A DNA stretch of 64,000 nucleotides from a virus (taxonomy: Duplodnaviria > Caudoviricetes): the IMG/VR virus record IMGVR_UViG_3300028887_000078; one strand, written 5' to 3'. The notes below the pieces were generated by a model. It had not been told where the DNA came from. It made no database searches and saw only the letters and a program-made list of their open reading frames with translations. This document shows positions 1 through 64,000 of this stretch, piece after piece. Each line of letters opens with the position of its first letter. Within the stretch, counting starts at the first letter, position 1. The position numbers were made by a program, and so were the translations under genes.

Positions 1-402
1 GCAGGAGAACGACATATTGAGCGGCAGGAAGCAGCATCGCAGGAAGAAGGTCTTGAGTTCGCCTTCAACCTCGTGGACGAACCTCGCCTGCGTGAACTTG
101 TTCATCTGACTTGAGGTGTCTATCGAAATGGTGTCTATGTTGAGAACCCCTCTCGGCACTTTCTCGTAGTCGCCTATCGCCTTGCCGTTGTCTATCGCGT
201 CGTATTGGAACTCGTCCTTCAGAAAACGCTCGCTTCCTGTTATGGAGTACATAAAGGGTATGACGACCTTTTCGGACGTGCCGTCGGCAAGGTGTTGGTA
301 TATGTAGATTTTGTCCTTCAGTTCCGCGAGAAGCGCAACTATGACGTACCTCAACACGCTGTTGTCGTAGTTCTTTGTCTGATTGTATGTGGTCGGTTCC
401 AT
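1..402 (-). CDS. T4 gp15-like tail completion/sheath stabilizer (3'-partial, runs off window start)
   Basis: Manual translation from ATG at 402: MEPTTYNQTKNYDNSVLRYVIVALLAELKDKIYIY...KVVIPFMYSITGSERFL...KVPRGVL...LPLNMSFSC, a gp15-like pattern; TATAAATA at 423-430. Not in the ORF track. Confidence 0.65.
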   Translation of the reverse strand, partial: MEPTTYNQTKNYDNSVLRYVIVALLAELKDKIYIYQHLADGTSEKVVIPFMYSITGSERFLKDEFQYDAIDNGKAIGDYEKVPRGVLNIDTISIDTSSQMNKFTQARFVHEVEGELKTFFLRCCFLPLNMSFSC

Positions 403-407
403 ATCGC

Positions 408-426
408 GATATATCAATGATATATT
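408..426. promoter_or_regulatory. GATATATC-N3-GATATATC box
   Basis: GATATATC AAT GATATATT, overlapping late promoter 423-430. Confidence 0.7.
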
Positions 427-502
427 TATATATAATGAAATAAGAATATAGAATGTTTTTCACATTTTTTCAAAGGATGTGCAAAAAACATCTCTTTTTT
501 TA

Positions 503-512
503 TTATATTCAA
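503..512 (+). promoter_or_regulatory. Putative early/middle promoter core TTATATTCAA (representative of 16 exact copies)
   Basis: Copies 2-95 nt upstream of starts: + 503, 16077, 18224, 19044, 20721, 35583; - 25663, 26178, 26721, 30390, 45664, 47340, 50035, 53132, 53673, 60932. Confidence 0.75.
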
Positions 513-532
513 TAAACGACAAAATAAAGTTT

Positions 533-1651
533 ATGGCAAAAAATTATGTATTCAAGAAGAAAGCGCTGAAAATGACAACCCTGCGAATCGTGTTCGACGC
601 GGGGTCGAGACTTGAATTGGACGGCAGATACGGGACGATGCACCTTATGGAGCATTTAATCTGCAAGACGTTCAAGGACTTGTATCCACAACTCTCCAAA
701 CTCGGCATCGGGTGGAACGCCTACACGTCGAGCGAGCAGGTGGAGGTGTATTTCAGCGGTCTCGACAAATACCTCACCGCCGACCTCAAGGAGGAACTTT
801 TCAAGAGGATTACAGGAGGGTTGAAATCCGTTACGAAGAAGGAGTTTGAAAGCGAGCGCAACGTTGTGTGCCAAGAGTATATGGACTGCGTGTTCGACTC
901 CGACTACGCAAGCACAATGAACGTGCTGCGCAGATGGTTCGGCGAGTATCTCGCAATCGGGAAACTTGAGGACATCCAAAAGTTCACCCACAAGGATATG
1001 GTCGAGGTCTATGAAAAGCATTTCAGAAAACCCGCCCGCATTGTCGAGGTCGGACGAGCAAAGACCAAGTTCTTCGAGTCCGTCGAGTTCAAGGAAGTCG
1101 AAAAGACGAACAAGCACGAGCATTTCAGAAACCACAGGAGCGAAACTTTCGTGAACATCGCGTCGGACGACAAGACGCCTGTGTTCGGCATTGCAAAGAA
1201 AATGGTGTCTGCGAAGGACTACCCGTACTTGAGCGTCGGACTCGATATGCTCACCTACGGTCTTGAGTCACCGTTCTATATCGAACTGCGGGAGAAACTC
1301 GGTCTCACCTACTATGTGCAGTCCGCAATCCATTCCTACATCAACAGGGGGATAGTCATTCTGAAGGCGTGTACGGGCAGCGACCGCGCCGATGAACTCA
1401 TCTCAAAGATGAAGGGGTTGATTGCGAATGCAAAGAGTATGCTGACGGAAGAACGGTTCGAGACGGTTATGTCTAACCTGAAAATCAGCAGGGAAAAGGC
1501 GGACGCCGTCCTTTACAGCAACTGCGGGAGATACTCCACAATCTCGAAGATGAAGTTTCCGAACAACCTCGACAAGATTGACTATGGCAAGGTTGTAAAT
1601 GTGACAATGAAATACCTTTCGGGAATGGTCGTGCTGACGGCGAAAGACTGA
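533..1651 (+). CDS. M16 family zinc peptidase (insulinase-like)
   Basis: Inverted zinc motif HLMEH, NAYTS, ELREKLGLTY; ATG 533 lies just after the promoter motif. Confidence 0.9.
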   Translation: MAKNYVFKKKALKMTTLRIVFDAGSRLELDGRYGTMHLMEHLICKTFKDLYPQLSKLGIGWNAYTSSEQVEVYFSGLDKYLTADLKEELFKRITGGLKSVTKKEFESERNVVCQEYMDCVFDSDYASTMNVLRRWFGEYLAIGKLEDIQKFTHKDMVEVYEKHFRKPARIVEVGRAKTKFFESVEFKEVEKTNKHEHFRNHRSETFVNIASDDKTPVFGIAKKMVSAKDYPYLSVGLDMLTYGLESPFYIELREKLGLTYYVQSAIHSYINRGIVILKACTGSDRADELISKMKGLIANAKSMLTEERFETVMSNLKISREKADAVLYSNCGRYSTISKMKFPNNLDKIDYGKVVNVTMKYLSGMVVLTAKD

Positions 1652-1656
1652 TGCGC

Positions 1657-1728
1657 GGTTCCATAGTTCAATGGATAGAACATCGGTCTTCTAAACCGAC
1701 AATTCAGGTTCGATTCCTGATGGAACTA
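1657..1728 (+). tRNA. tRNA-Arg(UCU)
   Basis: Acceptor GGTTCCA/TGGAACT, D-arm GTTC-AATGGATA-GAAC (A20), anticodon arm TCGGT-CTTCTAA-ACCGA, T-arm TCAGG-TTCGATT-CCTGA; no encoded CCA. Confidence 0.93.
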
Positions 1729-1735
1729 CAAAAAA

Positions 1736-1819
1736 GCACCGGTAGAACGTAATTGGAAGCGTCCCTCTCTCCTAAAGAGGTGTCTTATGACCTTGTGGGT
1801 TCGAGTCCCATCCGGTGTT
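1736..1819 (+). tRNA. tRNA with CCU anticodon (Arg) and atypical long variable arm
   Basis: Acceptor GCACCGG/CCGGTGT, anticodon arm CCTCT-CTCCTAA-AGAGG, variable stem GTC-TTAT-GAC, T-arm GTGGG-TTCGAGT-CCCAT. Confidence 0.8.
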
Positions 1820-1830
1820 CTAAAACCAAT

Positions 1831-2106
1831 TCACAAATCAAGTTTTTTCATCAATTTCTTGACAATGCCTTCGAGTTTGAAATTCGCACGTTTGAAATGC
1901 AGGACGCTCTCTTTGAGTTCCTCTATTTTCCTGCGTAGAAACGAATTTTCCTCTATGGACTTTTGGCGCATATATTCGGCGCCTTCTATGAACGCTTGTG
2001 AATATATCAGTTCTGGTTTTGCGTCCTGTGGTGGTCTGTTGTTGTTGCGGGATTTCTTCGCCGCACGTATAAGCGATTCTGTTGTGATGTTCTTGACCGC
2101 TTTCAT
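1831..2106 (-). CDS. Hypothetical protein (late promoter)
   Basis: ATG 2106 MKAVKNITTES..., C-terminal coiled coil; TATAAATA at 2129-2136. Confidence 0.65.
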   Translation of the reverse strand: MKAVKNITTESLIRAAKKSRNNNRPPQDAKPELIYSQAFIEGAEYMRQKSIEENSFLRRKIEELKESVLHFKRANFKLEGIVKKLMKKLDL

Positions 2107-2142
2107 AGTTTTGGGATTGTTCCAATAGTATTTATACGCAAA

Positions 2143-3669
2143 ATGGAGAATACTGAAAACACAAACAAACACTTGTTGCTGAATGAGATATACACTCTGA
2201 TATATGACATTCACAACCACGGCGCCCCGTTCCATTACAGCGATTTGTTTGCAACGGCGCTGCTGTGGATGTATGACAATCTCGAAAGGGATGATTTCGA
2301 CATATTGTTCGACTTCCTTTACGGCGTTTCCCTGTTTGAAGGCAGGTCGCTGACAAAACAGTTCGACGTGATATTCAACAGACGCAAGTCGTATCCTATG
2401 TACGAACATACAAACTCCTGTTTCCTGAAACAATATGGACTTGAATCACGGGATTATGAAAGGGGTATGCGAAAGAGTATGATTATTCCGTTCAAGCATT
2501 TCAGATTGGACAAAAACTGTCTTTTTGAAAGTATGCTGAACAACTGCGTTATGGAACGTGGGACTTCTGACAAACTGTTTTCCGCATACAGGAACCTGTG
2601 CAACAAATACAAGGGATTTGAAGCGTGTTGCGAAGACAAGGATTCGCTGTTGAATATATGCGGTGTGCCTGAAAGATACAGGAAAGTGTGTCCAGCTTCG
2701 TCGGAAACCCTGTATCGGATGGTGAAGTTCTATGACGCCTATGGGAGGGTCAGCGGTACTGTCACAGACCTCAACCACATATCGGTTTACAAATGCGATG
2801 ACTTTGGCGGTATGTTTTCCTCGACCAACCATTTCCTAAACACAGACGCTGAAGGCAAGAACAAGATATTCAGGTTCATAAATCGGACGAAGTGGGTGTA
2901 TGACATAGGCACTTGGGACGTCTCCCACGTTAAAGATATGAGAAATGTGTTCAGGTATGCCGATTACATACCAAAATGTATTTCACGATGGAATGTCGAA
3001 AACGTCGGTTCGTTTTCAGGTGCGTTCAGGGGGGTTAAAAGGATTCCCGACATTTCTTCGTGGAACACGCAGAACTGTTTCGATATGTGCGAGATGTTTC
3101 ACAGTGCGGACAACATTCCGGACATTTCCAAATGGTTTGTCGGAAATGTTCATCAGATGGCATATATGTTCTACAATACAGGATATATTCCAGATATATC
3201 TATGTGGGACGTCTCTAACGTGTATGCTATGGAATTTATGTTCTCCAACTCAAGGCTGACTGCGGACTTGTCCCGTTGGAATGTTTCCAATGTGACGTCT
3301 TTTCTCGGTATGTTCAAAAACTCCATATTTGCAGTTGACACTGATTTCACCGATTGGAACGTGTCGCAGGCGGTGGAGTTCAGCGGTATGTTCCAAAACT
3401 CAAGCGGTCACCTTTGGGTTGAATGTTCAACAAAAGGCAGGCGTTCGGGATTGAGCGGTATGCTGCGCAACTGCGTTCCGATTTTCATAGACATTTCCGC
3501 TTGGGATGTCTCTGGCGCGATGTATATGGACAGTATGTTCGAGGGGTCAGACTTCGCCACCGACTTGTCGAGGTGGAATGTATCGAACGTCAAATATGCA
3601 AAGCGATTTGACGTCAACTGCGAATGCAGTCATAAAAATCCGTTTTTCAACGAAGGTACCTGTTTATAA
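2143..3669 (+). CDS. DUF285 / BspA-type repeat protein
   Basis: Repeats of xISxWDVSNVxxMxxMF in the C-terminal half. Confidence 0.85.
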   Translation: MENTENTNKHLLLNEIYTLIYDIHNHGAPFHYSDLFATALLWMYDNLERDDFDILFDFLYGVSLFEGRSLTKQFDVIFNRRKSYPMYEHTNSCFLKQYGLESRDYERGMRKSMIIPFKHFRLDKNCLFESMLNNCVMERGTSDKLFSAYRNLCNKYKGFEACCEDKDSLLNICGVPERYRKVCPASSETLYRMVKFYDAYGRVSGTVTDLNHISVYKCDDFGGMFSSTNHFLNTDAEGKNKIFRFINRTKWVYDIGTWDVSHVKDMRNVFRYADYIPKCISRWNVENVGSFSGAFRGVKRIPDISSWNTQNCFDMCEMFHSADNIPDISKWFVGNVHQMAYMFYNTGYIPDISMWDVSNVYAMEFMFSNSRLTADLSRWNVSNVTSFLGMFKNSIFAVDTDFTDWNVSQAVEFSGMFQNSSGHLWVECSTKGRRSGLSGMLRNCVPIFIDISAWDVSGAMYMDSMFEGSDFATDLSRWNVSNVKYAKRFDVNCECSHKNPFFNEGTCL

Positions 3670-3672
3670 ATA
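3665..3672 (+). promoter_or_regulatory. T4-type late promoter TATAAATA (representative of ~22 copies)
   Basis: + 3665, 7001, 8294, 10240, 12155, 19803, 26762, 28227, 32008, 45859, 61074; - 423, 2129, 4200, 6177, 19781, 33706, 34663, 35156, 35565, 41830, 54808. Precedes gp15, gp13, gp4, gp26 and UvsW as in T4. Confidence 0.85.
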
Positions 3673-3694
3673 ATGGAAATATAAATTTGAAACT

Positions 3695-3907
3695 ATGGCA
3701 CACATAAAGACTATCAACGAAATGGAGAATTTCAAAAACAACATTTCAATCGACCTTCAGGTCGACGACTATTTTATGGCGGAGTCGTTGTTCGACATCG
3801 CCGAGCGCATTGAAAACGACGACCTGCTCGACGACCTTTATGAGAGTCCGAAAAAGGAGATTTTTGTAGAAGGCGAACATTACAACGCAATAATCAGGAA
3901 AAAATAA
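3695..3907 (+). CDS. Small protein with capsid-targeting-like N-terminus (MAHIKTINEM)
   Basis: ORF track; late promoter 3665; motif shared with 7 other coding regions. Confidence 0.75.
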   Translation: MAHIKTINEMENFKNNISIDLQVDDYFMAESLFDIAERIENDDLLDDLYESPKKEIFVEGEHYNAIIRKK

Positions 3908-3929
3908 AACATAAAACCGATTGCATAAA

Positions 3930-3962
3930 AAAAAGGCGGGAAATCCCCGCCTTTCTTTTTTT
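3930..3962. terminator. Bidirectional intrinsic terminator
   Basis: A-tract, GGCGGG-AAATC-CCCGCC, T-tract, between convergent genes. Confidence 0.8.
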
Positions 3963-3974
3963 CAGCAAAACCAA

Positions 3975-4139
3975 TTATTTGATGGTGTCGCATACGGCAA
4001 CGCTGTCAATGGCAACGCTGTCGACAGCAACTGTGTCGGTTGCAACCGTGTCGGTTGCCTCAACTTCGGTTTCAACCGTCTTGCTCGTGCAGGCGCAGAA
4101 CATTGCGCACACAAACATAATCAAAAAAAGTTTTTTCAT
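3975..4139 (-). CDS. 54-aa lipoprotein-like peptide
   Basis: Manual translation MKKLFLIMFVCAMFCACTSKTVETEVEATDTVATDTVAVDSVAIDSVAVCDTIK; signal peptide with lipobox-like Cys; TATAAATA at 4200-4207; below the ORF-track cutoff. Confidence 0.8.
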   Translation of the reverse strand: MKKLFLIMFVCAMFCACTSKTVETEVEATDTVATDTVAVDSVAIDSVAVCDTIK

Positions 4140-4215
4140 AGTTCTGATTTTTATTTGTTTTTTAGTCGGTTCCCATAATTGGGTCGCTTTGTTGGGTTAT
4201 ATTTATATTATTTGT

Positions 4216-6147
4216 TTATAAGGACAGTCCGCCGTCACCGTTATCTGCACCTCCGCCATTGTTGTTCTGCTTCGGTTCGGGTTTCGTTTTTTCCTCCTTT
4301 TCCTTCTTTTCGGGTTTCCCCGATTTAGGTTCGGGTGCGGTCTTTTCGGGTTCCTGACGCTCGCCTTCCACCTCCGCTTTCTGTGCTTCATCCTTTTCTG
4401 CGGGTTCGCTCACGGAATCCGAATTGCCATTATCATCGGGTTTGCTTTCATCGGAACTGTTTGTGTTGCCATCCTCTGATTTGCCGCTTTCCGACTCATC
4501 GGATTTTTCGTCAGATTTTTCATCATCCCCATTTGAGTTGTCGGACTCATCATCTTTCGTTTCATCACTTTCTGACTTGCTTTCATCATCTTTTGATTCT
4601 TTCCCGTTTTCTTCCTCATCTCCGGACTTTTCTTCATTTGAGGTGTCGGAGTCCTCTGATTTGTTTTCATCGTCCCTTTCGCCTTCTTTTGAGTCCGTAT
4701 CGGATTTGTCGGGTTCATCTTCTTTCTTTTCTTCCGATTTTTCTTCCTCTTTCTTTTCTTCATCCTTTTCTTCGGGTTCTGACTTTTCTTCCTCTTTCTT
4801 TTCTTCATCCTTTTCTTCGGGTTCTGATTTTTCCTCCTTGTGTTCTTCTTCTTTCTTTTCCTCGTGTCCATCATTGTCATCATCGTCACCGTCTTTGATT
4901 TCCTCTCCGATGGACTTCATAAGTTCGGTGAACGACATAACCTTTTTAGTTTCGCTTTCCTCCGCCGCCTGTTCTATTGACTTGTTCATACTTGTCTTCA
5001 TCAGTTCGTCAAAAGTTTTCACCTGCTCATCATTTTCGGACGTGTGCCTCTTTATCGCGGACACTTCATCGTTGAAAGTGTCAATTAGGTCTTTGTCAAA
5101 GATTGACGCGGCACTTGTTGCGTTCGGGTCTTTCTTGTTCATAAACGTTCCGACGATGATTTGGAACGCTGTTGAGAGGTTCGGGTTCTTCGTTAGTATT
5201 TCCGCCGTCTCTTTGTTCGGGATTTTGTCAATGTTCACGGTGAATGACTCCTTCACCGAACCGTTTATGTCCTTCAGTATCTTGTTGTTTTTGTCGACGT
5301 ACATATTGAACAGTCGGCATATCATATCCATATAGCGTTCATCGTCATTGTCGCCTTTCACCTCCACGTCTTTGAGGTCAACGGTTTTCAGGAACGCGAT
5401 GAAGTTGGCGAGCACAATCTCGTTCTCACACCCGTCGTTTGCGCCGAAGTCCCCCTTGTTGCTTTTGATGAGTTCCTCCATATAGGGGTCGACGAGTTTG
5501 GCGCACACGCATTTCTTCGAGTTGGGTTTGTAGAACTTGAATATGAAACTGTCTATTCCTCCGAACCCGTTGCGGTATGCGCTGTGGTTGCTCTGCGGGT
5601 TGAGTATGCTTATGATGTATTGCGAGAACGGCACGCCTTCAGGAACACCTCCGCCGTCCACATATTGTCTTATCCTTTCCTTTTGGATTTCGGTAAGGAA
5701 CCCCTGATACACAGGTTGTGAATAGTCAATCAAAAGTCTTTCCGCCCATTTCTTCAGTGCGTCGGGGTCTTCGATTATCGTGCTGCCTGTGTCTATGCAG
5801 GACAGGATGAGGTTGTTCTGCGGCATATAGTCGTATTCGATGAGGTTCGTGTCGTTTTGCACGAAATACTGCATCCTGAACATCCAACCTTCTGGGAACT
5901 CCCTGTAGAAAATCATACTGACACGCTTTATGTAGTCTATGCCGTCTTGGAAATACGAGTACAGTGCGGAGTTGACCTGTGTGATTTCCTCGTTGTCGCG
6001 ACCTTTGTAGAATTTCAATTCATCACCCCTTCTGCTGAATGACAATGTGGAGGCGTTCAGTTTTTCATAGACTATGACATAGTTGTTCATAATGTCGTCG
6101 AGAAATTCCCTGCCGTTGTCCTGTAATATGTTTTGAATTGATTTCAT
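4216..6147 (-). CDS. Late protein with long acidic low-complexity C-terminal tail
   Basis: 643 aa; about 230 aa E/D/K/S-rich tail with repeated EEKKEEEKSEPEEKD; TATAAATA at 6177-6184. Confidence 0.8.
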   Translation of the reverse strand: MKSIQNILQDNGREFLDDIMNNYVIVYEKLNASTLSFSRRGDELKFYKGRDNEEITQVNSALYSYFQDGIDYIKRVSMIFYREFPEGWMFRMQYFVQNDTNLIEYDYMPQNNLILSCIDTGSTIIEDPDALKKWAERLLIDYSQPVYQGFLTEIQKERIRQYVDGGGVPEGVPFSQYIISILNPQSNHSAYRNGFGGIDSFIFKFYKPNSKKCVCAKLVDPYMEELIKSNKGDFGANDGCENEIVLANFIAFLKTVDLKDVEVKGDNDDERYMDMICRLFNMYVDKNNKILKDINGSVKESFTVNIDKIPNKETAEILTKNPNLSTAFQIIVGTFMNKKDPNATSAASIFDKDLIDTFNDEVSAIKRHTSENDEQVKTFDELMKTSMNKSIEQAAEESETKKVMSFTELMKSIGEEIKDGDDDDNDGHEEKKEEEHKEEKSEPEEKDEEKKEEEKSEPEEKDEEKKEEEKSEEKKEDEPDKSDTDSKEGERDDENKSEDSDTSNEEKSGDEEENGKESKDDESKSESDETKDDESDNSNGDDEKSDEKSDESESGKSEDGNTNSSDESKPDDNGNSDSVSEPAEKDEAQKAEVEGERQEPEKTAPEPKSGKPEKKEKEEKTKPEPKQNNNGGGADNGDGGLSL

Positions 6148-6208
6148 CGTTGTAATTTTTTCGCTGTTTTTTGTTATATTTATAAATGTAGAGAAAAAAC
6201 AACTGAAA

Positions 6209-6655
6209 ATGAAAACTTCATCAGGAATAATTGCGTATTCTGTGAAAAACGGAAAACTTCTTTTTCTTGCAGGGCATCCAGGCGGGTGCAGGGGTGACTA
6301 TTGGACTATGTTCAAAGGCGAATGCGCGGACGGGGAGGAACTTGCCGAAACCGCCGTCAGGGAGTTCTGTGAGGAAACTGGAATTGAACTCGGAGGAGAG
6401 GCGATAACGGACATTGTCTATCTCGGTTGCGTGAAACAGAGCAACCACAAGAGAGTCCACGCGTTTGCATTGGAGGTTGACTATGACGGCATAGACCTGT
6501 CCGCCTGCCATTCCAACAAGGCGGACAACTGCGATTGGGACGAGATTGACCGATACGCTTGGTTTGATTATGACGGCATCGTTTCAAGGACGCACAGGAC
6601 GCATAAAATCTTTTATGACAAAATATCAAACAATTATAACAAATGGAAACGATAA
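6209..6655 (+). CDS. NUDIX hydrolase
   Basis: Nudix box KGECADGEELAETAVREFCEETGI. Confidence 0.9.
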   Translation: MKTSSGIIAYSVKNGKLLFLAGHPGGCRGDYWTMFKGECADGEELAETAVREFCEETGIELGGEAITDIVYLGCVKQSNHKRVHAFALEVDYDGIDLSACHSNKADNCDWDEIDRYAWFDYDGIVSRTHRTHKIFYDKISNNYNKWKR

Positions 6656-6993
6656 CGACAAACAATCTTACATACAACAATTTCGTGTCGGTAAGACCGC
6701 TGACCGAGGAGGAGGCGCGCAAGGTCTATTCAAAGATGAAAAAGGAGAAACTCATAGAGATGCTCATCGCCTGCAACAAGTTGGTTGATTCCCTGTATGC
6801 CGAATTGGGCAGGAGGGAACATCCTTTTCCGGGATACGAATACCACAACCTCGACTGCACGGATTGGGCGCATTGCAGGAATCCGCAGATGGACTGTGTG
6901 AACTGTCCACTGCGCGCGTTGCCGAGCGATTATATAATAAAACCGTCAACGATTGGCACTGGCGCGACAGACAATTTGGGGACTTTGAAATAA
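6643..6993 (+). CDS. Hypothetical protein with Cys cluster
   Basis: CxxxxxCxNPxxDCxNCP; overlaps the NUDIX stop. Confidence 0.65.
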   Translation: METITTNNLTYNNFVSVRPLTEEEARKVYSKMKKEKLIEMLIACNKLVDSLYAELGRREHPFPGYEYHNLDCTDWAHCRNPQMDCVNCPLRALPSDYIIKPSTIGTGATDNLGTLK

Positions 6994-7032
6994 GACTGTG
7001 TATAAATAGATTGTAACGACAATCACAAAAAA

Positions 7033-7671
7033 ATGAGTGAAACGGCAGACAAAATAGAGAGTTTGGTGAATGATTTCAGCGACAGTGTTGCTGAAAACAT
7101 TGTTGACGACAACACCCTTGTGTTCACCGCACAGGACGCGGAGGCGGCAAGGAAGGCGCGCGAGGAACGGGACTTGGAGGCGAAGATGCGCACGATTGAC
7201 GCAAAGCGTGCTGCGGACGACCTTGTCAAGTCTGCGAAGGAACTGTATACAAAGACTTCCGACATTGACTACATCAGGTTCAAAGGCGAGGCGGACGCGG
7301 ACTCTCTTGGGAAAATCATATTCCAAATCGACGTGGTGGAGGACGCAATCAGGAGCGTGTCGGAGAAAATATCCGACGGGGACGACAACCCCGCATACCA
7401 CAAGTCGCTTTGTGAACTTGAAAAGACATTGCTCGAATTGCTGAAGACAAAGAACTCGTATTTGCAGAGCATAGAGGATTCGTTCAAGCAAATCAACAAC
7501 GATGTTGAAATGAGTGCCGCAATAGAGGTGGTCGGGGATGATGAAGGTTCAACGCTCACCGCGAAGGCGAAGAACGGCAAAGACCTTATGCGCCTGATAA
7601 ACGAGGCGAGCGACCGAATGAAAAAGGAATTGAAGAACGCTCCGCAGGAAGACGCGCAGAATTTGTTTTAA
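7033..7671 (+). CDS. Hypothetical helical late protein
   Basis: ORF track; TATAAATA at 7001. Confidence 0.75.
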   Translation: MSETADKIESLVNDFSDSVAENIVDDNTLVFTAQDAEAARKAREERDLEAKMRTIDAKRAADDLVKSAKELYTKTSDIDYIRFKGEADADSLGKIIFQIDVVEDAIRSVSEKISDGDDNPAYHKSLCELEKTLLELLKTKNSYLQSIEDSFKQINNDVEMSAAIEVVGDDEGSTLTAKAKNGKDLMRLINEASDRMKKELKNAPQEDAQNLF

Positions 7672-7691
7672 CCACTTAAACCAAAAGTGAT

Positions 7692-8045
7692 ATGGAAAAC
7701 TTTTATGAAACTTTTTTGGAAGAAAAAGGATTGAAAACCGTGGACTGCTTCATAGTTCAACGTGAAACCTACAATGAAATGTGCAACGGTCTCACAATAA
7801 CAATTTCTGAAGGCGTGTTCACGGATGCAAAACTCGCGGATGAATTTGCTGAAAAATTATTTTTTGACGAAATAAACAACGACAGTTTCGTTAAAAACGA
7901 AATTGTTGAAAAACGGGAGGTCGACAAAACAACTTCCTATTTCAAGGCATATATGAAAAACGGCAATACACTGACCGTATATGTTGACAGCGCGGAGAAT
8001 TTCGTACAGGACGACAGAAACGATGCAAACATAATATCTTGGTGA
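7692..8045 (+). CDS. Hypothetical protein
   Basis: ORF track, operon-like spacing. Confidence 0.65.
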   Translation: MENFYETFLEEKGLKTVDCFIVQRETYNEMCNGLTITISEGVFTDAKLADEFAEKLFFDEINNDSFVKNEIVEKREVDKTTSYFKAYMKNGNTLTVYVDSAENFVQDDRNDANIISW

Positions 8046-8046
8046 T

Positions 8047-8298
8047 ATGGACGTGACGATGAAGAACGGGTACGTTATGATTAAGGACGTGCCGCAGGAA
8101 GAAAGGAGAACGGAGTCGGGACTGATACTCCCGAAGGCAAAGTACAACCGAATCGCGGAGATTGTCGCGGTGTGCGAGGGGTCGAAGTTCAATGTCGGCG
8201 ATGTCATCATAAAACCGATTGGTCGCAGCACACCCGTCACGATTGACGGCGTGGACTACGAGTGCATAAAGGAGGACATCGTTTTCGCGAAGTTATAA
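8047..8298 (+). CDS. groES: GroES/Cpn10-like co-chaperonin
   Basis: EERRTESGLILP mobile loop, EIVAVCEG, VGDVI, IDGVDY..IKE. Confidence 0.85.
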   Translation: MDVTMKNGYVMIKDVPQEERRTESGLILPKAKYNRIAEIVAVCEGSKFNVGDVIIKPIGRSTPVTIDGVDYECIKEDIVFAKL

Positions 8299-8308
8299 AT
8301 ATTGAATT

Positions 8309-8881
8309 ATGATGGAATTGGTGACATATAAACTGATAATCGACCTGTTCGACCATCTGCGCGCGTACAGTATGGAACTTGTGTCCGTGCAGATTTACAA
8401 ATGGAAGAAAACGACAGGTCAGTATCAGTATTATACCTTCAGTTCCTATGACGAACTCTATGACTTCTACATCGACAACTACTACCCCTTTGACATCTGC
8501 GCTTGGTTCGGCGACATTTGGGCGGTGAACAAGTTCACCGTGCAGACGCAACTCGACCCGACATACACGATGTCGATGTCCGCATTCGACGTGAACGGAA
8601 ACGCCTATGTGCAGGACACCTCCCAATACGACACTGACAGAATCGGGGCGTGGGCGCCGTCGAAGGAAAGGCAAATATCGTTCCTTGAGATGACTGTCGG
8701 CGAGTATTCGGCATATTATCAGGAGTTGTACGGCATATACCTGACAGGTGTGTATTCGGTATGCTACGCGGTGCCTGGCTGGACGGAACACACCACCGTC
8801 CTGCAAAGTTACAGGGATATGCTTTTTGGAAATGAAAACAATGAAGGCAACGGCGGTTTCAGCGCCGTGGTGTTCGATTAA
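8309..8881 (+). CDS. Hypothetical late protein
   Basis: ORF track; TATAAATA at 8294-8301. Confidence 0.7.
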   Translation: MMELVTYKLIIDLFDHLRAYSMELVSVQIYKWKKTTGQYQYYTFSSYDELYDFYIDNYYPFDICAWFGDIWAVNKFTVQTQLDPTYTMSMSAFDVNGNAYVQDTSQYDTDRIGAWAPSKERQISFLEMTVGEYSAYYQELYGIYLTGVYSVCYAVPGWTEHTTVLQSYRDMLFGNENNEGNGGFSAVVFD

Positions 8882-8892
8882 ACTATTTTGGT

Positions 8893-9180
8893 ATGTTAGA
8901 CGAAAAAATGGAAAAATTGAAGGAGTTTGTGGAAACTTCAACCGATGAAATGATGAACCTGCTTCTTGTGTCACTGATTTCATCCGACAACATTATGTGC
9001 GCAGACGACTGCAAAAAGTCACTTGAGTTTTCAAAAGTCCTTCGGGTTGCGGTGAAACACGCGGACATCCCAGATGAAAAGAAACAGATATATCTTGAAT
9101 ATATCGCAAAGGGCGAGAACATTCTCAACCAAGACCTTGAACATTTCAAACAAGAAACCGACAAACAGCAGGAACAATGA
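8893..9180 (+). CDS. Hypothetical protein
   Basis: ORF track; ATGA overlap with the next gene. Confidence 0.65.
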   Translation: MLDEKMEKLKEFVETSTDEMMNLLLVSLISSDNIMCADDCKKSLEFSKVLRVAVKHADIPDEKKQIYLEYIAKGENILNQDLEHFKQETDKQQEQ

Positions 9181-9902
9181 AACACGAACCGAAAATAATA
9201 GTACTGCCCGACATACACGGCAGGAAGTTTTGGATGGACGTGATGGACAACGACTGTGAAATCGTCTTTCTCGGTGACTATCTTGACCCATACCAGCACG
9301 AGGGCATAACGAAAGTGGACGCAATCGAGAACTTCGAGCGCATCATTGAGTTTGCAAAGTCCAATCCAAAAGTGCACCTCCTTTACGGCAACCACGACTG
9401 TGAGTATTCAATCGGAAAGGAAGTCTGCAACTGCCGTTGTGACAATGCGAACTATGACTATATAAGGAACCTTTTCGTAACAAATGAAAACCTGTTCGAG
9501 TTCGTGCATACTGCGGAGGTGAACGGCAGGAAGTTTGTGTTCTCGCACGCGGGATTCCATCCGAGATGGGTTGCACGGCACGGCATAACGCCTGAAACGG
9601 TGAACGGTGTCCGAAACGACAAAACCGCTTGGTTGAAGTTCGTGTCCGCATTGTGCGACGTGTCGAGAATGAGAGGGGGGTGGTCGCCCGCCGGGTCTAT
9701 GATTTGGTCTGACATCCGTGAATATGACGGTACGCCCATTGATTTCGACTACGAACAGGTTGTCGGTCACACCTATCTTATGGACAGACCAATCGGAAAT
9801 GACAAGATAACCTGCATCGACCTGCAACGTCCGTTTATGGTGTGTGGGGACGGTGTTCTCCGTGAAATGGACGGGAATGACATTGACAAAATAATCATTT
9901 AG
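9177..9902 (+). CDS. Calcineurin-like metallophosphoesterase
   Basis: DIHG, GDYLD, GNHD, SHAG and GHT motifs. Confidence 0.92.
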   Translation: MKHEPKIIVLPDIHGRKFWMDVMDNDCEIVFLGDYLDPYQHEGITKVDAIENFERIIEFAKSNPKVHLLYGNHDCEYSIGKEVCNCRCDNANYDYIRNLFVTNENLFEFVHTAEVNGRKFVFSHAGFHPRWVARHGITPETVNGVRNDKTAWLKFVSALCDVSRMRGGWSPAGSMIWSDIREYDGTPIDFDYEQVVGHTYLMDRPIGNDKITCIDLQRPFMVCGDGVLREMDGNDIDKIII

Positions 9903-9905
9903 ACT

Positions 9906-10244
9906 ATGAATACCACTGACAACGAAATTGAAGAAAAGACACTTGCTATAGACAAGGGTATGGACGAGTTCTGTGAAAGTATGCACACGAACATTTCCGA
10001 AACACTCAAACTGTGGGGCGACGTTCTCATAGAGGGTTGCGAACACGGATGGTGCAAAAAAATGAAATTCGACGACAGGGATATTTACTATGCTATGAAA
10101 ATGCTTATTGCAATATGTGAGAACAAGGCAAGAAAAGAAGGCGTTGAAATCAATGAAGTTTCAGATGAAATGTCTGTGCGTGAGTTTATTATGTCGCATT
10201 TCGGATTCATTTTCGATTGGAAACCCGAAACACAGGACGTATAA
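9906..10244 (+). CDS. Hypothetical protein
   Basis: ORF track. Confidence 0.65.
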   Translation: MNTTDNEIEEKTLAIDKGMDEFCESMHTNISETLKLWGDVLIEGCEHGWCKKMKFDDRDIYYAMKMLIAICENKARKEGVEINEVSDEMSVREFIMSHFGFIFDWKPETQDV

Positions 10245-10392
10245 ATATATAGTGAAAAAAAAATTTTCACACACTTGTAAAAAAGCATATTGTTTTTGTT
10301 ATATTAAATCATATCAATCACAAATCAACTGAAAAAAAAAAGCGCGTTTTTTTTATATTTTAACCTATTGAAGAACATTAAAAAAAATTATT

Positions 10393-11289
10393 ATGAACTT
10401 AAAAGATTTAGATTTAAGCAGTGTAATTAACAACATTCCTGAAAACTTGGAAGATATGACGCTTTCCGCGCCGAAGCAGAGTAAGGACGAAAACATCTAT
10501 TCAATCAGTCTCCGCAAGGAAAACCTTACAAGCGGAACCTACAAGGCGAGAATCAGATTCCTCCCCAACTTGGAAAACATCAAGGAAAGCATCATCGCAA
10601 AGATTAACTATTGGTTGACCGACGCCAACAAAGAAAACGGTTTCTACGTCGATTCTCCGAAAAGTATCGGCGAGGACTGCCCTATCTCGAAGACGTATTT
10701 CAAATACAAGGACTCCACCAATCCTGTCGAGCAGAGATATGCTGAAATGCTCAAGATGAACAGACAGTATTTTTCATACGTTCAGATTTTGCAGGATTCC
10801 CAGCATCCGGAACTCGAAGGTCGTGTTATGATTTTCCGCTACGGCACTAAAATCAATGAAAAGATTTCGGAAGAAATGAACGACAAGGATGACGGCGGAA
10901 ACCCGTTCGACCTTATGAACGGACGTGAGTTCAAAATCGAGGTGAAGATGGTTGGTGGTTTCCAAAATTATGATTCCTGCAAATTTGTGGGCGTACGCAC
11001 GCCTGTCACTGTTGACGGAAAGGTATTGGACGCGAACAACCTCAAACTTCTTGAGAAGTTGTACGCAGACGCTCCAGACATCAAGAACTACAAGTTCAAA
11101 CCGTGGACTGCCGAAACCACAGAACGTGTGTATGCAAACCTCAAGACCTACACCAAAGGTTTCACTCCTACTGCAATCGAAAACGCAATGAAACAGGAAA
11201 CGGATGACGATGATGTCAAGTCGCCTGTTGACACAAAGACTTTCGATACAGACGAAACCGATGACTTTCTTGACGGCATCAATCTGTAA
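10393..11289 (+). CDS. T4 gp32-like ssDNA-binding protein
   Basis: ARIRFLP, CPI, PELEGRVMIFRYGTKI, NPFDLMNGREFKI, GFQNYDSCKF, acidic tail. Confidence 0.92.
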   Translation: MNLKDLDLSSVINNIPENLEDMTLSAPKQSKDENIYSISLRKENLTSGTYKARIRFLPNLENIKESIIAKINYWLTDANKENGFYVDSPKSIGEDCPISKTYFKYKDSTNPVEQRYAEMLKMNRQYFSYVQILQDSQHPELEGRVMIFRYGTKINEKISEEMNDKDDGGNPFDLMNGREFKIEVKMVGGFQNYDSCKFVGVRTPVTVDGKVLDANNLKLLEKLYADAPDIKNYKFKPWTAETTERVYANLKTYTKGFTPTAIENAMKQETDDDDVKSPVDTKTFDTDETDDFLDGINL

Positions 11290-11319
11290 CGTCTTATCCA
11301 TTAAATAACCCGCTTCTTG

Positions 11320-11345
11320 GAACGGGGTGTGTATGCACCCCGTTC
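11320..11345 (+). other. Perfect 10-bp hairpin in gp32 3' intergenic region
   Basis: GAACGGGGTG-TGTATG-CACCCCGTTC, without a U-tract. Confidence 0.55.
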
Positions 11346-11370
11346 GGAGGGGCAAAAAACCAAAATTGAA

Positions 11371-12084
11371 ATGAGTTCAAACACTGAAAAAGAAAACAAG
11401 GCAGTTGCCGAAGAAGTGAAAGAAGTTGTTGAGACCGAAGTCAACGCAAATGGTGCCACTATGAATGTAGATGAACAAGACAAAGGTGGCACTGACGCAA
11501 CCCCTCTCCAAAAGAAAAGCGACCTCATCAAGGAGCAGATTGAACTTGAAAAGCAGTATGAGGACGGAACCGTCACTATGCTTGAAGAAACCTACTCTGT
11601 GAAAATCGGTTCAAAGGGAAATTTCGACAGACTTGTCAAGATGGTTGAACACGACTTTGAGTTCAACTACAACACGGCAACTGGTCTCGCGCTGCTTTAC
11701 TCCAACCTCAAACAGCAGAAACCTTTCACCCGTGAGGAGGAATGGAACGGGAACATCTTCCTGAAAACTTCAAGTTGCCTTATGATGTGGCAGTTTATCA
11801 CCACCTATAAGGGAACGGGTTTCTTTGACGCGAGAGCGTTCTTGGAGATGATACAGTTCGTGGGTCCAGAACTCTCAAAGCACGTCCGCACCATCAATGA
11901 CAAACAGAAGGCATTGCGCGGACTCCACCTCCGCCTTGATGAAATCGACAACCTCCTTGACGCAGGAAAGTATGAAAACGACCTGACCGAAGATGAGGAA
12001 AAGAAACTTGTCGAGGAACTGAAAAACGTCATCAAGAAAGAGCGTGAAATTGAGGACGAGGTAAACCCTGAAGTCCAACTTTAG
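11371..12084 (+). CDS. Hypothetical protein
   Basis: ATG 11371 MSSNTEKE...; ends in TAG before a terminator-like hairpin. Confidence 0.75.
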   Translation: MSSNTEKENKAVAEEVKEVVETEVNANGATMNVDEQDKGGTDATPLQKKSDLIKEQIELEKQYEDGTVTMLEETYSVKIGSKGNFDRLVKMVEHDFEFNYNTATGLALLYSNLKQQKPFTREEEWNGNIFLKTSSCLMMWQFITTYKGTGFFDARAFLEMIQFVGPELSKHVRTINDKQKALRGLHLRLDEIDNLLDAGKYENDLTEDEEKKLVEELKNVIKKEREIEDEVNPEVQL

Positions 12085-12202
12085 TTGTGTATTCTTCTTG
12101 TTTTTCATATTACTTTTTTGAGTGGGGGGTTGGGGTTTTTCAATCCCCCATTTTTATAAATATCTGAAAATGTTAAAAATATAAAGAATTTACAAAGAAT
12201 TT

Positions 12203-13720
12203 ATGATAGTTAATTTGAATGATGACAAAAGGTTTTTCGTTGTGAGCGATTGTTCGCAGACGGAGTATGACCAACTGAAGTTTGCATACACGAAAAAAGT
12301 TGATGGATACCGCCACAACCCTCTGTTCAAGAAGAAACTGTGGGACGGCAACATATCCTTCATATACGGCGCGAGCATTCCTTCAGGGACTTGGTCTTAT
12401 CTTATGGACACCGCAAAGACCTGCGGTTGGGAACTTGAAATCAACGGCATTGAGAGACTGTTTGACTGCGACATCACAATGGAATCCTATAAGGAATGGG
12501 TTGACGGGTTTTTCAACGGCACCAAATTCACTCCGAGAGACTATCAGATTGAAGCAGCATACAACATATTGAAATACAAGAAGAGCATTTCGGAACTCGC
12601 CACCTCTGCCGGTAAGACTCTCATTTGCTTTATGGTGATTGCATATTTGCTTGACAACAAAATCATAAACGGAAAAATCCTGATGATTGTACCGACCGTG
12701 CAACTTGTCTTGCAGTCGGCGGGCGACTTTGAGGAATACAACACCGACAAACTGCCGATAAAGATACAGCAGATTTATGCAGGGTTCAAGGAAAAACCTG
12801 ACAACAACATATATGTCGGCACATTCCAAACATTGACAAAAATGCCGCCTGAATGGTTCAGTCAGTTCGGTTGCGTGATTGTCGACGAAACCCACAGGGC
12901 GAATGCCAAAAGCATAAAGGACATCCTTGAGCACTGTTGGCACTGCGACTACCGTTTCGGGGTATCGGGAACCCTCCCGAACAAAAAGACAGCGGATTGG
13001 TTGACGCTTTTGACGTATCTCGGTCCGCTTGTCACGGAGGTGAAGGCGAAGGAATTGCAGGACACAGGATACATATCCAACTGCGACATTGTTCAAATCC
13101 GTATGGACTATGTGTCGGAACAGAAGAAGGGTGAGTTCGCCGCCGCGTACAAAATGTTTATGCAGTCGAAAAACGGAAAGGACGCGTTCAATCTCGAAAG
13201 GGCGTACATCATAGAGAACGAGAAACGCTTCAAGTTCATAGCAGGCATCATATCCAAGACCACAAAGAACACACTCGTTCTTTTCCACCGCATCATCTAC
13301 GGAAAAAAGATATTCAAGTATCTGAAGGAACACTGCACCGACAAACGTGTATACTACATTGACGGAGACATAGACAAGGACATTCGGAAAGAAATAACCA
13401 ACCGTATGGACAAGTATGACGACGTGATACTTGTGGCGAGTTTCGCCACGCTTTCAACAGGTGTCAGCGTGAACCACATCTACAATGTCATATTCACGGA
13501 GAGTTTCAAGTCGCCGTTTGTCATCATTCAGTCAATCGGCAGAAGTCTGCGTCTGAAAGACAAGGAAAACACGGAGAAAAACAGGGCGACCATCATAGAC
13601 CTTGTGGACGATTTCAGGTGCGGAAAATATACAAACTATCTGTACAGGCACGGACTTGACAGAATGCGACTTTACAAGGAACAACAATATCCTGTATCTA
13701 TAAGAAAAGTGAAATTTTAA
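12203..13720 (+). CDS. uvsW: UvsW-like SF2 helicase
   Basis: PRDYQ, ATSAGKT, VDETH, GVSGT, QSIGRSLR. Confidence 0.93.
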   Translation: MIVNLNDDKRFFVVSDCSQTEYDQLKFAYTKKVDGYRHNPLFKKKLWDGNISFIYGASIPSGTWSYLMDTAKTCGWELEINGIERLFDCDITMESYKEWVDGFFNGTKFTPRDYQIEAAYNILKYKKSISELATSAGKTLICFMVIAYLLDNKIINGKILMIVPTVQLVLQSAGDFEEYNTDKLPIKIQQIYAGFKEKPDNNIYVGTFQTLTKMPPEWFSQFGCVIVDETHRANAKSIKDILEHCWHCDYRFGVSGTLPNKKTADWLTLLTYLGPLVTEVKAKELQDTGYISNCDIVQIRMDYVSEQKKGEFAAAYKMFMQSKNGKDAFNLERAYIIENEKRFKFIAGIISKTTKNTLVLFHRIIYGKKIFKYLKEHCTDKRVYYIDGDIDKDIRKEITNRMDKYDDVILVASFATLSTGVSVNHIYNVIFTESFKSPFVIIQSIGRSLRLKDKENTEKNRATIIDLVDDFRCGKYTNYLYRHGLDRMRLYKEQQYPVSIRKVKF

Positions 13721-14190
13721 TGAGTATGGAAAACATTGACAAAATAAAAAACCTAATCGGATTGGAACTGTCCGACATCGAGGCGCAGACTATTGACAGA
13801 TGGTATCAGGAACACCCTTCCTGCACACACGGGGCATACCTTTCAATGATTAAGGAAATCAAGAAAAAGGACATAAACGAACTTATGAAGAAAAGAAGGG
13901 ACTTTTTCTATTCATTGCCTTCAAAGGTGTTCGTGTCAAAAAAGGGGTTCAGCGTCACATACTATGTGTTTGACCAATGCAATTTCGAGTATTCGGAATA
14001 CGACGGTTGGAACTGCGATACCATAACATTTGACATCGTTGGCGACAGAATCGCATCGTTCAGAACAGGAAAACTTTTTGTGTCGATGGCAAACTGTTCA
14101 ATGTTCGAGTCTATGAAGGAAAGTACCATTGATGAAATCGACAATCTTTCAAAACAAATCTATCAAAATATCAAAAACATAATCTGTTAA
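13720..14190 (+). CDS. Hypothetical protein
   Basis: ORF track; TAATG coupling. Confidence 0.65.
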   Translation: MSMENIDKIKNLIGLELSDIEAQTIDRWYQEHPSCTHGAYLSMIKEIKKKDINELMKKRRDFFYSLPSKVFVSKKGFSVTYYVFDQCNFEYSEYDGWNCDTITFDIVGDRIASFRTGKLFVSMANCSMFESMKESTIDEIDNLSKQIYQNIKNIIC

Positions 14191-14203
14191 AAAACAAAAG
14201 TTT

Positions 14204-15826
14204 ATGAAAAAGGACATTTTTACAAAATCGGAAAATTTCAAGGAAGAATACTCTGCTACAATCGTCAGGGTTGGTGAACTCAAGGACATCGAGAACTCCG
14301 ACAACCTCAAGCAGGCAATCATAGACGGGTTCTCCGTCGTGGTGAACAAGAATGACGTGAGTGAAGGCGACCTTATGGTCTATTGCAAGAATGAAACGCA
14401 ACTGAACTCGTCATTCCTTTCGGTGAATAATATGTATGAAATCGGAGAGCGACACCTCAACGCAAATGCGGATGTGGTTGAGCAACTCATCGCCGAAGGC
14501 AAAAACGACGAGGCGAAGGCGAAAGTCGGTTACTTCAACAAACACGGTCGTGTCAAGATGATTAAACTGCGCGGTTGCCCATCTATGGGTGTGCTCATAC
14601 GTTTCGATTCCCTTGTGAATTGGGACAACGAACTTACCGACGTGAAACTTGAAGACTATGTGAAGTATGACGAAAACGGAAACTTCATCCCGTTCGACTT
14701 CGACACTGTGAACAGCAAACTTTTCGTCAAGGCGTATGTGCCGAAAGTGAACCCTTGCAGAAGCGGAGGCGGAAGCGGGAACAAGAGAAACAACAAAATC
14801 AAACGCTTCGACCGTATGATTGAAGGCGAGTTCGCATTTCACTATGACACGAACCAACTCAACTCAAATATGTGGAGACTCACTCCCGACACGGAGGTCT
14901 ATATCAGCACGAAAGTACACGGCACATCCATCTGTCTCGGAAACGTGCTTGTGAAGAAACCGACCCTGATGAACAAAATCCGTGACTTTTTCAATGCAAT
15001 CAAAGACCGCAAAATCAGAAAGATTGAGAAACAAATCGGAAAAATCAATATGGGTTCAGGTGGAAGCGACTTGTCAGACGCCCACACAAGATTGATTTCC
15101 GAACTGCAAAAGAAGTCCACGAGATTGGAGAACCGCAAGTTCAAGAATTTTGACACCGAATACTACAACGTGTATTCATCAAGAACCGTCATCAAGAACC
15201 AATACATCAACAAGCAGGTGAACAGCGGTTTCTACTCCGTCGACGTTTGGGGTGAATACAATGAACTTCTTAAAGGCAAAATTCCGCAGAACATCACCAT
15301 CTATGGAGAGATTGTGGGATACCTCACTGGTTCCGACAAAATGATTCAGAAGGGTTATGACTATGGATGCGACAAGGGAACAAACAAACTTATGATTTAC
15401 CGCGTCACAGAAAAAGTGGCGGACGGCACACATAGGGAATACGACATCGACGAGGTTGTCAACTTCACGCAGTCGCTGCTCGACAACTATCCTGAAATCA
15501 GTGAAAGGATACTTCCCTATACCCTTCTGTACCACGGCAAACTCTCCGAACTCTATCCGCAGATAGACACTCAAAACCATTGGAACGAAAACGTCCTTGA
15601 GGCGATGAAGAACGACAGGCAGACCTTCGGAATGGAACTCGACGAACCTATGTGCAGGAATAAGGTTCCGAGAGAGGGAATCTGCCTGCGAATCGCGAAC
15701 GACCCCGTAAAGGAGTGCTTCAAACTCAAATGCCTCACTTTCTTGGGCAAGGAAGCGAAGGAAATCGACAAGGGCGAAGTTGACATCGAGATGATGGACA
15801 ACTATGTCGGAGATGATGAAAACTAA
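14204..15826 (+). CDS. ATP-dependent RNA ligase (DRB0094/Rnl5-like, N-terminal OB fold)
   Basis: Motif I TKVHGT, YGEIVG, REGICLR, FKLK; N-terminal IENSDNL...GDL and KLRGCPSMG. Confidence 0.85.
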   Translation: MKKDIFTKSENFKEEYSATIVRVGELKDIENSDNLKQAIIDGFSVVVNKNDVSEGDLMVYCKNETQLNSSFLSVNNMYEIGERHLNANADVVEQLIAEGKNDEAKAKVGYFNKHGRVKMIKLRGCPSMGVLIRFDSLVNWDNELTDVKLEDYVKYDENGNFIPFDFDTVNSKLFVKAYVPKVNPCRSGGGSGNKRNNKIKRFDRMIEGEFAFHYDTNQLNSNMWRLTPDTEVYISTKVHGTSICLGNVLVKKPTLMNKIRDFFNAIKDRKIRKIEKQIGKINMGSGGSDLSDAHTRLISELQKKSTRLENRKFKNFDTEYYNVYSSRTVIKNQYINKQVNSGFYSVDVWGEYNELLKGKIPQNITIYGEIVGYLTGSDKMIQKGYDYGCDKGTNKLMIYRVTEKVADGTHREYDIDEVVNFTQSLLDNYPEISERILPYTLLYHGKLSELYPQIDTQNHWNENVLEAMKNDRQTFGMELDEPMCRNKVPREGICLRIANDPVKECFKLKCLTFLGKEAKEIDKGEVDIEMMDNYVGDDEN

Positions 15827-15878
15827 TTGCTTTTTGCAAAACCTTTCATAAATTTTAGTTTTTATTGTTATTATGCGA

Positions 15879-15904
15879 ATCAGGCGGGAAAATTCCCGCC
15901 TGAT
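15879..15904. terminator. Terminator-like hairpin
   Basis: ATCAGGCGGG-AAAATT-CCCGCCTGAT followed by TTGTTT. Confidence 0.7.
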
Positions 15905-15915
15905 TTGTTTATGCA

Positions 15916-15934
15916 GATATATCAATGATATATC
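15916..15934. promoter_or_regulatory. GATATATC-N3-GATATATC box
   Basis: Perfect copy, spacer AAT. Confidence 0.75.
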
Positions 15935-16157
15935 GTGATTATTTCAACTTTCAAAACCGTTCACTTTCAGGAACTCCTTGATGTTTTCAAGTCCAAACGC
16001 TTGGTTTGGGCGGATGTTGTAGTGCGGTATGTCGTCTTTAACGGAATTGTTTATATAAAAAGTGCATCGCTTTCCATTATATTCAATAAATGGACAACCT
16101 ATGAAGGACAGAGTATAACATAATCGCCGAACACATTTGACAAAAACAGGAGGAACA

Positions 16158-16487
16158 ATGAAACTGACGGACACCAATGTATTGGCACCAAAAAGGCAAC
16201 CAGACATATCACACCTTGTTTCCGACCATCTGAACTACGATAACTACGACGGTACATTGCACGTGTGCATAATCAACCGAAAAGACAGTCACATCACGGA
16301 GTTCAATATCAGGTTCATAAACGAAGGTATGTCCACATACCTGCGCAGAATACTTGATGTACTTGACTTGGATATAAGCGAGGAGATAAAGTTGGACGCG
16401 ATAAGGGAATACTTCTACCGATGCTTCTGTGTAAAACTGTTGGAGGAAGTACACGACATAATCAGTGTGAATGTAACATACAAATAG
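16158..16487 (+). CDS. MRISE-motif family protein (MKLTDT)
   Basis: N-terminal motif; body resembles 50923..51270. Confidence 0.8.
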   Translation: MKLTDTNVLAPKRQPDISHLVSDHLNYDNYDGTLHVCIINRKDSHITEFNIRFINEGMSTYLRRILDVLDLDISEEIKLDAIREYFYRCFCVKLLEEVHDIISVNVTYK

Positions 16488-16490
16488 ACT

Positions 16491-16874
16491 ATGAGAATAA
16501 CTGAAAGCGGAAACATAAGGGAATCACTGATAAAGGACAAGTTTGACAAGGTGTTCTATGACGACAGGTATGTTGTTGATGAGAGTGCATACGACACAGT
16601 GCTGTATGTTCAGTTCAGGTCGGAAAAAGACCCCAATGACATCCTGACCTACAAGATATTATTCTATGAGGACTACAACAAGAGCAGTGACGATATGCAC
16701 AAACTTGTCGTGACGCTTATGAAGGATGAAACTATGGACACCTGCGACAACGCGGTGAAGGAGTACCTGTTCAAGCATCAAGGTGTGATATTCGGTGACA
16801 TTGAGATAAACGGGGTGGTTTACAACAACCCCTACAAAGTGGTCAGCACAATGATTAAAAGCGCAAGGATATGA
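16491..16874 (+). CDS. MRISE-motif family protein (MRITES)
   Basis: Motif; clear paralog of 50486..50926. Confidence 0.85.
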   Translation: MRITESGNIRESLIKDKFDKVFYDDRYVVDESAYDTVLYVQFRSEKDPNDILTYKILFYEDYNKSSDDMHKLVVTLMKDETMDTCDNAVKEYLFKHQGVIFGDIEINGVVYNNPYKVVSTMIKSARI

Positions 16875-17368
16875 AAATCACAGAAAGCGGCATTTCGGAA
16901 ACTCTTGAAATGGACAATCCCATATTGGTGGACTCCAATGTCATAATTGACAACGGATACGGGAATTACACCCACAAACTCATAATCGCCTATTTTGGAG
17001 ATGGATACCATACACATTTCAGAATACTGTTCAATCCTGAAACGATGAGCATCAAACTGCACAACGCATTCTTACAGGCGGACATTGACCCTTATAACAT
17101 AAATCAGTGCAATGTTCCAAACGAAACCGACAATTTTGAACTTATAAAATGCGTGTACTACGATTTTGACAAGGAGACCGACAAGAAGAAATACAACGGC
17201 ATCAAAGAATATGTAAACTCCATAAAGCACAACAACCACCCAAATATTGAAATCATATATGGCATCAAGATAAACAAAGGTGAGTACTCTGCAAGCAGAG
17301 GCACTTATTCGGTGAAGGTGTCAGGCGGTTACTACCATACGACAAACATAACGGCGAAGAATATATGA
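16871..17368 (+). CDS. MRISE-motif family protein (MKITES)
   Basis: Motif; ATGA overlaps. Confidence 0.8.
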   Translation: MKITESGISETLEMDNPILVDSNVIIDNGYGNYTHKLIIAYFGDGYHTHFRILFNPETMSIKLHNAFLQADIDPYNINQCNVPNETDNFELIKCVYYDFDKETDKKKYNGIKEYVNSIKHNNHPNIEIIYGIKINKGEYSASRGTYSVKVSGGYYHTTNITAKNI

Positions 17369-17814
17369 AACTATCGGACACGGACAAATTCAAGGGGAAC
17401 AAACTCACCGACAACGGGGAGTATTACATAAACGACTATGAGGGCGGCAAACCTTCGGGTGGCATCATCGTTGAGATAACCTGCGCCTCCGAGACCTACC
17501 AATTCAACATATACTATGACCTGTTGCGGGTCAGCAGGGAGGTCGCGCAAATCCTTGACGGGATAGAGAAGCACAAGAACAGATACAACGGTATCACGAA
17601 AAAGGAGGGTGACAACAACGCCGCCGAACTTTGTGCCAACATCCTCAAATACCTGAACAAGACATACCCTGAAATAACGACCGACGGGACATACAGGGTG
17701 ACGGGATGGAGCAACTACATATATGCGCCGTTCCAAGTGAATGTGGTCGGTGTGAACGGCATATCGGGTGTGACCGTGAACACAACAATAGGAAATTCAA
17801 ACTACGCGATATGA
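17365..17814 (+). CDS. MRISE-motif family protein (MKLSDT)
   Basis: Motif; paralog of 50017..50499. Confidence 0.85.
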   Translation: MKLSDTDKFKGNKLTDNGEYYINDYEGGKPSGGIIVEITCASETYQFNIYYDLLRVSREVAQILDGIEKHKNRYNGITKKEGDNNAAELCANILKYLNKTYPEITTDGTYRVTGWSNYIYAPFQVNVVGVNGISGVTVNTTIGNSNYAI

Positions 17815-18215
17815 GAATAACACAATCCGACAGTATGGTGAAGGAGGTCATTGATACCTGTGGGAACATTGACGTGTTTGACACCACGTCTGCATACAAC
17901 GATGTGTGCGCTATCTTGGACGGCGGTAAGGCGAAGAACTGCCTCCGCTATGCCGTTCTCGGAATCACAAGGGACAGGAAAGGTGCGGTCATCAGGATAT
18001 GGTACAACGACGGAATGGAGTCAAAGCAACTTATGAGGGTGCTGCGGACGATAGCGAACAGGGACTTCATCACAACGAAGAGTTGGTACGGTGTTGTTCT
18101 CGGATATTTCTGCCGCTACCTGAACGAGACCGCCAACAAGGACATCTTTCCGAAATGGTACAGTATGCGCAGTGCGAATGCGAAAAAAATGAAGGATATG
18201 AGCATACATATCTGA
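17811..18215 (+). CDS. MRISE-motif family protein (MRITQS)
   Basis: ATG 17811 by ATGA overlap; DVFDT..AY and RIWY shared with 48241..48648 and 49631..50020. Confidence 0.8.
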   Translation: MRITQSDSMVKEVIDTCGNIDVFDTTSAYNDVCAILDGGKAKNCLRYAVLGITRDRKGAVIRIWYNDGMESKQLMRVLRTIANRDFITTKSWYGVVLGYFCRYLNETANKDIFPKWYSMRSANAKKMKDMSIHI

Positions 18216-18244
18216 AATTTTCATTATATTCAATAAAAAGAACT

Positions 18245-18517
18245 ATGCGGATAAGCGAGTCAGACGAATTTGGCAGTGAAATCTATGATGGGGAAGTTTT
18301 TGACCTGTATGACGATTTTGCAGTATATCACGCTATGGCGAGGTTCTTGAATCAAGGGGTGAATATTCCGCCAAACATTATGTATGTGGAATTGGGGTTT
18401 ACAACAGTTTATTGAAAATCTAATAAAATCTATGAAAAACTGATAAAAACCAACCGATATAAATCTATGCACAGTCCGAACAAATATGAGATGAAACAAA
18501 TGGAGATTGGAATATGA
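18245..18517 (+). pseudogene. MRISE-motif gene (MRISES) interrupted by in-frame TGA at 18413-18415
   Basis: Frame stays open 33 codons past the TGA and ends in an ATGA overlap with the next gene. Confidence 0.7.
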
Positions 18518-18960
18518 GAATAAGCGACAACACAATTCTTAAAGACCTTGCCGACACGGGAGTCCGCCACATAGATTGGGCAGACGGAAGTTGGGGAAAC
18601 GGTGTGCCGTTCTGCAACCTGTTCACCCTCGCCACCATAAAGTTGTTTGACGGGAAAGGCGGCGTGCTTGAAGAACCGCAGACACTTGAGTTCAACGCCA
18701 CATCCTACCAATTTGCCCGCGTATCCTGCGCTATGAGCGAGATAATAAAAGGGGCGATAGCCATCAAGGAACTCCGTGAGAGCGGAATAAACGGAAAGGA
18801 GATGGAGATGAAGGAGACCTTGCAGACACTTGAACGCAAGGTTAGGAACTACATATCCCAAGTGGCGATTGGTCGCGACATCCTCTGTCTGACGGAACTG
18901 CAAACATTTGACATAAGACTGTATGACGATGACGGGAAGGAGATGTTCAGACTGCTATGA
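18514..18960 (+). CDS. MRISE-motif family protein (MRISDN)
   Basis: Motif; ORF track. Confidence 0.8.
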   Translation: MRISDNTILKDLADTGVRHIDWADGSWGNGVPFCNLFTLATIKLFDGKGGVLEEPQTLEFNATSYQFARVSCAMSEIIKGAIAIKELRESGINGKEMEMKETLQTLERKVRNYISQVAIGRDILCLTELQTFDIRLYDDDGKEMFRLL

Positions 18961-19065
18961 GAGCAACAATCTTATGGAATCGTGTGTGACACTTTTGGAA
19001 CGTATGACAATATCAATGATGTATCATATTTTTCAAATTTTCATTATATTCAATAAAAGAAGTAT

Positions 19066-19329
19066 ATGAAAATACAGACAACAGACGAGTACGCGGGCAA
19101 CGTCCTTTACCGATGGCGGGAGTCATTCAACAACGTGTGGCACGAGACACGGTGCGAGGTTATTTCACACAACGACAAGACCGCCGTCATAAAACTTCTC
19201 GGTTTCGGAAAGGACGGAAGAAGACCAGGTTCCCAAATGCGTGTCAAACTGACATCGCTCGTCGGTTTCAAACAGGAAACTCCGAAAGAGGTCGATGACA
19301 AGTGGAAAGGTTACACCTATTTCGACTAA
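19066..19329 (+). CDS. Hypothetical protein
   Basis: ORF track; TTATATTCAA at 19044. Confidence 0.7.
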   Translation: MKIQTTDEYAGNVLYRWRESFNNVWHETRCEVISHNDKTAVIKLLGFGKDGRRPGSQMRVKLTSLVGFKQETPKEVDDKWKGYTYFD

Positions 19330-19760
19330 CACTCGTCGTACAACCGCTTGAGGTCTATGTCCCTGTGGTTTACCGTGAAGTCGATGAACAGTTGTTCGTA
19401 TGGCGTCAGTTGTTTGCTTGATATGTTAAACCCGAACGGTATGTTGAAGTATTTGATAATCTTCATATACATCTTTGCAATCTTTTGGACGATTGCCTGC
19501 GAGTTCATATAAAGCGTTTCAAAATACTCTATCAGGTCGCGGAGTTCTTCCGCAGGGATTGGGTTCTCCTGTGTGTATTCGTTTTTCACAATCTTGAACA
19601 CCGCGTCGTAGAACGGTTTCCTGCCGTTCTCAATCTCGCCGAGTCTGTATTTTTTCATCAAAGGTTTGTTCCTGTATTCGTTCAGTTTCCCTGAAAGGAA
19701 CTCCGATATGCTTTCCGTCATACGCTCGGAAAATTCACTCATACTCATAATGTGTGTCAC
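19326..19760 (-). CDS. Protein with capsid-targeting-like N-terminus (MTHIMSMSEF)
   Basis: TATAAATA at 19781-19788; motif followed by KLNE. Confidence 0.75.
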   Translation of the reverse strand: MTHIMSMSEFSERMTESISEFLSGKLNEYRNKPLMKKYRLGEIENGRKPFYDAVFKIVKNEYTQENPIPAEELRDLIEYFETLYMNSQAIVQKIAKMYMKIIKYFNIPFGFNISSKQLTPYEQLFIDFTVNHRDIDLKRLYDEC

Positions 19761-19806
19761 TGGACTTTGTATATTTTATCTATTTATAAGGTTACATTTC
19801 TTTATA

Positions 19807-19825
19807 AATATATCGTTGATATATC
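19807..19825. promoter_or_regulatory. GATATATC-N3-GATATATC box
   Basis: AATATATC GTT GATATATC overlapping late promoter 19803. Confidence 0.65.
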
Positions 19826-19834
19826 GCAAGGATT

Positions 19835-20701
19835 ATGAGTTACTATGTAGATTGCAATGACACCGAGGCGCAGGAATGTCTCGCGGAGTTCACAGACCGA
19901 ATAAACAAGAAGATGACACTGAACTGCCAAATACCCTTTTCGCTCCCGACGGCGGCGATTGCACAGGTTGTCGGCGAGGCGAAGAAATACTTCTACAACA
20001 AATACGACGACTCTATGGAGGAACTTTTCATTTCCTGCCCGTGGGAGGTGTTACAAGACCCGAAGTTCAAATTCGGTCTCACCAACAGGGAGGGTATGGA
20101 CGGCAACAAAATCCTGAAGTCGGAAACACAGAAGGACAGGGGCGTTTTGGTTATGCCCGACAACGTCTTTTCCGTTTTGCGTGTCTACCAACTCGGACGA
20201 TTCAGCGGAGAGGCGGGTTGGGGAAGTTCGACAAGACTCGACGGCGGAAATATGGACTTCGGAATCCAAAGGATGTTCGCGTCGAGTATGTACAACGACC
20301 GCCTGCCGCAAGCAGCGGACAACCTCACATATTGGACTTGCAACTGGTACTTTTTCGACCAAGCGCGGCAGATGTTGCAGGAAATGCACAGTTTCAAATA
20401 CAACCGTCTGACAAAGAAGTTCAGGTTCACAGGTGAGTTGCCGAAGTATCCCTGTGTATTCGACGTTCTGTGCACGATACCTGACTGCGACTTGTTCGAC
20501 GATGATTTGTTCTTCAGGTATTGCGTGGCAATCTGTATGAAGGATATGAGCAGAATTTTGGGTATGTTCCAATACAATCTGCCCGGAAACGTGACCATCA
20601 ACTATGATATGTACCAACAGTGGGGTTCGGAGGAATTGCAGGAAATAAAGGAGGAAATCGACCAGAACCGCCACAGCGTCGCCTATTTCTACACAACCTA
20701 A
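19835..20701 (+). CDS. T4 gp13-like neck protein
   Basis: MPDNVFSV, FKYNRLTKK, FFRYCVA, LPGNVTINY...ELQEIKEEI; late promoter. Confidence 0.8.
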   Translation: MSYYVDCNDTEAQECLAEFTDRINKKMTLNCQIPFSLPTAAIAQVVGEAKKYFYNKYDDSMEELFISCPWEVLQDPKFKFGLTNREGMDGNKILKSETQKDRGVLVMPDNVFSVLRVYQLGRFSGEAGWGSSTRLDGGNMDFGIQRMFASSMYNDRLPQAADNLTYWTCNWYFFDQARQMLQEMHSFKYNRLTKKFRFTGELPKYPCVFDVLCTIPDCDLFDDDLFFRYCVAICMKDMSRILGMFQYNLPGNVTINYDMYQQWGSEELQEIKEEIDQNRHSVAYFYTT

Positions 20702-20732
20702 AAAAACGTTTCATTTTTTGTTATATTCAAGT

Positions 20733-22493
20733 ATGGACAAAAAAGAAATAATAGACGAGGTTCTAACAAGGCGTATATGCAATGGGAAGTCGTTCGCCAA
20801 AATGTTTCCGAAGGAATATGGCGAGATGATGAAAATCGAATTTCCAAAGGATTTCAAGTTTTCACAGAAACTTTATCATTATCTGAATTGCGACGACAAC
20901 CTTGAACTTGGGTTGTGTCCGGAATGCGGAAGTCGCTGTGGATATATAAACCTGAAACGCGGGTACCATACCTATTGCTCTTCAAAATGTGCCACGTCTT
21001 CCAATGCGGTGCAGGAAAAGATGAAGGCGACCTGCCTTGAAAAGTACGGCGTTGAAAGTCCGACAAAAAACAATGATATTAGGGAACGTATAAAGAACAC
21101 CAACATTGAAAAATATGGTGTTGACAACCCTATGAAGTCCGATTTGGTGAAACATCGTGTGATACAAAACACGCTTGAAAAATATGGAGTGGAACACACA
21201 ACACAACTTGAATGTGTGAAAGAAAAGATAAAACAGGCAAACCTTGAGAAATACGGGTGTGAATGTGTGTTCGGGTCGGATGTGATAAAGGACAAGATAA
21301 AACAGACAAACCTTGAAAAATACGGCAGTGAATACATAGGCGGTTCGGAGGAAATTCGTAAAAAAATCGAAGAGCGCAACTTTGAGAAATACGGTGTTAA
21401 ATGCACACTTGAACTCGATTGCATCAAGGAAAAATCAAAGAAGACCAACCTTGAAAAATACGGTGTTGAGCATCCTGCACAATCGGAAGAGATACAAAGC
21501 AAGGCGAAACGGACGAACAATATGAAATATGGTGTCGATTTTCCATTGTCGTCAAAAGAAGTCCGTGAAAAAATAAGGAAAACAACACTTGACCGATATG
21601 GTGTAGAATGGGCGTGTATGCGAACGGAGGCGAGGAACTATTCCAACGACTCGAAACCGAACAGGGCGTTTGCCGAACTTTTGTCCGAACGGGGTGTCCA
21701 ATTCGACCGCGAGTTCCCGCTTGGCAAGTATTCCTATGATTTCAGAATCGGCGACACCCTTGTCGAAATCAATCCGACAATCACGCACAACTCGTTTTTA
21801 AGTGTTTTTGGGGATGCTCCGAAGTCAAACGACTACCATTGCCAAAAAAGTGAAACAGCCTCTAAAAACGGTTATAAATGCGTCCATATATGGGATTGGG
21901 ACGATGTTGGCAAAGTGGTCGCAATGTTTGTGGAAAAGACAACCCTGCACGCAAGGAAACTGAATGTGTGTGTTGTGGGCACAAACATTGCGGACGTATT
22001 TTTCAACGAGAACCACATACAGGGAACCTGCCGAGGGAAGTCGCTTTGTGTCGGTCTCTATGACAACGGCACGCTTGTTATGTGTATGGCGTTCGGCAAA
22101 CCGAGATACAACAGGAATTATGAATTTGAACTGTTGAGGTTGTGTACGAAACAGGGATATGCGGTTGTCGGCGGGGCGGAGCGTCTGTTCAAGTTTGCGC
22201 TTGACAGACTTGAATGTTCAAGTGTGATAAGTTATTGTGACTGTTCAAAGTTCAGCGGCGATGTCTATGAGCGACTTGGTTTCAAAAAAGTCCGCACTTC
22301 AAAACCGACGAAGCATTGGTTCAGGATGTCGGACAGGTGTCACGTCACCGACAACCTGTTGAGGCAGCGCGGGTTCGACCAACTGTTCAATGCAAATTAC
22401 GGAAAGGGGACGTCGAATGAGGAACTTATGCTTGAGAATGGATTTCTTCCAGTGTATGATTGCGGTCAGGACATTTGGTCTTATGAACGGTAG
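20733..22493 (+). CDS. Putative homing endonuclease-like protein (KYGVE repeats, PD-(D/E)XK-like and GNAT-like C-terminus)
   Basis: CPECG and YCSSKC; about 9 TNLEKYGVE repeats; YDF..LVEIN; HIWDWD; NHIQG, ELLRLC, VVGGAERL, YDCG. Confidence 0.75.
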   Translation: MDKKEIIDEVLTRRICNGKSFAKMFPKEYGEMMKIEFPKDFKFSQKLYHYLNCDDNLELGLCPECGSRCGYINLKRGYHTYCSSKCATSSNAVQEKMKATCLEKYGVESPTKNNDIRERIKNTNIEKYGVDNPMKSDLVKHRVIQNTLEKYGVEHTTQLECVKEKIKQANLEKYGCECVFGSDVIKDKIKQTNLEKYGSEYIGGSEEIRKKIEERNFEKYGVKCTLELDCIKEKSKKTNLEKYGVEHPAQSEEIQSKAKRTNNMKYGVDFPLSSKEVREKIRKTTLDRYGVEWACMRTEARNYSNDSKPNRAFAELLSERGVQFDREFPLGKYSYDFRIGDTLVEINPTITHNSFLSVFGDAPKSNDYHCQKSETASKNGYKCVHIWDWDDVGKVVAMFVEKTTLHARKLNVCVVGTNIADVFFNENHIQGTCRGKSLCVGLYDNGTLVMCMAFGKPRYNRNYEFELLRLCTKQGYAVVGGAERLFKFALDRLECSSVISYCDCSKFSGDVYERLGFKKVRTSKPTKHWFRMSDRCHVTDNLLRQRGFDQLFNANYGKGTSNEELMLENGFLPVYDCGQDIWSYER

Positions 22494-22496
22494 TGT

Positions 22497-22907
22497 TCAG
22501 TCCACCGTACACATAAGGTATATTTCAACACCACCGCTTTGCGATTGGGACGCCCGCAATCTCAAATTGTTGAAGTTGTAGGTCTCCAATGCGTTTTTGC
22601 AGTAGTTTTTAGTCCATTTGTCCGCATTGGACGATTTGCTGTCGTAGGACGCGAGTATCTTGACACGCACCTCGGCGGGCGTTGCACCTGTAATCTCGAA
22701 TGTGTGTATATTGAGTGGAAATTCGAGAACGACACCTGACGCGTAGTTGTATATTCTCATATTCGCAACGGAACCTTCGCCCAACATACCGACGATTTCG
22801 TCGCGGTTTCTTGCAAAGAAACCGTCGGTCGGTGCGCTTGCTTCAAACACCTTGTATATGGGTGCGCTTTCAAGTATGCCTTGTGACAGCGCCGAATCGG
22901 AAATCAT
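22497..22907 (-). CDS. MISD-type motif protein (MISDSA)
   Basis: ORF track; N-terminus resembles the MISDS group. Confidence 0.65.
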   Translation of the reverse strand: MISDSALSQGILESAPIYKVFEASAPTDGFFARNRDEIVGMLGEGSVANMRIYNYASGVVLEFPLNIHTFEITGATPAEVRVKILASYDSKSSNADKWTKNYCKNALETYNFNNLRLRASQSQSGGVEIYLMCTVD

Positions 22908-22912
22908 AGTCG

Positions 22913-23422
22913 TTATTTGCCGAAAACCTTTTCCGCCTCGCGGTTCATCTGCTTGTAGGTGAGGGAAATGGGACGCTTCGCACCGAACATAGACCCCATA
23001 CGCAGTCTGCCCTTCCCGTAGACGGGTCTTTTCATTTCGATTTGGTCTTTCGTCATATTGGACATAATCGTAAGTATCACCCTTGCCGACGCATAGTCCA
23101 TCGACACCTCCGTGTTGTAATACATCCTTGCGCGGCGGATAAAGTTGCTCACCTCCTCATAGAACGTCTTCGGTGTGGCGCACCAATGCGGCGACGTGCG
23201 TTCATATTCGTTGAGGTTCGAGATGATTTTCTCGTGTGCGGCGAACAGGAAGTGCATAATGGTCTCCCTCGACATTTTCCTTTCATAGGAGCGTCTTTCG
23301 TTCAATCTGATTACGTTTTCCACTTCCTTGAAGAACTCGTCCTCGTTGGACGAGTCGTTTTCGTACCAGCCTTTCGAGTAGAGCACGAGGTCAATCCATT
23401 CAAAGTCTTTTATCTTTTCCAT
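22913..23422 (-). CDS. Hypothetical protein
   Basis: ORF track, co-oriented block. Confidence 0.7.
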   Translation of the reverse strand: MEKIKDFEWIDLVLYSKGWYENDSSNEDEFFKEVENVIRLNERRSYERKMSRETIMHFLFAAHEKIISNLNEYERTSPHWCATPKTFYEEVSNFIRRARMYYNTEVSMDYASARVILTIMSNMTKDQIEMKRPVYGKGRLRMGSMFGAKRPISLTYKQMNREAEKVFGK

Positions 23423-23444
23423 ATCGTTGTCTCTTTTGTCGTTT

Positions 23445-23804
23445 TTATTGTATTTCTTTCATTGCATTTTCAACACAACCGTATTTTTCTTTGATTTCGT
23501 CACTGAACATATATGTCATTGTTGTGAAATCATCCACAATTTCGTCTAATTCCCAGATTTTGAGCAAGGCTTTGAAATACGGTATCATAAGTGTCATAAA
23601 CACTTTGTTGTACAAATAAACGCGTTTGGAGCCTTCGTCATAACCTCCGATGTGCATTGTGAAGGAAATGTCTTTGTTGAATCCAATCAGAACCGCCATT
23701 TCATTTTCGTTTTCTTTCTGACGGGTTCTCAACCTTTCCTCCAATTCGTACATAAATTCTTCTTTACGAGACCATCCATTCAACATTCTTTTATCTTTTT
23801 CCAT
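23445..23804 (-). CDS. Hypothetical protein
   Basis: ORF track. Confidence 0.65.
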   Translation of the reverse strand: MEKDKRMLNGWSRKEEFMYELEERLRTRQKENENEMAVLIGFNKDISFTMHIGGYDEGSKRVYLYNKVFMTLMIPYFKALLKIWELDEIVDDFTTMTYMFSDEIKEKYGCVENAMKEIQ

Positions 23805-23810
23805 ATTGTC

Positions 23811-24209
23811 TTATGATATTTTTTCAAGGTCTATGACCGCCTTTTTCATTTCTTCAAGCAGCATAAGCGTTGTGTACTTGTGCCCGCCAATCATAGTTCC
23901 GTAGGCGTCGCCTGCGTGTGCGTAGTCCCAACCAATCCAATGCCCGCTTCCAAGCGGGTTCGGGCACCCATTGCCCTGTATCACAGTTGAAAAGGTCAGC
24001 CCCCCGTGTACGCCAAGGTTGATGCTTTCGTAATCACAACCGTAGTATTTTTCGGTTTTGTTTATTTTCAGGTATATGCAGGGGTGTGTCCCGTATGACA
24101 GGATTTTGAACTCCCTGCCCCTGTATTTGCCTTGTGAAAGGATTTTGATTGTGTCTCTTTCCTCCTGATACTCCATTTCGGAAATCAGGGAGATATTGTC
24201 GCTGTCCAT
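23811..24209 (-). CDS. Conserved phage hypothetical protein
   Basis: HPCIY, VHGGLTF, WIGWDYAHAGD motif typical of small phage proteins. Confidence 0.75.
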   Translation of the reverse strand: MDSDNISLISEMEYQEERDTIKILSQGKYRGREFKILSYGTHPCIYLKINKTEKYYGCDYESINLGVHGGLTFSTVIQGNGCPNPLGSGHWIGWDYAHAGDAYGTMIGGHKYTTLMLLEEMKKAVIDLEKIS

Positions 24210-24211
24210 CG

Positions 24212-24409
24212 TCAGAATAGTTTTTGTTTTTCTTTCACAGTTATTTTGTCAGCGTCTATTTTTCGGACGCAGTTCGGTTTTATCTCCACGAACTTGATTT
24301 TCTCCGCAATGTGGGAGATGAGTTCCCTGTCGCAGGAATCGCCTGCGATGTATCTGCCGTCTTTTGTTTCGCACAGGACGGTCACTTTTTTGATGTCGCT
24401 AACTTTCAT
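24212..24409 (-). CDS. Hypothetical protein
   Basis: ORF track. Confidence 0.55.
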   Translation of the reverse strand: MKVSDIKKVTVLCETKDGRYIAGDSCDRELISHIAEKIKFVEIKPNCVRKIDADKITVKEKQKLF

Positions 24410-24905
24410 TGTTCAGGATTTTTCCTACACATTCGTTGAACTTGCACATATAGTCATACAGACCATATCGGATGAGATAGTTCCGTATTTCTTCAGTCTC
24501 GCTGGTTTCGAGTTTCAGTTGTTCCGCCGCATACATTCTCCCGCAGATTAGGAACGCCTTTCTGTGTATGTCGCTCAATGACAGGAGGTAGTTGAAGCAT
24601 TTTGAAACAACGTCCGCGTTGTAGCGGGTGATGTACTTCATATAGTTTTCAATGTGACTGATTGGTATGAGGTTCCATTTCAGACTGTCCATTGTGCAGC
24701 ATCTGTCTATGTCTTTTCTGTTGTCCACGCAGTTCTTCACGATTGCGACAACTGCGTCGTCGTCGAGGTCGAAGTGCATAGCGTGCTCACCGTCGTTCCA
24801 TAGTTGCCGCTCGAAGTCGGTTCCGAAGTGCATAGAAACCCGTTCGTTTTCCTGATAATACATAATGTCTTTTTTATTTTCCTGTTCAAGATTGGAGCGT
24901 TCCAT
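24399..24905 (-). CDS. Hypothetical protein
   Basis: ORF track. Confidence 0.65.
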   Translation of the reverse strand: MERSNLEQENKKDIMYYQENERVSMHFGTDFERQLWNDGEHAMHFDLDDDAVVAIVKNCVDNRKDIDRCCTMDSLKWNLIPISHIENYMKYITRYNADVVSKCFNYLLSLSDIHRKAFLICGRMYAAEQLKLETSETEEIRNYLIRYGLYDYMCKFNECVGKILNNES

Positions 24906-24917
24906 ATAAATGCGCGT

Positions 24918-25241
24918 TTAGAGCATTTCGAGTTCCTGCTGCTTTTGTCTGATTTCCTTCGCGAGTTTCTCCTTGTAGATGGTGCTCCATCTTTGGTGGA
25001 TTTCGTCGCACAGGGACTTTGTTTCCTCCTCTGTCAGTTCAGGTTCTCCGAATGTCGGATAGTCGTGCCAACAGATGAACCCTTTCTTGTTGAAGGCGGC
25101 GAAGAATCCGTACCCTTCGATTGTGAACTTGCAGTCGACATATCCTTCTACTGTACTGCGTTCGAGACTCGTGATTTCAAACTCCCTGTTTTTAAGTTTT
25201 TCCGCGATGATTTCGCGAAGTTTTTCGATAAGTTCTTTCAT
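24918..25241 (-). CDS. Hypothetical protein
   Basis: ORF track. Confidence 0.65.
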   Translation of the reverse strand: MKELIEKLREIIAEKLKNREFEITSLERSTVEGYVDCKFTIEGYGFFAAFNKKGFICWHDYPTFGEPELTEEETKSLCDEIHQRWSTIYKEKLAKEIRQKQQELEML

Positions 25242-25259
25242 AATATCTGTTTTTTTTTT

Positions 25260-25652
25260 TTAATTTTCTTTTATTTTTGCTTTCGTAACGGCATTCAGCA
25301 CCATCGCCTTTCCTGTCAGTCCGCCGACGCACGCCTTTTTCTCTTCCCGCTTGCCGCTTGGAATGTACACGATGTCGTGCGTCAGGTTGAAGTTGTCAGA
25401 ATATCCGCGCCCGTAGTTCGTCGTGATGACAATATCGGTAACACCCCCTTTGGTGAACAGGAAGTCTCTGTATGTGATGTGTCTCTGCGTCGTGTCGTTT
25501 TCATAGACATAGGTTATGTCCGTTTCGGTTTCCCACACCACGGTCTTGGTCTGTTCAAACAACAGAAACAACTGCACCGCGAGCGTAATCACGCCTATTA
25601 TAAGAATCGTTACTCCGATGGAGATTGTGCTGTTGATTTCTTTCGTGCTCAT
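25260..25652 (-). CDS. Membrane-anchored hypothetical protein
   Basis: N-terminal hydrophobic helix; promoter motif 25663. Confidence 0.7.
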   Translation of the reverse strand: MSTKEINSTISIGVTILIIGVITLAVQLFLLFEQTKTVVWETETDITYVYENDTTQRHITYRDFLFTKGGVTDIVITTNYGRGYSDNFNLTHDIVYIPSGKREEKKACVGGLTGKAMVLNAVTKAKIKEN

Positions 25653-25682
25653 AGTCCTTTTATTGAATATAATGTAAAATCA

Positions 25683-26162
25683 TCAAAGTTGGACATATTT
25701 TGAATATCTCCAATAACCCTGTTTCCCGTCCTTGCGTTCATCCTTTCGACAGGGGAGGCACGCTTCCCCGTTGGAGTTCAGTGCGCATCGGAGACATAGG
25801 TCTGAACCTGACAATGTGGGTTTTTCAATGAAGATGTAGTCGTTGACGCGTTCGACGCGCCAGTCGATTTCGATGTATTTCTCCTTTTTCCTTTTACCTA
25901 TTTTGGATTTCTTTTTTTCCAAGAGTTTCCGTTCCGCGTCTATGTGGTTTTTTTCAATGATTTCTCCAATGTTTTCGTCCTTGAGCAACCAAATGTATCC
26001 ACTGGCGGTTCGGTTCGCCTTCCACCAAATCGCATTTGAGATTGATGTTGCGTTTATGTTTGTTGCCCGTGCCGCTTCCGTGACGCTTTGGTATTCGGCG
26101 ATAAATTCACCTGTTGCTGAATACTGTCTTACGACAGTCGAGTTCTTTCGCAGTATTGCCAT
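25683..26162 (-). CDS. NUMOD1-domain DNA-binding protein
   Basis: VRQYSATGEFIAEYQSVTEAARA...ISNA...TASGYIW; promoter motif 26178. Confidence 0.75.
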   Translation of the reverse strand: MAILRKNSTVVRQYSATGEFIAEYQSVTEAARATNINATSISNAIWWKANRTASGYIWLLKDENIGEIIEKNHIDAERKLLEKKKSKIGKRKKEKYIEIDWRVERVNDYIFIEKPTLSGSDLCLRCALNSNGEACLPCRKDERKDGKQGYWRYSKYVQL

Positions 26163-26196
26163 TTTTCTTTCTTTTTGTTGAATATAATGGAATTTT

Positions 26197-26712
26197 TCAG
26201 AAATTTGGATTGTATGATATGTTCGTGCTGACGTTGATTTCCTCCACGGCGAGAATTTCATAACGGTTGTCGTCCTTTGACCGCATCACATTCTCCATAT
26301 AGTCCGCTATTGCTTTCCTGCCGTTACAATCCCGCAACTTTATCTCGACGGATTTGACGTGGATTGTCAGTGTGGTGTTCCGCGCGTCCCGTGTCAGAAC
26401 CACTCCCTGTTTAAGGTCGCCTGTCTTTTCGGTTATGCCGTTTGTGTCCATATCGGCAATCTTTCCGAAAATGCCGTCCTCCACCAATGCCTTTTCAAAT
26501 TCGGCAGACCTTGCGTTCCTGTTGAAATATATTGAGATTGTGTCGTCGAATGCGAGGTTTCCGTAGTACTTGTCGCTCGCACCTATGCAGCATTTCACAT
26601 TCATAACGAACTCGTACTTCCTGTACGATATTTCACCCTCGAATATGTTGAAACCGTTGCATTTTGGTTTCACCATAGAATGTTCCAACAATTCCGTTTC
26701 AGTCAGTCTCAT
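26197..26712 (-). CDS. MRISE-motif family protein (MRLTET)
   Basis: ATG 26712, 8 nt after promoter motif 26721. Confidence 0.8.
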   Translation of the reverse strand: MRLTETELLEHSMVKPKCNGFNIFEGEISYRKYEFVMNVKCCIGASDKYYGNLAFDDTISIYFNRNARSAEFEKALVEDGIFGKIADMDTNGITEKTGDLKQGVVLTRDARNTTLTIHVKSVEIKLRDCNGRKAIADYMENVMRSKDDNRYEILAVEEINVSTNISYNPNF

Positions 26713-26782
26713 AGTTTTTCTTGAATATAATGGAAACTGAAAAAGACCGAAAAACAACCCGTATAAATATATTGTCGGTATT

Positions 26783-26801
26783 GATATATCGGCGATATAT
26801 T
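26783..26801. promoter_or_regulatory. GATATATC-N3-GATATATC box
   Basis: GATATATC GGC GATATATT just downstream of late promoter 26762. Confidence 0.7.
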
Positions 26802-26840
26802 GTAGTTGAATTTAGTATTAACCCTTAAAACTCTAATTGG

Positions 26841-27977
26841 ATGCAAATTCAGAAAGTATGTGTAAGTGATGGTGACACATTGGAACAAAAAACCATCAAT
26901 GTCCCCGTTGAGAACGGCGAGAAAATCATTTCAACAGAACCATACATTTTAGACTGTATCAACAAGTACAGGGCAAGTTGGGGCGGAAGCACGCTTGAGG
27001 ACATCTCCGACTTTGAAAAGTCAGGAAGCAACCAGCTGCTTGAAAACGTGACCATCGAAAGGACTGACGACAAGTTCGTGATAGACCTCAACAAGAAGTA
27101 TGACTACCAAATGCCCGTTGAGAGCGAACCCGAAGAAGTAGTGTCGAGTTTCGATGTCGGTGTCAAGTACAAGATTCCCGTCGCCGCAAACACGAAAAAT
27201 GGCATCAACATTTCAATCAAGGACTCAATCAAACTTGCGGTCAAGAACGAATTGCGTGCCGCCGCAGTGACGCACAACACGTCCAATGCCTATTCAGCGC
27301 ATATAGACGAGTGTATCAACGGAGGTTACTATGTGACCATTCAGGGAGTGAAGTGCTTTATGCCTGGCAGCACGGCAAGTCTTTACAAACTGAAGGACTT
27401 CGAGAGCATTGTCGGAACCGATGTGATGGTCATACCCACTATGTACAATATGCAGCGGGACATCGTTGTCGTTTCGCACACCGCTTTCCTTGAGGCAATC
27501 AAACCGACCGTGCTTGACAGGGTTATGCAGGAAGAGAGGGACAATGAGTTCACAGGTGTTGTCACGATGCGCAAGCACGAATATTTGCTCATCACATTCA
27601 ACGAGTGTCTTGCAGGAAAACTGTCCTATGCCGATATGGACGACGAGACGAAGGAACTTTTCAACAGCAATATGATAGAGGTTGAAAAGACCGAACTCAA
27701 GTTCAAAATCGACTATGAGCAGAACGGTCAGTTGCTTCTCACACAGACGTTCAGGACGCGCAAGATATGGGACGAGAAGGTTGACGAGGAGTTCAAACCG
27801 AAATCGGTTATGGACGGCGTGGTTGTCGGGAACTCGAAGAAGTTCACCCTCGTGCAGTTGAAGTACGGCATCATCGGAACGCTCCCGTACAATGAAAGCG
27901 CAACGAACGGCGAACATCTGAAAGTCAAGATTGTGAGCGTGGACAAGGAATCAAGAAAAATAAAACTTGCACTATGA
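26841..27977 (+). CDS. Ribosomal protein S1-like multi-OB-fold protein
   Basis: GGYYVTIQGVKCFMPGS, IVVVSH, FTGVVT, VKIVSVDKESRKIKL. Confidence 0.8.
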   Translation: MQIQKVCVSDGDTLEQKTINVPVENGEKIISTEPYILDCINKYRASWGGSTLEDISDFEKSGSNQLLENVTIERTDDKFVIDLNKKYDYQMPVESEPEEVVSSFDVGVKYKIPVAANTKNGINISIKDSIKLAVKNELRAAAVTHNTSNAYSAHIDECINGGYYVTIQGVKCFMPGSTASLYKLKDFESIVGTDVMVIPTMYNMQRDIVVVSHTAFLEAIKPTVLDRVMQEERDNEFTGVVTMRKHEYLLITFNECLAGKLSYADMDDETKELFNSNMIEVEKTELKFKIDYEQNGQLLLTQTFRTRKIWDEKVDEEFKPKSVMDGVVVGNSKKFTLVQLKYGIIGTLPYNESATNGEHLKVKIVSVDKESRKIKLAL

Positions 27978-28186
27978 TAACAGAAAACAAACCGACAATC
28001 ACGAATGTGGTGTACTCCTCCATAACGAAGGACTTGATTGTAACCTATTCGGATGGCAACATAACCAAGTACCTGAATGTTCCGCAGGATGTGTACGAAA
28101 GCATCATCAACAGCGGAAAGGTCGTTTCGGACTACCTGAAGGAGAACCTTGACGCGAACTACAGGAAATTACAAAGCGTTCTGTGA
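27974..28186 (+). CDS. KTSC-domain protein
   Basis: ITNVVY...LIVTYSDG..KYLNVPQDVY...YLKENL. Confidence 0.75.
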   Translation: MITENKPTITNVVYSSITKDLIVTYSDGNITKYLNVPQDVYESIINSGKVVSDYLKENLDANYRKLQSVL

Positions 28187-28238
28187 AAGATTCAGCATTT
28201 CAAGGTTGAATATGAAATGAAACAATTATAAATAAAAT

Positions 28239-28367
28239 GTAGGTGTGGGACGCACCGAATTTAAGCGTGTGGAGATGCGGGAAATAATTTTGAACGCTAT
28301 AAAGCATCCAAAACAATCAGCATCGTTGAATCACGAAGATTCCACCTTTAGGGTGGAAACAGTTCAC
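28239..28367 (+). mobile_element. IS200/IS605-type tnpB 3' remnant: omega-RNA scaffold and right end
   Basis: Encodes VGVGRTEFKRVE (TnpB-tail-like); CGTGTGGAG...TGAATCACGAA; subterminal hairpin TTCCACC-TTTAG-GGTGGAA; ends AGTTCAC. Confidence 0.7.
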
Positions 28368-28397
28368 AAAGTGTTTAACATAAAAAAATAAAATACT

Positions 28398-29504
28398 ATG
28401 TCAGCAAAAGACGATACAACAAAACAGTATGAGGAAGACCTCATCAAAGAATTTTCCGAAAGAAACGAAACCTCAAACGAAGTGCCTATGGAACTCGGCG
28501 CGGGCAATGTGTACGGCAGACCCGACGAACACGAACCTGTGCGAGACCTCGGCAAGGTGAAGAACCCAGGAAACCGCCCGAATTTTATGACAAGGGATGA
28601 GTTGGACAACGACCCTGAAGTGCAGCGTATGAACTCGCTTCTGAACTATGTTCGGGTTCCGATTGAGAACTTCCCGTCGGAAGGTCGTTTCTACGCGGAC
28701 GACATAAGCGTGCACATCCGCGCCTGCCGTGTGGGTGAAATCCGCGAATACTCAATGATGGACGAAAGCAATCCGAACGACATCATCGACAAGATGAACT
28801 ATATGCTTGCAAACTGCACGAAGGTTTCCTTCGGAGGTATGCCCGGCAGTTACAAGGACTTGCTTGAGCACGACCGTTTCTATCTCATCAAGAGGATTCA
28901 GGAACTCACGTTCAAGAACGGAGAGACCGTCATCAACATCCCTGTTCCTGACGGTGCGTGCAAGACACCGGGTTGCAAACCGCAGACGGAGGTGAAACTG
29001 ACGAGCGATATGCTCGAAAGACCCGAACCTGACCCGCAGTTGGAGAAATACTACGACCCCGAAAACAAGTGCTATTCAATCAAGACGAAGCACTACGGCA
29101 CAATCCAAATCGCCCCGCCGACCATCGGTGTGACAAGCATTGTGAGGGATTGGGCAATCGAAAGGACGCAGAACCAAAAGCATTGGGACCAAGCGCTCGT
29201 GCAAATCATCCCGTTCTTCCGTCGTGATTGGCGCCAGTTCAAGGAGAAGGACGTGTTCAACCTCGCAACCGAGTTCGAGAATTGGGACGCCACGAAGTTC
29301 ACCCTCATCTACAGAATGATTGAAAAAATAAATGCGACAGTCGGAATGTCCCCGAACATCCACGTCCGTTGCGAGTCTTGCGGAGGGGATATGGAAATCC
29401 CCGTGATGTTTCAGACCACAAGTGACGATGGACAGGAAGTACGAGGAGGATTCAAATCGCTATTTGTTCCGCCTATTTCAAATCAACTTGACGAACTTCT
29501 TTAG
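28398..29504 (+). CDS. T4 gp26-like baseplate hub/tail assembly protein
   Basis: FPSEGRFY, IRACRVGE, DRFYLIKRIQ, CESCG, GGFKSLF. Confidence 0.7.
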   Translation: MSAKDDTTKQYEEDLIKEFSERNETSNEVPMELGAGNVYGRPDEHEPVRDLGKVKNPGNRPNFMTRDELDNDPEVQRMNSLLNYVRVPIENFPSEGRFYADDISVHIRACRVGEIREYSMMDESNPNDIIDKMNYMLANCTKVSFGGMPGSYKDLLEHDRFYLIKRIQELTFKNGETVINIPVPDGACKTPGCKPQTEVKLTSDMLERPEPDPQLEKYYDPENKCYSIKTKHYGTIQIAPPTIGVTSIVRDWAIERTQNQKHWDQALVQIIPFFRRDWRQFKEKDVFNLATEFENWDATKFTLIYRMIEKINATVGMSPNIHVRCESCGGDMEIPVMFQTTSDDGQEVRGGFKSLFVPPISNQLDELL

Positions 29505-29751
29505 GACAAGGGTTCTGCTGATGGAGAATTGGCACATCCAACCTTCGGAAATCGACGCGATGCAGTATTGGGAGTACGAAATCTCCCTCGAAGAGTACGA
29601 AAAGATTCTGAAGGAAAGAAAGGAGGAGCAGGACAAGGAACAGGAGGGTATGAATATGAACCCGCAGAAGATGGGAAGCGATATGATGAAACAGGCGCAG
29701 AGCAACTTCAAGATGCCGAGTATGCCGAACATCAGTATGCCGCACATCTAA
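29464..29751 (+). CDS. T4 gp51-like baseplate assembly protein (start uncertain)
   Basis: LTNFFRTRVLLMENWHIQPSEIDAMQYWEYEI; overlaps the gp26-like 3' end. Confidence 0.65.
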   Translation: MFRLFQINLTNFFRTRVLLMENWHIQPSEIDAMQYWEYEISLEEYEKILKERKEEQDKEQEGMNMNPQKMGSDMMKQAQSNFKMPSMPNISMPHI

Positions 29752-29767
29752 TCCACCTGCAAAAAAG

Positions 29768-29797
29768 AAAGACCGCCAAACGGCGGTCTTTTTTGTT
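29768..29797 (+). terminator. Intrinsic terminator
   Basis: AAAGACCGCC-AAAC-GGCGGTCTTT followed by a T-tract. Confidence 0.85.
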
Positions 29798-30449
29798 TGG
29801 AATTATCCATTTTGGTATTGTTGCATCAAATCAAAAAATATCAATGGAATGGATGTCTGTTAATTTTCCGATACTTCAAATGTTTCTTGCAAATAATCAC
29901 CAACTATAATTTCATTGTTTGAAATGACATTTATGATGTTGTCAACATCATTTGTGAATGCTGTACAAACCGTTTCGATTTTTTCTAAATCTGAAATGTT
30001 TTCTTTTTTGAATTTTTCTGCGGTAATTCTTTTTATCATTTCAGATTCATTATAATCATAATCGGATATAAGCATCCTTTTCAATGTTTTTTCTTTGCTG
30101 ATATTGTCTTTAATATCAAGGAATTTCAAATTGTCTATACTTGCTTTTAATTCATTTATCCAATGTGTAAAATTTATATTTGTGCAGTCAAATAATTGAC
30201 AGTATTTACACAAACACCAATTTTCAACAAGTTGAAAACGTAGTCCATCTACACGTTCTTTGTATTTTTTCAATGGAACTGCCATTTCATATATCATTCC
30301 AATGCGGTTAATCGTATCGGATACGGACTCATTTGTCATTTCAGAAACCTTTTTAATGTGCGGCATAGCATTATTTTTATATCTCTTTATTGAATATAAT
30401 AAAAATCTTGCAAAAATACGCTTTTTGCAAGATTAAAGGTACAATTCCG
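29798..30449. mobile_element. Non-autonomous IS1595-like cassette A
   Basis: Left TGGAATTATCCATTTTGGTATTGT, right GCAAGATTAAAGGTACAATTCCG; T-tracts on both flanks; AT-rich cargo. Confidence 0.65.
29860..30366 (-). CDS. Cassette cargo with capsid-targeting-like N-terminus (MPHIKKVSEM)
   Basis: ORF track; codons strongly A/T-ending. Confidence 0.75.
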   Translation of the reverse strand: MPHIKKVSEMTNESVSDTINRIGMIYEMAVPLKKYKERVDGLRFQLVENWCLCKYCQLFDCTNINFTHWINELKASIDNLKFLDIKDNISKEKTLKRMLISDYDYNESEMIKRITAEKFKKENISDLEKIETVCTAFTNDVDNIINVISNNEIIVGDYLQETFEVSEN

Positions 30450-30468
30450 TTTTTTTTTGTTTTCTGTA

Positions 30469-31128
30469 TCATTGGAAAAACTCTTCCTTGTCGAACATAA
30501 AGAACGTGTAGCATTTTTGGGGGTTGAGGTTCCCGTGCGACACCCATTCTTCATACAGCCTGCTTTCAACATTGGAGATGTAGAACATTCTTGTCATATT
30601 GCAGGCGGACTTCACATTCCACGTCGAAATGTCCTGATTGAATGTGCAGTTTCCCTCGAACATCCTTGAGAAATCTATCACGTTCGAGACATTCCATTGC
30701 GAGATGTCCCCGTTGAAGTTGCTCCCCGCGAACATAGACGACATCATCCTGACGTTCGATACGTCCCATACCGACAGGGCGTTCTGCGAGTCGTCGGTGA
30801 ATTTTGTCTGCTTGAACATACTGTTCATAGTGAGTGTGTCCCCGAACTCCCACATAGAGAGGTCGCAGAAAATGCTGCTCCCCGCGAACATAGTGTCGAA
30901 GTTCCTGACGTTACGCACGTCCCATCCGCTTATGTCCATACGCATATCGGCGTTCACAAACAGATGCGACATATCCTCTATCTGTGAGACGTCTATGAAG
31001 TTGAGGTCTGCGTCATTGCCGTTCGTTTTGCATTCATTGAGGCATATTCGTATCAGTTCACTGCAATTTTTCACACTGACTGACTTGAAACGAATTGACC
31101 TGCCGATTCCGCTTTCTGATATTTTCAT
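30469..31128 (-). CDS. DUF285 repeat protein with MRISE-type N-terminus (MKISES)
   Basis: ADLNFIDVSQIEDMSHLF, FNGDISQWNVSNV repeats. Confidence 0.88.
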   Translation of the reverse strand: MKISESGIGRSIRFKSVSVKNCSELIRICLNECKTNGNDADLNFIDVSQIEDMSHLFVNADMRMDISGWDVRNVRNFDTMFAGSSIFCDLSMWEFGDTLTMNSMFKQTKFTDDSQNALSVWDVSNVRMMSSMFAGSNFNGDISQWNVSNVIDFSRMFEGNCTFNQDISTWNVKSACNMTRMFYISNVESRLYEEWVSHGNLNPQKCYTFFMFDKEEFFQ

Positions 31129-31131
31129 TTT

Positions 31132-31761
31132 TCAAGTTGTTGGATTAGGCGTTTCTTCCTTCAGGAGTTTCTTTCTCTGATTGTTGAAAACATTGCGTGG
31201 GTATTTATACGATTTGGTATCGTCAAGTATACCTGTCACGTCGGTTATCAACCTGACATACTTGACAAGCGGTTCCATAGAATATACAAGCGGTGTTCCG
31301 AAAAACATATACGACATATCAATTATCCCCTCAAGGTTCCAACCGCTTATGTCGGAATTGAAGTTGGACATAGAAAACATCATCTGCGCGTACTTCACGT
31401 TTCTGACGTCCCATTTCTCTATCCCGTGCCCGTCAAAATCGGACTTGTGGAACATTCTCGACGAGTTTATCAGGTTACTTGTATCCCAAAGGTCGAGACT
31501 TCCGTTGAATTTCGTGTATGCGAACATACCTTCCATTATCTCCACGTTTGAGACATCCCACAGGGAAACGTCCCCGCAGAATTTTGTGGTGGAGAACAAC
31601 GCGTGCATATTGATTATCTGCGAAACGTCGAAGTGGTTGAGGTCTGCGTCGTCACCGAGTCTTGACAGTTCCTCCCTGACGCTTTTCCACAGGTCGACAG
31701 TCTCCGTGAATATGCGCTTCGGGACTGTCAGCGTGTTGCCGATGTCTGTCAGTCTCGCCAT
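31132..31761 (-). CDS. DUF285 repeat protein with MRISE-type N-terminus (MARLTD)
   Basis: ADLNHFDVSQI, FCGDVSLWDVSNV repeats. Confidence 0.88.
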   Translation of the reverse strand: MARLTDIGNTLTVPKRIFTETVDLWKSVREELSRLGDDADLNHFDVSQIINMHALFSTTKFCGDVSLWDVSNVEIMEGMFAYTKFNGSLDLWDTSNLINSSRMFHKSDFDGHGIEKWDVRNVKYAQMMFSMSNFNSDISGWNLEGIIDMSYMFFGTPLVYSMEPLVKYVRLITDVTGILDDTKSYKYPRNVFNNQRKKLLKEETPNPTT

Positions 31762-31762
31762 A

Positions 31763-31945
31763 TTAGAACATCGGGTCGTCGTAATACTCGTCCAATCCGT
31801 CGTCTATCTCGTCGGTGCAGTCGTTTTCATAGACATAGTCGTCCATAATGTTCTTTGCGGCGGCAAGGGTTTCCTTGTCCACATAGTATCCGTCGTTGTG
31901 AAGCGAGAGTATGAACCTCGCGCAGGTTACAGCATCTTGTTCCAT
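31763..31945 (-). CDS. Small acidic hypothetical protein
   Basis: ORF track. Confidence 0.55.
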   Translation of the reverse strand: MEQDAVTCARFILSLHNDGYYVDKETLAAAKNIMDDYVYENDCTDEIDDGLDEYYDDPMF

Positions 31946-32036
31946 TGTGATTTGTTTATTGACTATAAACTATATATAACAAAAAGTTTTGTGTTTTTAA
32001 CCGAACGTATAAATATATCATAATATTTTTTTGCAA

Positions 32037-32999
32037 ATGCCAAGCGTAAGCGATAAACAGCAGAATTTTTTCAAATGGGTGCAGTCCGTGCAGAACGGCA
32101 CCGCAAAGAAGAAAGACGCCCCGAAAAGCGTCCTTGACGCGGCAAAGTCTATGACAAAGAAACAGGTCAGTGATTTCGCAGACCACCTTTCGGTGAAGAA
32201 AAAACGCAAACAAGTCAAGGAAAAACATTATATAGACAGAAACATAAAATTGAAAACTATGACGAAGATAATGAGAATAGACGAGTTCGTCGCCACAAAC
32301 TTCGGGCACAAACTCAACGAATCGAACAGTGAGGGTGAAATAGGTCTGTGGTCGTTCCCAGGAACCTATGGCACACTTTGGGGTGACCTTGAAGACATTG
32401 AACTAATCGACAGCAACGAGTTCGAGAATATGTTCGGGCACCTTCCTGAACACGCGAATTTCGATGAATGGAAAGTGAACCTCGACACGTTCAAAAAAGA
32501 ACTTGGGGAATTTTACACAACCGAAATTGAGAAACGATACAGGGAGGTTTTCGGAAACACGTTCAAACTTGAATTTAGCGAATTTTGGTCTCCGAGAGAA
32601 TACAACTTCAGGAACGACGTCATCTATGCAAAACTGATTGTCGGCAACAACGGTGAGTTTGAAAGCGCACTTGTTGAAAAAATGAACGAACACAGTGATG
32701 TCATTGCAAAGGTGATAAACGACAGGCATTCAAGCAGGTCTGGGTTTGCGTCGCTTATGTCAAACGATTTCAACGAATGGATTGTCAAAATCAATGAATT
32801 TGACACGCAGTATATCGGTTACGCTATGTACTATGCCTACTGTGCCGACACCATTGGAAACGATGTTGAAAAATGGAACGAACTCGACCTTGACATATAT
32901 GAACTCGCTAACGGGAACGGACTGACAATGGACGGTTTCTGTGAACCGACAACAGACGAGGCAAAACGCGAATACCAAATGTACTTGGATAAAAGATAG
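32037..32999 (+). CDS. Late protein: DUF3008-like N-terminus fused to capsid-targeting-like module (internal MTKIMRIDEF at 32259)
   Basis: MPSVSDKQQNFF...AKSMTKKQVSDFA; TATAAATA at 32008. Confidence 0.75.
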   Translation: MPSVSDKQQNFFKWVQSVQNGTAKKKDAPKSVLDAAKSMTKKQVSDFADHLSVKKKRKQVKEKHYIDRNIKLKTMTKIMRIDEFVATNFGHKLNESNSEGEIGLWSFPGTYGTLWGDLEDIELIDSNEFENMFGHLPEHANFDEWKVNLDTFKKELGEFYTTEIEKRYREVFGNTFKLEFSEFWSPREYNFRNDVIYAKLIVGNNGEFESALVEKMNEHSDVIAKVINDRHSSRSGFASLMSNDFNEWIVKINEFDTQYIGYAMYYAYCADTIGNDVEKWNELDLDIYELANGNGLTMDGFCEPTTDEAKREYQMYLDKR

Positions 33000-33002
33000 G
33001 TT

Positions 33003-33021
33003 GATATATCGCCGATATATC
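33003..33021. promoter_or_regulatory. GATATATC-N3-GATATATC box
   Basis: Perfect copy, spacer GCC. Confidence 0.75.
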
Positions 33022-33030
33022 TCCAAACTT

Positions 33031-33057
33031 AAAGACCGCTTCAAGGCGGTCTTTTTT
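33031..33057 (+). terminator. Intrinsic terminator
   Basis: AAAGACCGC-TTCAAG-GCGGTCTTT followed by a T-tract. Confidence 0.8.
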
Positions 33058-33198
33058 GTATTTTTTGAATTAAACGTCCGAGTTCCGATTCCTTTGGCGC
33101 TTATTCTGAAAATTGAAAAAAAAGCGCCCTGTTTCAAGCGAGGTTGTGTCTAACTTCAAAAACAGGCGCCTTCCTGCAACCGCCATCTGAACCTTGTT

Positions 33199-33690
33199 CT
33201 AAAAGTTGAGTTTCGAGTCTTCCGTGACGAACTTGTATTCCATACCGCATTTGTCGCAATACGCCCTGCACGCCTTCGCCTTCTCCATATTCTTTATATA
33301 CACCTTCGCCTGCCGTTGGTAGTTCTCAAGGGTTTTGGGTGTTTCCCTTTTCGGTTTGACAGGAGGCGTCAGGTCTTTCTTCGGTTTCACCTCCACGACG
33401 ATTTTGCGCACAGTGTCCCCCGTCTTGTACTCGAAGTAGAAGTCGGGGAAGTATTCGTGGTACTTTTCGTCTATTATGCTGAAGTAGTTTATGCGAAGGC
33501 ATTCGCTCCCCCATTTTATCACGGACGACGACTCGTCGAGGAACTTGCACACCTTGTACTCCCAACTTGAACGGTAGATTATCGGCATCTTCCCGCAGTA
33601 TTTGGCGGGGAACAACGGGTTGTAGTACCCCTGCTTGAACGGGGACTTCCTGCTTCTTATTGTATGTGGTTGCAACGACTTTATGTCCAT
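33199..33690 (-). CDS. T4 gp4-like head completion nuclease
   Basis: KQGYY.P..P.KY.G, IYRSSWE, WGSE, YFPDF, EVKP; late promoter 33706. Confidence 0.9.
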   Translation of the reverse strand: MDIKSLQPHTIRSRKSPFKQGYYNPLFPAKYCGKMPIIYRSSWEYKVCKFLDESSSVIKWGSECLRINYFSIIDEKYHEYFPDFYFEYKTGDTVRKIVVEVKPKKDLTPPVKPKRETPKTLENYQRQAKVYIKNMEKAKACRAYCDKCGMEYKFVTEDSKLNF

Positions 33691-33789
33691 AAACAGGTTT
33701 TTGTGTATTTATAAATCTATGCAATAGATAAAATAAATGAAACTTGCAGCAATGTGTAAAATATCACGTATAGATTCTTAATAGTATTT

Positions 33790-33813
33790 TGGAATTGTCC
33801 CTTTAGTCTTGTA
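33790..33813. repeat. Extra IS1595-like left end
   Basis: TGGAATTGTCCCTTTAGTCTTGTA. Confidence 0.7.
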
Positions 33814-33901
33814 CTTTCACTTGTACATATTTCAAACCAACAAAAAAAAAAATCCTGCTATTAGCAGGATTTTGTTTCGGAATTATCCCTTTTAGTCTTG
33901 T

Positions 33902-34000
33902 GAATATGTTGATGAATTTTGCTTCAGATTGAACCACCGTGACATTGAAAGTGCTTGGGAACACTTGTTGGGATTGGGAATTAACGGGGTGGCGGCGTGA
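33902..34000 (+). pseudogene. IS1595 transposase C-terminal remnant
   Basis: EYVDEFCFRLNHRDIESAWEHLLGLGINGVAA* matches the YLxEFxFRxNxR motif; abuts the left IR. Confidence 0.8.
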
Positions 34001-34082
34001 CTATATTTCAAACATTATCTGAAATTTGTCTTGATGAAATCAAAAGTTTTATTTGTTTAAGCATCCTAAAATCAATCAGATG

Positions 34083-34646
34083 CTATGCCAAATCCCAATA
34101 TTTTAGATTTTTTATCGCTATTGAATAATTTGAATGTGAAGAATAAAATCCACAAGTAAAATACAACCTTGTTGCGCTTTGGTTTTGTCTATAACTTAAA
34201 TTGCCAAACCCTGTATTTATTACAGTTGCGCCTCCAACAATTTTAAGTTCGTGTTCAAAGTGATACCAAGTGTTCAATGAATGGGTGTCCATACCGATAA
34301 AAGCGGTGAACGGAGGCCAAAACGCATATTGGTTTTTTGACACAGATGCCAAAGTAAATATACTATTGTCCCCTTTTCTTGTGACATTAGCGTCAAATTC
34401 TCTTTTAATCCATAGGTCTGTCTGCGCTATTGGGTACAGATTCACATTGTTTATCCACGCAACATTGCTGTCGCCGTTACTACCAGTTTGTGAAAACACA
34501 TAGGCATTCAACGAACTGTTCCAAGCATATTTTCCATTGTTATACAAGGACGCACCGCTTATATGGTCTGTGATGTCGCCATAGGACAACGGCATATCCA
34601 ATATAAGTAGTTGTTGTGGGGGGGGGCAATGGTGGCGTATCGGCAT
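34083..34646 (-). CDS. Cassette cargo: beta-rich (ConA/LamG-like?) late protein
   Basis: LDMPL, LNTWYHF, IKNLKYW pattern; TATAAATA at 34663; AT-rich. Confidence 0.65.
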   Translation of the reverse strand: MPIRHHCPPPQQLLILDMPLSYGDITDHISGASLYNNGKYAWNSSLNAYVFSQTGSNGDSNVAWINNVNLYPIAQTDLWIKREFDANVTRKGDNSIFTLASVSKNQYAFWPPFTAFIGMDTHSLNTWYHFEHELKIVGGATVINTGFGNLSYRQNQSATRLYFTCGFYSSHSNYSIAIKNLKYWDLA

Positions 34647-34779
34647 AGTATTTAGTTTTTGATATTTATAAAGTTAATTTTTCAAAAAAGTTGTATTTTT
34701 GTGACGTGAAAAATCAATCATAAATATATTACAAGACTAAAAGGGATAATTCCGTTTATTTTTTACAGGTGGCGTTCGG

Positions 34780-35133
34780 TTAGTCCGTCGTGCTGTAGAA
34801 ATAGTCGAGTTCCTTTCCTTTGAGGTTGTTCACCGCGTATTCGTCCGCCTCTTTCCACAGGTCGTTGTAGAGTTCGGCGAATTTGTCGTTCCTTTCATAC
34901 CACTGCCAAATCTTGTGGTTGAGAACCATCACGAGTTCGGTCAGGTAGATGTAGTTGTCCTTCCATTCGTTGAATGCCCTTTTGTAGGTGTCCTTGATTG
35001 CGTTTATGCCGAACCTGTCGGCGATGGTGAAGTCTTCCCAAAATGTCGTCTGCGGTTTGTAACCCATCTCCTCCGCCATCTCCCAATGCTCGTTGACTGA
35101 TGACATCTCGTCTATTGTCATAATGTATGCCAT
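34780..35133 (-). CDS. Protein with capsid-targeting-like N-terminus (MAYIMTIDEM)
   Basis: TATAAATA at 35156; body TTFWEDFTIADRFG...LTELVMVLNHKIW. Confidence 0.8.
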   Translation of the reverse strand: MAYIMTIDEMSSVNEHWEMAEEMGYKPQTTFWEDFTIADRFGINAIKDTYKRAFNEWKDNYIYLTELVMVLNHKIWQWYERNDKFAELYNDLWKEADEYAVNNLKGKELDYFYSTTD

Positions 35134-35154
35134 ATCTCAAAATTTATACTTGCA

Positions 35155-35547
35155 TTATTTATATCTTGCAAGTTTCACCATATCAATCGCTCCGTTTGTC
35201 AGTTCCTTCACCTTTTCACAGAACGCCATATCGTACACACAAACCACGTTGTGTGAGACACTCTTGTAACTGCTCGGCGGAGAGAACGGCATAAGGCGTG
35301 AGAACTGTGTGCGTATAACCTCCCTCCTGTACAGGGCAGCAAGTTTCCCGTCCTTTGTCAGGAACTTCACGGCGGCGGGTGACATCTCATTGGAGTACAT
35401 TGGGTTCATCACTTTCGGAACCTGTGTGTCAAACACCTCAACCAATTTCGGCATAATCCATAAAAACAGGTCTGCGGGTGTCATAGAACCGAACAGACAT
35501 CCGTTTGTGGTTCGACCGAGCGTGATTTCAAAAAGAGGGGTTTCCAT
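35155..35547 (-). CDS. Hypothetical late protein
   Basis: ATG 35547 METPLF; TATAAATA at 35565. Confidence 0.65.
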   Translation of the reverse strand: METPLFEITLGRTTNGCLFGSMTPADLFLWIMPKLVEVFDTQVPKVMNPMYSNEMSPAAVKFLTKDGKLAALYRREVIRTQFSRLMPFSPPSSYKSVSHNVVCVYDMAFCEKVKELTNGAIDMVKLARYK

Positions 35548-35605
35548 TTTTCTCAATTTTTCATTATTTATAGATTTTTTTATTATATTCAATAAAAGAA
35601 CAATT

Positions 35606-35959
35606 ATGAAAAAGAAAATCAGAGCAAAATATCCGACACTCTTTTGTGATGAAAAGAAAGGCAGGGACAACAAAGATTATTACAACACAAGTGGAAGACC
35701 GTGCGAGAGCGGATATACGGTGAGAGTGCCGTCACTGAAACGCAGCAAAAAGATTTGGGACAATTTTTACAAGTTGTTCCCATACATCAAGAACTCGTTG
35801 ATGAACAACCGATATGTGTACCGTTTCGGTGAACCGACTTTGGTCGGTAATGTCTATGTGTGCAAGGAAGAGCGTGTACACGCGCTGAACCCGTTTAATG
35901 GCAGAGTACACGGTGTAGGACGCAGAATCCGAACGACAAAATTTTTGAAAACTTGGTAA
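35606..35959 (+). CDS. Basic hypothetical protein
   Basis: ATG after promoter motif 35583; ends RRIRTTKFLKTW. Confidence 0.7.
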   Translation: MKKKIRAKYPTLFCDEKKGRDNKDYYNTSGRPCESGYTVRVPSLKRSKKIWDNFYKLFPYIKNSLMNNRYVYRFGEPTLVGNVYVCKEERVHALNPFNGRVHGVGRRIRTTKFLKTW

Positions 35960-35980
35960 TAAAAACAAAAAGATAAAAAT

Positions 35981-36214
35981 ATGAATGAAGTGGTCACAGT
36001 AAAGAAAGACCGTTATTATATGTGCATAATGGACTGGCACAAATTGGGTTCGTCTTTCACAGAAGGAAAGGTTTACAAGTGTCACAAAGACCGTTGTATG
36101 TATGATGACAATCACTCCGAGAAGGCTTCGGTCGGTATGTTGTTCCGTCTTGCCACAAAGGATGAGATTAGAGAACATAAGAGAATGTTGAAACTTCAAA
36201 GTCGCAGAATCTGA
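35981..36214 (+). CDS. Hypothetical protein
   Basis: ORF track; TGA stop falls inside repeat copy 2. Confidence 0.6.
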   Translation: MNEVVTVKKDRYYMCIMDWHKLGSSFTEGKVYKCHKDRCMYDDNHSEKASVGMLFRLATKDEIREHKRMLKLQSRRI

Positions 36215-36274
36215 ACAACGAAGTTTTTGAAAACTTGGTAAAAAATAAAACAAAAATAACAAAAACAAGCAAAT

Positions 36275-36553
36275 ATGAAAAGAGCGGTTTATTTAGGCGG
36301 ATTCAAAGAGTTCAATCCCGAAGACACGAACACAAAAGATGGTGATGTTTACCTCTTTCATTCAAAAAAGGATATGAAACTCCATATCGGAATATTCTTC
36401 AAACAGGATGAAAATGGTAGTTGGGGGTTTACCGATTACTTCACGGGAAAGCGGCATTATCCCTATACATCCGAAGTTATTGATTTGAATGAGGCAACAC
36501 TTGAAGATGTTGCAATAACACTTAACCCAACGGGGAATCTGTCAAAATGCTGA
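36275..36553 (+). CDS. Hypothetical protein
   Basis: ORF track. Confidence 0.65.
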   Translation: MKRAVYLGGFKEFNPEDTNTKDGDVYLFHSKKDMKLHIGIFFKQDENGSWGFTDYFTGKRHYPYTSEVIDLNEATLEDVAITLNPTGNLSKC

Positions 36554-36676
36554 CAAATGGCATAATAAATGCACTTGCAACGTCAAGCGCGGAGGCGGTG
36601 CTGTTCGGGATGGTTGTGGTCATAGAATCCGAACGACAAAATTTTTGAAACTTGGTAAAATTAAAAACAACAAACT

Positions 36677-37273
36677 ATGAAGAATCTTGAAAAAGTAACG
36701 GAACTGATGTTCTCCGTGAACGTAAAAGACCTTAAAGAGCACATTCGCGGCAAAATCAAAGTGTTGAGAAGTGCCAATAAGGACTACTGTGGAAATTGGT
36801 GGTCGTTAGGAATGAAACGAATATCCGCACAAGACCTGTCTGACAAGAGAATGTACTTCGGTGAATGCAGGCACGGGTTCTCATTCGTGGAGGAGGACAA
36901 ACCTTTTATGCAGGTCGCCAACCTCATTTCTTTGATAAGCAAGAACGACCTGCGCTCATTCATACGAAAAGTTGGTGAGAACCCGTCAAAGGAGGTCATC
37001 TTGGATTTCATCATCAAGAAACTCCCCGACTGCATTATGTTCCAAATGCGCGGGTTCCCGCACAATGACTGTATGGTTCTCTCGGAAATCAAAGACCCGA
37101 ATGACTATGCCGTTGACAAGTCGGAACGCATTAAGGTCTATGAGTCCGAATTGAAAAAATTGGAGAAAGAGGTTCGTGTACTCCTAATCAATCAGGACAA
37201 CATTAAAAGAAAACTCCATAACCTGAAGTTGTATCAGGAACATTATAACGAATTACAAAAAATCAAGAAGTGA
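36677..37273 (+). CDS. Hypothetical protein
   Basis: ORF track; C-terminal coiled coil. Confidence 0.7.
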   Translation: MKNLEKVTELMFSVNVKDLKEHIRGKIKVLRSANKDYCGNWWSLGMKRISAQDLSDKRMYFGECRHGFSFVEEDKPFMQVANLISLISKNDLRSFIRKVGENPSKEVILDFIIKKLPDCIMFQMRGFPHNDCMVLSEIKDPNDYAVDKSERIKVYESELKKLEKEVRVLLINQDNIKRKLHNLKLYQEHYNELQKIKK

Positions 37274-37563
37274 TGAAACCTGAATTTGTATCCTGCAAAA
37301 TGCCGATGAACAGGGAAACCGTCAACTTTCTCAAAAAGAAAGGGGACTTCTTTTTCGTGAAGGTGCGCAGAACGTCCGTGAAGTACGACTATGACAAGTT
37401 GAAAAACGTGACGGAGCAGTCCGTCAAAATAACGACGTTGCAGATATTCCCCAATATCGTCATATACTCACACGACTTCTTCAGGGAGTACAAGGACGAA
37501 ACCCTCATCGGGTACTGCCCCATTGAATTTGAACAGGAGAAAAATCTGACAATCAATCTGTAA
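37270..37563 (+). CDS. Hypothetical protein
   Basis: ORF track. Confidence 0.6.
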   Translation: MMKPEFVSCKMPMNRETVNFLKKKGDFFFVKVRRTSVKYDYDKLKNVTEQSVKITTLQIFPNIVIYSHDFFREYKDETLIGYCPIEFEQEKNLTINL

Positions 37564-37592
37564 AAGTCAATCTGTAAAAAGTCAATTTGTAA
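37553..37592 (+). repeat. Short tandem repeat (TCAATCTGTAAAAG x~3)
   Basis: Direct reading. Confidence 0.7.
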
Positions 37593-37605
37593 GCGCCAAT
37601 CCGCA

Positions 37606-38004
37606 ATGATAACCTCAACCCCCATATTGAAAGAATGCTGCTGTGTCAACAATGAAACAGATAACAGCATAGTGTATTGGAAGTTCGGCGACCGCATAGA
37701 CTTCATTCTGTATGTCTATGCCGCGAGGGATATATGGGGCGGAAAGGTCGAACAGGACGGGTTGTGCGAAAAATTGGGTGCAAGGATAAAAAGTCTCAAG
37801 AATGAAGTCCTTATAGACGGCATTGCTGGACGTTTCACGGAAGTCAAAAGATACAGCAGGATGGTCGCGTTGAACGGGTCTATACCGTCAAGTGATGAAT
37901 TTGCCACAAACTTCAATATGGGCGTATTCAAAAAGTTGAAAAGGCGGAAATTGAGCGTGATATACCTTGAACTGACGGAAGAAATCGGTCTGATTGTATG
38001 CTGA
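37606..38004 (+). CDS. MISD-subfamily protein (MITSTPILKE)
   Basis: Aligns with the following MISDNNILK paralogs. Confidence 0.75.
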   Translation: MITSTPILKECCCVNNETDNSIVYWKFGDRIDFILYVYAARDIWGGKVEQDGLCEKLGARIKSLKNEVLIDGIAGRFTEVKRYSRMVALNGSIPSSDEFATNFNMGVFKKLKRRKLSVIYLELTEEIGLIVC

Positions 38005-38020
38005 CAAAAATATGATTGCA

Positions 38021-38440
38021 ATGATAAGCGACAATGACGTATTGAAACAAACCTGTGAAATGCTGCCCGACAACCTCGTGCATTGGGTTGATTCCGATTG
38101 CAGAGGTGTGGCGATGCTGCGCTTTTCGTTCACGGTTAGCACGGTGTACGGGGCGCTTTGGAGGAAGATGGACATTGAAACGTTCTATGAGCAAATGAAG
38201 CACGCCGTGGACGGAGGCGACTCGAACGTAATCTATGTAGGAAGATGGGTTGCACACATAGACAGGATTGCTCTTGTCGGCGGTTGCATCACGGCGGACT
38301 GTCATTTCAATGGGAGTCAGTGGCAAAATGATATTTTGGAACACCTGTGCCGCCTTGAACTCGACGGGTTCCAAATAAGGAAATTCGGTTATGACACGGT
38401 TAATTTTGCAATGACACATCACTACATTTTGGATTATTGA
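38021..38440 (+). CDS. MISD-subfamily protein (MISDNDVLK)
   Basis: Motif start at ATG 38021. Confidence 0.8.
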   Translation: MISDNDVLKQTCEMLPDNLVHWVDSDCRGVAMLRFSFTVSTVYGALWRKMDIETFYEQMKHAVDGGDSNVIYVGRWVAHIDRIALVGGCITADCHFNGSQWQNDILEHLCRLELDGFQIRKFGYDTVNFAMTHHYILDY

Positions 38441-38449
38441 GGAATATAA

Positions 38450-38881
38450 ATGATAAGCGACAACAACATACTGAAAGCAACCTGCGAACACACCCCAATC
38501 GGAAACGGCAACTCGATGATATGTTGGGTTATGACTTCGTATGTGGTGAACTTCCGCATTTTTCTGCGCGACGTCGTGACTTTGCCTGACGGGTACATAA
38601 AAAGCGCAGGTGAACTTGTCTATAAACTGCTCAACAGGATTGACAGCGGGTCGAACAAAGTTGAGTTCGGGGAGTTCGGGGAGTTCGGCGACGGGACTGT
38701 CACTAATGCGTGGAAATCCCCTTGGAGTGAGAACAACGTTGCGATTGACGGGTATTTCCAATTCAGTTCAAGTAAGGAAGCGGAGGCATTTTACGAAAGA
38801 ATAACGTCAAGATACGCCACCTCCGACACATTGAACTTCTTTATGCTCGATGTAGGGAAGTATTGCGGTCAGGTGTCCTAA
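38450..38881 (+). CDS. MISD-subfamily protein (MISDNNILK)
   Basis: Motif. Confidence 0.85.
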   Translation: MISDNNILKATCEHTPIGNGNSMICWVMTSYVVNFRIFLRDVVTLPDGYIKSAGELVYKLLNRIDSGSNKVEFGEFGEFGDGTVTNAWKSPWSENNVAIDGYFQFSSSKEAEAFYERITSRYATSDTLNFFMLDVGKYCGQVS

Positions 38882-38911
38882 TCCATTTGAAAGTGAAATC
38901 CGATTTTTGAT

Positions 38912-39310
38912 ATGATAAGCGACAACAACATATTGAAAGACTGCTGCTTCAAAACGAATGAAAACGGGGCGTACTTCAGCATACAAGGGTGCAGAGTCCA
39001 TTTCTTTTTCTCCGTCGCACCTCCAAGTCTTATGACCGCCGACGAATTTATCAAAAAGCTGCAAGACAGGATTTGCACAGGAAACAACCAAGTGATGATT
39101 TCCGAAAGTGAGCAGGAAGGTACGGTGGATGAGGTTTACGAGTGTTACGACGGGACGGTTCTGATTGTTGGAAGCATCCATTTCGACAATTATGCGTTTG
39201 CTTACAAGGCATACGAGACATTGGAGAATAGTTTTGGCAAGCATCCGCCTGTCGCGACCTGCATAGAAAAACTCGACGGACTTTGCTGCGTCATTTTGAA
39301 ACAAGATTGA
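38912..39310 (+). CDS. MISD-subfamily protein (MISDNNILK)
   Basis: Motif. Confidence 0.85.
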   Translation: MISDNNILKDCCFKTNENGAYFSIQGCRVHFFFSVAPPSLMTADEFIKKLQDRICTGNNQVMISESEQEGTVDEVYECYDGTVLIVGSIHFDNYAFAYKAYETLENSFGKHPPVATCIEKLDGLCCVILKQD

Positions 39311-39320
39311 ACAACAACCG

Positions 39321-39728
39321 ATGATAAGCGACAACAACATATTGAAAGGCAGTTGCAGTTTCCACGAAAAGGGAAGCGAAATCCATTTTTGGACAGTCAA
39401 CGGTTCCGTCGGGTTCCATATTTTCGTGACCGATATGCAGCATCAAGGTATGACGCTCTCGGAGTTCAACCGAAAGATGAACGTCCTTCTGAAAGAGGGT
39501 CGAGACGAAATCGTTATCGGGGACATAAGAAACGGAACGGTCGTGAATGTCTTTACATACACGATGCCTGGGGGGACGCTCTGCGTCCTGATTGAGGGTG
39601 TATGGTTATGCACTACGGAAAGCGAACGCGCGAAAATATACAACTACCTGTCAGACGAGTTCGGCGAAAGAAAACCAACGGTATGGTGTATCGAGAACAT
39701 TGCGAATATTTGCGCGACATTGGTATAA
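39321..39728 (+). CDS. MISD-subfamily protein (MISDNNILK)
   Basis: Motif. Confidence 0.85.
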   Translation: MISDNNILKGSCSFHEKGSEIHFWTVNGSVGFHIFVTDMQHQGMTLSEFNRKMNVLLKEGRDEIVIGDIRNGTVVNVFTYTMPGGTLCVLIEGVWLCTTESERAKIYNYLSDEFGERKPTVWCIENIANICATLV

Positions 39729-39739
39729 AACATAGAATT

Positions 39740-40195
39740 ATGATAAGCGACAGCAAGATTTTATCCAATTTGGTGAATGCGGACGACGGTTATGCACACA
39801 TAGATTATTGGGGTGATTTCGACGGAATGCGCATACGCTTCGAGGTGAGGGCGAAAAGGGTTTTCAGTTTCTGCGGAAATATGGTTGAATGTTCAGTATT
39901 TGATGGTTACAACAGCATACAGAACATCCTTTTGAAATCCAACGACACAATCAAGTTCGTGTCAGGCAAGGACGTCCGTCACGGAACGGTCGAGCAATGC
40001 GCGGTCATCAACGGGGAACTGCGCATAGTAGGGTATATGCGCGACGTGTGGTATTCTTATGATTCACACGGGTCGCGGATTGAGAAACACGTTGAAAGAT
40101 TTTCAAGGATTGTGGACTCCCTGAACACACATTCGTTTGTGTGCATACACGAGTTATTCTTTCCGAGTGAACACATAGAGGTGAAAAACATTTGA
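39740..40195 (+). CDS. MISD-subfamily protein (MISDSKIL)
   Basis: Motif start at ATG 39740. Confidence 0.8.
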   Translation: MISDSKILSNLVNADDGYAHIDYWGDFDGMRIRFEVRAKRVFSFCGNMVECSVFDGYNSIQNILLKSNDTIKFVSGKDVRHGTVEQCAVINGELRIVGYMRDVWYSYDSHGSRIEKHVERFSRIVDSLNTHSFVCIHELFFPSEHIEVKNI

Positions 40196-40200
40196 ATGTT

Positions 40201-40623
40201 ATGATAAGCGACAGCAAGACATTGAAATCCGCAATAGACTTCGACGAGCGTGTGGATTGGAGTTACAACGAGCAAACCTGCGACCTGTACATTTCCGTCA
40301 CCGTCAAAACGGCAAACGTTTCCTATGACATTCCAATCGGGGAATATGACCCTTTGTGTGAATGCAGGGAGTTGGTTTCCGAAGAGAACCCCCCGCCGCT
40401 CGTTTTCGGTGTCGTCACTGTTATAGTCGGCGAGGTGACGGACATATACGATTTCGGAAGTTGTCTTGTCATAAAAGGCGTGCTGCCGAACGTGAATCCC
40501 CGTTCAAGGATTGCGTTCCACATAGATGACCTGAACAAAAACGGTTTCAACGTTGTCATACGCAAATACATAGGTCGCCGAGCATACAGGTTCGACATAC
40601 TTGAACGAAAGGAAACTATATGA
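40201..40623 (+). CDS. MISD-subfamily protein (MISDSKTLK)
   Basis: Motif start at ATG 40201. Confidence 0.8.
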   Translation: MISDSKTLKSAIDFDERVDWSYNEQTCDLYISVTVKTANVSYDIPIGEYDPLCECRELVSEENPPPLVFGVVTVIVGEVTDIYDFGSCLVIKGVLPNVNPRSRIAFHIDDLNKNGFNVVIRKYIGRRAYRFDILERKETI

Positions 40624-41096
40624 GATTGAGTGAAACGAAAAATATATCGGCAGGCAAATTTTGCGGTGTCGTCGTGATTCCTTCTGAAAAATACAAGGAC
40701 ACATTTGATTTGTATGTCACTGTGAGAACTGTTCTTGCCTATGGTCGCCGTGTCGAAATGGAATCGGCATACCACATTCTGCAAGATATGATTGCCAAAA
40801 AAGACAATGTCTTTGACATCATTGGGGAGTTTGTGAATGACAGCAGGAAACCGACAATCAGACATCTGCTGCACGGAAAGTTTGACTTTGTGTCATTGTC
40901 GAAGGACGACAACACCGACAATGGTTCAATATGCGTTCACGGAATTTTAAGAAGTCCTGACCTTGACGCTTTGTACGGGTGTGTGGACAAGTTCAGTTCG
41001 GAAGAGGTACAAATGTCGCTTGTCCATAGAATACCGAAACTGCCGAACCCTGTCGGAGGGTTCTGCGGAATTGTGTTTGATTCCTATAACAGGTAA
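40620..41096 (+). CDS. MRISE-motif protein (MRLSET) with MISD-type body
   Basis: Motif; DLYVTVRT resembles DLYISVTVKT of the upstream gene. Confidence 0.8.
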   Translation: MRLSETKNISAGKFCGVVVIPSEKYKDTFDLYVTVRTVLAYGRRVEMESAYHILQDMIAKKDNVFDIIGEFVNDSRKPTIRHLLHGKFDFVSLSKDDNTDNGSICVHGILRSPDLDALYGCVDKFSSEEVQMSLVHRIPKLPNPVGGFCGIVFDSYNR

Positions 41097-41147
41097 ATAT
41101 CGGGAACCCCACTATAAAATGGAATGGACACGGAAATCAAAAACAAA

Positions 41148-41172
41148 CGGAATTGTCTCATTTTAATCTTGT
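41148..41172. repeat. Solo IS1595-like left end
   Basis: CGGAATTGTCTCATTTTAATCTTGT; no partner end found. Confidence 0.6.
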
Positions 41173-41191
41173 TATATATTCTCTCTTATAT

Positions 41192-41225
41192 AAAAAACGC
41201 AGGCGGTTACCTGCGTTTTTTTTTT
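41192..41225. terminator. Bidirectional terminator
   Basis: AAAAAACGCAGG-CGGTTA-CCTGCGTTTTT. Confidence 0.85.
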
Positions 41226-41275
41226 ATTTTTCAATAAACTGATACACAATCTAATCAAGTGTATGACAATCAAGT

Positions 41276-41803
41276 CTATGACACGAACAATTCGCCATTG
41301 ATGGTATTGATTACTTCAAGCGTGTCATTAAGGTCAATCGGTGAACTATCATCCGCATTCATTTTCATAACCATATTGTCTTTGTCAATCATACAGTCAT
41401 AGTCCTCCGAAGCAGCAAGTCTTTCGTCGCGACCCCAACTGTAATACACGCAATTCCCTTCCACGGTCTTGAACAAATCCTCTCCCGAATCCCCTATTTT
41501 GTTCACATAGTTCTCAATGTACTTGCAGATGGTGTCGGGGTCAAGTTTTCCGTCCACTCTCTCAAACATCATTTCGGGGACATCATCCTGAAGGTCTCTG
41601 TCCACAATTTCTTTATAGAGAATGCTTGCCTCCATCACATAACCTTTGTCAAGGCAAATCTTATAGTATGCCATAAGTTTTTCATCCGAACACGCTTTCA
41701 CGTTCTGCCTTCGCTGTCCTTTATGCCATTGCTCCATTTTGCTTGATTGGACACTCGCATTTGAGAGACTTGCCATCTCATCAATTTTCATTATATGCGT
41801 CAT
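41276..41803 (-). CDS. Protein with capsid-targeting-like N-terminus (MTHIMKIDEM)
   Basis: TATAAATA at 41830. Confidence 0.8.
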   Translation of the reverse strand: MTHIMKIDEMASLSNASVQSSKMEQWHKGQRRQNVKACSDEKLMAYYKICLDKGYVMEASILYKEIVDRDLQDDVPEMMFERVDGKLDPDTICKYIENYVNKIGDSGEDLFKTVEGNCVYYSWGRDERLAASEDYDCMIDKDNMVMKMNADDSSPIDLNDTLEVINTINGELFVS

Positions 41804-41843
41804 ATTCGTTTTGTATATTTTTCTGTTATTATTTATAGAAACT

Positions 41844-41862
41844 GATATATCGGCGATATATC
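41844..41862. promoter_or_regulatory. GATATATC-N3-GATATATC box
   Basis: Perfect copy, spacer GGC. Confidence 0.75.
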
Positions 41863-42310
41863 AGGCATTGGTTAGTTTGTGAATACTCTTGACGAACTCT
41901 TCCACTTCAAAATTCTTTGAATACAGAATACGGAACCTTTCTGCATAGAACCCGTTTTCAATCAAATATTCCTTGATTTCGTTTTTGAGCGTGTCGCACT
42001 TATTGGTCAGTTCATAGTCCACACCTCCTGCAAAAAACGCATTTGCGGAGTCGGTTTGCATCTGTATGATTTTTGAAAGGCGTTCCGACGGATTGGTCGC
42101 GTCATACAATATGAAAACATCATCGGTCAATGCTCTCATATATCGTGTGGTGTCCGTGTTGTTCACCGAACAATCCAACACATTGGTGCCGTATATGCAG
42201 TTCTTGTCATATATGACGGTCAGTCTGATTTCAATTTTTTCACGGAACTTGTCGCAGGCGGTTTCAAATTCGCTTTTTGCGCTTATGATGTTTGTTTCAG
42301 TCAGTTTCAT
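41861..42310 (-). CDS. MRISE-motif family protein (MKLTET)
   Basis: Motif; ORF track. Confidence 0.8.
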   Translation of the reverse strand: MKLTETNIISAKSEFETACDKFREKIEIRLTVIYDKNCIYGTNVLDCSVNNTDTTRYMRALTDDVFILYDATNPSERLSKIIQMQTDSANAFFAGGVDYELTNKCDTLKNEIKEYLIENGFYAERFRILYSKNFEVEEFVKSIHKLTNA

Positions 42311-42453
42311 TGTGACACATTCAGACTGCCTTCACTTGTACACAATACCGATGTCGGTATACCTTTTCATCGCCTTTTCCGTCGTGGTTTTGTCGAGCGG
42401 TGTCTCAAGACCGCACCAGTCGCAATTTATGACCGTTAGGTGTCTTATGCCCA

Positions 42454-43620
42454 TTACTTCCTGTATTGGGAGTCCCCGCTTCCAAGAATGACGACGGAGG
42501 CGTTGTTGCGAAGTTCATACAGGTTCCTGCTGTTCGTGTAGGACATACAGGAGCAGATGAACGATTTGATTTTCTCTGCAAGTTCGCTCACGCTGTACTT
42601 GACTTCGGTCGGTCTTGAAATTCCCTCCGCTGCAAAGTTGGAGTCCGAACCCATAATCCGCTTCGCTTTTTCGGAACCCATACCGAAGTATTCGCGGTAT
42701 AATTTCAGTGTGTTGTCCTTGTTTTGCGACAGACGGACATTCCCCTTCATAAATTCTTCCTCGTTAAGGGCAAATTTCGCCTCATACGCCGCCTCTTTGC
42801 ATTCATTGAACATCTTACCGCACATAACGGCGTCGGCGCCTAAAACCAGCGATTTTGTGATGTCGTCGAATGAGTTTATCCCACCGTCGGCGATGACACT
42901 CGTGATGTGTTTCGGTTTGAGGAGGAACTTTTGTCTTGTTTTGTTCTTCCGTTCCATCTTCTTTCGGATGGTGTTGATTTCGTCAAGCAGCGACGCCATA
43001 GGGTAGTGTACGCCTGTCGTGCAGGATGTCGTGCATCTGCTGCCCGTGCCGACAGAGACACGCACCCAATCAATCCCGTATTCGCAATAGTGTTTGTATG
43101 CGTTCGGATTGGCGATGTTGCCAGCCATAATCACGATGTGGTCGCCGAGTTGTCTTTTCAGTTCCTTGCATACATTGAACATCTTTCTCATAGTCCCCTG
43201 TGCGATGTCGATGCAGATGTGCACTTTCGAGCATTGGTGCTGCGTTGCACAGGAATAGAGTATGCGGCACTCTTCGGTAAGGTTTTTGATGTTGTTGTGC
43301 GTCATCCTTTCCGCTTCCTTGAGTGAGAATGAAACGAACGCATAGCGGGCGACGGATACCCTTGTTTGAAAGTCTTCGATGCTGTCGCTGTATGCGCTCC
43401 TCGGTATGACAGGTGTGAAATACGGTGTGAAATACTGCCAATTTTCACGGTCTATGACAGTAGCCATCGGCGCGACAAACACGGGCAGTTTCTCATCATA
43501 CTTGTTCAGAATTTCCGTTTTCGGATTGACGTCACACCTGCTGTCTATGTCCGAAATTTCCGCCTGCACTATTGCAACGTCCTTGAGTTCGTATCCAATT
43601 TTTGTCAGTTTGCTTTTCAT
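42454..43620 (-). CDS. IMP dehydrogenase / GMP reductase family protein
   Basis: PVFVAPM, CIDIAQG, MAGNIA, VGTGSRCTT, IADGGI, GADAVMCG, YFGMGS, AEG. Confidence 0.9.
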   Translation of the reverse strand: MKSKLTKIGYELKDVAIVQAEISDIDSRCDVNPKTEILNKYDEKLPVFVAPMATVIDRENWQYFTPYFTPVIPRSAYSDSIEDFQTRVSVARYAFVSFSLKEAERMTHNNIKNLTEECRILYSCATQHQCSKVHICIDIAQGTMRKMFNVCKELKRQLGDHIVIMAGNIANPNAYKHYCEYGIDWVRVSVGTGSRCTTSCTTGVHYPMASLLDEINTIRKKMERKNKTRQKFLLKPKHITSVIADGGINSFDDITKSLVLGADAVMCGKMFNECKEAAYEAKFALNEEEFMKGNVRLSQNKDNTLKLYREYFGMGSEKAKRIMGSDSNFAAEGISRPTEVKYSVSELAEKIKSFICSCMSYTNSRNLYELRNNASVVILGSGDSQYRK

Positions 43621-43639
43621 ATTGCCGATGATTTGTTTT

Positions 43640-43840
43640 CTATTCAAGGTGAAGAAGCACAATCAGACCGACTATCGCAAGGATTCCCACCGCTATTGCA
43701 ACGGGTATCCACAGGGGCGCGGTGACCCACCACCAAGACCAGTCGATGACGTGCGTCAGTTTGAGGATTAAGAACACGATGAACAGGACGGTTCCGAGCG
43801 AGAACCCGCTGCCTGTGACTTTTTTTTGTTCGTTATTCAT
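43640..43840 (-). CDS. Small two-TM membrane protein
   Basis: FLILKLTHVIDWSWWWVTAPLW. Confidence 0.75.
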   Translation of the reverse strand: MNNEQKKVTGSGFSLGTVLFIVFLILKLTHVIDWSWWWVTAPLWIPVAIAVGILAIVGLIVLLHLE

Positions 43841-43851
43841 ATCAATTCATT

Positions 43852-44034
43852 TTAATCGTTCTTGTATTTGCGTTCCATATTCGGCGCGAACAGGCATAGC
43901 AGCAACGCCCCTATGACAGACGCCCACCATCCGAAAAGCAGAAGGACGGACACCAAAAAAATCGCACCGCACCCCTTGTCGATGACGGCAAGGGGAGGTG
44001 CGAAGAATATAAGGAAAATTTGCAGAATGCTCAT
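43852..44034 (-). CDS. YqaE/Pmp3-family membrane proteolipid
   Basis: IFFAPPLAV..KGCG...LLLFGW...VIGA. Confidence 0.75.
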   Translation of the reverse strand: MSILQIFLIFFAPPLAVIDKGCGAIFLVSVLLLFGWWASVIGALLLCLFAPNMERKYKND

Positions 44035-44052
44035 TGCACGGAATTTTTCAAA

Positions 44053-45579
44053 CTATGCGAGTGTCACCTGTGCGTATCTCTCGGAGAGCAACACGTTCAG
44101 GAGGTTCTTCCACGGGTCGGTTTCCTCCGACAAAACCATCTTGCAGACCGCGGGTGAATAACCGCTGACAAGTGCCACTCCGAGTTCGTTCTCTTTCACG
44201 GGCACCACTCCCGTTCTTGAGTTGACGTTCCAAAACACGAGTTTTGGGAGTTTGTAACCCTTGTCTGCATACAGTTTCGCAATATGCTCAAAGAGGTTCA
44301 CGTCGGGTCTTGTGTATGAGCGGGTCTGATAGTCCCATTCCGTTGTGGCGGCGTCGAACTCCATATCGGACACGATGAGCAACTGACCCGGCATATCCTC
44401 CTGCTTCATATTGTTCGACACGGCGGTGTCGAGCAGAAGTTGGAACGTTTTCTGAATGTCCGTGTTGCTACACTCGTTGTAATGGCGGAGGAATGATTTT
44501 TTCTGCATAGTGGTCATATTCTCGCCAAACTCGACGAGTTGCGGCGTGCTGCTGAAGGTGATGAACTTGTTGTGGAACTCACCCGTCATACGCTCCGAGA
44601 AATAGACGCACAATGCGCTCGCCACGTCCAATGCGGTTGTGGTGCTGTTCGGAATGCGGGAGGTCATAGAACCCGAACCGTCTCGCACGACAAGGGTTTT
44701 GCAGTCACCCTTTACAAAGTCGGGAAGCGCCTTCCACATCGCCTCTGCGGTCGCGGTCTCATTGCCGAGCATTTTCCACACGTCGTGCGGGAACACTGCG
44801 GACGCGTTGATTTTCTTCTCTCCCTTGACGAGGGAATCGAGATATTCGTTGCGACGCTTTTCGTCATACTTGAGGAACAGTTTCGCATAGCGGGTGTTGG
44901 CGACGGAGGGAACCCTCTCGTAGTCAATCTCCGCATAGTTTTTCGTGGAGATGTTGGTCTCCACAATCTGAATCTTCTTGCGGAGTTCCGACAGGGACTT
45001 GCGGTAGGACGCCTCGTTCACAGTCACACCCGCCTTGTTCATCTCTCTGATGAGGGACTTTGCGAACGACTTTGACTTCTTGCCAGCATTCGGCGAGGGC
45101 ATCCATTTGCCCATAAGGGTCGGGGTTTCGCTCTCAAGGTCTTTGAGGAACTGCGAGGAAACGATTGTGACGATGTAGCGCTTCACCTTGTCGCTCTTGG
45201 TGTTGTAGAGAATATAGACGAGGTCGTCCCAACGTCCGTATTCGGGGATGAACTTCAGGAGTTTTACGGCGTCGTCCTCCGCGTTGTCGCAGAACCAAAG
45301 GAAAAGGTTTCGGAACGCGTTTCTTTCGCCCATACCGCCGCGCACGTCGCGGAGGTAGAAAAGGAACTTCACGAAAAGTTCGCGACTTTCGGCGTCCGCC
45401 TTTGCAAGCAGCATCTCCGTGTGCGTGTCAAGCGATGCTTTCGTGGCACGGAGTTGGGGTGCCTTGAACGAGAGGTCGAGGATGTTCCTGCCTGTCGTGC
45501 TGTACATCTTTGCACCGTTCTCGGAATAACAGACATTGTAGTCGCTGTTCAATAACTCTTTCTTGATTTCGTCAATCAT
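44053..45579 (-). CDS. TROVE/Ro60-like vWA protein (DUF2828-type)
   Basis: SENGA, YLRDVRGGMGER, PEYGRWDDL, KWMPS, MIDAS DGSGSM, SDMEFD, VFWNV. Confidence 0.88.
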   Translation of the reverse strand: MIDEIKKELLNSDYNVCYSENGAKMYSTTGRNILDLSFKAPQLRATKASLDTHTEMLLAKADAESRELFVKFLFYLRDVRGGMGERNAFRNLFLWFCDNAEDDAVKLLKFIPEYGRWDDLVYILYNTKSDKVKRYIVTIVSSQFLKDLESETPTLMGKWMPSPNAGKKSKSFAKSLIREMNKAGVTVNEASYRKSLSELRKKIQIVETNISTKNYAEIDYERVPSVANTRYAKLFLKYDEKRRNEYLDSLVKGEKKINASAVFPHDVWKMLGNETATAEAMWKALPDFVKGDCKTLVVRDGSGSMTSRIPNSTTTALDVASALCVYFSERMTGEFHNKFITFSSTPQLVEFGENMTTMQKKSFLRHYNECSNTDIQKTFQLLLDTAVSNNMKQEDMPGQLLIVSDMEFDAATTEWDYQTRSYTRPDVNLFEHIAKLYADKGYKLPKLVFWNVNSRTGVVPVKENELGVALVSGYSPAVCKMVLSEETDPWKNLLNVLLSERYAQVTLA

Positions 45580-45595
45580 TGTTTTTTGGTTTTAG

Positions 45596-45662
45596 GTTAC
45601 GAGAGGCGGTTGTCTGTGTTTTGCTGCGTGCCTCTCAAAAACGCAACTGTGGAAATCCCACA
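45596..45662 (-). ncRNA. Structured 5' leader of the TROVE/vWA gene
   Basis: Minus strand: TGTGG-GATTT-CCACA hairpin, then GTTGC..GAGAGGC-(ACGCAGCAAAACACAGACAACC)-GCCTCTC-GTAAC nested stem, between promoter motif 45664 and the ATG. Confidence 0.5.
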
Positions 45663-45887
45663 TTTGAATATAATAAAAAAAATCGAAAATTTGCATTTGT
45701 GGAAAAAAAATGGAATTATTCCCTTTAGTCTTGTAAACCAAATTCACAATAAGTTGAATTGGGAAACACATAGCAAACGCTTCACCTTTGTGGTGGAAAT
45801 GGTTTTGCTTTCATTGTGCGTAGATATGATATGGCAGATGGAGATGTTTCGGTTGTCGTATAAATAATGAAAATATGATTTGAAACT

Positions 45888-46220
45888 ATGGCGCACATTA
45901 AAAGAATTGATGAATTACAATTTTCTGCTTCATCAAATGCACTTGATAATCTAATAAAATTGGAAGACGTAGAACGTAACATTTCAGACTGGGTTTGGTT
46001 GACAGAGGAAAGAAAAAGGTCAAAGACATTTGAAAGTAATATGCGTAAACGAATGTTTGATGTTTATTTTGATTATGATTCACACGACATAACCTGTGTA
46101 GTTTTCTACGATAAGACGAGCAATCCAAATTATAAGAATCCAAAAATATTGAATGTTGACGGCGCTTCTGTTTCATTGGAAGATGTTATTGAAGAAATCA
46201 AGGTGCAGATGGGTTATTAA
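45888..46220 (+). CDS. Cassette cargo with capsid-targeting-like N-terminus (MAHIKRIDEL)
   Basis: TATAAATA at 45859; AT-rich; opposite strand to neighbours. Confidence 0.8.
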   Translation: MAHIKRIDELQFSASSNALDNLIKLEDVERNISDWVWLTEERKRSKTFESNMRKRMFDVYFDYDSHDITCVVFYDKTSNPNYKNPKILNVDGASVSLEDVIEEIKVQMGY

Positions 46221-46278
46221 AACGAAACAATTTTTACAAGATTAAAGGTATAATTCCGAAAAATTTTAATGTACAGAC

Positions 46279-46316
46279 AAAAAACGCAGGTGTATTGAAC
46301 CTGCGTTTTTGTTTTT
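46279..46316. terminator. Bidirectional terminator
   Basis: AAAAAACGCAGG-TGTATTGAA-CCTGCGTTTTT. Confidence 0.8.
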
Positions 46317-46347
46317 TACAAGACCAAAGGGGACAATTCCGAAAAAA

Positions 46348-46698
46348 TCAGATTACCTCGACGCTCTTGATTTCCGTCCGAATGAGTTTCTCATCGTTTT
46401 CCCTGCAATGGATTTTCATTATCAGGAAAACACGTTCCTTTAGCGCTATGAACAATGCGTCGTTGTTGCTGTCCGTCTTGTAGCGCTCGTACAGTTTTTG
46501 GAAGTTCCTGTCGGCGATGAAGTTTATGTTCGCGCATTTGACACTGCGTCCTGCGCTGTTCCTGAAACCGCACATATACTCGCACACTACGAGCATAGGT
46601 TTGCGTTCGGCGTCATTCGGGTTTCCAAGAGTCCCGCCGTCGATTTCCACCGCATTGCTTATCGCGGATGATATGTTCGCGCTTTCGGTTATTCTCAT
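46348..46698 (-). CDS. MRISE-motif family protein (MRITES)
   Basis: ATG 46698 by ATGA overlap. Confidence 0.8.
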   Translation of the reverse strand: MRITESANISSAISNAVEIDGGTLGNPNDAERKPMLVVCEYMCGFRNSAGRSVKCANINFIADRNFQKLYERYKTDSNNDALFIALKERVFLIMKIHCRENDEKLIRTEIKSVEVI

Positions 46699-47156
46699 AG
46701 TCTGATGTTGATTATTTCGTCTATGGTGTGTGTCTTGAAAAATTCCTTGCTTATGATTCTGACAGTCCCTATGAACAGGATGCACTTGTTGTTCAACGAT
46801 TCCGAACCCGATACAGAAAGGTATGCGTCCATTCTCTGCTGTGCGTTGGTGTATGCGTTAATCGAGATATTCTTGCCCGTTTCATCCGTGCTGTCCTTAA
46901 AATTCAAATATGTGTCATAGTATTCAGACGCTTTTGCTATGTGCCTGCTCATAGCGTTCTTGTGTGTATGCACGCAATACACAACCTTTTCGCAACCGTC
47001 TTTTTTTTCTGCGTTCAACGTGAATGCGACCGTTACCACAACGGTGTCGTAGAAGTCCAAAAAGTTGATTGCGCCGTCGTCGTCAATGTGGCATACGACA
47101 CAGCACTCATCCTTCAGGCAACCGTTTATGACATCTTTGTTTTCAGTCAGTCTCAT
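46695..47156 (-). CDS. MRISE-motif family protein (MRLTEN)
   Basis: Motif. Confidence 0.8.
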   Translation of the reverse strand: MRLTENKDVINGCLKDECCVVCHIDDDGAINFLDFYDTVVVTVAFTLNAEKKDGCEKVVYCVHTHKNAMSRHIAKASEYYDTYLNFKDSTDETGKNISINAYTNAQQRMDAYLSVSGSESLNNKCILFIGTVRIISKEFFKTHTIDEIINIRL

Positions 47157-47329
47157 AATTCATAGAAAAGTCTGTATGCCTCCCCGTTTCCGAGTGGGAC
47201 GATTGCGATGATATTCGGTTCCACACCGCCTCTCCGAAGTTCGTTCACAAATTCGCACAATGCGTCAGACGAACCGAAGTATTTTGTTTTCAGTTCCTTC
47301 TTTTCATTTTCGTAAATGCTGTTATCCAT
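47153..47329 (-). CDS. 58-aa hypothetical leader gene
   Basis: Manual translation MDNSIYENEKKELKTKYFGSSDALCEFVN...YRLFYEL; follows promoter motif 47340; ATGA overlap. Confidence 0.7.
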   Translation of the reverse strand: MDNSIYENEKKELKTKYFGSSDALCEFVNELRRGGVEPNIIAIVPLGNGEAYRLFYEL

Positions 47330-47359
47330 AGTCTTTTATTTGAATATAATGCTTTTTTC

Positions 47360-47378
47360 GATATATCGGCGATATATC
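47360..47378. promoter_or_regulatory. GATATATC-N3-GATATATC box
   Basis: Perfect copy 10 nt upstream of promoter motif 47340. Confidence 0.75.
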
Positions 47379-47391
47379 CGCGCAATTTCCG

Positions 47392-47802
47392 TCAATCGGC
47401 GACATCCTCGAACGTCAACTCATCGACAATGACTGCCGACACGTTTCTCTTGAACACCCTGTCCCATATATACTCCTCAAGTGCGTACCGCATAGCGAAC
47501 ACAATGGCGTCGTCGCCGCATCTTTCAGGGACGATGGTCTTCGTGCTGTATTTGAGAACACCGCTTATGTATCGGACATATATGTGTGACAATTCTCTCG
47601 ACATCTTGTTTGGCGTTGCCGCGCAATATATGATTGCATCCCAATTTTCAATCAGTGTCGTTTGTGTTTCTTTGTCATTCAGCACAACCTTGAATTTCAC
47701 ATAGAGTTGTTTGCCGAAGTCTCCTGTGTCGATGTACATCGTGGTTATCCTTCCTCCGTCTATGCTTTTTTTCACATTGTTTTCGCTGTCGCTTATCCTC
47801 AT
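47392..47802 (-). CDS. MRISE-motif family protein (MRISDS)
   Basis: Motif. Confidence 0.82.
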   Translation of the reverse strand: MRISDSENNVKKSIDGGRITTMYIDTGDFGKQLYVKFKVVLNDKETQTTLIENWDAIIYCAATPNKMSRELSHIYVRYISGVLKYSTKTIVPERCGDDAIVFAMRYALEEYIWDRVFKRNVSAVIVDELTFEDVAD

Positions 47803-47842
47803 AACTGCATTTTTATTTTGAAATGTTTTGGGAAAGAAGGGA

Positions 47843-48250
47843 TTATGTTTTCATAAGTATGTCGATGTCCTTCGGTGCGACCACGCGGTAACCGTTCGCC
47901 ACGATTCCGTCATAGGGGGTGTTGCATTGGAGGTATTCGGAAAGGATTTCCAAGAGTCTGCGTTTTACCGAGTCCTGATTCTGTTTCAAGACGTTGAAAT
48001 ACTGCTTGTGCAACTCCAACACTATCTTGAGTGACTCGCTCATACGTTCGTCCGCAAGATACCACAAGCGCAGGTCGAATGTCTTTCCACGCCACTCGCA
48101 ACGCGTCTCGATGCACCAAAGGTCTTCGCAGGGCACGTTTTTTTCCGCAACTTCCAACGTACGCAACCAAGTGTCCAAATTGTCGTATGTGTTGCGGGTG
48201 CCGTCAAGAAGCGCCTCTTTCAAATGTTCAGGGGATTCGGTTATTCGCAT
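47843..48250 (-). CDS. MRISE-motif family protein (MRITESPEHLK)
   Basis: Motif; related to 49152..49628. Confidence 0.82.
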   Translation of the reverse strand: MRITESPEHLKEALLDGTRNTYDNLDTWLRTLEVAEKNVPCEDLWCIETRCEWRGKTFDLRLWYLADERMSESLKIVLELHKQYFNVLKQNQDSVKRRLLEILSEYLQCNTPYDGIVANGYRVVAPKDIDILMKT

Positions 48251-48648
48251 TGTATCGTCATTTTTCTTATCTGTTCAGGTGAGGGGATGCGCAATGTGTA
48301 CCACTTCGGTTCAATTCCACTGAAACCGCACTCATCGAAATACCGCTTCAGTTCTGACAGAACGTCGGTGAATGTTACATCGCTTTTGAATGTGTGTGAC
48401 TTCAACGCCGTTTTCAGGACTTTGTTGAGGGACACACTCTCCTTTCCGTTGATGTACCAAAGGCGAACCATCCTTTCCTCCCCTTTAATATACCAACCTA
48501 TATAAAGATACCTCAACCCCTCCGCGTACCTGTTTTCGCGCTTCGCTGTAACCGCGACCCTGTACGCGGGATATGTGTCGAACACGTCCTCGACTCGGAC
48601 GTTCTCCGCAATTACCTTTGCCTCTCCGTTTGATTTGCTTATCCTCAT
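48241..48648 (-). CDS. MRISE-motif family protein (MRISKS)
   Basis: Motif. Confidence 0.8.
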   Translation of the reverse strand: MRISKSNGEAKVIAENVRVEDVFDTYPAYRVAVTAKRENRYAEGLRYLYIGWYIKGEERMVRLWYINGKESVSLNKVLKTALKSHTFKSDVTFTDVLSELKRYFDECGFSGIEPKWYTLRIPSPEQIRKMTIQCE

Positions 48649-48656
48649 ATCGGTTT

Positions 48657-49142
48657 CTATGAAAAGTATTCCCCGTTGAATATGAAAAGTTCATAAATGT
48701 CCGTCCACATATCGGACGCCTTGAGGTTGTCGGGGTCGGATTCCGTCCACGAGTTGCGGTTGGCATAGTCTATGAAACCCGCGTAATTCGGGTTTCCGTA
48801 AGTGTTGTTGTATGATATTTTTGATATGGCGCCCCAACTTTCCACAATGGCGTGCGGACTGTTTTTGAACTCAAGGAAATCCTCCATCCCAGCCAAAACG
48901 AACGCGGCGTACAATTCATTGCTCATACAATCGTTGAAATACACCGGCACGATGGGGTATATTGGATTGTTGGAATCTTCGTATGTCTCCTCGCGTTTTT
49001 TCAGATTTATGCACATCTTGTATCTGTAAACGACACCATTGCCACAGTCGAGTATCCTCCTGTATTGTCCGCTCTTGTTCGTCCTGCACACGGGTCTGCA
49101 CACAGCGTTCCGCATTATGTTCCCATTGTCGCTTATCCTCAT
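48657..49142 (-). CDS. MRISE-motif family protein (MRISDN)
   Basis: Motif. Confidence 0.82.
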   Translation of the reverse strand: MRISDNGNIMRNAVCRPVCRTNKSGQYRRILDCGNGVVYRYKMCINLKKREETYEDSNNPIYPIVPVYFNDCMSNELYAAFVLAGMEDFLEFKNSPHAIVESWGAISKISYNNTYGNPNYAGFIDYANRNSWTESDPDNLKASDMWTDIYELFIFNGEYFS

Positions 49143-49151
49143 ATCCGATTG

Positions 49152-49628
49152 TCAGTTGCAATAGTTTTCTATGAATTGCGAGAATTTGGTCTTGTCCCCC
49201 ATAATTTTTACGATTTCCCGTTTGGTCGCCTTATTGATGTCGTAACCCCTGACGCGCACGCCGTCCAACACGGAATTGGCGTTTATGTATTCGGACAGGG
49301 CGTTGTAGAGTTTCTTCTGTCCATCCGCGATTTCCGCCTCCGTTGTGTAAATCGTCTTCACCTTTGTGAGATAATCGACCTGCGCCGCCGCAAAGTCGAG
49401 CATATACTTGCTTACCGATATGCCAGGCAGATACAATATCATAATGCAGACCTCTTTGTCCCTGTAAAGGCAGTCCGCGAGAATGTACAGCATTTTGCCG
49501 GGTTTCTCGCTTCCGTCGCACACGTCGTTCGCATAGCATATCGCGTCCGTGTTGTCGAACAGGTGGTAGGTGCTCTCAATGCCAACAACCTCGTCTTTGA
49601 TGTGTTCGGGTGATTCGCTTATCCTCAT
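49152..49628 (-). CDS. MRISE-motif family protein (MRISESPEHIK)
   Basis: ATG 49628. Confidence 0.82.
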   Translation of the reverse strand: MRISESPEHIKDEVVGIESTYHLFDNTDAICYANDVCDGSEKPGKMLYILADCLYRDKEVCIMILYLPGISVSKYMLDFAAAQVDYLTKVKTIYTTEAEIADGQKKLYNALSEYINANSVLDGVRVRGYDINKATKREIVKIMGDKTKFSQFIENYCN

Positions 49629-49630
49629 AT

Positions 49631-50020
49631 CTATTCGGTTTTCGTTTTCACGCTGTTTATGCACTCATAGTCCGCTCTGAATGTTCTGTACCAAAGCACG
49701 CTTGCGTTCCTGAAGCGTCTTGTGTGGTGCCGCAGATAGAACTCAAGTTCGTTCACAATCCTTTCCCTGTCGAAGTCGTATGAATTTCTGATGATTCCGT
49801 TCAATGCCATTGTCAACTGACTGTCGTGCCACCACAGGCGGACGCGTTCATTCCTCCCGTTGTTTTTGTTGAGCACCTCCATCTCAAAAAAATTCAGTCT
49901 CGACACCCTGCCGTTGTTTTGGTACGCCCTCAACTGCAAATATGCGAACAGGGTGTCGAACACGTCGTAGACGGTTTCGGCGAATTGCTGTTTCAGATGT
50001 CCTGCTTCGGTAATTCTCAT
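49631..50020 (-). CDS. MRISE-motif family protein (MRITEA)
   Basis: Motif; promoter motif 50035. Confidence 0.82.
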   Translation of the reverse strand: MRITEAGHLKQQFAETVYDVFDTLFAYLQLRAYQNNGRVSRLNFFEMEVLNKNNGRNERVRLWWHDSQLTMALNGIIRNSYDFDRERIVNELEFYLRHHTRRFRNASVLWYRTFRADYECINSVKTKTE

Positions 50021-50499
50021 TTTATTCCCTTTGGTTGAATATAATGGAAATACTTTTCATCCACTTTCACATCCGCATATTTGTTCAGTCCGTGAGACGC
50101 GTGCAAGGTCTTGAGCGTCGCCGAGTCCACTATAATATAGGGTGCGAGGACATATTCCCCCATTCTAACGAACCTGTATATGTTTGTATCATCCACTTCA
50201 GGATAATGTCTCCCTATGTATGACAGCACGATTCGTTGCAGTTCGGTGTCATTTGTCCAATCGTTTCCCTTCGTTTCTTTTCCGAATGCCTGTTTGATGA
50301 TTTCACGCAATTCCCCTGTGCAGTTGGCGTCGTCGTATATGATGTTGAACAGGTGCCTGTCGTTCCTGCAACTCTCCACCTCGACGGCAATCATACTGTA
50401 AGCACGTCGCGACGCTACGCTTTCGGTGTCGTATATCGTGTACTCACCATTGTCCTCAAGTTTTTCTATGTCAGTGATGTGCGTTTCAGAGATTTTCAT
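50017..50499 (-). CDS. MRISE-motif family protein (MKISET)
   Basis: Paralog of 17365..17814. Confidence 0.85.
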   Translation of the reverse strand: MKISETHITDIEKLEDNGEYTIYDTESVASRRAYSMIAVEVESCRNDRHLFNIIYDDANCTGELREIIKQAFGKETKGNDWTNDTELQRIVLSYIGRHYPEVDDTNIYRFVRMGEYVLAPYIIVDSATLKTLHASHGLNKYADVKVDEKYFHYIQPKGIK

Positions 50500-50926
50500 T
50501 TTTCATCAAGTATTTGTATTCAACACGTTCCAATTTATAACCGTAGTCCAAGACCGTTTTTTCGACACAACCGTCTTTGACAACTTCATTCAGCGCTGAA
50601 CCCAAAACGAAGTCGTGCCGTTTCTCAAGGTATTCCTTCACCGCGTATTCCATTTCTGTGTCTGTGCCGCCCTTCGCGGTCATAGCACCCAATCCGCTCT
50701 TCACGGTCATAGAAACCAATTTGTGAAGTTCGTCGCTGCATTTATAATAGTCCGAATTGAACATAATCGCATATCTGATTGGTTTGAGGTTCCTGCATTC
50801 CGAACGGAAGGTCACATACATACACACGTCATACTCATCGTCCAACGGGTTCCCGTGGTCGTAGAATGTGCGGTCTGCGTGATTGTCAATGCCGTACCTT
50901 ATGTTGTCGGTTTCGCTTATTCTCAT
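50486..50926 (-). CDS. MRISE-motif family protein (MRISET)
   Basis: ATG 50926; paralog of 16491..16874. Confidence 0.85.
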   Translation of the reverse strand: MRISETDNIRYGIDNHADRTFYDHGNPLDDEYDVCMYVTFRSECRNLKPIRYAIMFNSDYYKCSDELHKLVSMTVKSGLGAMTAKGGTDTEMEYAVKEYLEKRHDFVLGSALNEVVKDGCVEKTVLDYGYKLERVEYKYLMKNENL

Positions 50927-51270
50927 TTGTGAACTATGTATATGTCTCCGATTTCGTATCTGCATTCTTCCAATTTGAAGCAGTACATATTGAAAAAGTA
51001 GTCCCTTACGGAAGAGATTGTTTTAACCCGCATACGGTCTTCAAACGAACCTGATTCTATGGACTCGACAATGTCGTGCAATTCGCCTGTCATATAGTAT
51101 GTCACATACTTGACATTGAACAATATGGTTTCATTGTTCAGCGTGTCGAACACATTGACAACCATAACGGCGTCCGATTCGCTTTGGGACAGCATTGTGT
51201 CGTTCAGGTTGGCGCTTACGGTTCCTCCCATAACGGTTTCCGATAATGGCGTGGTTTCACTTATTCTCAT
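50923..51270 (-). CDS. MRISE-motif family protein (MRISET)
   Basis: Motif. Confidence 0.82.
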   Translation of the reverse strand: MRISETTPLSETVMGGTVSANLNDTMLSQSESDAVMVVNVFDTLNNETILFNVKYVTYYMTGELHDIVESIESGSFEDRMRVKTISSVRDYFFNMYCFKLEECRYEIGDIYIVHK

Positions 51271-51274
51271 AATA

Positions 51275-51688
51275 CTAAATCCAAAGTCCTGTTATATGTT
51301 TTTTCTCAAAATCATAATAACCCATAGATGTGATATAGTCGGAGATTTTTTGGATGAGTTTTTCTCACACCGAATTGTAGTTCGTTTCCCCTGACTTCAG
51401 TTTGTTTATATCGGATATTATACTTGCAATCTTCTTGCTTTGGTCGAATTGGTCGTACCAAATTTGGTATTCCCGCTCATATACGTTGTCCTTCTCCAAC
51501 CTGCTCACCTCACCGCAGGGCATAGCGGACGTCACAACCCTTATGTTCTTGAGATGCCCTGTCCCCACATAGATTCCGTCCTTTCGTTTCAAAATCTCCT
51601 TTTCAATCCATTCCCTGTCGCATACAATGAACTCGTTTCCGCTGTCCAACACGTTCTCCTTTATGTTTGTGCTTTCTGTAAGTCTCAT
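51275..51688 (-). pseudogene. MRISE-motif gene (MRLTES) interrupted by in-frame TGA at 51365-51367
   Basis: ...NYNSV*EKLIQKISDYITSMGYYDFEKKHITGLWI-TAG, ending 4 nt before the next ATG. Confidence 0.75.
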
Positions 51689-51693
51689 CGGTT

Positions 51694-52212
51694 TTATTGG
51701 TTTAACAGTTTTTTTATTTCATTTTTGAGGCATTCCTCGATGTCTTCCTCCACTTTCTTGACAACAAGGTGCCGTATGAATGCGTGTACATACTTTTTTG
51801 TGTCCACTATGCGGCACCGACCGCCGACGCATTCCCATTCATATATGTCGAAACCATTGTCGCCATCCGCAAAATAGTTGCTCAACATACGGAGGTATTC
51901 GTTGGCAATGTGTGAGAAATAACGGTACTTGTACCGTGCAGGAACGTTGTTGGTGTTTTTCTTTGCCTTTTTGTAAGCCTCGCCAAGTGTGTGTGAGTCA
52001 AATGCGCATTTGTCAAGTCCTGAACCATTGTGTTCGATTTTCAATGCAAGCGTCCGTGTTATTCGTGCGTCACACTTACTTCTTATGCACAGGATGAGGT
52101 ATTCGTTATCGCAGTCGGATTGCGTCTCACCTATGTCAATCGGGTACGGTCTTATGTCAAACCCGTTGAATATGTTGTCGTTCTTTATAATTCCTGTGTC
52201 TGTCAGTCTCAT
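51694..52212 (-). CDS. MRISE-motif family protein (MRLTDT)
   Basis: Motif. Confidence 0.82.
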   Translation of the reverse strand: MRLTDTGIIKNDNIFNGFDIRPYPIDIGETQSDCDNEYLILCIRSKCDARITRTLALKIEHNGSGLDKCAFDSHTLGEAYKKAKKNTNNVPARYKYRYFSHIANEYLRMLSNYFADGDNGFDIYEWECVGGRCRIVDTKKYVHAFIRHLVVKKVEEDIEECLKNEIKKLLNQ

Positions 52213-52216
52213 AATC

Positions 52217-52603
52217 TCATTGTTTTACAACATAGACATAGACGCTGTATTTCAAAAATTCCTCGCTGTATTTGGACGACAATGGGTGTGCGCGGATGTA
52301 TTCATAGATATAGCTGCTCGGACAGGGGTTCTCTTTGTTTCTTATGTTCGTTATGAGCGCGGACATAGGTTTGCTCATAACATCGCCGTAGTTTATGCAC
52401 ACCATTATTATATGCAGTTTGCTCAAGTTGTTGTGTGCGAACCCCTCCTTTGCTTTTATAAACCTGTGCGCATAGATTTTCAACTTGCGGTCGGTTTCAC
52501 ACATTTCGCCTTCAAGCAGATAGTTGTCGTCAAGTTCTATGCTGTCTATGTCGTCTATGCACTTTTCGTTTTCAACGATGCCTTTTCTTTCAGTCAGTTT
52601 CAT
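52217..52603 (-). CDS. MRISE-motif family protein (MKLTER)
   Basis: Motif. Confidence 0.8.
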   Translation of the reverse strand: MKLTERKGIVENEKCIDDIDSIELDDNYLLEGEMCETDRKLKIYAHRFIKAKEGFAHNNLSKLHIIMVCINYGDVMSKPMSALITNIRNKENPCPSSYIYEYIRAHPLSSKYSEEFLKYSVYVYVVKQ

Positions 52604-52607
52604 AACG

Positions 52608-53129
52608 CTATTTTTTTATAGACCATTGTGTCGCACTCACCGCCTTGTAGTACACAATGTTCTTCACTCTTGCCATTGCATACGGATGGTTGTGAAAATA
52701 CTCTGTCAGAAGTTTGTCCCTCTTTTCGCGTTCCTCCATTTCCATATATCGGCACCTTTTGTAATAATCGTCGTAATTGGCAATGGACTCCGAACCGAAT
52801 ATGGCGCCTTTGAAATTTTTGTACGCCACGACTTTTGTATGGTGGTCGAGTATCTCCTTCATCATCGGCGATTGGTATGCCTTGTCGGATGTGTATATTA
52901 TTTCACATCGGATGTAGTCTTTGTCGTCTTTGTCGAACCCATAGACAAGGTCTGTAAAACTGTCTTTGCTGTTTGGGTACTCCTTTCCGAAAACAACTAC
53001 GAATTTGTGCGAGAACTTGTCCGACGCACTTTCGCAGTCCGCGTCTGTGCGAATGTCGTACAATACGAGTTCGCCGTCGTTCTTTTCGTCGGCGATTTCC
53101 GACAGGTTTTGTGTTTCTGTTATTCTCAT
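52608..53129 (-). CDS. MRISE-motif family protein (MRITET)
   Basis: ATG 53129, 2 nt after promoter motif 53132. Confidence 0.82.
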   Translation of the reverse strand: MRITETQNLSEIADEKNDGELVLYDIRTDADCESASDKFSHKFVVVFGKEYPNSKDSFTDLVYGFDKDDKDYIRCEIIYTSDKAYQSPMMKEILDHHTKVVAYKNFKGAIFGSESIANYDDYYKRCRYMEMEEREKRDKLLTEYFHNHPYAMARVKNIVYYKAVSATQWSIKK

Positions 53130-53159
53130 ATTTGAATATAACAAAAAAATCGACTGATT

Positions 53160-53654
53160 TTATCCGAAATATATATAATCTCCGTTCCACTCAACCGCAT
53201 CGACAAAATAGTCTTCTATGCTGTCGAACGACAAAAGCATATTCGGGTGCAGACTTATGTAGTTCTTCAGTTCGCAGAAGAACCTTCTTTTGCATACAAA
53301 CGGGTCGTCATTCCCTTTATGCTTTCGGTGGCGCCAATAGGGTGCCGAATACGGGTTGGGTTCGCTTTCAATCCAAAGCAATGAGTTCGACGATTTGTAT
53401 TTTCTCCATTTTTTCAAAACCCTTTGTATGGACTGCGATTGGCAGGAATGGTGTGTGTTGTACACGATTTTCGCAAATATGGTCTTGCGCCTGTCGCCTT
53501 CAAACTTGACGAGTTCGACTGTCATATCGTCGCATTCGTCGCTCGCGTAAAGCGTGCGGGACGGCATATACTCCCTGTCGTTGAGGGTGATTTCACCCTC
53601 GTCCAGCCGTTTCGATATTCCATCTTTCACGGTGTCGGTTTCGCTTATTCTCAT
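53160..53654 (-). CDS. MRISE-motif family protein (MRISET)
   Basis: Motif; promoter motif 53673. Confidence 0.82.
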   Translation of the reverse strand: MRISETDTVKDGISKRLDEGEITLNDREYMPSRTLYASDECDDMTVELVKFEGDRRKTIFAKIVYNTHHSCQSQSIQRVLKKWRKYKSSNSLLWIESEPNPYSAPYWRHRKHKGNDDPFVCKRRFFCELKNYISLHPNMLLSFDSIEDYFVDAVEWNGDYIYFG

Positions 53655-53707
53655 AATTCCGATTCGTTTTTATTGAATATAATGGAAACGCATAAAAAAG
53701 AAACACC

Positions 53708-53726
53708 GATATATCCGCGATATATC
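53708..53726. promoter_or_regulatory. GATATATC-N3-GATATATC box (extended palindrome)
   Basis: CACC-GATATATC CGC GATATATC-GGTG. Confidence 0.75.
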
Positions 53727-53753
53727 GGTGGTTTATATTGGTGTTCACGGATT

Positions 53754-54359
53754 TCAGTTTTTCCTGAACCGTTTCCGATAGCACTTGTGGCACATAGGGA
53801 CATATTCCCCGTCGCCAATCATAATCTGCTCCCCGTCCGTTATCACTGTGTCCGTGGTCGCGTCATATCGTGCGTTCACAATCGCTTTGCTTCCGCACAT
53901 AGGGCAACTCAATTTGATTTCGTCTATGCTGTCCGCTATTTCCATAAGTCTTTTGGAACCCTCAAACAAGTTTGTCCTGAAATCCGTTCGCAGTCCGTAG
54001 CACATTACATTTATGTCAAGGTTGTCCGCGACCGCGCGGAGTTCGTCAATCTGTTTTTCGGTGAAGAATTGGCATTCGTCCGCAAGAACCCACTTCGGTA
54101 TGGTTTTGCCGCAGTTTGTCGTGACATACATACCCAAATGCTCCATAACTGCATCGAAGACATTGTCGTCCTTGCCGACGGTGACACATTCCGCAGACAA
54201 ACCCTTTATCCTTGACTCTATGCGGTTGCTTCTCGTGTCCGCCGCAGGTTTTATCAGCATAACGGGAAACCCCGCCTGTGTGAGTGAAAAATGCTGTGTT
54301 AGCAAAGTTGCCGATTTAGCGCTTGACATAACGCCGTATCTGAAATAAAGTTTGCCCAT
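53754..54359 (-). CDS. tdk: Thymidine kinase
   Basis: LYFRYGVMSSAKS, DECQF, CYGLRTDF, FEGS, C..CG and C..CY. Confidence 0.95.
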   Translation of the reverse strand: MGKLYFRYGVMSSAKSATLLTQHFSLTQAGFPVMLIKPAADTRSNRIESRIKGLSAECVTVGKDDNVFDAVMEHLGMYVTTNCGKTIPKWVLADECQFFTEKQIDELRAVADNLDINVMCYGLRTDFRTNLFEGSKRLMEIADSIDEIKLSCPMCGSKAIVNARYDATTDTVITDGEQIMIGDGEYVPMCHKCYRKRFRKN

Positions 54360-54360
54360 A

Positions 54361-54786
54361 CTATTCTCCTGTTCCGCTGTTGGTTAAAATGTCGTTTCCG
54401 TTGATTTGCGCAGTAACGGTATCCTCGCCTGTGATTTCAAATCTCACCTCGTGGTTGTCAACGTTGATATTGATTCCATCCTGTGCGTCGTTCAGGATTT
54501 CAAGACGACCTGCCATAAGTTGTTGGATTTTTTGGATATGCTCCGATGTCAGGGTGTATTCACCTATTGTGACACCCTGTGTGGTGACAACGACGTCCCC
54601 GACTCGAAGTTCATTTCCCTTCAATGCGGTCGTCGTGCTTCCGATTTCGTCCGCCGACACCAACTGACCGATGGTGTTGATTGCCTGCGCGAGAACCCTG
54701 AAATTGTTGTTGATTGTCACACGGGAGTTGTTCATACTGTCCGTGCCGAGAATTTCGGTTACTGTTATGTTGATATTGTTTGCCAT
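54361..54786 (-). CDS. Putative virion structural protein (late)
   Basis: GTDSMNNSRVTINNNF N-terminus typical of fibre/baseplate proteins; TATAAATA at 54808. Confidence 0.65.
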   Translation of the reverse strand: MANNINITVTEILGTDSMNNSRVTINNNFRVLAQAINTIGQLVSADEIGSTTTALKGNELRVGDVVVTTQGVTIGEYTLTSEHIQKIQQLMAGRLEILNDAQDGININVDNHEVRFEITGEDTVTAQINGNDILTNSGTGE

Positions 54787-54825
54787 ATTGTGAAAATTGG
54801 TTTGCTATATTTATACGCATACCGT

Positions 54826-55179
54826 TCAGGAAAATTCGATAGTATAGTATTGCGACACGAACCTTTCCGTGTTCGCGATGTTGTTGTGTATGTACCTGTC
54901 GAAAAGTCTAAACAAGTCGAAGTCGTTCGCACCCAACGGGTCTTTTTGCAGTTTGTCTATTTCATCGTTTATCTCCCTTATGTATATGGACGGGGAGTCG
55001 TACACATAAATCTGCACGTTCGCGCTCGAACTCCCTATGGCGTGCTCGCGCATATATACGGTGAACTTGTAGAGCGGTACGGATTCTTTCCATCTTCCGT
55101 CGTGTATGTCGAACCCGTCGGTTACGATTCCGCCGCCTGTACAGTTTTTCAATGTATTGTTTTCCGTTATCCTGCCCAT
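54826..55179 (-). CDS. MRISE-motif family protein (MGRITEN)
   Basis: Motif offset by one residue. Confidence 0.8.
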   Translation of the reverse strand: MGRITENNTLKNCTGGGIVTDGFDIHDGRWKESVPLYKFTVYMREHAIGSSSANVQIYVYDSPSIYIREINDEIDKLQKDPLGANDFDLFRLFDRYIHNNIANTERFVSQYYTIEFS

Positions 55180-55197
55180 AACACAATCTGTTTTTGT

Positions 55198-55632
55198 TTA
55201 TTTATGGGACGACTTTTCTTCAAGCATTTTCCTGTATGCTTCAAGTTCAGTTCCGTCTATTCCGGTCACGTTAATCTGCATTGCCTTGCACATTGACGTG
55301 AACGGGAGGAGTTTTTTCACATAGGTTCCGAGTTTTTTCCAAAAGATTGTGTTCGACGAACCGTATCCACACCAACGGTTCATCATCACGATGTCACTGA
55401 AGTCGGCGGACGGCACTACATTGAATATATCTTCGAGTTCGTAAGGTATGCTTTCGGCGTCGTATATCACTCTGACGTTCAAGTACATTTTCGTGTTCCT
55501 CATATCAATTCTCATAAGCATCCAACTCGGACATTCCGACAAAGTGGGTTCGATTATGCAAAGGGCGCTTTCGTCCGCGATTTTCCCGTTGCCTATCATA
55601 GTGCCTACGTCCGATTCGCTTATCCTGCTCAT
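55198..55632 (-). CDS. MRISE-motif family protein (MSRISES)
   Basis: ATG 55632 by ATGA overlap. Confidence 0.8.
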   Translation of the reverse strand: MSRISESDVGTMIGNGKIADESALCIIEPTLSECPSWMLMRIDMRNTKMYLNVRVIYDAESIPYELEDIFNVVPSADFSDIVMMNRWCGYGSSNTIFWKKLGTYVKKLLPFTSMCKAMQINVTGIDGTELEAYRKMLEEKSSHK

Positions 55633-56000
55633 AAATCGTTCACAAGTGTGTCGTACAGTTCCTCCGGCGTCGCAATCGACACGTCGTTTCCCTTTTCGTC
55701 TGTCAGGCAACCGCTTGTGTACTTCTTTCCGAACTCAAGGTCGTATATGAAGTATTGGAGGGTGTTGTTCTTTTCAGGAAGTTCAAATTCGGACTCAAGC
55801 GCGCCGATGAGTTCGTTTTCAAGTTCGGTGTTGTGCAGAAGTCCGAACAGGTCTACGAAGTCCATATCGTTTCTGAAACGGGAGGTGTTACGGAGCGTGT
55901 TCTCAATCCCGTCCTCGATTTCATCCGCGGAGGTTCTCGCCTTTTCAAGCGCCTTTATGATTTTGCAGAAGGTTTCCTTTTTCATTATTTTCCTTGCCAT
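55629..56000 (-). CDS. Conserved phage hypothetical protein
   Basis: YFIYDLEFGKKY...TPEELYDTL. Confidence 0.7.
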   Translation of the reverse strand: MARKIMKKETFCKIIKALEKARTSADEIEDGIENTLRNTSRFRNDMDFVDLFGLLHNTELENELIGALESEFELPEKNNTLQYFIYDLEFGKKYTSGCLTDEKGNDVSIATPEELYDTLVNDL

Positions 56001-56063
56001 ATCAGAGTGTATAAAACGTGACACTTTAATATAACAAAAAACACGCCGCTTTTAACAGCATTG

Positions 56064-56519
56064 TCAAAAAATCTCATTCCAACCTTCATCGCACCAAGGG
56101 TACCATCGGTTCTTTATCGGTATTTTCGCGACCTCGCTTGTGCAGACCGACGCTATCGTGCAGTTTTCAAGGGACGGGACGTTTTTCCCGATGTATTCCG
56201 AAAGGGTGCTGAATATGTCTCCGTTGTAGTTCAGGTTCGACTTGTAATTGTTCGGTTCGGCATTCAGTTTATCTATGACGCGCGTTATTTCAGGCGATGT
56301 TTTTTCAGTGGCGTATATGACGCAGGTGGTGGCGATTTCACTCAATATGCTCGCCACGATTTCATAAACGGGTTCCACCTTCGGCGCACCGCTCCCATTG
56401 TCCGCATAGTTGTCGAAAATGCAGATGCAGCGGAACGGTTTGCCGTTAAGGAGTTTGTCCATTTTCATCCACGCCTTGTTTCGGATGCCTATCTCTATGC
56501 AACTTTCACTTATCCTCAT
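56064..56519 (-). CDS. MRISE-motif family protein (MRISES)
   Basis: ATG 56519. Confidence 0.8.
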   Translation of the reverse strand: MRISESCIEIGIRNKAWMKMDKLLNGKPFRCICIFDNYADNGSGAPKVEPVYEIVASILSEIATTCVIYATEKTSPEITRVIDKLNAEPNNYKSNLNYNGDIFSTLSEYIGKNVPSLENCTIASVCTSEVAKIPIKNRWYPWCDEGWNEIF

Positions 56520-56913
56520 TTTCAACCAATTTCACGTCATACACCTCGAAGTCGATGTCCACTATGAACGACCTGCAATTACGCGTGATGTAATTCGCCG
56601 CGTATTTGAAGAGGGTTTCCCTGCTTTTGCAGTGGTGCTTCTTTATGACCGCATACACATCGAGTATGCAGTCCAAGCAGGTGGTGCGCATCAACAAAAT
56701 GTCGGTGAACTCGACCACGACCTTGCTGCGCTTTTCCGCGCCTGTGTCAGCGTCTTTGTATTTGACGTACAGGTGTATTTCTCCGAAATTGCAATTCTTG
56801 CCAGAATACAGTTTTTCCCCGCCGACGCCCAACCAACACTGCACGTCGTCAACGGTCTCCAACACGTCAACGTCTATCGAGTTCCTTATGTTGTCGGATT
56901 CAGTCAGTCTCAT
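56506..56913 (-). CDS. MRISE-motif family protein (MRLTES)
   Basis: Motif; EIHLY..KVVVEF..FEVYDV subfamily. Confidence 0.85.
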   Translation of the reverse strand: MRLTESDNIRNSIDVDVLETVDDVQCWLGVGGEKLYSGKNCNFGEIHLYVKYKDADTGAEKRSKVVVEFTDILLMRTTCLDCILDVYAVIKKHHCKSRETLFKYAANYITRNCRSFIVDIDFEVYDVKLVENEDK

Positions 56914-57320
56914 AATAGTTCGATTCGTTTCATTTCAATAACCCTCACGTCATACACTTCGTACTCACACATCGACAGAATGCTGTGATGCCGAAGATAT
57001 ATTTCCGCCTGTTTGAGCAGTTGCGTTTTGTTCTCGCTTGTGTCTGATTTCATAAATTCATAATAAGCACCCAAGACTATGTCTATCAAACTTGTCCGTA
57101 TTGTCCACCTTGACGAGAACTCAACCACCGCCTTGTACTTTGTTGAGGTGCGCGTTTCACGGATGTAAATGTGAAGTTCGTTCCACATCTCGTTTGGAGG
57201 CACTATGAAAGTGCCAACGCTTGTGCAGTTTATCTTGGAAACGCTTGTGTCGTTTATCGTGGTCAAGGTTTCCACATTCTCAAGCGGAACGATGTCTGTG
57301 TTCGATTCGGTCAGTCTCAT
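56910..57320 (-). CDS. MRISE-motif family protein (recent duplicate 1)
   Basis: Near-identical to 57317..57700. Confidence 0.88.
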   Translation of the reverse strand: MRLTESNTDIVPLENVETLTTINDTSVSKINCTSVGTFIVPPNEMWNELHIYIRETRTSTKYKAVVEFSSRWTIRTSLIDIVLGAYYEFMKSDTSENKTQLLKQAEIYLRHHSILSMCEYEVYDVRVIEMKRIELL

Positions 57321-57700
57321 AGTTCGATTCGTTTCATTTCAATAACCCTCACGTCATATACTTCGTACTCACACATCGGCAGAATGCTGTAGTGCCGAAG
57401 ATATATTTCCGCCTGTTTGAGCAGTTGCGTTTTGTTCTCGCTTGTGTCTGATTTCATAAATTCATCATAGGCGACCAAGACTATGTCCATCAAACTTGTC
57501 CGTAATGCCCACCTTGACGAGAACTCAACCACCGCCTTGTACTTTGTTAAGGTGCGCGTTTCACGGATGTGAATGTGCAGTTCGTTCAACACCTCGTTTG
57601 ATGGCACCCTGAAACTGCAAAGTTGTATGTCGTTTATCGTGGTCAGGGTTTCCGCATTATCAAGCGGAACGATGTCTGTGTTCGATTCGGTCAGTCTCAT
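57317..57700 (-). CDS. MRISE-motif family protein (recent duplicate 2)
   Basis: Near-identical to 56910..57320. Confidence 0.88.
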   Translation of the reverse strand: MRLTESNTDIVPLDNAETLTTINDIQLCSFRVPSNEVLNELHIHIRETRTLTKYKAVVEFSSRWALRTSLMDIVLVAYDEFMKSDTSENKTQLLKQAEIYLRHYSILPMCEYEVYDVRVIEMKRIEL

Positions 57701-57708
57701 AGTTCTTG

Positions 57709-58074
57709 TTATTTTATGTCGATTTGCGGCAGTTTCACATCATACACTTCAAATTCGTCCCTTACAATGTCATAAGTGCGGACATAGTCGCGTGCAATAC
57801 CCTTCAATGTGCCTTTGGTAATTAAGTTTCGTTCAAACTGTCTGTATGCGTTCAACAAGTTGTCCATTTTTGACGAGTGCAGCATCCACTCCACTGCATA
57901 TTGCACGGTTATCCGTTTCCGAACCCCGTCCTTCCTTACATATATCCACGCCTGACGGTACTCCTTCCTGCCGTTCGCTTTCCCGCCTGTAAGAAGTCCA
58001 TAGTCATCGAAAACGGTCAGGTCTTCAACATAGTCCGTAAGGTTCTTCAGATTATCGTTTTCCGTTATTCTCAT
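57709..58074 (-). CDS. MRISE-motif family protein (MRITEN)
   Basis: Motif; FEVYDV. Confidence 0.85.
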   Translation of the reverse strand: MRITENDNLKNLTDYVEDLTVFDDYGLLTGGKANGRKEYRQAWIYVRKDGVRKRITVQYAVEWMLHSSKMDNLLNAYRQFERNLITKGTLKGIARDYVRTYDIVRDEFEVYDVKLPQIDIK

Positions 58075-58089
58075 ATCCTGTTCGGTGTT

Positions 58090-58515
58090 TCAATTTTTGA
58101 TTATCGTGACGTCCGTGATGGCATTGTATTGTATGTCGAAAAAGTCGGCAAGACCGTTCGTGAACAGATAGAGCATATAGCGCTGCGCCCAATATGCCCT
58201 GTACGAAAGCGTGATGAACATATTGTCAGACACCACTTTTGAGATTCTGTCGCTTATGTAGCGACCGCTTTTGTCGTCCACGAAACGCACGACCACAATT
58301 CCGTGTTTTTCCTTGACGGGTCTGTTCATATCACCAACGACTATCTTGCGTATATGGATATGCACTTCGGAAAACGTGAGGTTCTCCTTCTTTGCGAACT
58401 CCTCCGCGAACCCGTCGCTTTCCCCAAGCAGTATGGCGAGGTCGTTGTATTCCCCGAACATCTCCAATCCTTCGCTCACGGACTTCATTATGTTGTCGCT
58501 TTCCGTTATCCGCAT
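58090..58515 (-). CDS. MRISE-motif family protein (MRITES)
   Basis: Motif. Confidence 0.85.
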   Translation of the reverse strand: MRITESDNIMKSVSEGLEMFGEYNDLAILLGESDGFAEEFAKKENLTFSEVHIHIRKIVVGDMNRPVKEKHGIVVVRFVDDKSGRYISDRISKVVSDNMFITLSYRAYWAQRYMLYLFTNGLADFFDIQYNAITDVTIIKN

Positions 58516-58937
58516 AATTCGTCCTCCTGTATTTCAACGTCGTAAATACGGAACTCATCAACGTTTTTCAACTGCGGCGTATGCTTCAACCAATGCCTGT
58601 AGTATCTCGTCGCGCAATATAGTACTTCCGTTATGGGTTTGCCTTTGTGATAGTCATACCAAGACAGCAGTCTGTTCATCGCGTGTGTCGCATAACTGTT
58701 GTGTCTTTCGGTCAGGAACTCAATCTCTATCCTTTTCCTGCCTCTGACCCGTCTGTTGCCCGACGTCATCGTGCATTCCCCGTAGAAAAACATTTTTCCG
58801 AATTTCAGATTGCTTTTGTCCACCCCATACAGTTGACTCAAATCGTCGCCGTACAGGAATTTCAGGTCATTGAACTTCCCGATGGTCTCTATGCCGTTTG
58901 CAAGACTTTTCAGATTGTCGCTTTCGGATATTCTCAT
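58506..58937 (-). CDS. MRISE-motif family protein (MRISES)
   Basis: ATG 58937. Confidence 0.85.
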   Translation of the reverse strand: MRISESDNLKSLANGIETIGKFNDLKFLYGDDLSQLYGVDKSNLKFGKMFFYGECTMTSGNRRVRGRKRIEIEFLTERHNSYATHAMNRLLSWYDYHKGKPITEVLYCATRYYRHWLKHTPQLKNVDEFRIYDVEIQEDELCG

Positions 58938-58939
58938 CG

Positions 58940-59338
58940 CTATATGATTTTCACGTCGGTAAGTTTCACAAGACTTGTCGCGATTGGGAAATTGGTGCAC
59001 CACATATAGGTGCGCACCGACATTTCAAGGTCTTTGTTTGTCACGACGTCAGGGTTTTTTTCATAACGCTCAAATACATTGTCGAGCGCGGCGGTCATCC
59101 ACCTACCGTTGTGGTTACGGACAAAGAACACCGTGTACCTGAACGGTACGGAATACCCGTCATCCCTTCCGCCCCGTGCAAGACCCCGTATTTCCAATAT
59201 GGAGGTGTCGAGTATTTCCATATATTCCTTGACCCGTTTGCGGTCGTTTCCGAGAAGGGGCGCTATGTCCCAATACTCATAGTGCAGGGTGTTGTCCCCG
59301 GCGATGTCCATTGTGGTTCTGTTTTCGCTTATTCTCAT
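58940..59338 (-). CDS. MRISE-motif family protein (MRISEN)
   Basis: Motif. Confidence 0.82.
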   Translation of the reverse strand: MRISENRTTMDIAGDNTLHYEYWDIAPLLGNDRKRVKEYMEILDTSILEIRGLARGGRDDGYSVPFRYTVFFVRNHNGRWMTAALDNVFERYEKNPDVVTNKDLEMSVRTYMWCTNFPIATSLVKLTDVKII

Positions 59339-59346
59339 TTTCCTGT

Positions 59347-59775
59347 CTATTCAAAGTTGAAGTCATACACGCAGAAGGACACTATGCCCTTGAAACTCAA
59401 ATCATACATCAGCATATTCCTGACATACAAATCCAACGCGTTCATCAATTTTGCATTGTTTTTGGAGTTTTCCTTTATGTATTCGTCATAGTTCCGTATG
59501 ACGTTTTCCATTGCCGTTGAAGTGAGCATCCCGAACTCGTTTATGAACTTGACCACGACCTTTCCCGTCGTCTGTCGCCGCACACCGCCCACCGTCTCGG
59601 TGCATTTGCCGTAGATTGTGAGTATGGAATAGCAGTCGCACAAACCAATACTCCTGTCGAATGCGTCCTCGTTGCTTTTTGTCACGCCGTGCAGGATGTG
59701 GCAGTCGTTCAGCACCGCGACGGTCTTCGGTTCTCCGAGCAGTTCCTTTGTGTTTTCGGATTCCGTGAGTCGCAT
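59347..59775 (-). CDS. MRISE-motif family protein (MRLTES)
   Basis: Motif. Confidence 0.85.
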   Translation of the reverse strand: MRLTESENTKELLGEPKTVAVLNDCHILHGVTKSNEDAFDRSIGLCDCYSILTIYGKCTETVGGVRRQTTGKVVVKFINEFGMLTSTAMENVIRNYDEYIKENSKNNAKLMNALDLYVRNMLMYDLSFKGIVSFCVYDFNFE

Positions 59776-59783
59776 ATCTTAAA

Positions 59784-60185
59784 TCAATTTTCAAGTGAAC
59801 TTCGCCATTCGCCCCGCTTTATGACACTTCTGACGCCTTTCGGCGCGGGTCTCCCATTTCTAACACGTTTCTTGAGTTTCGGCATCACCTTTCTTTTCAA
59901 CCATTCCTTGTAACCATCGCTCAAGTTTTCGTCACGGATGTCCTTTTCGGCGCTCTTCTTGTCGATAGTCCAAGTCCCGTCCGTCGGTTCGTCCCAATCC
60001 TCGCCTTTCGGAGGTTTGTATTCCACGACGTGCTCGTCGATTTCATCGGCGTCGTACTTGGCAAGCGCATTGCGGAGAATGTGGTTGTTTTTGTTGGAAA
60101 CACGGCGGCGCTTGTTTTTGTAGTATTTTGTGTTGTTGCCGCAGCAAACGCCCACCTTGACGTATTTTCTGTAACTCTTTGACAT
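59784..60185 (-). CDS. Basic hypothetical protein
   Basis: ATG 60185 MSKSYRKY... Confidence 0.65.
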   Translation of the reverse strand: MSKSYRKYVKVGVCCGNNTKYYKNKRRRVSNKNNHILRNALAKYDADEIDEHVVEYKPPKGEDWDEPTDGTWTIDKKSAEKDIRDENLSDGYKEWLKRKVMPKLKKRVRNGRPAPKGVRSVIKRGEWRSSLEN

Positions 60186-60202
60186 TGTTTTGCTGTTTAT
60201 GT

Positions 60203-60919
60203 TTATCTGTATTTCGCCGCCTGCTTGTGTATGCTTTTCGCATAGTCCCCAGTTTCCGAATACACATTGTCGAGCATATTCAGATACTCGTCGATTGAAG
60301 GTTTCCCGTTCCTGTCCCTGAACATCCATTTCTCCCACAGTATCCTGTCGATGACGCTCGTTTTCCAATTTTGGTATTCCGCATAGGGTTCCTTCTTGTT
60401 CCACCTGTTTATGTCGCACCGCAATTCCCTTTTTTCTGGTTTCTTCATCCCGAACAGGTTGTTGCACCGCTTCGCGACGTCGCTTTTGCCGCACCCCGAC
60501 TCCCTCACCGCCTGCATCATAATGATGTCAGGGTACCAAGGGTCGCACTCCTGTATGAACTTCCAAATGTTGTCGTGCGTGCATTTCTCGCATTTGGAGG
60601 AGCAGAACACTTCCGCGCAGATTACACTGAATTTGTCGCACCTGACGACCTCGTTGAGTTCGGATATGCAGGAATCGCATTTCCGTTCGGCAAGCGCAAC
60701 GCACATTTCCTTTTCCTCGTTCGCATTTGAAATCGCGACCGCGTTGCTGATTGACAATGCGCCCGTGATTATGGGTATTGCGAGCACGAGGACAAACACT
60801 GCCAACTTCAGGTACGGTATCCCGCCGACCCATCCGATGTTTTTCTCGTCAAGTTTGACCTTCTTCACTATCAGAAGGTCGCTCGCCCTCATCATATAGT
60901 ATTCGTTCGATTTTTTCAT
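60203..60919 (-). CDS. GH73 glucosaminidase-like peptidoglycan hydrolase with N-terminal TM anchor
   Basis: QAVRESG..S....NNLFGMK...YAEY..W..SV.D; TM LAVFVLVLAIPII. Confidence 0.82.
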   Translation of the reverse strand: MKKSNEYYMMRASDLLIVKKVKLDEKNIGWVGGIPYLKLAVFVLVLAIPIITGALSISNAVAISNANEEKEMCVALAERKCDSCISELNEVVRCDKFSVICAEVFCSSKCEKCTHDNIWKFIQECDPWYPDIIMMQAVRESGCGKSDVAKRCNNLFGMKKPEKRELRCDINRWNKKEPYAEYQNWKTSVIDRILWEKWMFRDRNGKPSIDEYLNMLDNVYSETGDYAKSIHKQAAKYR

Positions 60920-61051
60920 AGTTTTCTTTTATTGAATATAATGGAAAGAAAACAAACATTGTAACTTGTTGTTTCTGTTGGTGTTGTAGGAAAAATCTCA
61001 AAATTCTAATTATATCAGTAATATGCGGTGTCCGTTATGGATTTCAGGGGT

Positions 61052-61070
61052 GATATATCGCCGATATATT
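61052..61070. promoter_or_regulatory. GATATATC-N3-GATATATC box
   Basis: GATATATC GCC GATATATT, 3 nt before late promoter 61074. Confidence 0.7.
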
Positions 61071-61107
61071 TCTTATAAATATACTGATGAATAAATTGGA
61101 TTGGTCT

Positions 61108-61593
61108 ATGGCGAATATCAAATCTTATGAGGAATACAAGAGGGAGATTGGTCTCCAAAAGGAACGCATAGGTATGTCAGACACGTTGAGGGTCGAACTT
61201 CCGTTGTGTTATTTCGGTTGCCTGTTTGTCGGCGACACTGATTGGACTATATTGAACGACAACGACGGATATGTGTATGGAAAGGTAAACAAGCATTTCA
61301 GCGACAACGGTATGCCCCAAATCATCTGGGACATCGACATAAACAAAGGCGAGATAAAAGGTTGGAAGGGAAATGGGGTTTCGTTCTATTTCAAGGTTGT
61401 CGACAGAGGAATCTATTCCCTTTTGTCGGATGGCGTTGAGGTGAAGCGTGTTGAAAACGAATATGTACCCGACTTCTTGCAGATTGACGACGAGGGATAT
61501 GGCGACTATCTCTGTTTCACGGTTGATTCAAACGGACGCATCAAAGGTTGGAACAGGAAGTATGCCAACGCTGTGCTTTCGTTTTTCAAATAG
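61108..61593 (+). CDS. Protein with capsid-targeting-like N-terminus (MANIKSYEEY)
   Basis: Late promoter 61074; body G.IKGW...FKVVDRGIY...YVPDF...GYGDY. Confidence 0.75.
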   Translation: MANIKSYEEYKREIGLQKERIGMSDTLRVELPLCYFGCLFVGDTDWTILNDNDGYVYGKVNKHFSDNGMPQIIWDIDINKGEIKGWKGNGVSFYFKVVDRGIYSLLSDGVEVKRVENEYVPDFLQIDDEGYGDYLCFTVDSNGRIKGWNRKYANAVLSFFK

Positions 61594-61595
61594 TT

Positions 61596-62498
61596 TCAGG
61601 AAAGAAGTCTTTTGAGTTTCACTCTGAACTTGATTTGCGGGTGGAGTTTAATCCACTGCATATTCCCCATTTTTAGTTTTACAATGACAGACCTGTCGCT
61701 TCCCTGCTGTGCGGTTACATTGATTTTGTTTTCGCATCCTTTTGTGGACAATGAGTCTGTGGCATACTCGAACTTTGTGTTGTCGAACACCACAGGTTCG
61801 TTTTCAATGTAGATGTATTCTGTGAATATGGTGTAGTCCGACGGGTTTGCGGCGACTATCGCGTAGGTGTGGTTTTTGTGGTCGTTTGCGACGTGTATGC
61901 TCTTGGTCAGCGTGATTATGATTTCATTGCCGTTTCCATCTTTTTTCCACACTTCGTATTTTTTGTGCAGTTCCCCTTCGGTTCCTTCTTCAAGCACGGA
62001 CTTCAGCAGGTTCGAGAACCCTGTGTTCTGTGTGTTGGCGCTGAACAGTATGTTGCCGTTCACCGCGTTTGAGAAAGCAAAGACGCGCCCTATGGGTGTT
62101 TCATACCATTTTTCATCCTGTGTTATGTTTTGCATCGCGAGTGACTTCAGGTCGTTTGTGAACAGGTTGGTGTTGTCGTCCCCGTATTCTCCGAGCGACC
62201 AATCGCTCTCTATTTTCATTTCCCAATAGTCGCCGTCGTCAATTTCCTCCCATTCGCCTGTCTGTATGTCGTTGTATATGCCTTCCCTTGTGTTGCGTAT
62301 GAGTGCGAACGGTATGTAGTTGTAGAGGGTGGACTGCAACCATTGCAGTTGTTCCTCCCCGCTTCCTTCCCTGCATTCCGTATATTCATTTTTCCACTCT
62401 GTGCAGTCATAGGGACGGAAGGCAATGACGAGCGTGCATTTGAGCGTTTCGTCTGCATATTCGTATTTTACCTTGAAATCCGCGCTTGTCTTTTGCAT
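61596..62498 (-). CDS. Hypothetical protein downstream of fibre gene
   Basis: ORF track. Confidence 0.7.
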   Translation of the reverse strand: MQKTSADFKVKYEYADETLKCTLVIAFRPYDCTEWKNEYTECREGSGEEQLQWLQSTLYNYIPFALIRNTREGIYNDIQTGEWEEIDDGDYWEMKIESDWSLGEYGDDNTNLFTNDLKSLAMQNITQDEKWYETPIGRVFAFSNAVNGNILFSANTQNTGFSNLLKSVLEEGTEGELHKKYEVWKKDGNGNEIIITLTKSIHVANDHKNHTYAIVAANPSDYTIFTEYIYIENEPVVFDNTKFEYATDSLSTKGCENKINVTAQQGSDRSVIVKLKMGNMQWIKLHPQIKFRVKLKRLLS

Positions 62499-62512
62499 AT
62501 TTCAGAAATGGG

Positions 62513-64000
62513 TTATTGGTTGCTGATTACATCGAACGGCACATAGAGTTTCGCCGCTATGAGTATGTAGTTGCCCATAGTTGCGTCGAAGAAATCGTAA
62601 TGGACGCTCAAGTGCCTGTTGTATGCCGCGGGTTCGAGTGAGAGTGTGTTTCCGCTTATTGATATTTCCGACGGGAGGTTCTCGTCAACATAGATTATGA
62701 TGTTGTCATTCCACACTTCATAGAGAAGGTCTTCAAAGTTTATGGTAAACTCGTTATTCAAGGGTATGAATTGGTTGAGTGTGTCGCTTATCTTGCATTT
62801 GTCGCAACCGCATCCGCAGCCGCAACCGCCGCCACGTCCGCCTTCATAACCGCGTGGTCCCTGTATCCCCTGCAAGGCGGCGATGAACATATCAACTGTC
62901 CCCTGTATGCCTTGCACTGCCTGCGTGTATTCATACCATATATCGTATGTCGATTTGCCGATACCCCCCTGAACGCCCTGTAATCCTTGTATTCCCTCGA
63001 AACCCCGCACTCCTTGGAATCCTTGCAGACCGTTAAGCCCTGTCATACCCATTTGTCCTTGCAGACCCATTATGCCTTGAAGCCCGAACATTCCCTGAAT
63101 GCCCTGAAAGCCCTGTATGCCGATTTCGCCTTGTATGCCTTGAAGTCCGAACCCGTCGTTGCCCTGAATGCCCTGAACACCCTGTGAGCCTTCTGCGCCC
63201 TGAATGCCCTGAACACCCTGCGCGGCGTATTCACCAGGTATTCCCTGTTCACCCTGAATGCCTTGCAGACCGAAGTTACCCTGTACACCCTGCGTGCCCT
63301 GTGTGCCTTGATAAATGACGAAATGTTGGTTCGGGTCGTCGGGGTTTATCACCATCGCCTCACCCTTTACTCCTTGTATTCCGTTGTTTCCTTGAATGCC
63401 GCGTATTCCTTGCAGACCGATAATTCCCTGAATGCCTTGCAGACCGCAATCGCCCTGAAGTCCGTCAGTTCCCTGAACGCCTTGGAATATGTGGAACGAC
63501 TGTTCCGTGGACTGCACATACACGGTCGCCTCGCCGCTGACGCCCTGTATTCCCATTATTCCCTGCAATCCCCTGTCGCCGATTCCGCCTGCCCAACCTT
63601 GTGTGCCTCGGTTTCCCTGCACACCCTGTATGCCGCAGCATCCCTGAATGCCAGCAAGACCTTGCAGACCGTATCCGACCGCACCCTGCGAACCCTGCAT
63701 ACCGCGTTCGCCACGTTCTCCGTTTCCGCCTCTGTAACCCTGTATTCCCTGCAATCCCTGAATGCCGTTTGTCCCCTGCACACCCTGAACCGCGACACCT
63801 CCGCCGCCTGTCCCCTGCAAGGAGTTTCCGATTCCAATCCATCCGTCGTCGACGTCTGGCACTACTCCGTACAGGTAGTCGTTGGGCGATATGATTGGCG
63901 CAGGAACCATATTGTTCGGGTTGTAGTACATATACAATTCAAATGTGGGCGGAAGGGTCGACTCGTTGACAATGTAAACGATGTCCTGACTGTAGTAGTA
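62513..64000 (-). CDS. Collagen-like (G-X-Q) fibre protein (5'-partial)
   Basis: Long GIQGLQG runs; frame stays open from 63937 to the window end. Confidence 0.88.
   Translation of the reverse strand, partial: YYYSQDIVYIVNESTLPPTFELYMYYNPNNMVPAPIISPNDYLYGVVPDVDDGWIGIGNSLQGTGGGGVAVQGVQGTNGIQGLQGIQGYRGGNGERGERGMQGSQGAVGYGLQGLAGIQGCCGIQGVQGNRGTQGWAGGIGDRGLQGIMGIQGVSGEATVYVQSTEQSFHIFQGVQGTDGLQGDCGLQGIQGIIGLQGIRGIQGNNGIQGVKGEAMVINPDDPNQHFVIYQGTQGTQGVQGNFGLQGIQGEQGIPGEYAAQGVQGIQGAEGSQGVQGIQGNDGFGLQGIQGEIGIQGFQGIQGMFGLQGIMGLQGQMGMTGLNGLQGFQGVRGFEGIQGLQGVQGGIGKSTYDIWYEYTQAVQGIQGTVDMFIAALQGIQGPRGYEGGRGGGCGCGCGCDKCKISDTLNQFIPLNNEFTINFEDLLYEVWNDNIIIYVDENLPSEISISGNTLSLEPAAYNRHLSVHYDFFDATMGNYILIAAKLYVPFDVISNQ

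Follow-up and report, generated by a model that had tools for sequence, protein, structure and literature searches.

What is the five-residue peptide with which about 47 small genes of a single phage begin, and who or what reads it? The DNA analyzed here (the window, 64,000 nucleotides in all) comes from a huge T4-like phage of the bovine gut, a relative of the Al-Shayeb/Lak megaphages. A six-frame regular-expression scan followed by manual curation, in which genes were counted as tagged if they began with M[RK][IL][ST][ED] or a one-residue variant of it (MISD, MGRITE, MSRISE, MARLTD), yielded 46 full-length tagged genes, including one doubtful copy (22497-22907), and one truncated gene. These numbers agree with the roughly 47 genes of the first-pass annotation, as does their total span of ~20 kb, 31% of the window, with its estimate of a third. 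The chance expectation for M[RK][IL][ST][ED] is 3.1e-4 per protein; given 47 observed copies, the tag is not a chance occurrence.

Among the 35 canonical copies, residue 1 is always Met, followed by Arg (28) or Lys (7), Ile (22) or Leu (13), Thr (20) or Ser (15), and Glu (27) or Asp (6). Beyond residue 5 there are weaker preferences for [ST] at position 6, Asn at 8, Ile/Leu at 9, and Asp near 24. A small residue is inserted after the Met in three tagged genes (MGR-, MSR-, MAR-). MISD, previously listed as a separate start, is the same tag with the Arg deleted, as the pairing of MRISDNTILK with MISDNNILK shows. The translational coupling noted earlier was also recovered, with nine ATGA overlaps and four longer overlaps between adjacent genes. 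The scattered copies at 26197-26712, 30469-31128, 31132-31761 and 41861-42310 were retained, but 22497-22907 is doubtful, as its orthologue in the relative L124 (21.6% identity) starts with MQDAPVSRVF and carries no tag.

Table 1. Tagged genes, their arrays, and TTATATTCAA motifs in the window.
Feature	Position	Strand	Remarks
Array 1	16158-18960	+	Six tagged genes (starts 16158, 16491, 16871, 17365, 17811, 18514) and a truncated copy; curated scan
Truncated tagged gene	18245-18412	+	56 aa, MRISESDEF; directly 3' of TTATATTCAA at 18224
Doubtful member	22497-22907	-	MISDSALSQG; regex scan; L124 orthologue without tag
Single tagged gene	26197-26712	-	MRLTETELLE, 171 aa; TTATATTCAA 8 nt before ATG
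DUF285 repeat protein, tagged	30469-31128	-	MKISESGIG; Pfam PF03382, E 1.8e-33
DUF285 repeat protein, variant tag	31132-31761	-	MARLTDIGN; Pfam PF03382, E 4.9e-29
MISD group	37606-40623	+	Seven tandem genes (starts 37606, 38021, 38450, 38912, 39321, 39740, 40201); Arg-less tag
Tagged gene, last of + array	40620-41096	+	MRLSETKNIS; joined to MISD group by ATGA overlap
Single tagged gene	41861-42310	-	MKLTETNIIS
Array	46348-53654	-	16 tagged genes and one untagged 58-aa gene (47153-47329)
Array	54826-59775	-	11 tagged genes and one untagged gene (55629-56000); includes modelled 7-8-member subfamily
TTATATTCAA, promoter-like, before array 1	16077-16086	+	Extended form TTTTCCA-TTATATTCAA-TAAAAG
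TTATATTCAA before head of 53654 array	53673-53682	-	
Further TTATATTCAA inside 53654 array	53132-53141, 50035-50044, 47340-47349		
TTATATTCAA before glucosaminidase gene	60932-60941	-	Gene heads operon with 59775 array
TTATATTCAA, possible head of + operon	35583-35592	+	Operon putatively reaches MISD array

Comparison with related phages revealed rapid turnover of the tagged genes. The members of array 1 pair, in the same order, with genes of the array at 49.6-51.3 kb, and the whole of array 1 is absent from the syntenic place in L124; array 1 therefore seems to have arisen when a block was duplicated and placed at a new location. The gene at 26197-26712 is also missing from L124. Arrays orthologous to that at 46348-53654 were found in L001 and L006, and an array syntenic with that at 54826-59775, lying between the glucosaminidase and thymidine kinase genes, is present in L122 and L123, which are related more distantly. 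Strains differ by gene loss and replacement: strain X4 lacks 56910-57320, a member of the latter array, and in another strain the body of 52217-52603 has been swapped while the first 22 nt were kept. The bodies are fast-evolving, with a dN/dS of 0.50 compared to 0.20 in flanking genes.

The tag itself behaves differently. The information profile of the gene starts is flat upstream, jumps exactly at the ATG and is codon-periodic, with codons 3 and 4 free at their third positions (0.45 and 0.14 bit). Ile and Leu alternate as ATA and CTG, and both families of Ser codons are used. In 36 orthologous pairs identity was 98.9% at positions 1-5, 83% at positions 6-10 and 86% in the bodies, a pattern of purifying selection restricted to the tag. 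In the distant relatives, whose thymidine kinase and glucosaminidase are 86% and 70% identical to those of the window, the array genes share only 25-52% identity with their counterparts, yet the tag is kept, with starts such as MRISDC, MRITDT, MRISEC, MGRISES and MARITDS; even bodies that have fallen to 25-37% identity are still preceded by it. Substitutions within the tag preserve residue class. Together, conservation that starts at the ATG, free third positions, class-preserving substitutions and the excess of 98.9% over 86% show that selection acts at the level of the peptide, as the first-pass annotation had proposed.

The two DUF285 genes show that the tag is portable. Both are clear members of the DUF285/BspA-type leucine-rich repeat family (115.3 and 100.9 bits, against a gathering cut-off of 25), which excludes a chance match, and the family itself lacks such an N-terminus: the tag is missing from 118 of the 120 best DUF285 homologues, these 118 not being orthologues from related phages. 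Orthologues of 30469-31128 start with MKISESGIGG (95% identity) and MRITDTDFKD (70% identity); in the latter, MRITDT differs from MKISES by four changes in the first six residues, all of them within class. The L124 orthologue of 31132-31761 similarly starts with MGRLTDIKD where the window has MARLTD. The tag thus appears to have become attached at least once to an unrelated repeat protein and then maintained there. Since the two genes are tandem paralogues, they represent a single DUF285 acquisition, and this one event, perhaps joined by the MISD group, is the basis for portability. The body swap right behind the first 22 nt further implies that recombination at the 5' end could spread the tag without selection for portability.

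We tentatively favor, at close to an even chance, a model of recognition in trans: one conserved partner would read the tag and so couple a diversified library of bodies to a shared machine or site. M-[RK]-[IL]-[ST]-[ED], or the same with Gly, Ser or Ala after the Met, would serve as a short, flexible peptide for recognition, placed at the very start of the chain. The library that carries it is specific to the lineage and consists of small alpha/beta proteins (~140 aa, mostly acidic) that are duplicated, replaced and diverge very fast; their bodies would provide the varying specificities, plausibly for conflict between phage and host or between phages, while the tag would join all of them to the one machine or site. 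The reasoning is that the tag cannot be docking on its own body, since it stays the same where that body has diverged past recognition, and that its reader must be conserved. Recognition in trans, the identity of the partner, the timing of expression and an effector role for the bodies are what we infer from these patterns. The model keeps the first-pass idea of a tag recognised in trans, whereas the early expression, the anti-defence or host-takeover roles and the common hub or compartment proposed with it are conjecture. Should trans recognition prove correct, the tag would constitute a second phage protein-addressing code besides capsid targeting, and would mark by sequence alone the otherwise unannotatable, fast-evolving accessory proteins of abundant uncultivated gut megaphages. 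A portable tag of five residues would also be a practical handle for partner pull-downs and for loading foreign proteins.

The oomycete RxLR and Plasmodium PEXEL (RxLxE/Q/D) motifs offer a parallel: each is an N-proximal motif of about five residues found on hundreds of rapidly diverging, clustered effector paralogues, with the motif serving as the protein's address while the body varies. Only the principle is alike: RxLR and PEXEL come after a signal peptide and work within the secretory pathways of eukaryotes, whereas the phage tag takes in the initiator Met itself and is not accompanied by a signal peptide.

The closest precedent is the capsid-targeting sequence (CTS) of T4, where the leader is MKTYQEFIAE and the gp21 prohead-protease site follows the pattern L/I-x-E. 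The T4 internal proteins IPI, IPII and IPIII are diverse defence proteins that have the targeting sequence alone in common (PMC3012670). The earlier statement that no described family was recognised for the tag overlooked this system, as well as a second leader within the window itself, MAHIKxIDEM. As in T4, a short conserved N-terminal leader is common to diverse, fast-changing accessory or defence proteins of a T4-like phage (gp32, UvsW, gp13-like and baseplate-like genes, TATAAATA motifs); the bodies behind the tag include DUF285 repeats and at least two different predicted topologies. An I/L-x-E that matches the protease pattern occupies residues 3-5 in 27 of 35 canonical copies. A relative also encodes, in large arrays, proteins whose leader is clearly T4-like. 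The tag might accordingly be a particle-loading leader of the CTS type, directing its carriers into the prohead or another part of the virion and being cut by the protease after Glu5. We consider this unlikely. The tag differs from the T4 leader in its unrelated sequence, MR[IL][ST][ED], and in its 47 copies, and its core of five residues would make a propeptide half as long as the ten of T4. Glu and Asp are interchangeable at position 5, with Asp in 6 of the canonical copies, in all MISD genes and in half of the L122 genes, so a charge requirement fits better than a Glu-specific cut.

Moreover, another leader of this genome, MAHIKxIDEM, already matches that of T4 more closely. It is found on unrelated genes in the window, following TATAAATA by ~20 nt, and MKYIKEYEEF of LR756500.1 likewise resembles the T4 leader, unlike the MRISE tag. 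In LR756500.1, ~24 proteins start with MKYIKEYEEFLLE and none carries the MRISE tag. This second class, which together with the T4 CTS also gives the trans model a precedent, parallels the tag in that it occurs in the same genome or clade, with one leader on many unrelated bodies that are partly arrayed, but it is CTS-like and lies behind TATAAATA, whereas the tag has a distinct sequence, sits on distinct genes and lies behind TTATATTCAA. TTATATTCAA occurs 16 times exactly and 30 times with at most one mismatch (6.7 expected), at or before the array heads; of the 23 occurrences of TATAAATA (1.2 expected), none falls inside or at the head of any array, so that the tag arrays lack the TATAAATA-type (late) promoter. 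This distribution upholds the earlier description of the array heads. The DUF285 gene 30469-31128, however, has one TATAAATA motif (31202-31209) 74 nt ahead of it. A possible, though doubtful, extension of the trans model is that the phage uses two address codes: a T4-like capsid leader on the TATAAATA genes, and an independent MR[IL][ST][ED] code routing ~47 fast-diversifying small proteins, and captured repeat proteins as well, towards a different conserved machine of phage or host, for instance an ejection/delivery device, an enzyme for modification or processing, or a hub in the host. If true, a bacterial virus would possess, over and above capsid targeting, a general and portable signal for protein sorting.

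Does the tag instead belong to the fold of its own body? The bodies themselves are difficult to classify. BLAST and HMM searches connect them in small clusters only, no known family or fold was matched outside the DUF285 pair, and the MISD group has just 11 relatives among 5.8e9 proteins. With hhalign, 12.9% of body pairs reached P<=0.05 compared to 5.3% of controls, a weak excess of collinear matches that suggests most copies carry the tag by descent. Many main-family bodies are probably one old family and not unrelated proteins, which qualifies the earlier count of at least three unrelated groups; the different fold of DUF285 remains, as does a different topology for the MISD group at moderate model confidence. 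AlphaFold2 modelled the 54826-59775 subfamily with a pLDDT of 82.6 and a pTM of 0.77, with a mean pLDDT of 41 at residues 1-10, and the MISD group with a pLDDT of 64.8, falling to ~30 at residues 1-20. The element order of the latter, b-b-a-b-b-b-a, differs from that of the former, though the MISD model is only moderately confident. In the two models the first strand begins at residue 16 or 22, and the tag is thus not a structural first beta-strand, so that the refuting case set out in the first-pass annotation does not hold; it lies outside the predicted fold in both subfamilies, although low pLDDT is no proof that it is free in the real protein.

These data bear on the idea that the tag is a family signature inherited by descent with a role in cis, folding back on the body or joining a shared active or binding site, with the DUF285 copies as by-products of recombination. 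The residual collinear similarity, the conserved Asp near residue 24, the enlargement of arrays by tandem and block duplication and the body replacement just after the first 22 nt all fit such a signature. It is rendered improbable by the very low pLDDT of the tag in both models, by the different element order in the MISD group and by the class-preserving selection that keeps the tag on a DUF285 repeat fold lacking the Asp24 context. Even if the tag is no more than a family signature, the arrays clearly show a gene family of a huge phage expanding and turning over to an extreme degree, as seen in the body dN/dS of 0.5, strain loss and replacement, and duplication of a block at another locus.

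Synonymous codon choice within the tag is biased. While the varied codons described by the first-pass annotation are real, it overlooked a bias towards AGA (20 of 28 Arg codons, 5.8 expected), GAA (27 of 27 Glu) and ATA (19 of 22 Ile). Untagged genes are likewise A-rich at codons 2-8 (0.43 vs 0.31), so this bias is generic, and its presence at codons 2-5 implies that some selection on the start of the message also exists. The first codons and residues might be kept because translation initiation, early elongation or N-terminal stability depends on them in operons that are long, overlapping and poor in Shine-Dalgarno sites, with no partner protein involved. Conservation confined to the first five codons, the strong codon preferences in a phage where A-rich starts are general, the many ATGA stop-start overlaps that force A at the first position of codon 2, and the very short leaders behind TTATATTCAA at several array heads are consistent with this. 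Such a role as the main explanation is nonetheless quite improbable: codons 3 and 4 are unconstrained at their third positions and ATA and CTG alternate for Ile/Leu, the motif survives one-codon insertions and deletions, these operons also contain untagged genes (55629-56000, thymidine kinase, glucosaminidase), and the tag is not used by the phage's highly conserved genes. A recombination joint, in which the 5' end is kept at the DNA level as microhomology for cassette shuffling, would agree with the body replacement behind the first 22 nt and with contigs of other strains that break or switch at gene starts and promoter-like motifs, but it is very improbable given that the conserved stretch is only ~15 nt and that its codon-periodic conservation preserves residue class and not bases.

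A six-frame scan of the window followed by curation identified 47 genes, 46 of them full-length and one truncated, whose products begin with the peptide M[RK][IL][ST][ED] (the MRISE tag), bearing out the first-pass annotation's count of about 47 small genes; the match at 22497-22907 is probably due to chance, as its orthologue lacks the tag. The ATGA overlaps that were said to join neighbouring tagged genes were likewise found. In the 35 canonical copies the initial Met is followed by Arg (28) or Lys (7), Ile (22) or Leu (13), Thr (20) or Ser (15), and Glu (27) or Asp (6), with weaker preferences up to roughly residue 10, and with an Asp near residue 24. The five-residue pattern is expected by chance in 3e-4 of proteins. 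The MISD group carries the tag minus its Arg, and three tagged genes have G, S or A inserted after Met, a small residue that is swapped between orthologues (MSR/MGR, MGR/MAR, MAR/MGR). Literature searches found no description of a tag of the MRISE type.

Features of the window and of the related phage genome LR756500.1
Feature	Coordinates (strand)	Remarks
Tagged arrays	16158-18960 (+), 37606-41096 (+), 46348-53654 (-), 54826-59775 (-)	
MISD group	37606-40623 (+)	Seven tandem genes
Second-leader genes	3695-3907 (+), 29860-30366 (-), 34780-35133 (-), 41276-41803 (-), 45888-46220 (+)	MAHIKxIDEM class
Palindromic GATATATCGCCGATATATC-like element	Near 408-423, 19813-19829, 26780-26800, 41838-41858, 47360-47385, 53690-53712, 61050-61070	
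M16 (insulinase-type) peptidase	533-1651 (+)	372 aa; HLMEH zinc motif intact; behind TTATATTCAA like the arrays
gp32-like protein	10393-11289	T4-like replication/repair
UvsW-like helicase	12203-13720	T4-like replication/repair
RNA ligase	14204-15826	T4-like replication/repair
MKYIKEYEEFLLE proteins of LR756500.1 (examples)	11706-15898, 179973-181730, 197835-201793, 312960-318055	

With one tagged subfamily as the query, HMMER returned only 18 proteins in an exhaustive search of 1.84 billion representatives. The full-length relatives are all tagged (MRITDTENIR, MRISECDNVK, MRICECENIR and others), and their contigs share the gene order glucosaminidase, array, thymidine kinase. In the more distant relative L122, the glucosaminidase and thymidine kinase are 70% and 86% identical to those of the window, and identity of the array genes to their closest window counterparts is mostly just 25-37%, while two have 35% and 52%. 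The tag is kept in all L122 array genes that match tagged window genes; a lone untagged gene sits between them. Since distant relatives keep the tag though the bodies behind it diverge, the tag is all that stays constant in these very rapidly evolving proteins. Across 36 orthologue pairs with the close relatives L001 and L006, identity is 98.9% for residues 1-5, 83% for residues 6-10 and 86% for the bodies. The dN/dS ratio is 0.50 for the bodies versus 0.20 for flanking genes, and exceeds 1 in two pairs.

Searching IMG/VR for exact matches to a 16-mer of tag DNA revealed no tagged arrays (89 contigs with one match each, the chance level), and tblastn of a 'phages' collection with one tagged member as the query gave no match. 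Several of the 16-mer matches are presumably GH24-type lysozyme-like genes starting with MRISENGINLIKFFEG. This start occurs on several unrelated phage proteins (IMG/VR loci L033, L041, L048, L064, L097, L100 and L110) and resembles the tag (MKISESGIG, MRISDNTILK); the likeness is probably coincidental, as the 16-mer itself picked those loci. The GCA_016648615.1 contig, from a more distant relative, carries two inserted TnpB-like (OrfB_IS605 / Cas12f-like) genes within and beside its tagged array, in the stretch from the glucosaminidase gene to the DUF2828 gene.

The subfamily of 56506-56913, modelled from 24 sequences (pLDDT 82.6, pTM 0.77), has the element order strand-helix-helix-strand-strand-helix-helix-strand, with a mean pLDDT of 41 for residues 1-10. 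The model of the MISD group, built from 18 sequences (pLDDT 64.8, pTM 0.65), has the order strand-strand-helix-strand-strand-strand-helix, with a pLDDT of about 30 for residues 1-20. The tag therefore does not appear as a structural first strand, the case that would have spoken against an addressing signal; in both models it stands apart from the predicted fold. Searches of Pfam, PHROGs and the ESM Atlas (by features and structure), of PDB and BFVD by Foldseek, and a wide VIA-align search, using both models, assigned the bodies to no credible family or fold. The best structural matches (Foldseek E 0.12 and 0.021; Z 4.6 and 5.2; TM <0.5) are unconvincing, which does not by itself make the folds new.

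Two tagged genes, 30469-31128 and 31132-31761, encode clear DUF285 proteins. Of the former's 120 best homologues, only two carry the tag, both of them orthologues from related phages. Its 70%-identical orthologue begins MRITDTDFKD where the window protein begins MKISESGIGR, amounting to four substitutions over six residues, every one within the allowed classes. The latter starts with MARLTD in the window and MGRLTD in L124, a relative sharing synteny. The window encodes a third DUF285 protein (2143-3669), which is untagged. Of all the evidence, the tag on DUF285 proteins speaks most strongly for a tag function independent of the body.

Because the tag is fixed while the bodies diverge, is placed outside the fold in the models and persists on an unrelated one (DUF285), we tentatively favour recognition in trans by something conserved as the best explanation: some conserved partner would recognize the tag. 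We infer the timing, the partner and an effector function of the tagged proteins.

The capsid-targeting sequence of T4 is a known precedent for the MRISE tag: it is described as the only element conserved across a diverse group of defence proteins (PMC3012670). That the tag is itself a capsid-loading leader of this type is nevertheless unlikely, since it bears no sequence likeness to the T4 leader, is not associated with the promoter-type motif TATAAATA (late-type in the T4 comparison), and shares its genome with a better candidate. This second leader (MAHIKTINEM, MPHIKKVSEM, MAYIMTIDEM, MTHIMKIDEM and MAHIKRIDEL in the window) resembles the T4 leader, is common to unrelated acidic proteins, and has TATAAATA about 20 nt upstream in four of five cases. 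Additional copies (MARIMCIDEF, MAHIMRIDEF, MAKLMRIDEF) adjoin thymidine kinase in L001, L006 and L122. Charge fails to separate the two classes, both being acidic. The closest public relative is the uncultured 462-kb phage LR756500.1 (24% GC). It encodes about 24 proteins starting with MKYIKEYEEFLLE or close variants (loci L008-L032), partly in tandem arrays; their bodies span 81-491 aa, and some resemble leucine-rich repeat proteins by sequence. This set is a large-scale instance of a T4-like leader. A tag-profile and regex scan of the full 462 kb found no MRISE family.

A family signature acting in cis is slightly less probable again, and here the tag on DUF285 proteins has to be set beside signs of kinship among the other bodies. 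With the first 14 residues removed, BLAST and HMM comparisons connect small clusters only, and an iterated HMM seeded with the largest subfamily recruited zero additional bodies. Collinear weak hhalign matches show a modest excess among bodies over controls (3.0% vs 0.6% at P<=0.01; 12.9% vs 5.3% at P<=0.05). Of the at least three unrelated body groups proposed, DUF285 is clearly distinct, the MISD group may, to go by its model, have a different fold, and much of the main family is probably one old family.

The evidence supports selection on the peptide rather than the DNA, as originally suggested. Upstream of the ATG the information profile is flat; it rises sharply at precisely that codon and then follows the codon period, codons 3 and 4 having 0.45 and 0.14 bit at their third positions. 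Replacements keep the residue class with different bases (e.g. ATA vs CTG, AGC vs TCN). A synonymous bias favouring AGA, ATA and GAA is also present, which we read as the general start-proximal bias of the phage because untagged genes are likewise A-rich at codons 2-8. Weighing this bias against the codon-periodic profile, we regard an expression element as improbable.

The promoter-like motif TTATATTCAA, and not TATAAATA, marks the array heads, as the first-pass annotation had noted. TTATATTCAA occurs at 30 sites in the window at <=1 mismatch (16 exact) versus 6.7 expected and lies at or upstream of array heads; its extended form is TTTTCCA-TTATATTCAA-TAAAAG, 2-72 nt upstream of an ATG. TATAAATA occurs 23 times versus 1.2 expected, with none within arrays. 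RNA-library contigs map to eight segments of the arrays and hint only weakly at transcription; the run covered only 14 of 30 bins and possibly included DNA, and its uncovered parts are uninformative. A palindromic GATATATCGCCGATATATC-like element, perhaps a terminator or a site bound by a regulator, recurs beside both motifs at operon borders. Immediately upstream of the first MISD gene, at 37550-37600 (+), a unit of about 14 nt (CAATCTGTAAAAGT-like) is present in three tandem copies.

The arrays vary in content. Gene for gene and in the same order, the + array at 16-19 kb corresponds to part of the - array (49.6-51.3 kb), with body identities of 22-36%; at the syntenic site in L124 this + array is absent, as is the gene 26197-26712. 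Elsewhere among strains, 56910-57320 is exactly deleted, 1247 nt are inserted at 53687/53752, and 52217-52603 retains its first 22 nt with the body replaced by 393 different letters. Even with that retained start, we give very little credence to the tag as a recombination joint. Within 46300-60000, dS relative to L001/L006 is 0.13 for array genes, far below the 0.52 of flanking genes in the same phage pairs, which suggests recent array exchange between strains or a mosaic history.

The UvsW-like helicase is 46% identical to its LR756500.1 counterpart and 32-39% identical to those of other phages of 540-735 kb, including Prevotella Lak phages, and bovine gut metagenomes contain DNA near-identical to the window. 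Together with the T4-like genes, these matches identify the source as a huge cattle-gut phage, uncultivated and related to T4. It uses the standard genetic code. The window also encodes nucleotide-metabolism proteins (thymidine kinase, an IMPDH/GMP-reductase-like enzyme, a NUDIX protein), DUF285 repeat proteins, a DUF2828/DUF7788 protein, a collagen-repeat protein and the M16 peptidase, a possible processing enzyme that was considered as a candidate partner of the tag. An isolated gene downstream of a TATAAATA, 33199-33690 (-), encodes a protein with a TnsA-like endonuclease N-terminal domain (Pfam E 5e-18); this protein is 92% conserved in L124.

Follow-up and report, generated by a model that had tools for sequence, protein, structure and literature searches.

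Transposase-less single-gene cassettes of probable IS1595-family descent in a giant Bacteroidales phage of the cattle gut

Introduction

Insertion sequences (ISs) of the IS1595 family that carry passenger genes were reportedly described by Siguier, Gagnevin and Chandler in 2009, and work by Arbiol, Comeau and Krisch in 2010 is said to have shown that promoter-stem-loop cassettes shuffle genes in T4-type phages. In the Bacillus cereus group, MIC231 has the ends of IS231 and is moved in trans by the IS231 transposase.

Miniature inverted-repeat elements are common to prokaryotes and viruses, and ISs are rarely found in phages (PMC11602168). TnpB and Fanzor have been found inside DDE transposons, with prokaryotic cases in ISL2, IS630 and IS1031 and many eukaryotic cases (PMC13565253). 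Internal proteins of phage T4 carry a 10-residue capsid-targeting sequence, MKTYQEFIAE (PMC8442874, PMC9026906, PMC3012670), cleavage by T4 gp21 follows a hydrophobic-x-Glu logic (PMC9026906), and the T4 promoter box is TATAAATA (PMC1524935).

Here we analysed a 64-kb stretch of DNA (the window), which very probably holds transposase-less single-gene cassettes from an IS1595-family lineage of Bacteroidales, in a giant Bacteroidales phage of the cattle gut. The lineage resembles passenger-carrying IS1595 elements in its zinc-ribbon and DDE transposase, its inverted repeats (IRs) of ~25 bp, the extra genes between them, and its AT-rich targets, which are duplicated over 8 bp. In contrast to those elements, passengers here have a phage-type box and a phage-wide tag while the transposase has a host-type promoter, and the lineage occurs in giant phages as well as hosts, with most phage copies lacking a transposase. 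Like MIC231, the cassettes are transposase-less units that combine the ends of a known IS with one or a few unrelated genes; they differ in IS family and host, in residing in a lytic-type giant phage, and in cargo with a common promoter-tag module. Mobilisation in trans, established for MIC231, is proposed for the cassettes here. In T4-type promoter-stem-loop cassettes, too, conserved regulatory modules lie on either side of accessory genes that vary, within the plastic regions of large phage genomes; however, those act by recombination only, with no transposase-type ends or target duplications.

As in the miniature-element survey (PMC11602168), one non-autonomous family is present in both phage and host genomes; however, gene-bearing cassettes with patterned cargo dominate here, whereas the survey concerns gene-less elements and mentions neither IS1595 nor cargo or passengers. 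Comparably to the TnpB/Fanzor cases (PMC13565253), related phages have sister cassettes in which an intact tnpB is enclosed by these DDE-type ends and the target is duplicated over 8 bp, although IS1595 is not among the listed prokaryotic cases, and the tnpB here has a TATAAATA box and ends inside the right repeat. The likeness to T4 internal proteins lies in a short, conserved N-terminal leader ending in hydrophobic-x-Glu on unrelated, fast-evolving small proteins, in the TATAAATA promoter box, and in a gp21-type protease family in related phages. Here, the leader sequence is different, with Glu at position 9, and the genes lie in DDE-transposon cassettes, an arrangement not known for T4.

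Results

Layout of the cassette region

Nine copies of a 24-25-bp end were found, all inside 16.5 kb (29.8-46.3 kb) of the window, with + strand ends beginning at 29798, 33790, 33878, 41148 and 45711, and - strand ends at 30449, 34754, 46258 and 46341. An ungapped scan with the 24/25-nt consensus (up to 6 mismatches) gave eight of these sites versus 0.0 in shuffles; the ninth, at 41148, departs from the consensus by an indel, and the full set was recovered by alignment plus a two-length (24/25 nt) scan. Because the copies vary by one base in length, the consensus of the original prediction, used as a fixed-length pattern with up to 3 mismatches, matched just three of the nine.

The ends align with the termini of intact IS1595-family elements and define three IR-bounded single-gene cassettes (A, B and C) and two one-ended remnants, all without transposase. 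Each cassette contains one open gene in 548-877 bp, unlike classical miniature elements (MITEs), which are short and non-coding, and is AT-rich (GC 0.28-0.36 versus 0.45 for the window). The ends are flanked by T-runs or A-runs, and four strong terminator-like hairpins are found at most 25 nt away. Neither 33790 nor 41148 has a partner end in the two-length scan of the window. The original prediction had described this same arrangement (nine ends, inverted pairs around single AT-rich genes, T-tract or A-tract flanks often beside terminators, and two extra ends), and all of it was recovered. The features are as follows.

29768-29791, no strand: terminator-like hairpin of the upstream gene, its T-run the insertion site of A (hairpin scan, sequence)
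29798-29822, + strand: left IR of cassette A, the most decayed end, with 5 mismatches to the consensus (alignment, scan)
29860-30366, - strand: cassette A cargo, 168 aa, beginning MPHIKKVSEM (ORF, tag match)
30390-30399, - strand: second motif resembling a phage promoter, TTATATTCAA, taking the place of TATAAATA ahead of cargo A (families D13, D14, D18)
30425-30449, - strand: right IR of cassette A (pattern match, alignment, scan)
33790-33813, + strand: solo end, the left end of an older or partial element (end scans, alignment; no partner found)
33849-33873, no strand: terminator-like hairpin, with B inserted in its T-run (hairpin scan)
33878-33902, + strand: left IR of cassette B, 24/24 with the right IR (alignment)
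33902-34000, + strand: IS1595 transposase stub, last 32 codons plus stop, fused directly to the left IR (84% identity, E 2e-14, to the L073 transposase)
34083-34646, - strand: cassette B cargo, 187 aa, no tag (ORF)
34663-34670, - strand: TATAAATA box, 24 nt upstream of the cargo B start (box scan)
34730-34754, - strand: right IR of cassette B (alignment)
34780-35163, - strand: tagged gene abutting B, 117 aa, MAYIMTIDEM, ORF 34780-35133 with its own TATAAATA box at 35156-35163 (box and tag scans)
41148-41173, + strand: solo end of the one-ended cassette (sequence, alignment)
41192-41221, no strand: terminator-like hairpin within the one-ended cassette (hairpin scan)
41276-41837, - strand: cargo of 175 aa, ORF 41276-41803 with TATAAATA box at 41830-41837 (box and tag scans, homologues, model)
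45711-45735, + strand: left IR of cassette C (sequence, alignment)
45736-45866, - strand: remnant, the 3' end of another passenger gene (comparison with L073)
45859-46220, + strand: TATAAATA box (45859-45866) and cargo C (45888-46220), 110 aa, MAHIKRIDEL (box and tag scans)
46234-46258, - strand: inner right IR of cassette C (pattern match, alignment)
46280-46310, no strand: two-way terminator-like hairpin, flanked by the inner and outer right IRs of C (hairpin scan)
46317-46341, - strand: outer right IR of cassette C (alignment, alleles)

The cassettes are placed between genes at terminators, leaving genes undisrupted. In cassette B, both the perfect inverted repeat and the transposase stub of the original prediction were borne out, with the stub match (tblastn of the window) covering the last 32 residues at 33902-33997. 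Moreover, the terminal 127 nt of B on its right side are 94% identical to the intact IS L166, and C, over its left 155 nt (45712-45866, IR plus remnant), shows 92% identity to the terminus of L073, an intact bacterial IS. Judged by the stub and these two matches, the window cassettes are non-autonomous, internal-deletion derivatives.

Cargo B is predicted from structural look-alikes to form a LamG/ConA-like jelly roll; its first codons contain a G/C homopolymer run. None of the cargoes of A, B and C, nor the proteins encoded at 41276 and 34780, matched a Pfam family above the curated cut-off or a PHROG, and a sequence search of the PDB gave no match. Rfam returned nothing relevant in the cassette region or in a TnpB cassette.

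Intact relatives and target duplications

Intact elements with the same ends were identified (L073, L055, L051, L025, L054, L133, L166 and phage G001/L104). These relatives are 2.4-3.4 kb long and lie in bacterial chromosomes and in one 387-kb phage, and Bacteroidales of the rumen and hind gut, together with their giant phages, commonly carry the lineage. A transposase with zinc ribbon and DDE, of IS1595/ISXO2 type, is encoded between those ends, which supplies the matching intact enzyme implied by the original prediction; the L073 and L055 proteins match PF12762 (4e-34 and 7e-33), and also PF12760 and NF033547 (3e-53). The IRs, at 24-25 bp and near-perfect in intact copies, fall within the range of the IS1595 family (~20-40 bp). 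By sequence, the window repeats belong to a single IS1595-family lineage of gut and rumen Bacteroidales, whose terminal inverted repeats they are. In the 64-kb window, tblastn found no transposase besides the 32-residue stub, and its copies thus lack the transposase gene of an autonomous member.

Bacterial flanks of intact copies include dnaK, AbiH and a caspase-domain protein, with one copy adjoining the AbiH abortive-infection gene. A more distant sister IS has an N6-methylase-domain passenger, possibly belonging to a restriction-modification gene. Gene-less sister copies of 86-330 bp occur outside the window, and phage copies retain open reading frames. TnpB gave no tblastn match in the window, and no conserved target-adjacent-type motif appeared next to the TnpB cassettes of related phages.

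Pooling 49 elements gave 24 with an exact (8/8) flank duplication, phage copies L002, L008, L018 and G001 among them, while about 20 of the 49 had at least two flank mismatches. The exact 8-bp duplications expected from the original prediction were therefore found in sister copies but not in the window, where matches lie in low-complexity A/T runs and are imperfect (5-7/8): 7/8 with 4 extra T for A, 5-6/8 for C, and 6/8 for B, although its ends are perfect.

Filled and empty alleles among strains

Empty sites, another expectation of the original prediction, were found in closely related phage strains, in which A is absent, C and the 41.1-kb cassette are absent, or the site of A is filled differently. 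The alleles come from metagenome contigs (rather than reads) of other cattle samples, placed at 88% identity or more, with weak joints (short side of 20-32 nt) and runs X9-X24 set aside. Cassette A is missing precisely from a 9-kb and a 27-kb contig (runs X2 and X5, from two studies), with a clean joint from 29788 to 30453 that has 10 ambiguous bases inside the T-run, and run X6 has another filling of 1,104 nt at the site of A, behind the same left end. The empty allele of C, in X6, joins 45698 to 46342 (45699 to 46341 gone), and the stretch 41086-41838 is absent in two other samples, with joints from 41085 to 41839 in X5 and from 41085 to 41835 in X6. For B, the empty allele retains both flanks and gains 4 extra bases, a pattern more in line with recombination or excision than with a plain vacant target site; the tagged gene at 34780-35133 is missing along with B in some strains. 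Since they are present or absent among near-identical strains, the cassettes look like a current route by which accessory genes move between these phages and their hosts.

More distant comparisons were less informative. Relatives L016 and L020 have the upstream gene and terminator of A in common with the window but not the downstream side, so neither provides a strict empty site. The Ro60-like gene next to C led by synteny to one relative, at just 36% identity. A search of GenBank phages with cassette B gave no match. L116 has two left ends with the same 88-nt spacing as those at 33790 and 33878; it was rejected as a syntenic counterpart of the window for want of synteny.

Promoter boxes of cargo and transposase genes

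We found TATAAATA within 60 nt upstream of the start in about 30 of 37 cargo genes of phages and bacteria, typically about 20-35 nt before the start in phage and bacterial copies alike. In the window, the box occurs at 23 sites, 13-48 nt (mostly 23-40) ahead of start codons, and most of the genes it would drive have no recognised function. Four genes of the cassette region have it (cargoes B and C, 41276-41803 and 34780-35133), where the original prediction had counted two cargoes with a late promoter. By analogy with T4, the box may act as a late promoter. It is rare in the flanks of bacterial copies and is not found ahead of the seven transposase genes, all of which are preceded by an invariant TACCTTTG, a host-type -7 box. 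Enrichment of TATAAATA by density inside bacterial copies was considered and dropped: raw density in AT-rich cargo is close to that expected from composition, which leaves the fixed placement of the box ahead of starts as the one informative feature.

The N-terminal tag

Many cargo genes encode an N-terminal tag, M-x-H-I-K-x-(I/V/L)-x-E-M (most commonly M-x-H-I-K-x-I-x-E-M). Tagged genes in the region number four (A, C, 41276-41803 and 34780-35133), and the solo end at 41148 does adjoin one that also has the late-promoter-like box, as originally described. Together, box and tag form a 60-nt module that is 87-88% identical between unrelated genes. The tag is phage-wide: one relative has 22 tagged genes, of which 2 are in cassettes. 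As tag and box are both phage-wide, the cassettes carry ordinary accessory genes of this phage type; neither signal is special to cassettes. Cargo is strongly non-random with respect to both box (~30 of 37) and tag, as the original prediction required.

Tag residues are fixed despite synonymous codon variation, and conservation stops at residue 10, so selection acts on the peptide. Glu is conserved at position 9 and Met at position 10, and the start region is A-rich. As in T4-type internal proteins, a conserved leader of ~10 residues precedes otherwise unrelated proteins. Cargo 41276 begins with MTHIMKIDEM, followed by a Ser/Ala-rich linker and a conserved core; in its family the tag is modular and arrives with TATAAATA, and untagged homologues have neither. 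Its model is confident (pLDDT 86) except in the first 10 residues, and a Foldseek search of this model against the PDB gave no match. Searches of Pfam and PHROGs yielded no structural-protein family for tagged proteins, and among ten tagged or passenger proteins of relatives the sole hit above cut-off was a PRTase domain in L008/L074 cargo. The T4 gp21-type S77 protease family (PF03420) is matched in each of the five related giant phage records, four of them above the cut-off.

Discussion

The structural half of the original prediction (ends, transposase, empty sites and non-random cargo) stands, but its view of tag and box as special to cassettes does not. The intact element runs from one end through a transposase gene, read from a host-type -7 box, and up to three passenger genes (at least one) to a second end. 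In the model that we favour, A/T runs serve as its targets, frequently the T-run that follows a terminator hairpin, an 8-bp duplication is made, and internal deletions give rise to single-gene cassettes, TnpB cassettes and gene-less miniature elements. Having no transposase, such derivatives would be mobile solely with transposase supplied in trans, presumably by intact copies in the host chromosome or by a co-resident phage. The window belongs to a giant cattle-gut Bacteroidales phage, and its three cassettes and two one-ended remnants lie in an accessory-gene region. Given the imperfect duplications of the window and the B empty allele that keeps its flanks, recombination between copies probably acts alongside transposition.

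Recombination might also be the whole explanation, with no transposition in the phage now, cargo exchanged among phage genomes and among sites by homologous recombination, much as for the promoter-stem-loop cassettes of T4-type phages, and the ends and the 60-nt promoter-tag module serving only as patches of homology. The perfect ends of B without a matching duplication, its empty allele with both flanks kept, the other filling in X6 behind the same left end, the roughly 20 of 49 elements with at least two flank mismatches, and the similarity of the module between unrelated genes would all be accommodated. However, we consider it very unlikely in view of the 24 exact duplications among the 49 elements (four named phage copies included), the clean joint of A, whose 10 ambiguous bases in a T-run look like a transposition target, and the intact transposase gene in a related phage. 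It is also conceivable that the system is primarily bacterial: chromosomal cargo would stay silent until phage late machinery reads TATAAATA, its product would harm the phage, some products would perhaps be loaded into progeny heads by means of the tag, and phage copies would be accidental insertions. Bacterial copies do carry TATAAATA-driven cargo with the box rare in their flanks, one intact copy lies beside an AbiH gene, and a distant sister IS has the N6-methylase-domain passenger, but the use of tag and box by many resident non-cassette phage genes, the siting of cassettes at terminators between genes without gene disruption, and the open reading frames kept in phage copies make this proposal highly improbable. 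That the repeats are a phage regulatory or terminator motif rather than transposon ends is scarcely credible; four ends do lie beside terminator hairpins, yet the same sequence bounds transposase-bearing elements with duplications in bacterial chromosomes, and strains have or lack the units as whole blocks.

The role of the tag is more evenly contested. Virion targeting is plausible by analogy with the T4 capsid-targeting sequence, and we tentatively put forward the tag as a prohead-targeting or propeptide leader of that kind, through which the cassettes may spread virion-delivered accessory proteins. The tag could equally be some other signal of accessory proteins in this phage group, such as a docking peptide for a structure outside the virion, a signal for degradation or regulation, or a translation-initiation context on Bacteroidota mRNAs that lack a Shine-Dalgarno sequence. 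Such alternatives are favoured by the placing of the conserved Glu, which at residue 9 stands one ahead of its T4 counterpart (residue 10) and is followed by a conserved Met, by the lack of structural-protein family matches and by the A-rich region around the start. Against them, the residues are conserved across synonymous codons, a low-complexity linker follows the tag, the tag is exchangeable on one conserved core, and hydrophobic-x-Glu fits gp21 logic (PMC9026906), with the protease family matched in related phages.

Returning to the IS1595-derived cassettes, a host-type box for the transposase and a phage-type box for cargo, even in chromosomes, point to an element adapted to both genomes. 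A bolder proposal, which we regard as rather doubtful, is that the lineage is a shuttle between giant Bacteroidales phages and host chromosomes for genes of virion-delivered proteins, pre-wired with a phage late promoter and a prohead-targeting leader, with host control of the transposase, phage control of the cargo, and TnpB mobilised by the same vehicle. If true, this would be a DDE-transposon cassette system for ejected or internal phage proteins, and a prokaryotic counterpart of Fanzor-in-transposon arrangements. The sister TnpB cassettes are a natural prokaryotic example of a DDE transposon that carries an RNA-guided nuclease. The tag is a concrete candidate for a protein-addressing tag in non-T4 giant phages, and the ends provide a sequence handle for collecting a large set of tagged accessory proteins. 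Gain and exchange of accessory genes in large phages have so far been attributed mostly to recombination; here, such genes are carried by a transposon lineage that is defined by clear ends, has a transposase of known family and shows present and absent alleles in field samples, and its shared ends tie uncultured giant phages to Bacteroidales hosts.

Repeat ends and cassettes in the window

Judging by its sequence, the window looks like a piece of a large phage. It contains PHROG matches to baseplate-hub, adaptor and head-closure families, together with a Ro60-like gene and collagen-like repeats; its closest relatives are IMG/VR contigs of 120–413 kb, and the metagenome runs sharing its DNA are labelled bovine gut or gut. 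All nine predicted terminal inverted repeats of IS1595 type (ends) were located, on the plus strand at 29798, 33790, 33878, 41148 and 45711 and on the minus strand at 30449, 34754, 46258 and 46341. The consensus originally proposed matched just three window sites at ≤3 mismatches because end copies vary by one base in length; a scan with two length variants (≤6 mismatches) recovered eight sites versus none in shuffled sequences. Copies were confined to 29.8–46.3 kb, and four strong terminator-like hairpins lay ≤25 nt from ends. The single-gene cassettes that they bound are AT-rich, as had been noted (GC 0.28–0.36 versus 0.45 for the window), and pair B is indeed a perfect inverted repeat (24/24):

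29798-30449, cassette A, cargo on the minus strand (168-residue gene)
33878-34754, cassette B, starting with the last 32 transposase codons joined directly to the left repeat
45711 (left end) to 46258 and 46341 (right ends), cassette C, with a terminator between the two right ends

The insertion site of cassette A is the terminator T-run of the gene upstream, and the cassette's cargo is preceded by the phage's second promoter-like motif, replacing the T4-late-promoter-like box TATAAATA. This second motif lies 10–30 nt ahead of many starts in the window:

483-524, 16057, 20701, 30384, 35563, 50029, 53667 and 60926, second promoter-like motif (TTATATTCAATAAA and complement)

The transposase stub recognized in cassette B shares 84% identity with the transposase of contig stretch L073 (E 2e-14) and is convergent to the cargo, a 187-residue gene. 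Over its last 127 nt, the cassette matches the end of the intact element in stretch L166 at 94% identity; that element has the same layout of a transposase followed by convergent cargo. Cassette B therefore arose by deletion from an L166-type element. The predicted structure of its cargo resembles LamG/ConA jelly rolls (TM 0.6–0.69), which is a lead only. At 34616-34625, in the first codons of this cargo, lies a homopolymer of ~10 G (C on its coding strand); the L166 relative reads another frame through the equivalent spot, so the start given for this gene is tentative and the run may be a switch of variable length. The first 155 nt of cassette C share 92% identity with the L073 element end, including the tail of its first passenger, and the next 60 nt share 88% identity with the promoter and first codons of its second passenger, past which the two 110-residue proteins diverge completely.

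No partners for the ends at 33790 and 41148 were found in the end scan of the window. A terminator hairpin follows each, and the end at 41148 is accompanied by a minus-strand gene with its own promoter box and a 10-residue N-terminal tag (general form M-x-H-I-K-x-(I/V/L)-x-E-M). The first nine bases of this end (CGGAATTGT, 41148-41156) recur 82 nt upstream at 41066-41074, within the final codons of the preceding gene, and a strain indel begins between the two copies, at 41085.

Target duplications and strain alleles

Exact 8-bp target duplications, as predicted, were sought in a pool of 53 distinct elements with ends on both sides, collected across all loci. Both flanks were available for 49; 24 of these matched at eight of eight positions and 5 more had one mismatch. 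The window's own cassettes do lie in A/T runs, but their duplications are not exact (just 5–7 of 8).

We compared the region 28.5–47.5 kb, at ≥88% identity, with contigs from four further runs on cattle gut (X2, X4, X5 and X6), each from a different study, whose long contig pieces differ from the window at ~2–6% of positions. Contigs from X2 and X5, 9 and 27 kb long, lack cassette A and show a clean empty joint (29788->30453) with 10 ambiguous bases within the T-run; the cassette is present in X4, and X6 has another filling, of 1104 nt, behind the same left end. X6 is also without cassette C from 45699 to 46341, that is, to the outer end pair, with four other bases instead. X5 and X6 both lack the one-ended 41.1-kb unit (41086-41838), and one X6 contig lacks cassette B while keeping both flanks, at a less well supported joint. 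Empty alleles thus exist, as does a matching transposase, and the original prediction of a mobile system survives on both counts. From the imperfect flanks, the allele of cassette B and the exchanged filling at A, copies seem also to recombine with one another.

Other variable or repeated features were recorded nearby. At 47221-47334, X5 and X6 have 119 other letters for 112 nt. Three direct repeats of ~51 nt each mark small repeated gene units at 35921-36671, and X4 and X5 contigs skip 35960-36246, which looks like a strain difference in copy number. A palindromic repeat, GATATATCG(C/G)CGATATATC, occurs every ~5–14 kb (19803, 26779, 32999, 41840, 47356 and 61048); one copy abuts the promoter box of the cargo gene at 41276-41803 (the 41276 cargo) and lies next to the end point of the 41.1-kb indel. 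A 137-nt piece (28236-28372) shares 84–89% identity with stretches in four metagenome loci, and its match at L134:2618-2754 lies within an IS1595-type cassette (L134 1467-2796).

Intact elements in phages and bacteria

An exact-pattern scan found the end in 21 giant-phage contig stretches and 72 genome-contig stretches, the latter nearly all from rumen or horse-gut Bacteroidales MAGs, and a metagenome-contig scan added 70 further stretches. At several loci, a 305- to 314-residue protein between paired ends matches DDE_Tnp_IS1595 (4e-34), the IS1595 zinc ribbon and the NCBIfam IS1595 transposase model (3e-53). The transposase sought therefore exists as an intact gene between the same ends, in bacterial loci and in one phage record. 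Intact elements measure 1.8–3.4 kb. Those neighbouring dnaK (L054) or caspase- and papain-domain genes (L051), or flanked by AbiH on one side and a radical-SAM gene on the other (L073), are therefore in bacterial chromosomes. A 387-kb phage record holds one intact copy (3386 bp, three passengers); the transposase is absent from four other related phage records, although ends are present. The family is very large (5460 database proteins at E < 1e-20), and the few source-named proteins among the 120 matches listed carry the name IS1595 family or ISXO2-like transposase. In a sister lineage, whose transposase is 69% identical, the end is related and the 8-bp duplication exact:

L098:2953-6273, sister IS1595 element, same insertion in L099-L102 (several gut metagenome assemblies)

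The passenger, of 716 aa, has an N6-methylase domain, and the element is flanked by hisS on one side and by a gene for a PEP-utilising enzyme (probably ppdK) on the other.

Nine elements of ~1.29 kb in related phages and metagenome contigs, none of them within the window, carry an intact TnpB of 401–411 residues between the ends, among them:

L018:50-1341, TnpB element
L002:5261-6545, TnpB element
L003:5364-6679, TnpB element
L020:6052-7367, TnpB element
L118:261-1551, TnpB element

Exact 8-bp duplications flank three of the nine, and TATAAATA lies ~20 nt before the tnpB start in eight. The tnpB stop codon of L018 falls within the right repeat; in the other elements the gene also terminates at that repeat. 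Their last 200 nt can be folded into hairpins that are conserved and show compensatory changes (four sequences only), and deletion remnants in L012, L161 and L172 keep just the tnpB tail and ends. According to a 2026 review, the DDE partners of prokaryotic TnpB are ISL2, IS630 and IS1031, with IS1595 not among them (PMC13565253).

Promoter-like boxes of cargo and transposase genes

The T4 late-promoter consensus read by gp55 is TATAAATA (PMC1524935). The window has 23 copies versus ~four expected by composition (an estimate from base frequencies), most of them 23–40 nt ahead of real open-frame starts. Cargo proved non-random with respect to this box, which lies ≤60 nt upstream of ~30 of 37 pooled cargo genes (mostly 20–35 nt), also in bacterial-chromosome copies, and is at background level in bacterial flanks. 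Because cargo is AT-rich, its fixed position, not its density, counts as evidence. Ahead of each of the seven intact transposase genes examined stands an invariant TACCTTTG, ~25 nt from the start; TATAAATA was absent there. The Bacteroidetes -7 consensus is TAnnTTTG, which the TACCTTTG octamer fits. The placement of TACCTTTG versus TATAAATA suggests that the transposase runs on host signals and cargo on phage signals.

A shared N-terminal tag

The tag opens twelve genes. His3, Ile4 and Glu9 are kept while their codons vary synonymously, conservation ends after residue 10, and cargo proteins are otherwise unrelated to one another. Cargo proteins yielded no family matches, except for a PRTase domain in one. 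This PRTase cargo (PF00156, 2e-9), also tagged, occurs in 99% identical copies at L008:3451-4347 (a 75-kb viral contig) and L074:1318-1959 (on a contig assigned to a horse-gut Bacteroidales MAG), with exact duplications at different sites. While the tag does mark cargo, as predicted, it is not special to cassettes: the 387-kb relative has 22 tagged genes, 2 of them in elements and six clustered in one 8-kb stretch, and other related phages have 8, 5, 2 and 0; a control with the pattern reversed gave 0.

The 41276-cargo family combines one conserved core with several differing N-termini, namely the tag plus a Ser/Ala-rich linker, variant leaders, and a short untagged N-terminus. In a tagged member TATAAATA lies 21 nt before the tag's ATG; contigs of untagged members have neither ends nor TATAAATA. 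The model of the 41276 cargo is confident (pLDDT 86), least so in the first ten residues, and no PDB look-alike was found for it. A second shared N-terminus (M-R-I/L-S/T-D/E ...) opens dozens of small genes at 16–60 kb (for example 38002-40227 and 46650-59782, direct-repeat families D5-D7 and D11) and shares a hydrophobic-x-acidic pattern with the tag.

The internal proteins of T4 are diverse, their sole common feature being a 10-residue capsid-targeting sequence, MKTYQEFIAE, which is removed by the gp21 protease in a reaction needing residues 8 and 10 (PMC3012670, PMC9026906, PMC8442874). Like this leader, the tag has a hydrophobic-x-Glu, at positions 7–9, and the gp21-type S77 protease family was matched in all five related giant phage records (four above cut-off). 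By this analogy, a prohead-targeting leader is a reasonable, if somewhat doubtful, reading of the tag.

Relation to known elements

IS1595-family elements with passenger genes are established, reportedly described by Siguier et al. in 2009, and cassettes that have IS ends and no transposase are established too, MIC231 being an example. Miniature elements common to hosts and viruses have been catalogued in a study that also notes how seldom IS elements turn up in phages (PMC11602168). Our literature search found no description of the combination of lineage, cargo, promoters and TnpB reported here. What appears new is one lineage living in giant phages and their hosts alike, with its transposase behind a putative host-type promoter, sister cassettes with an intact TnpB, and cargo that has, even in bacterial chromosomes, a promoter box of phage type along with the phage-wide leader.
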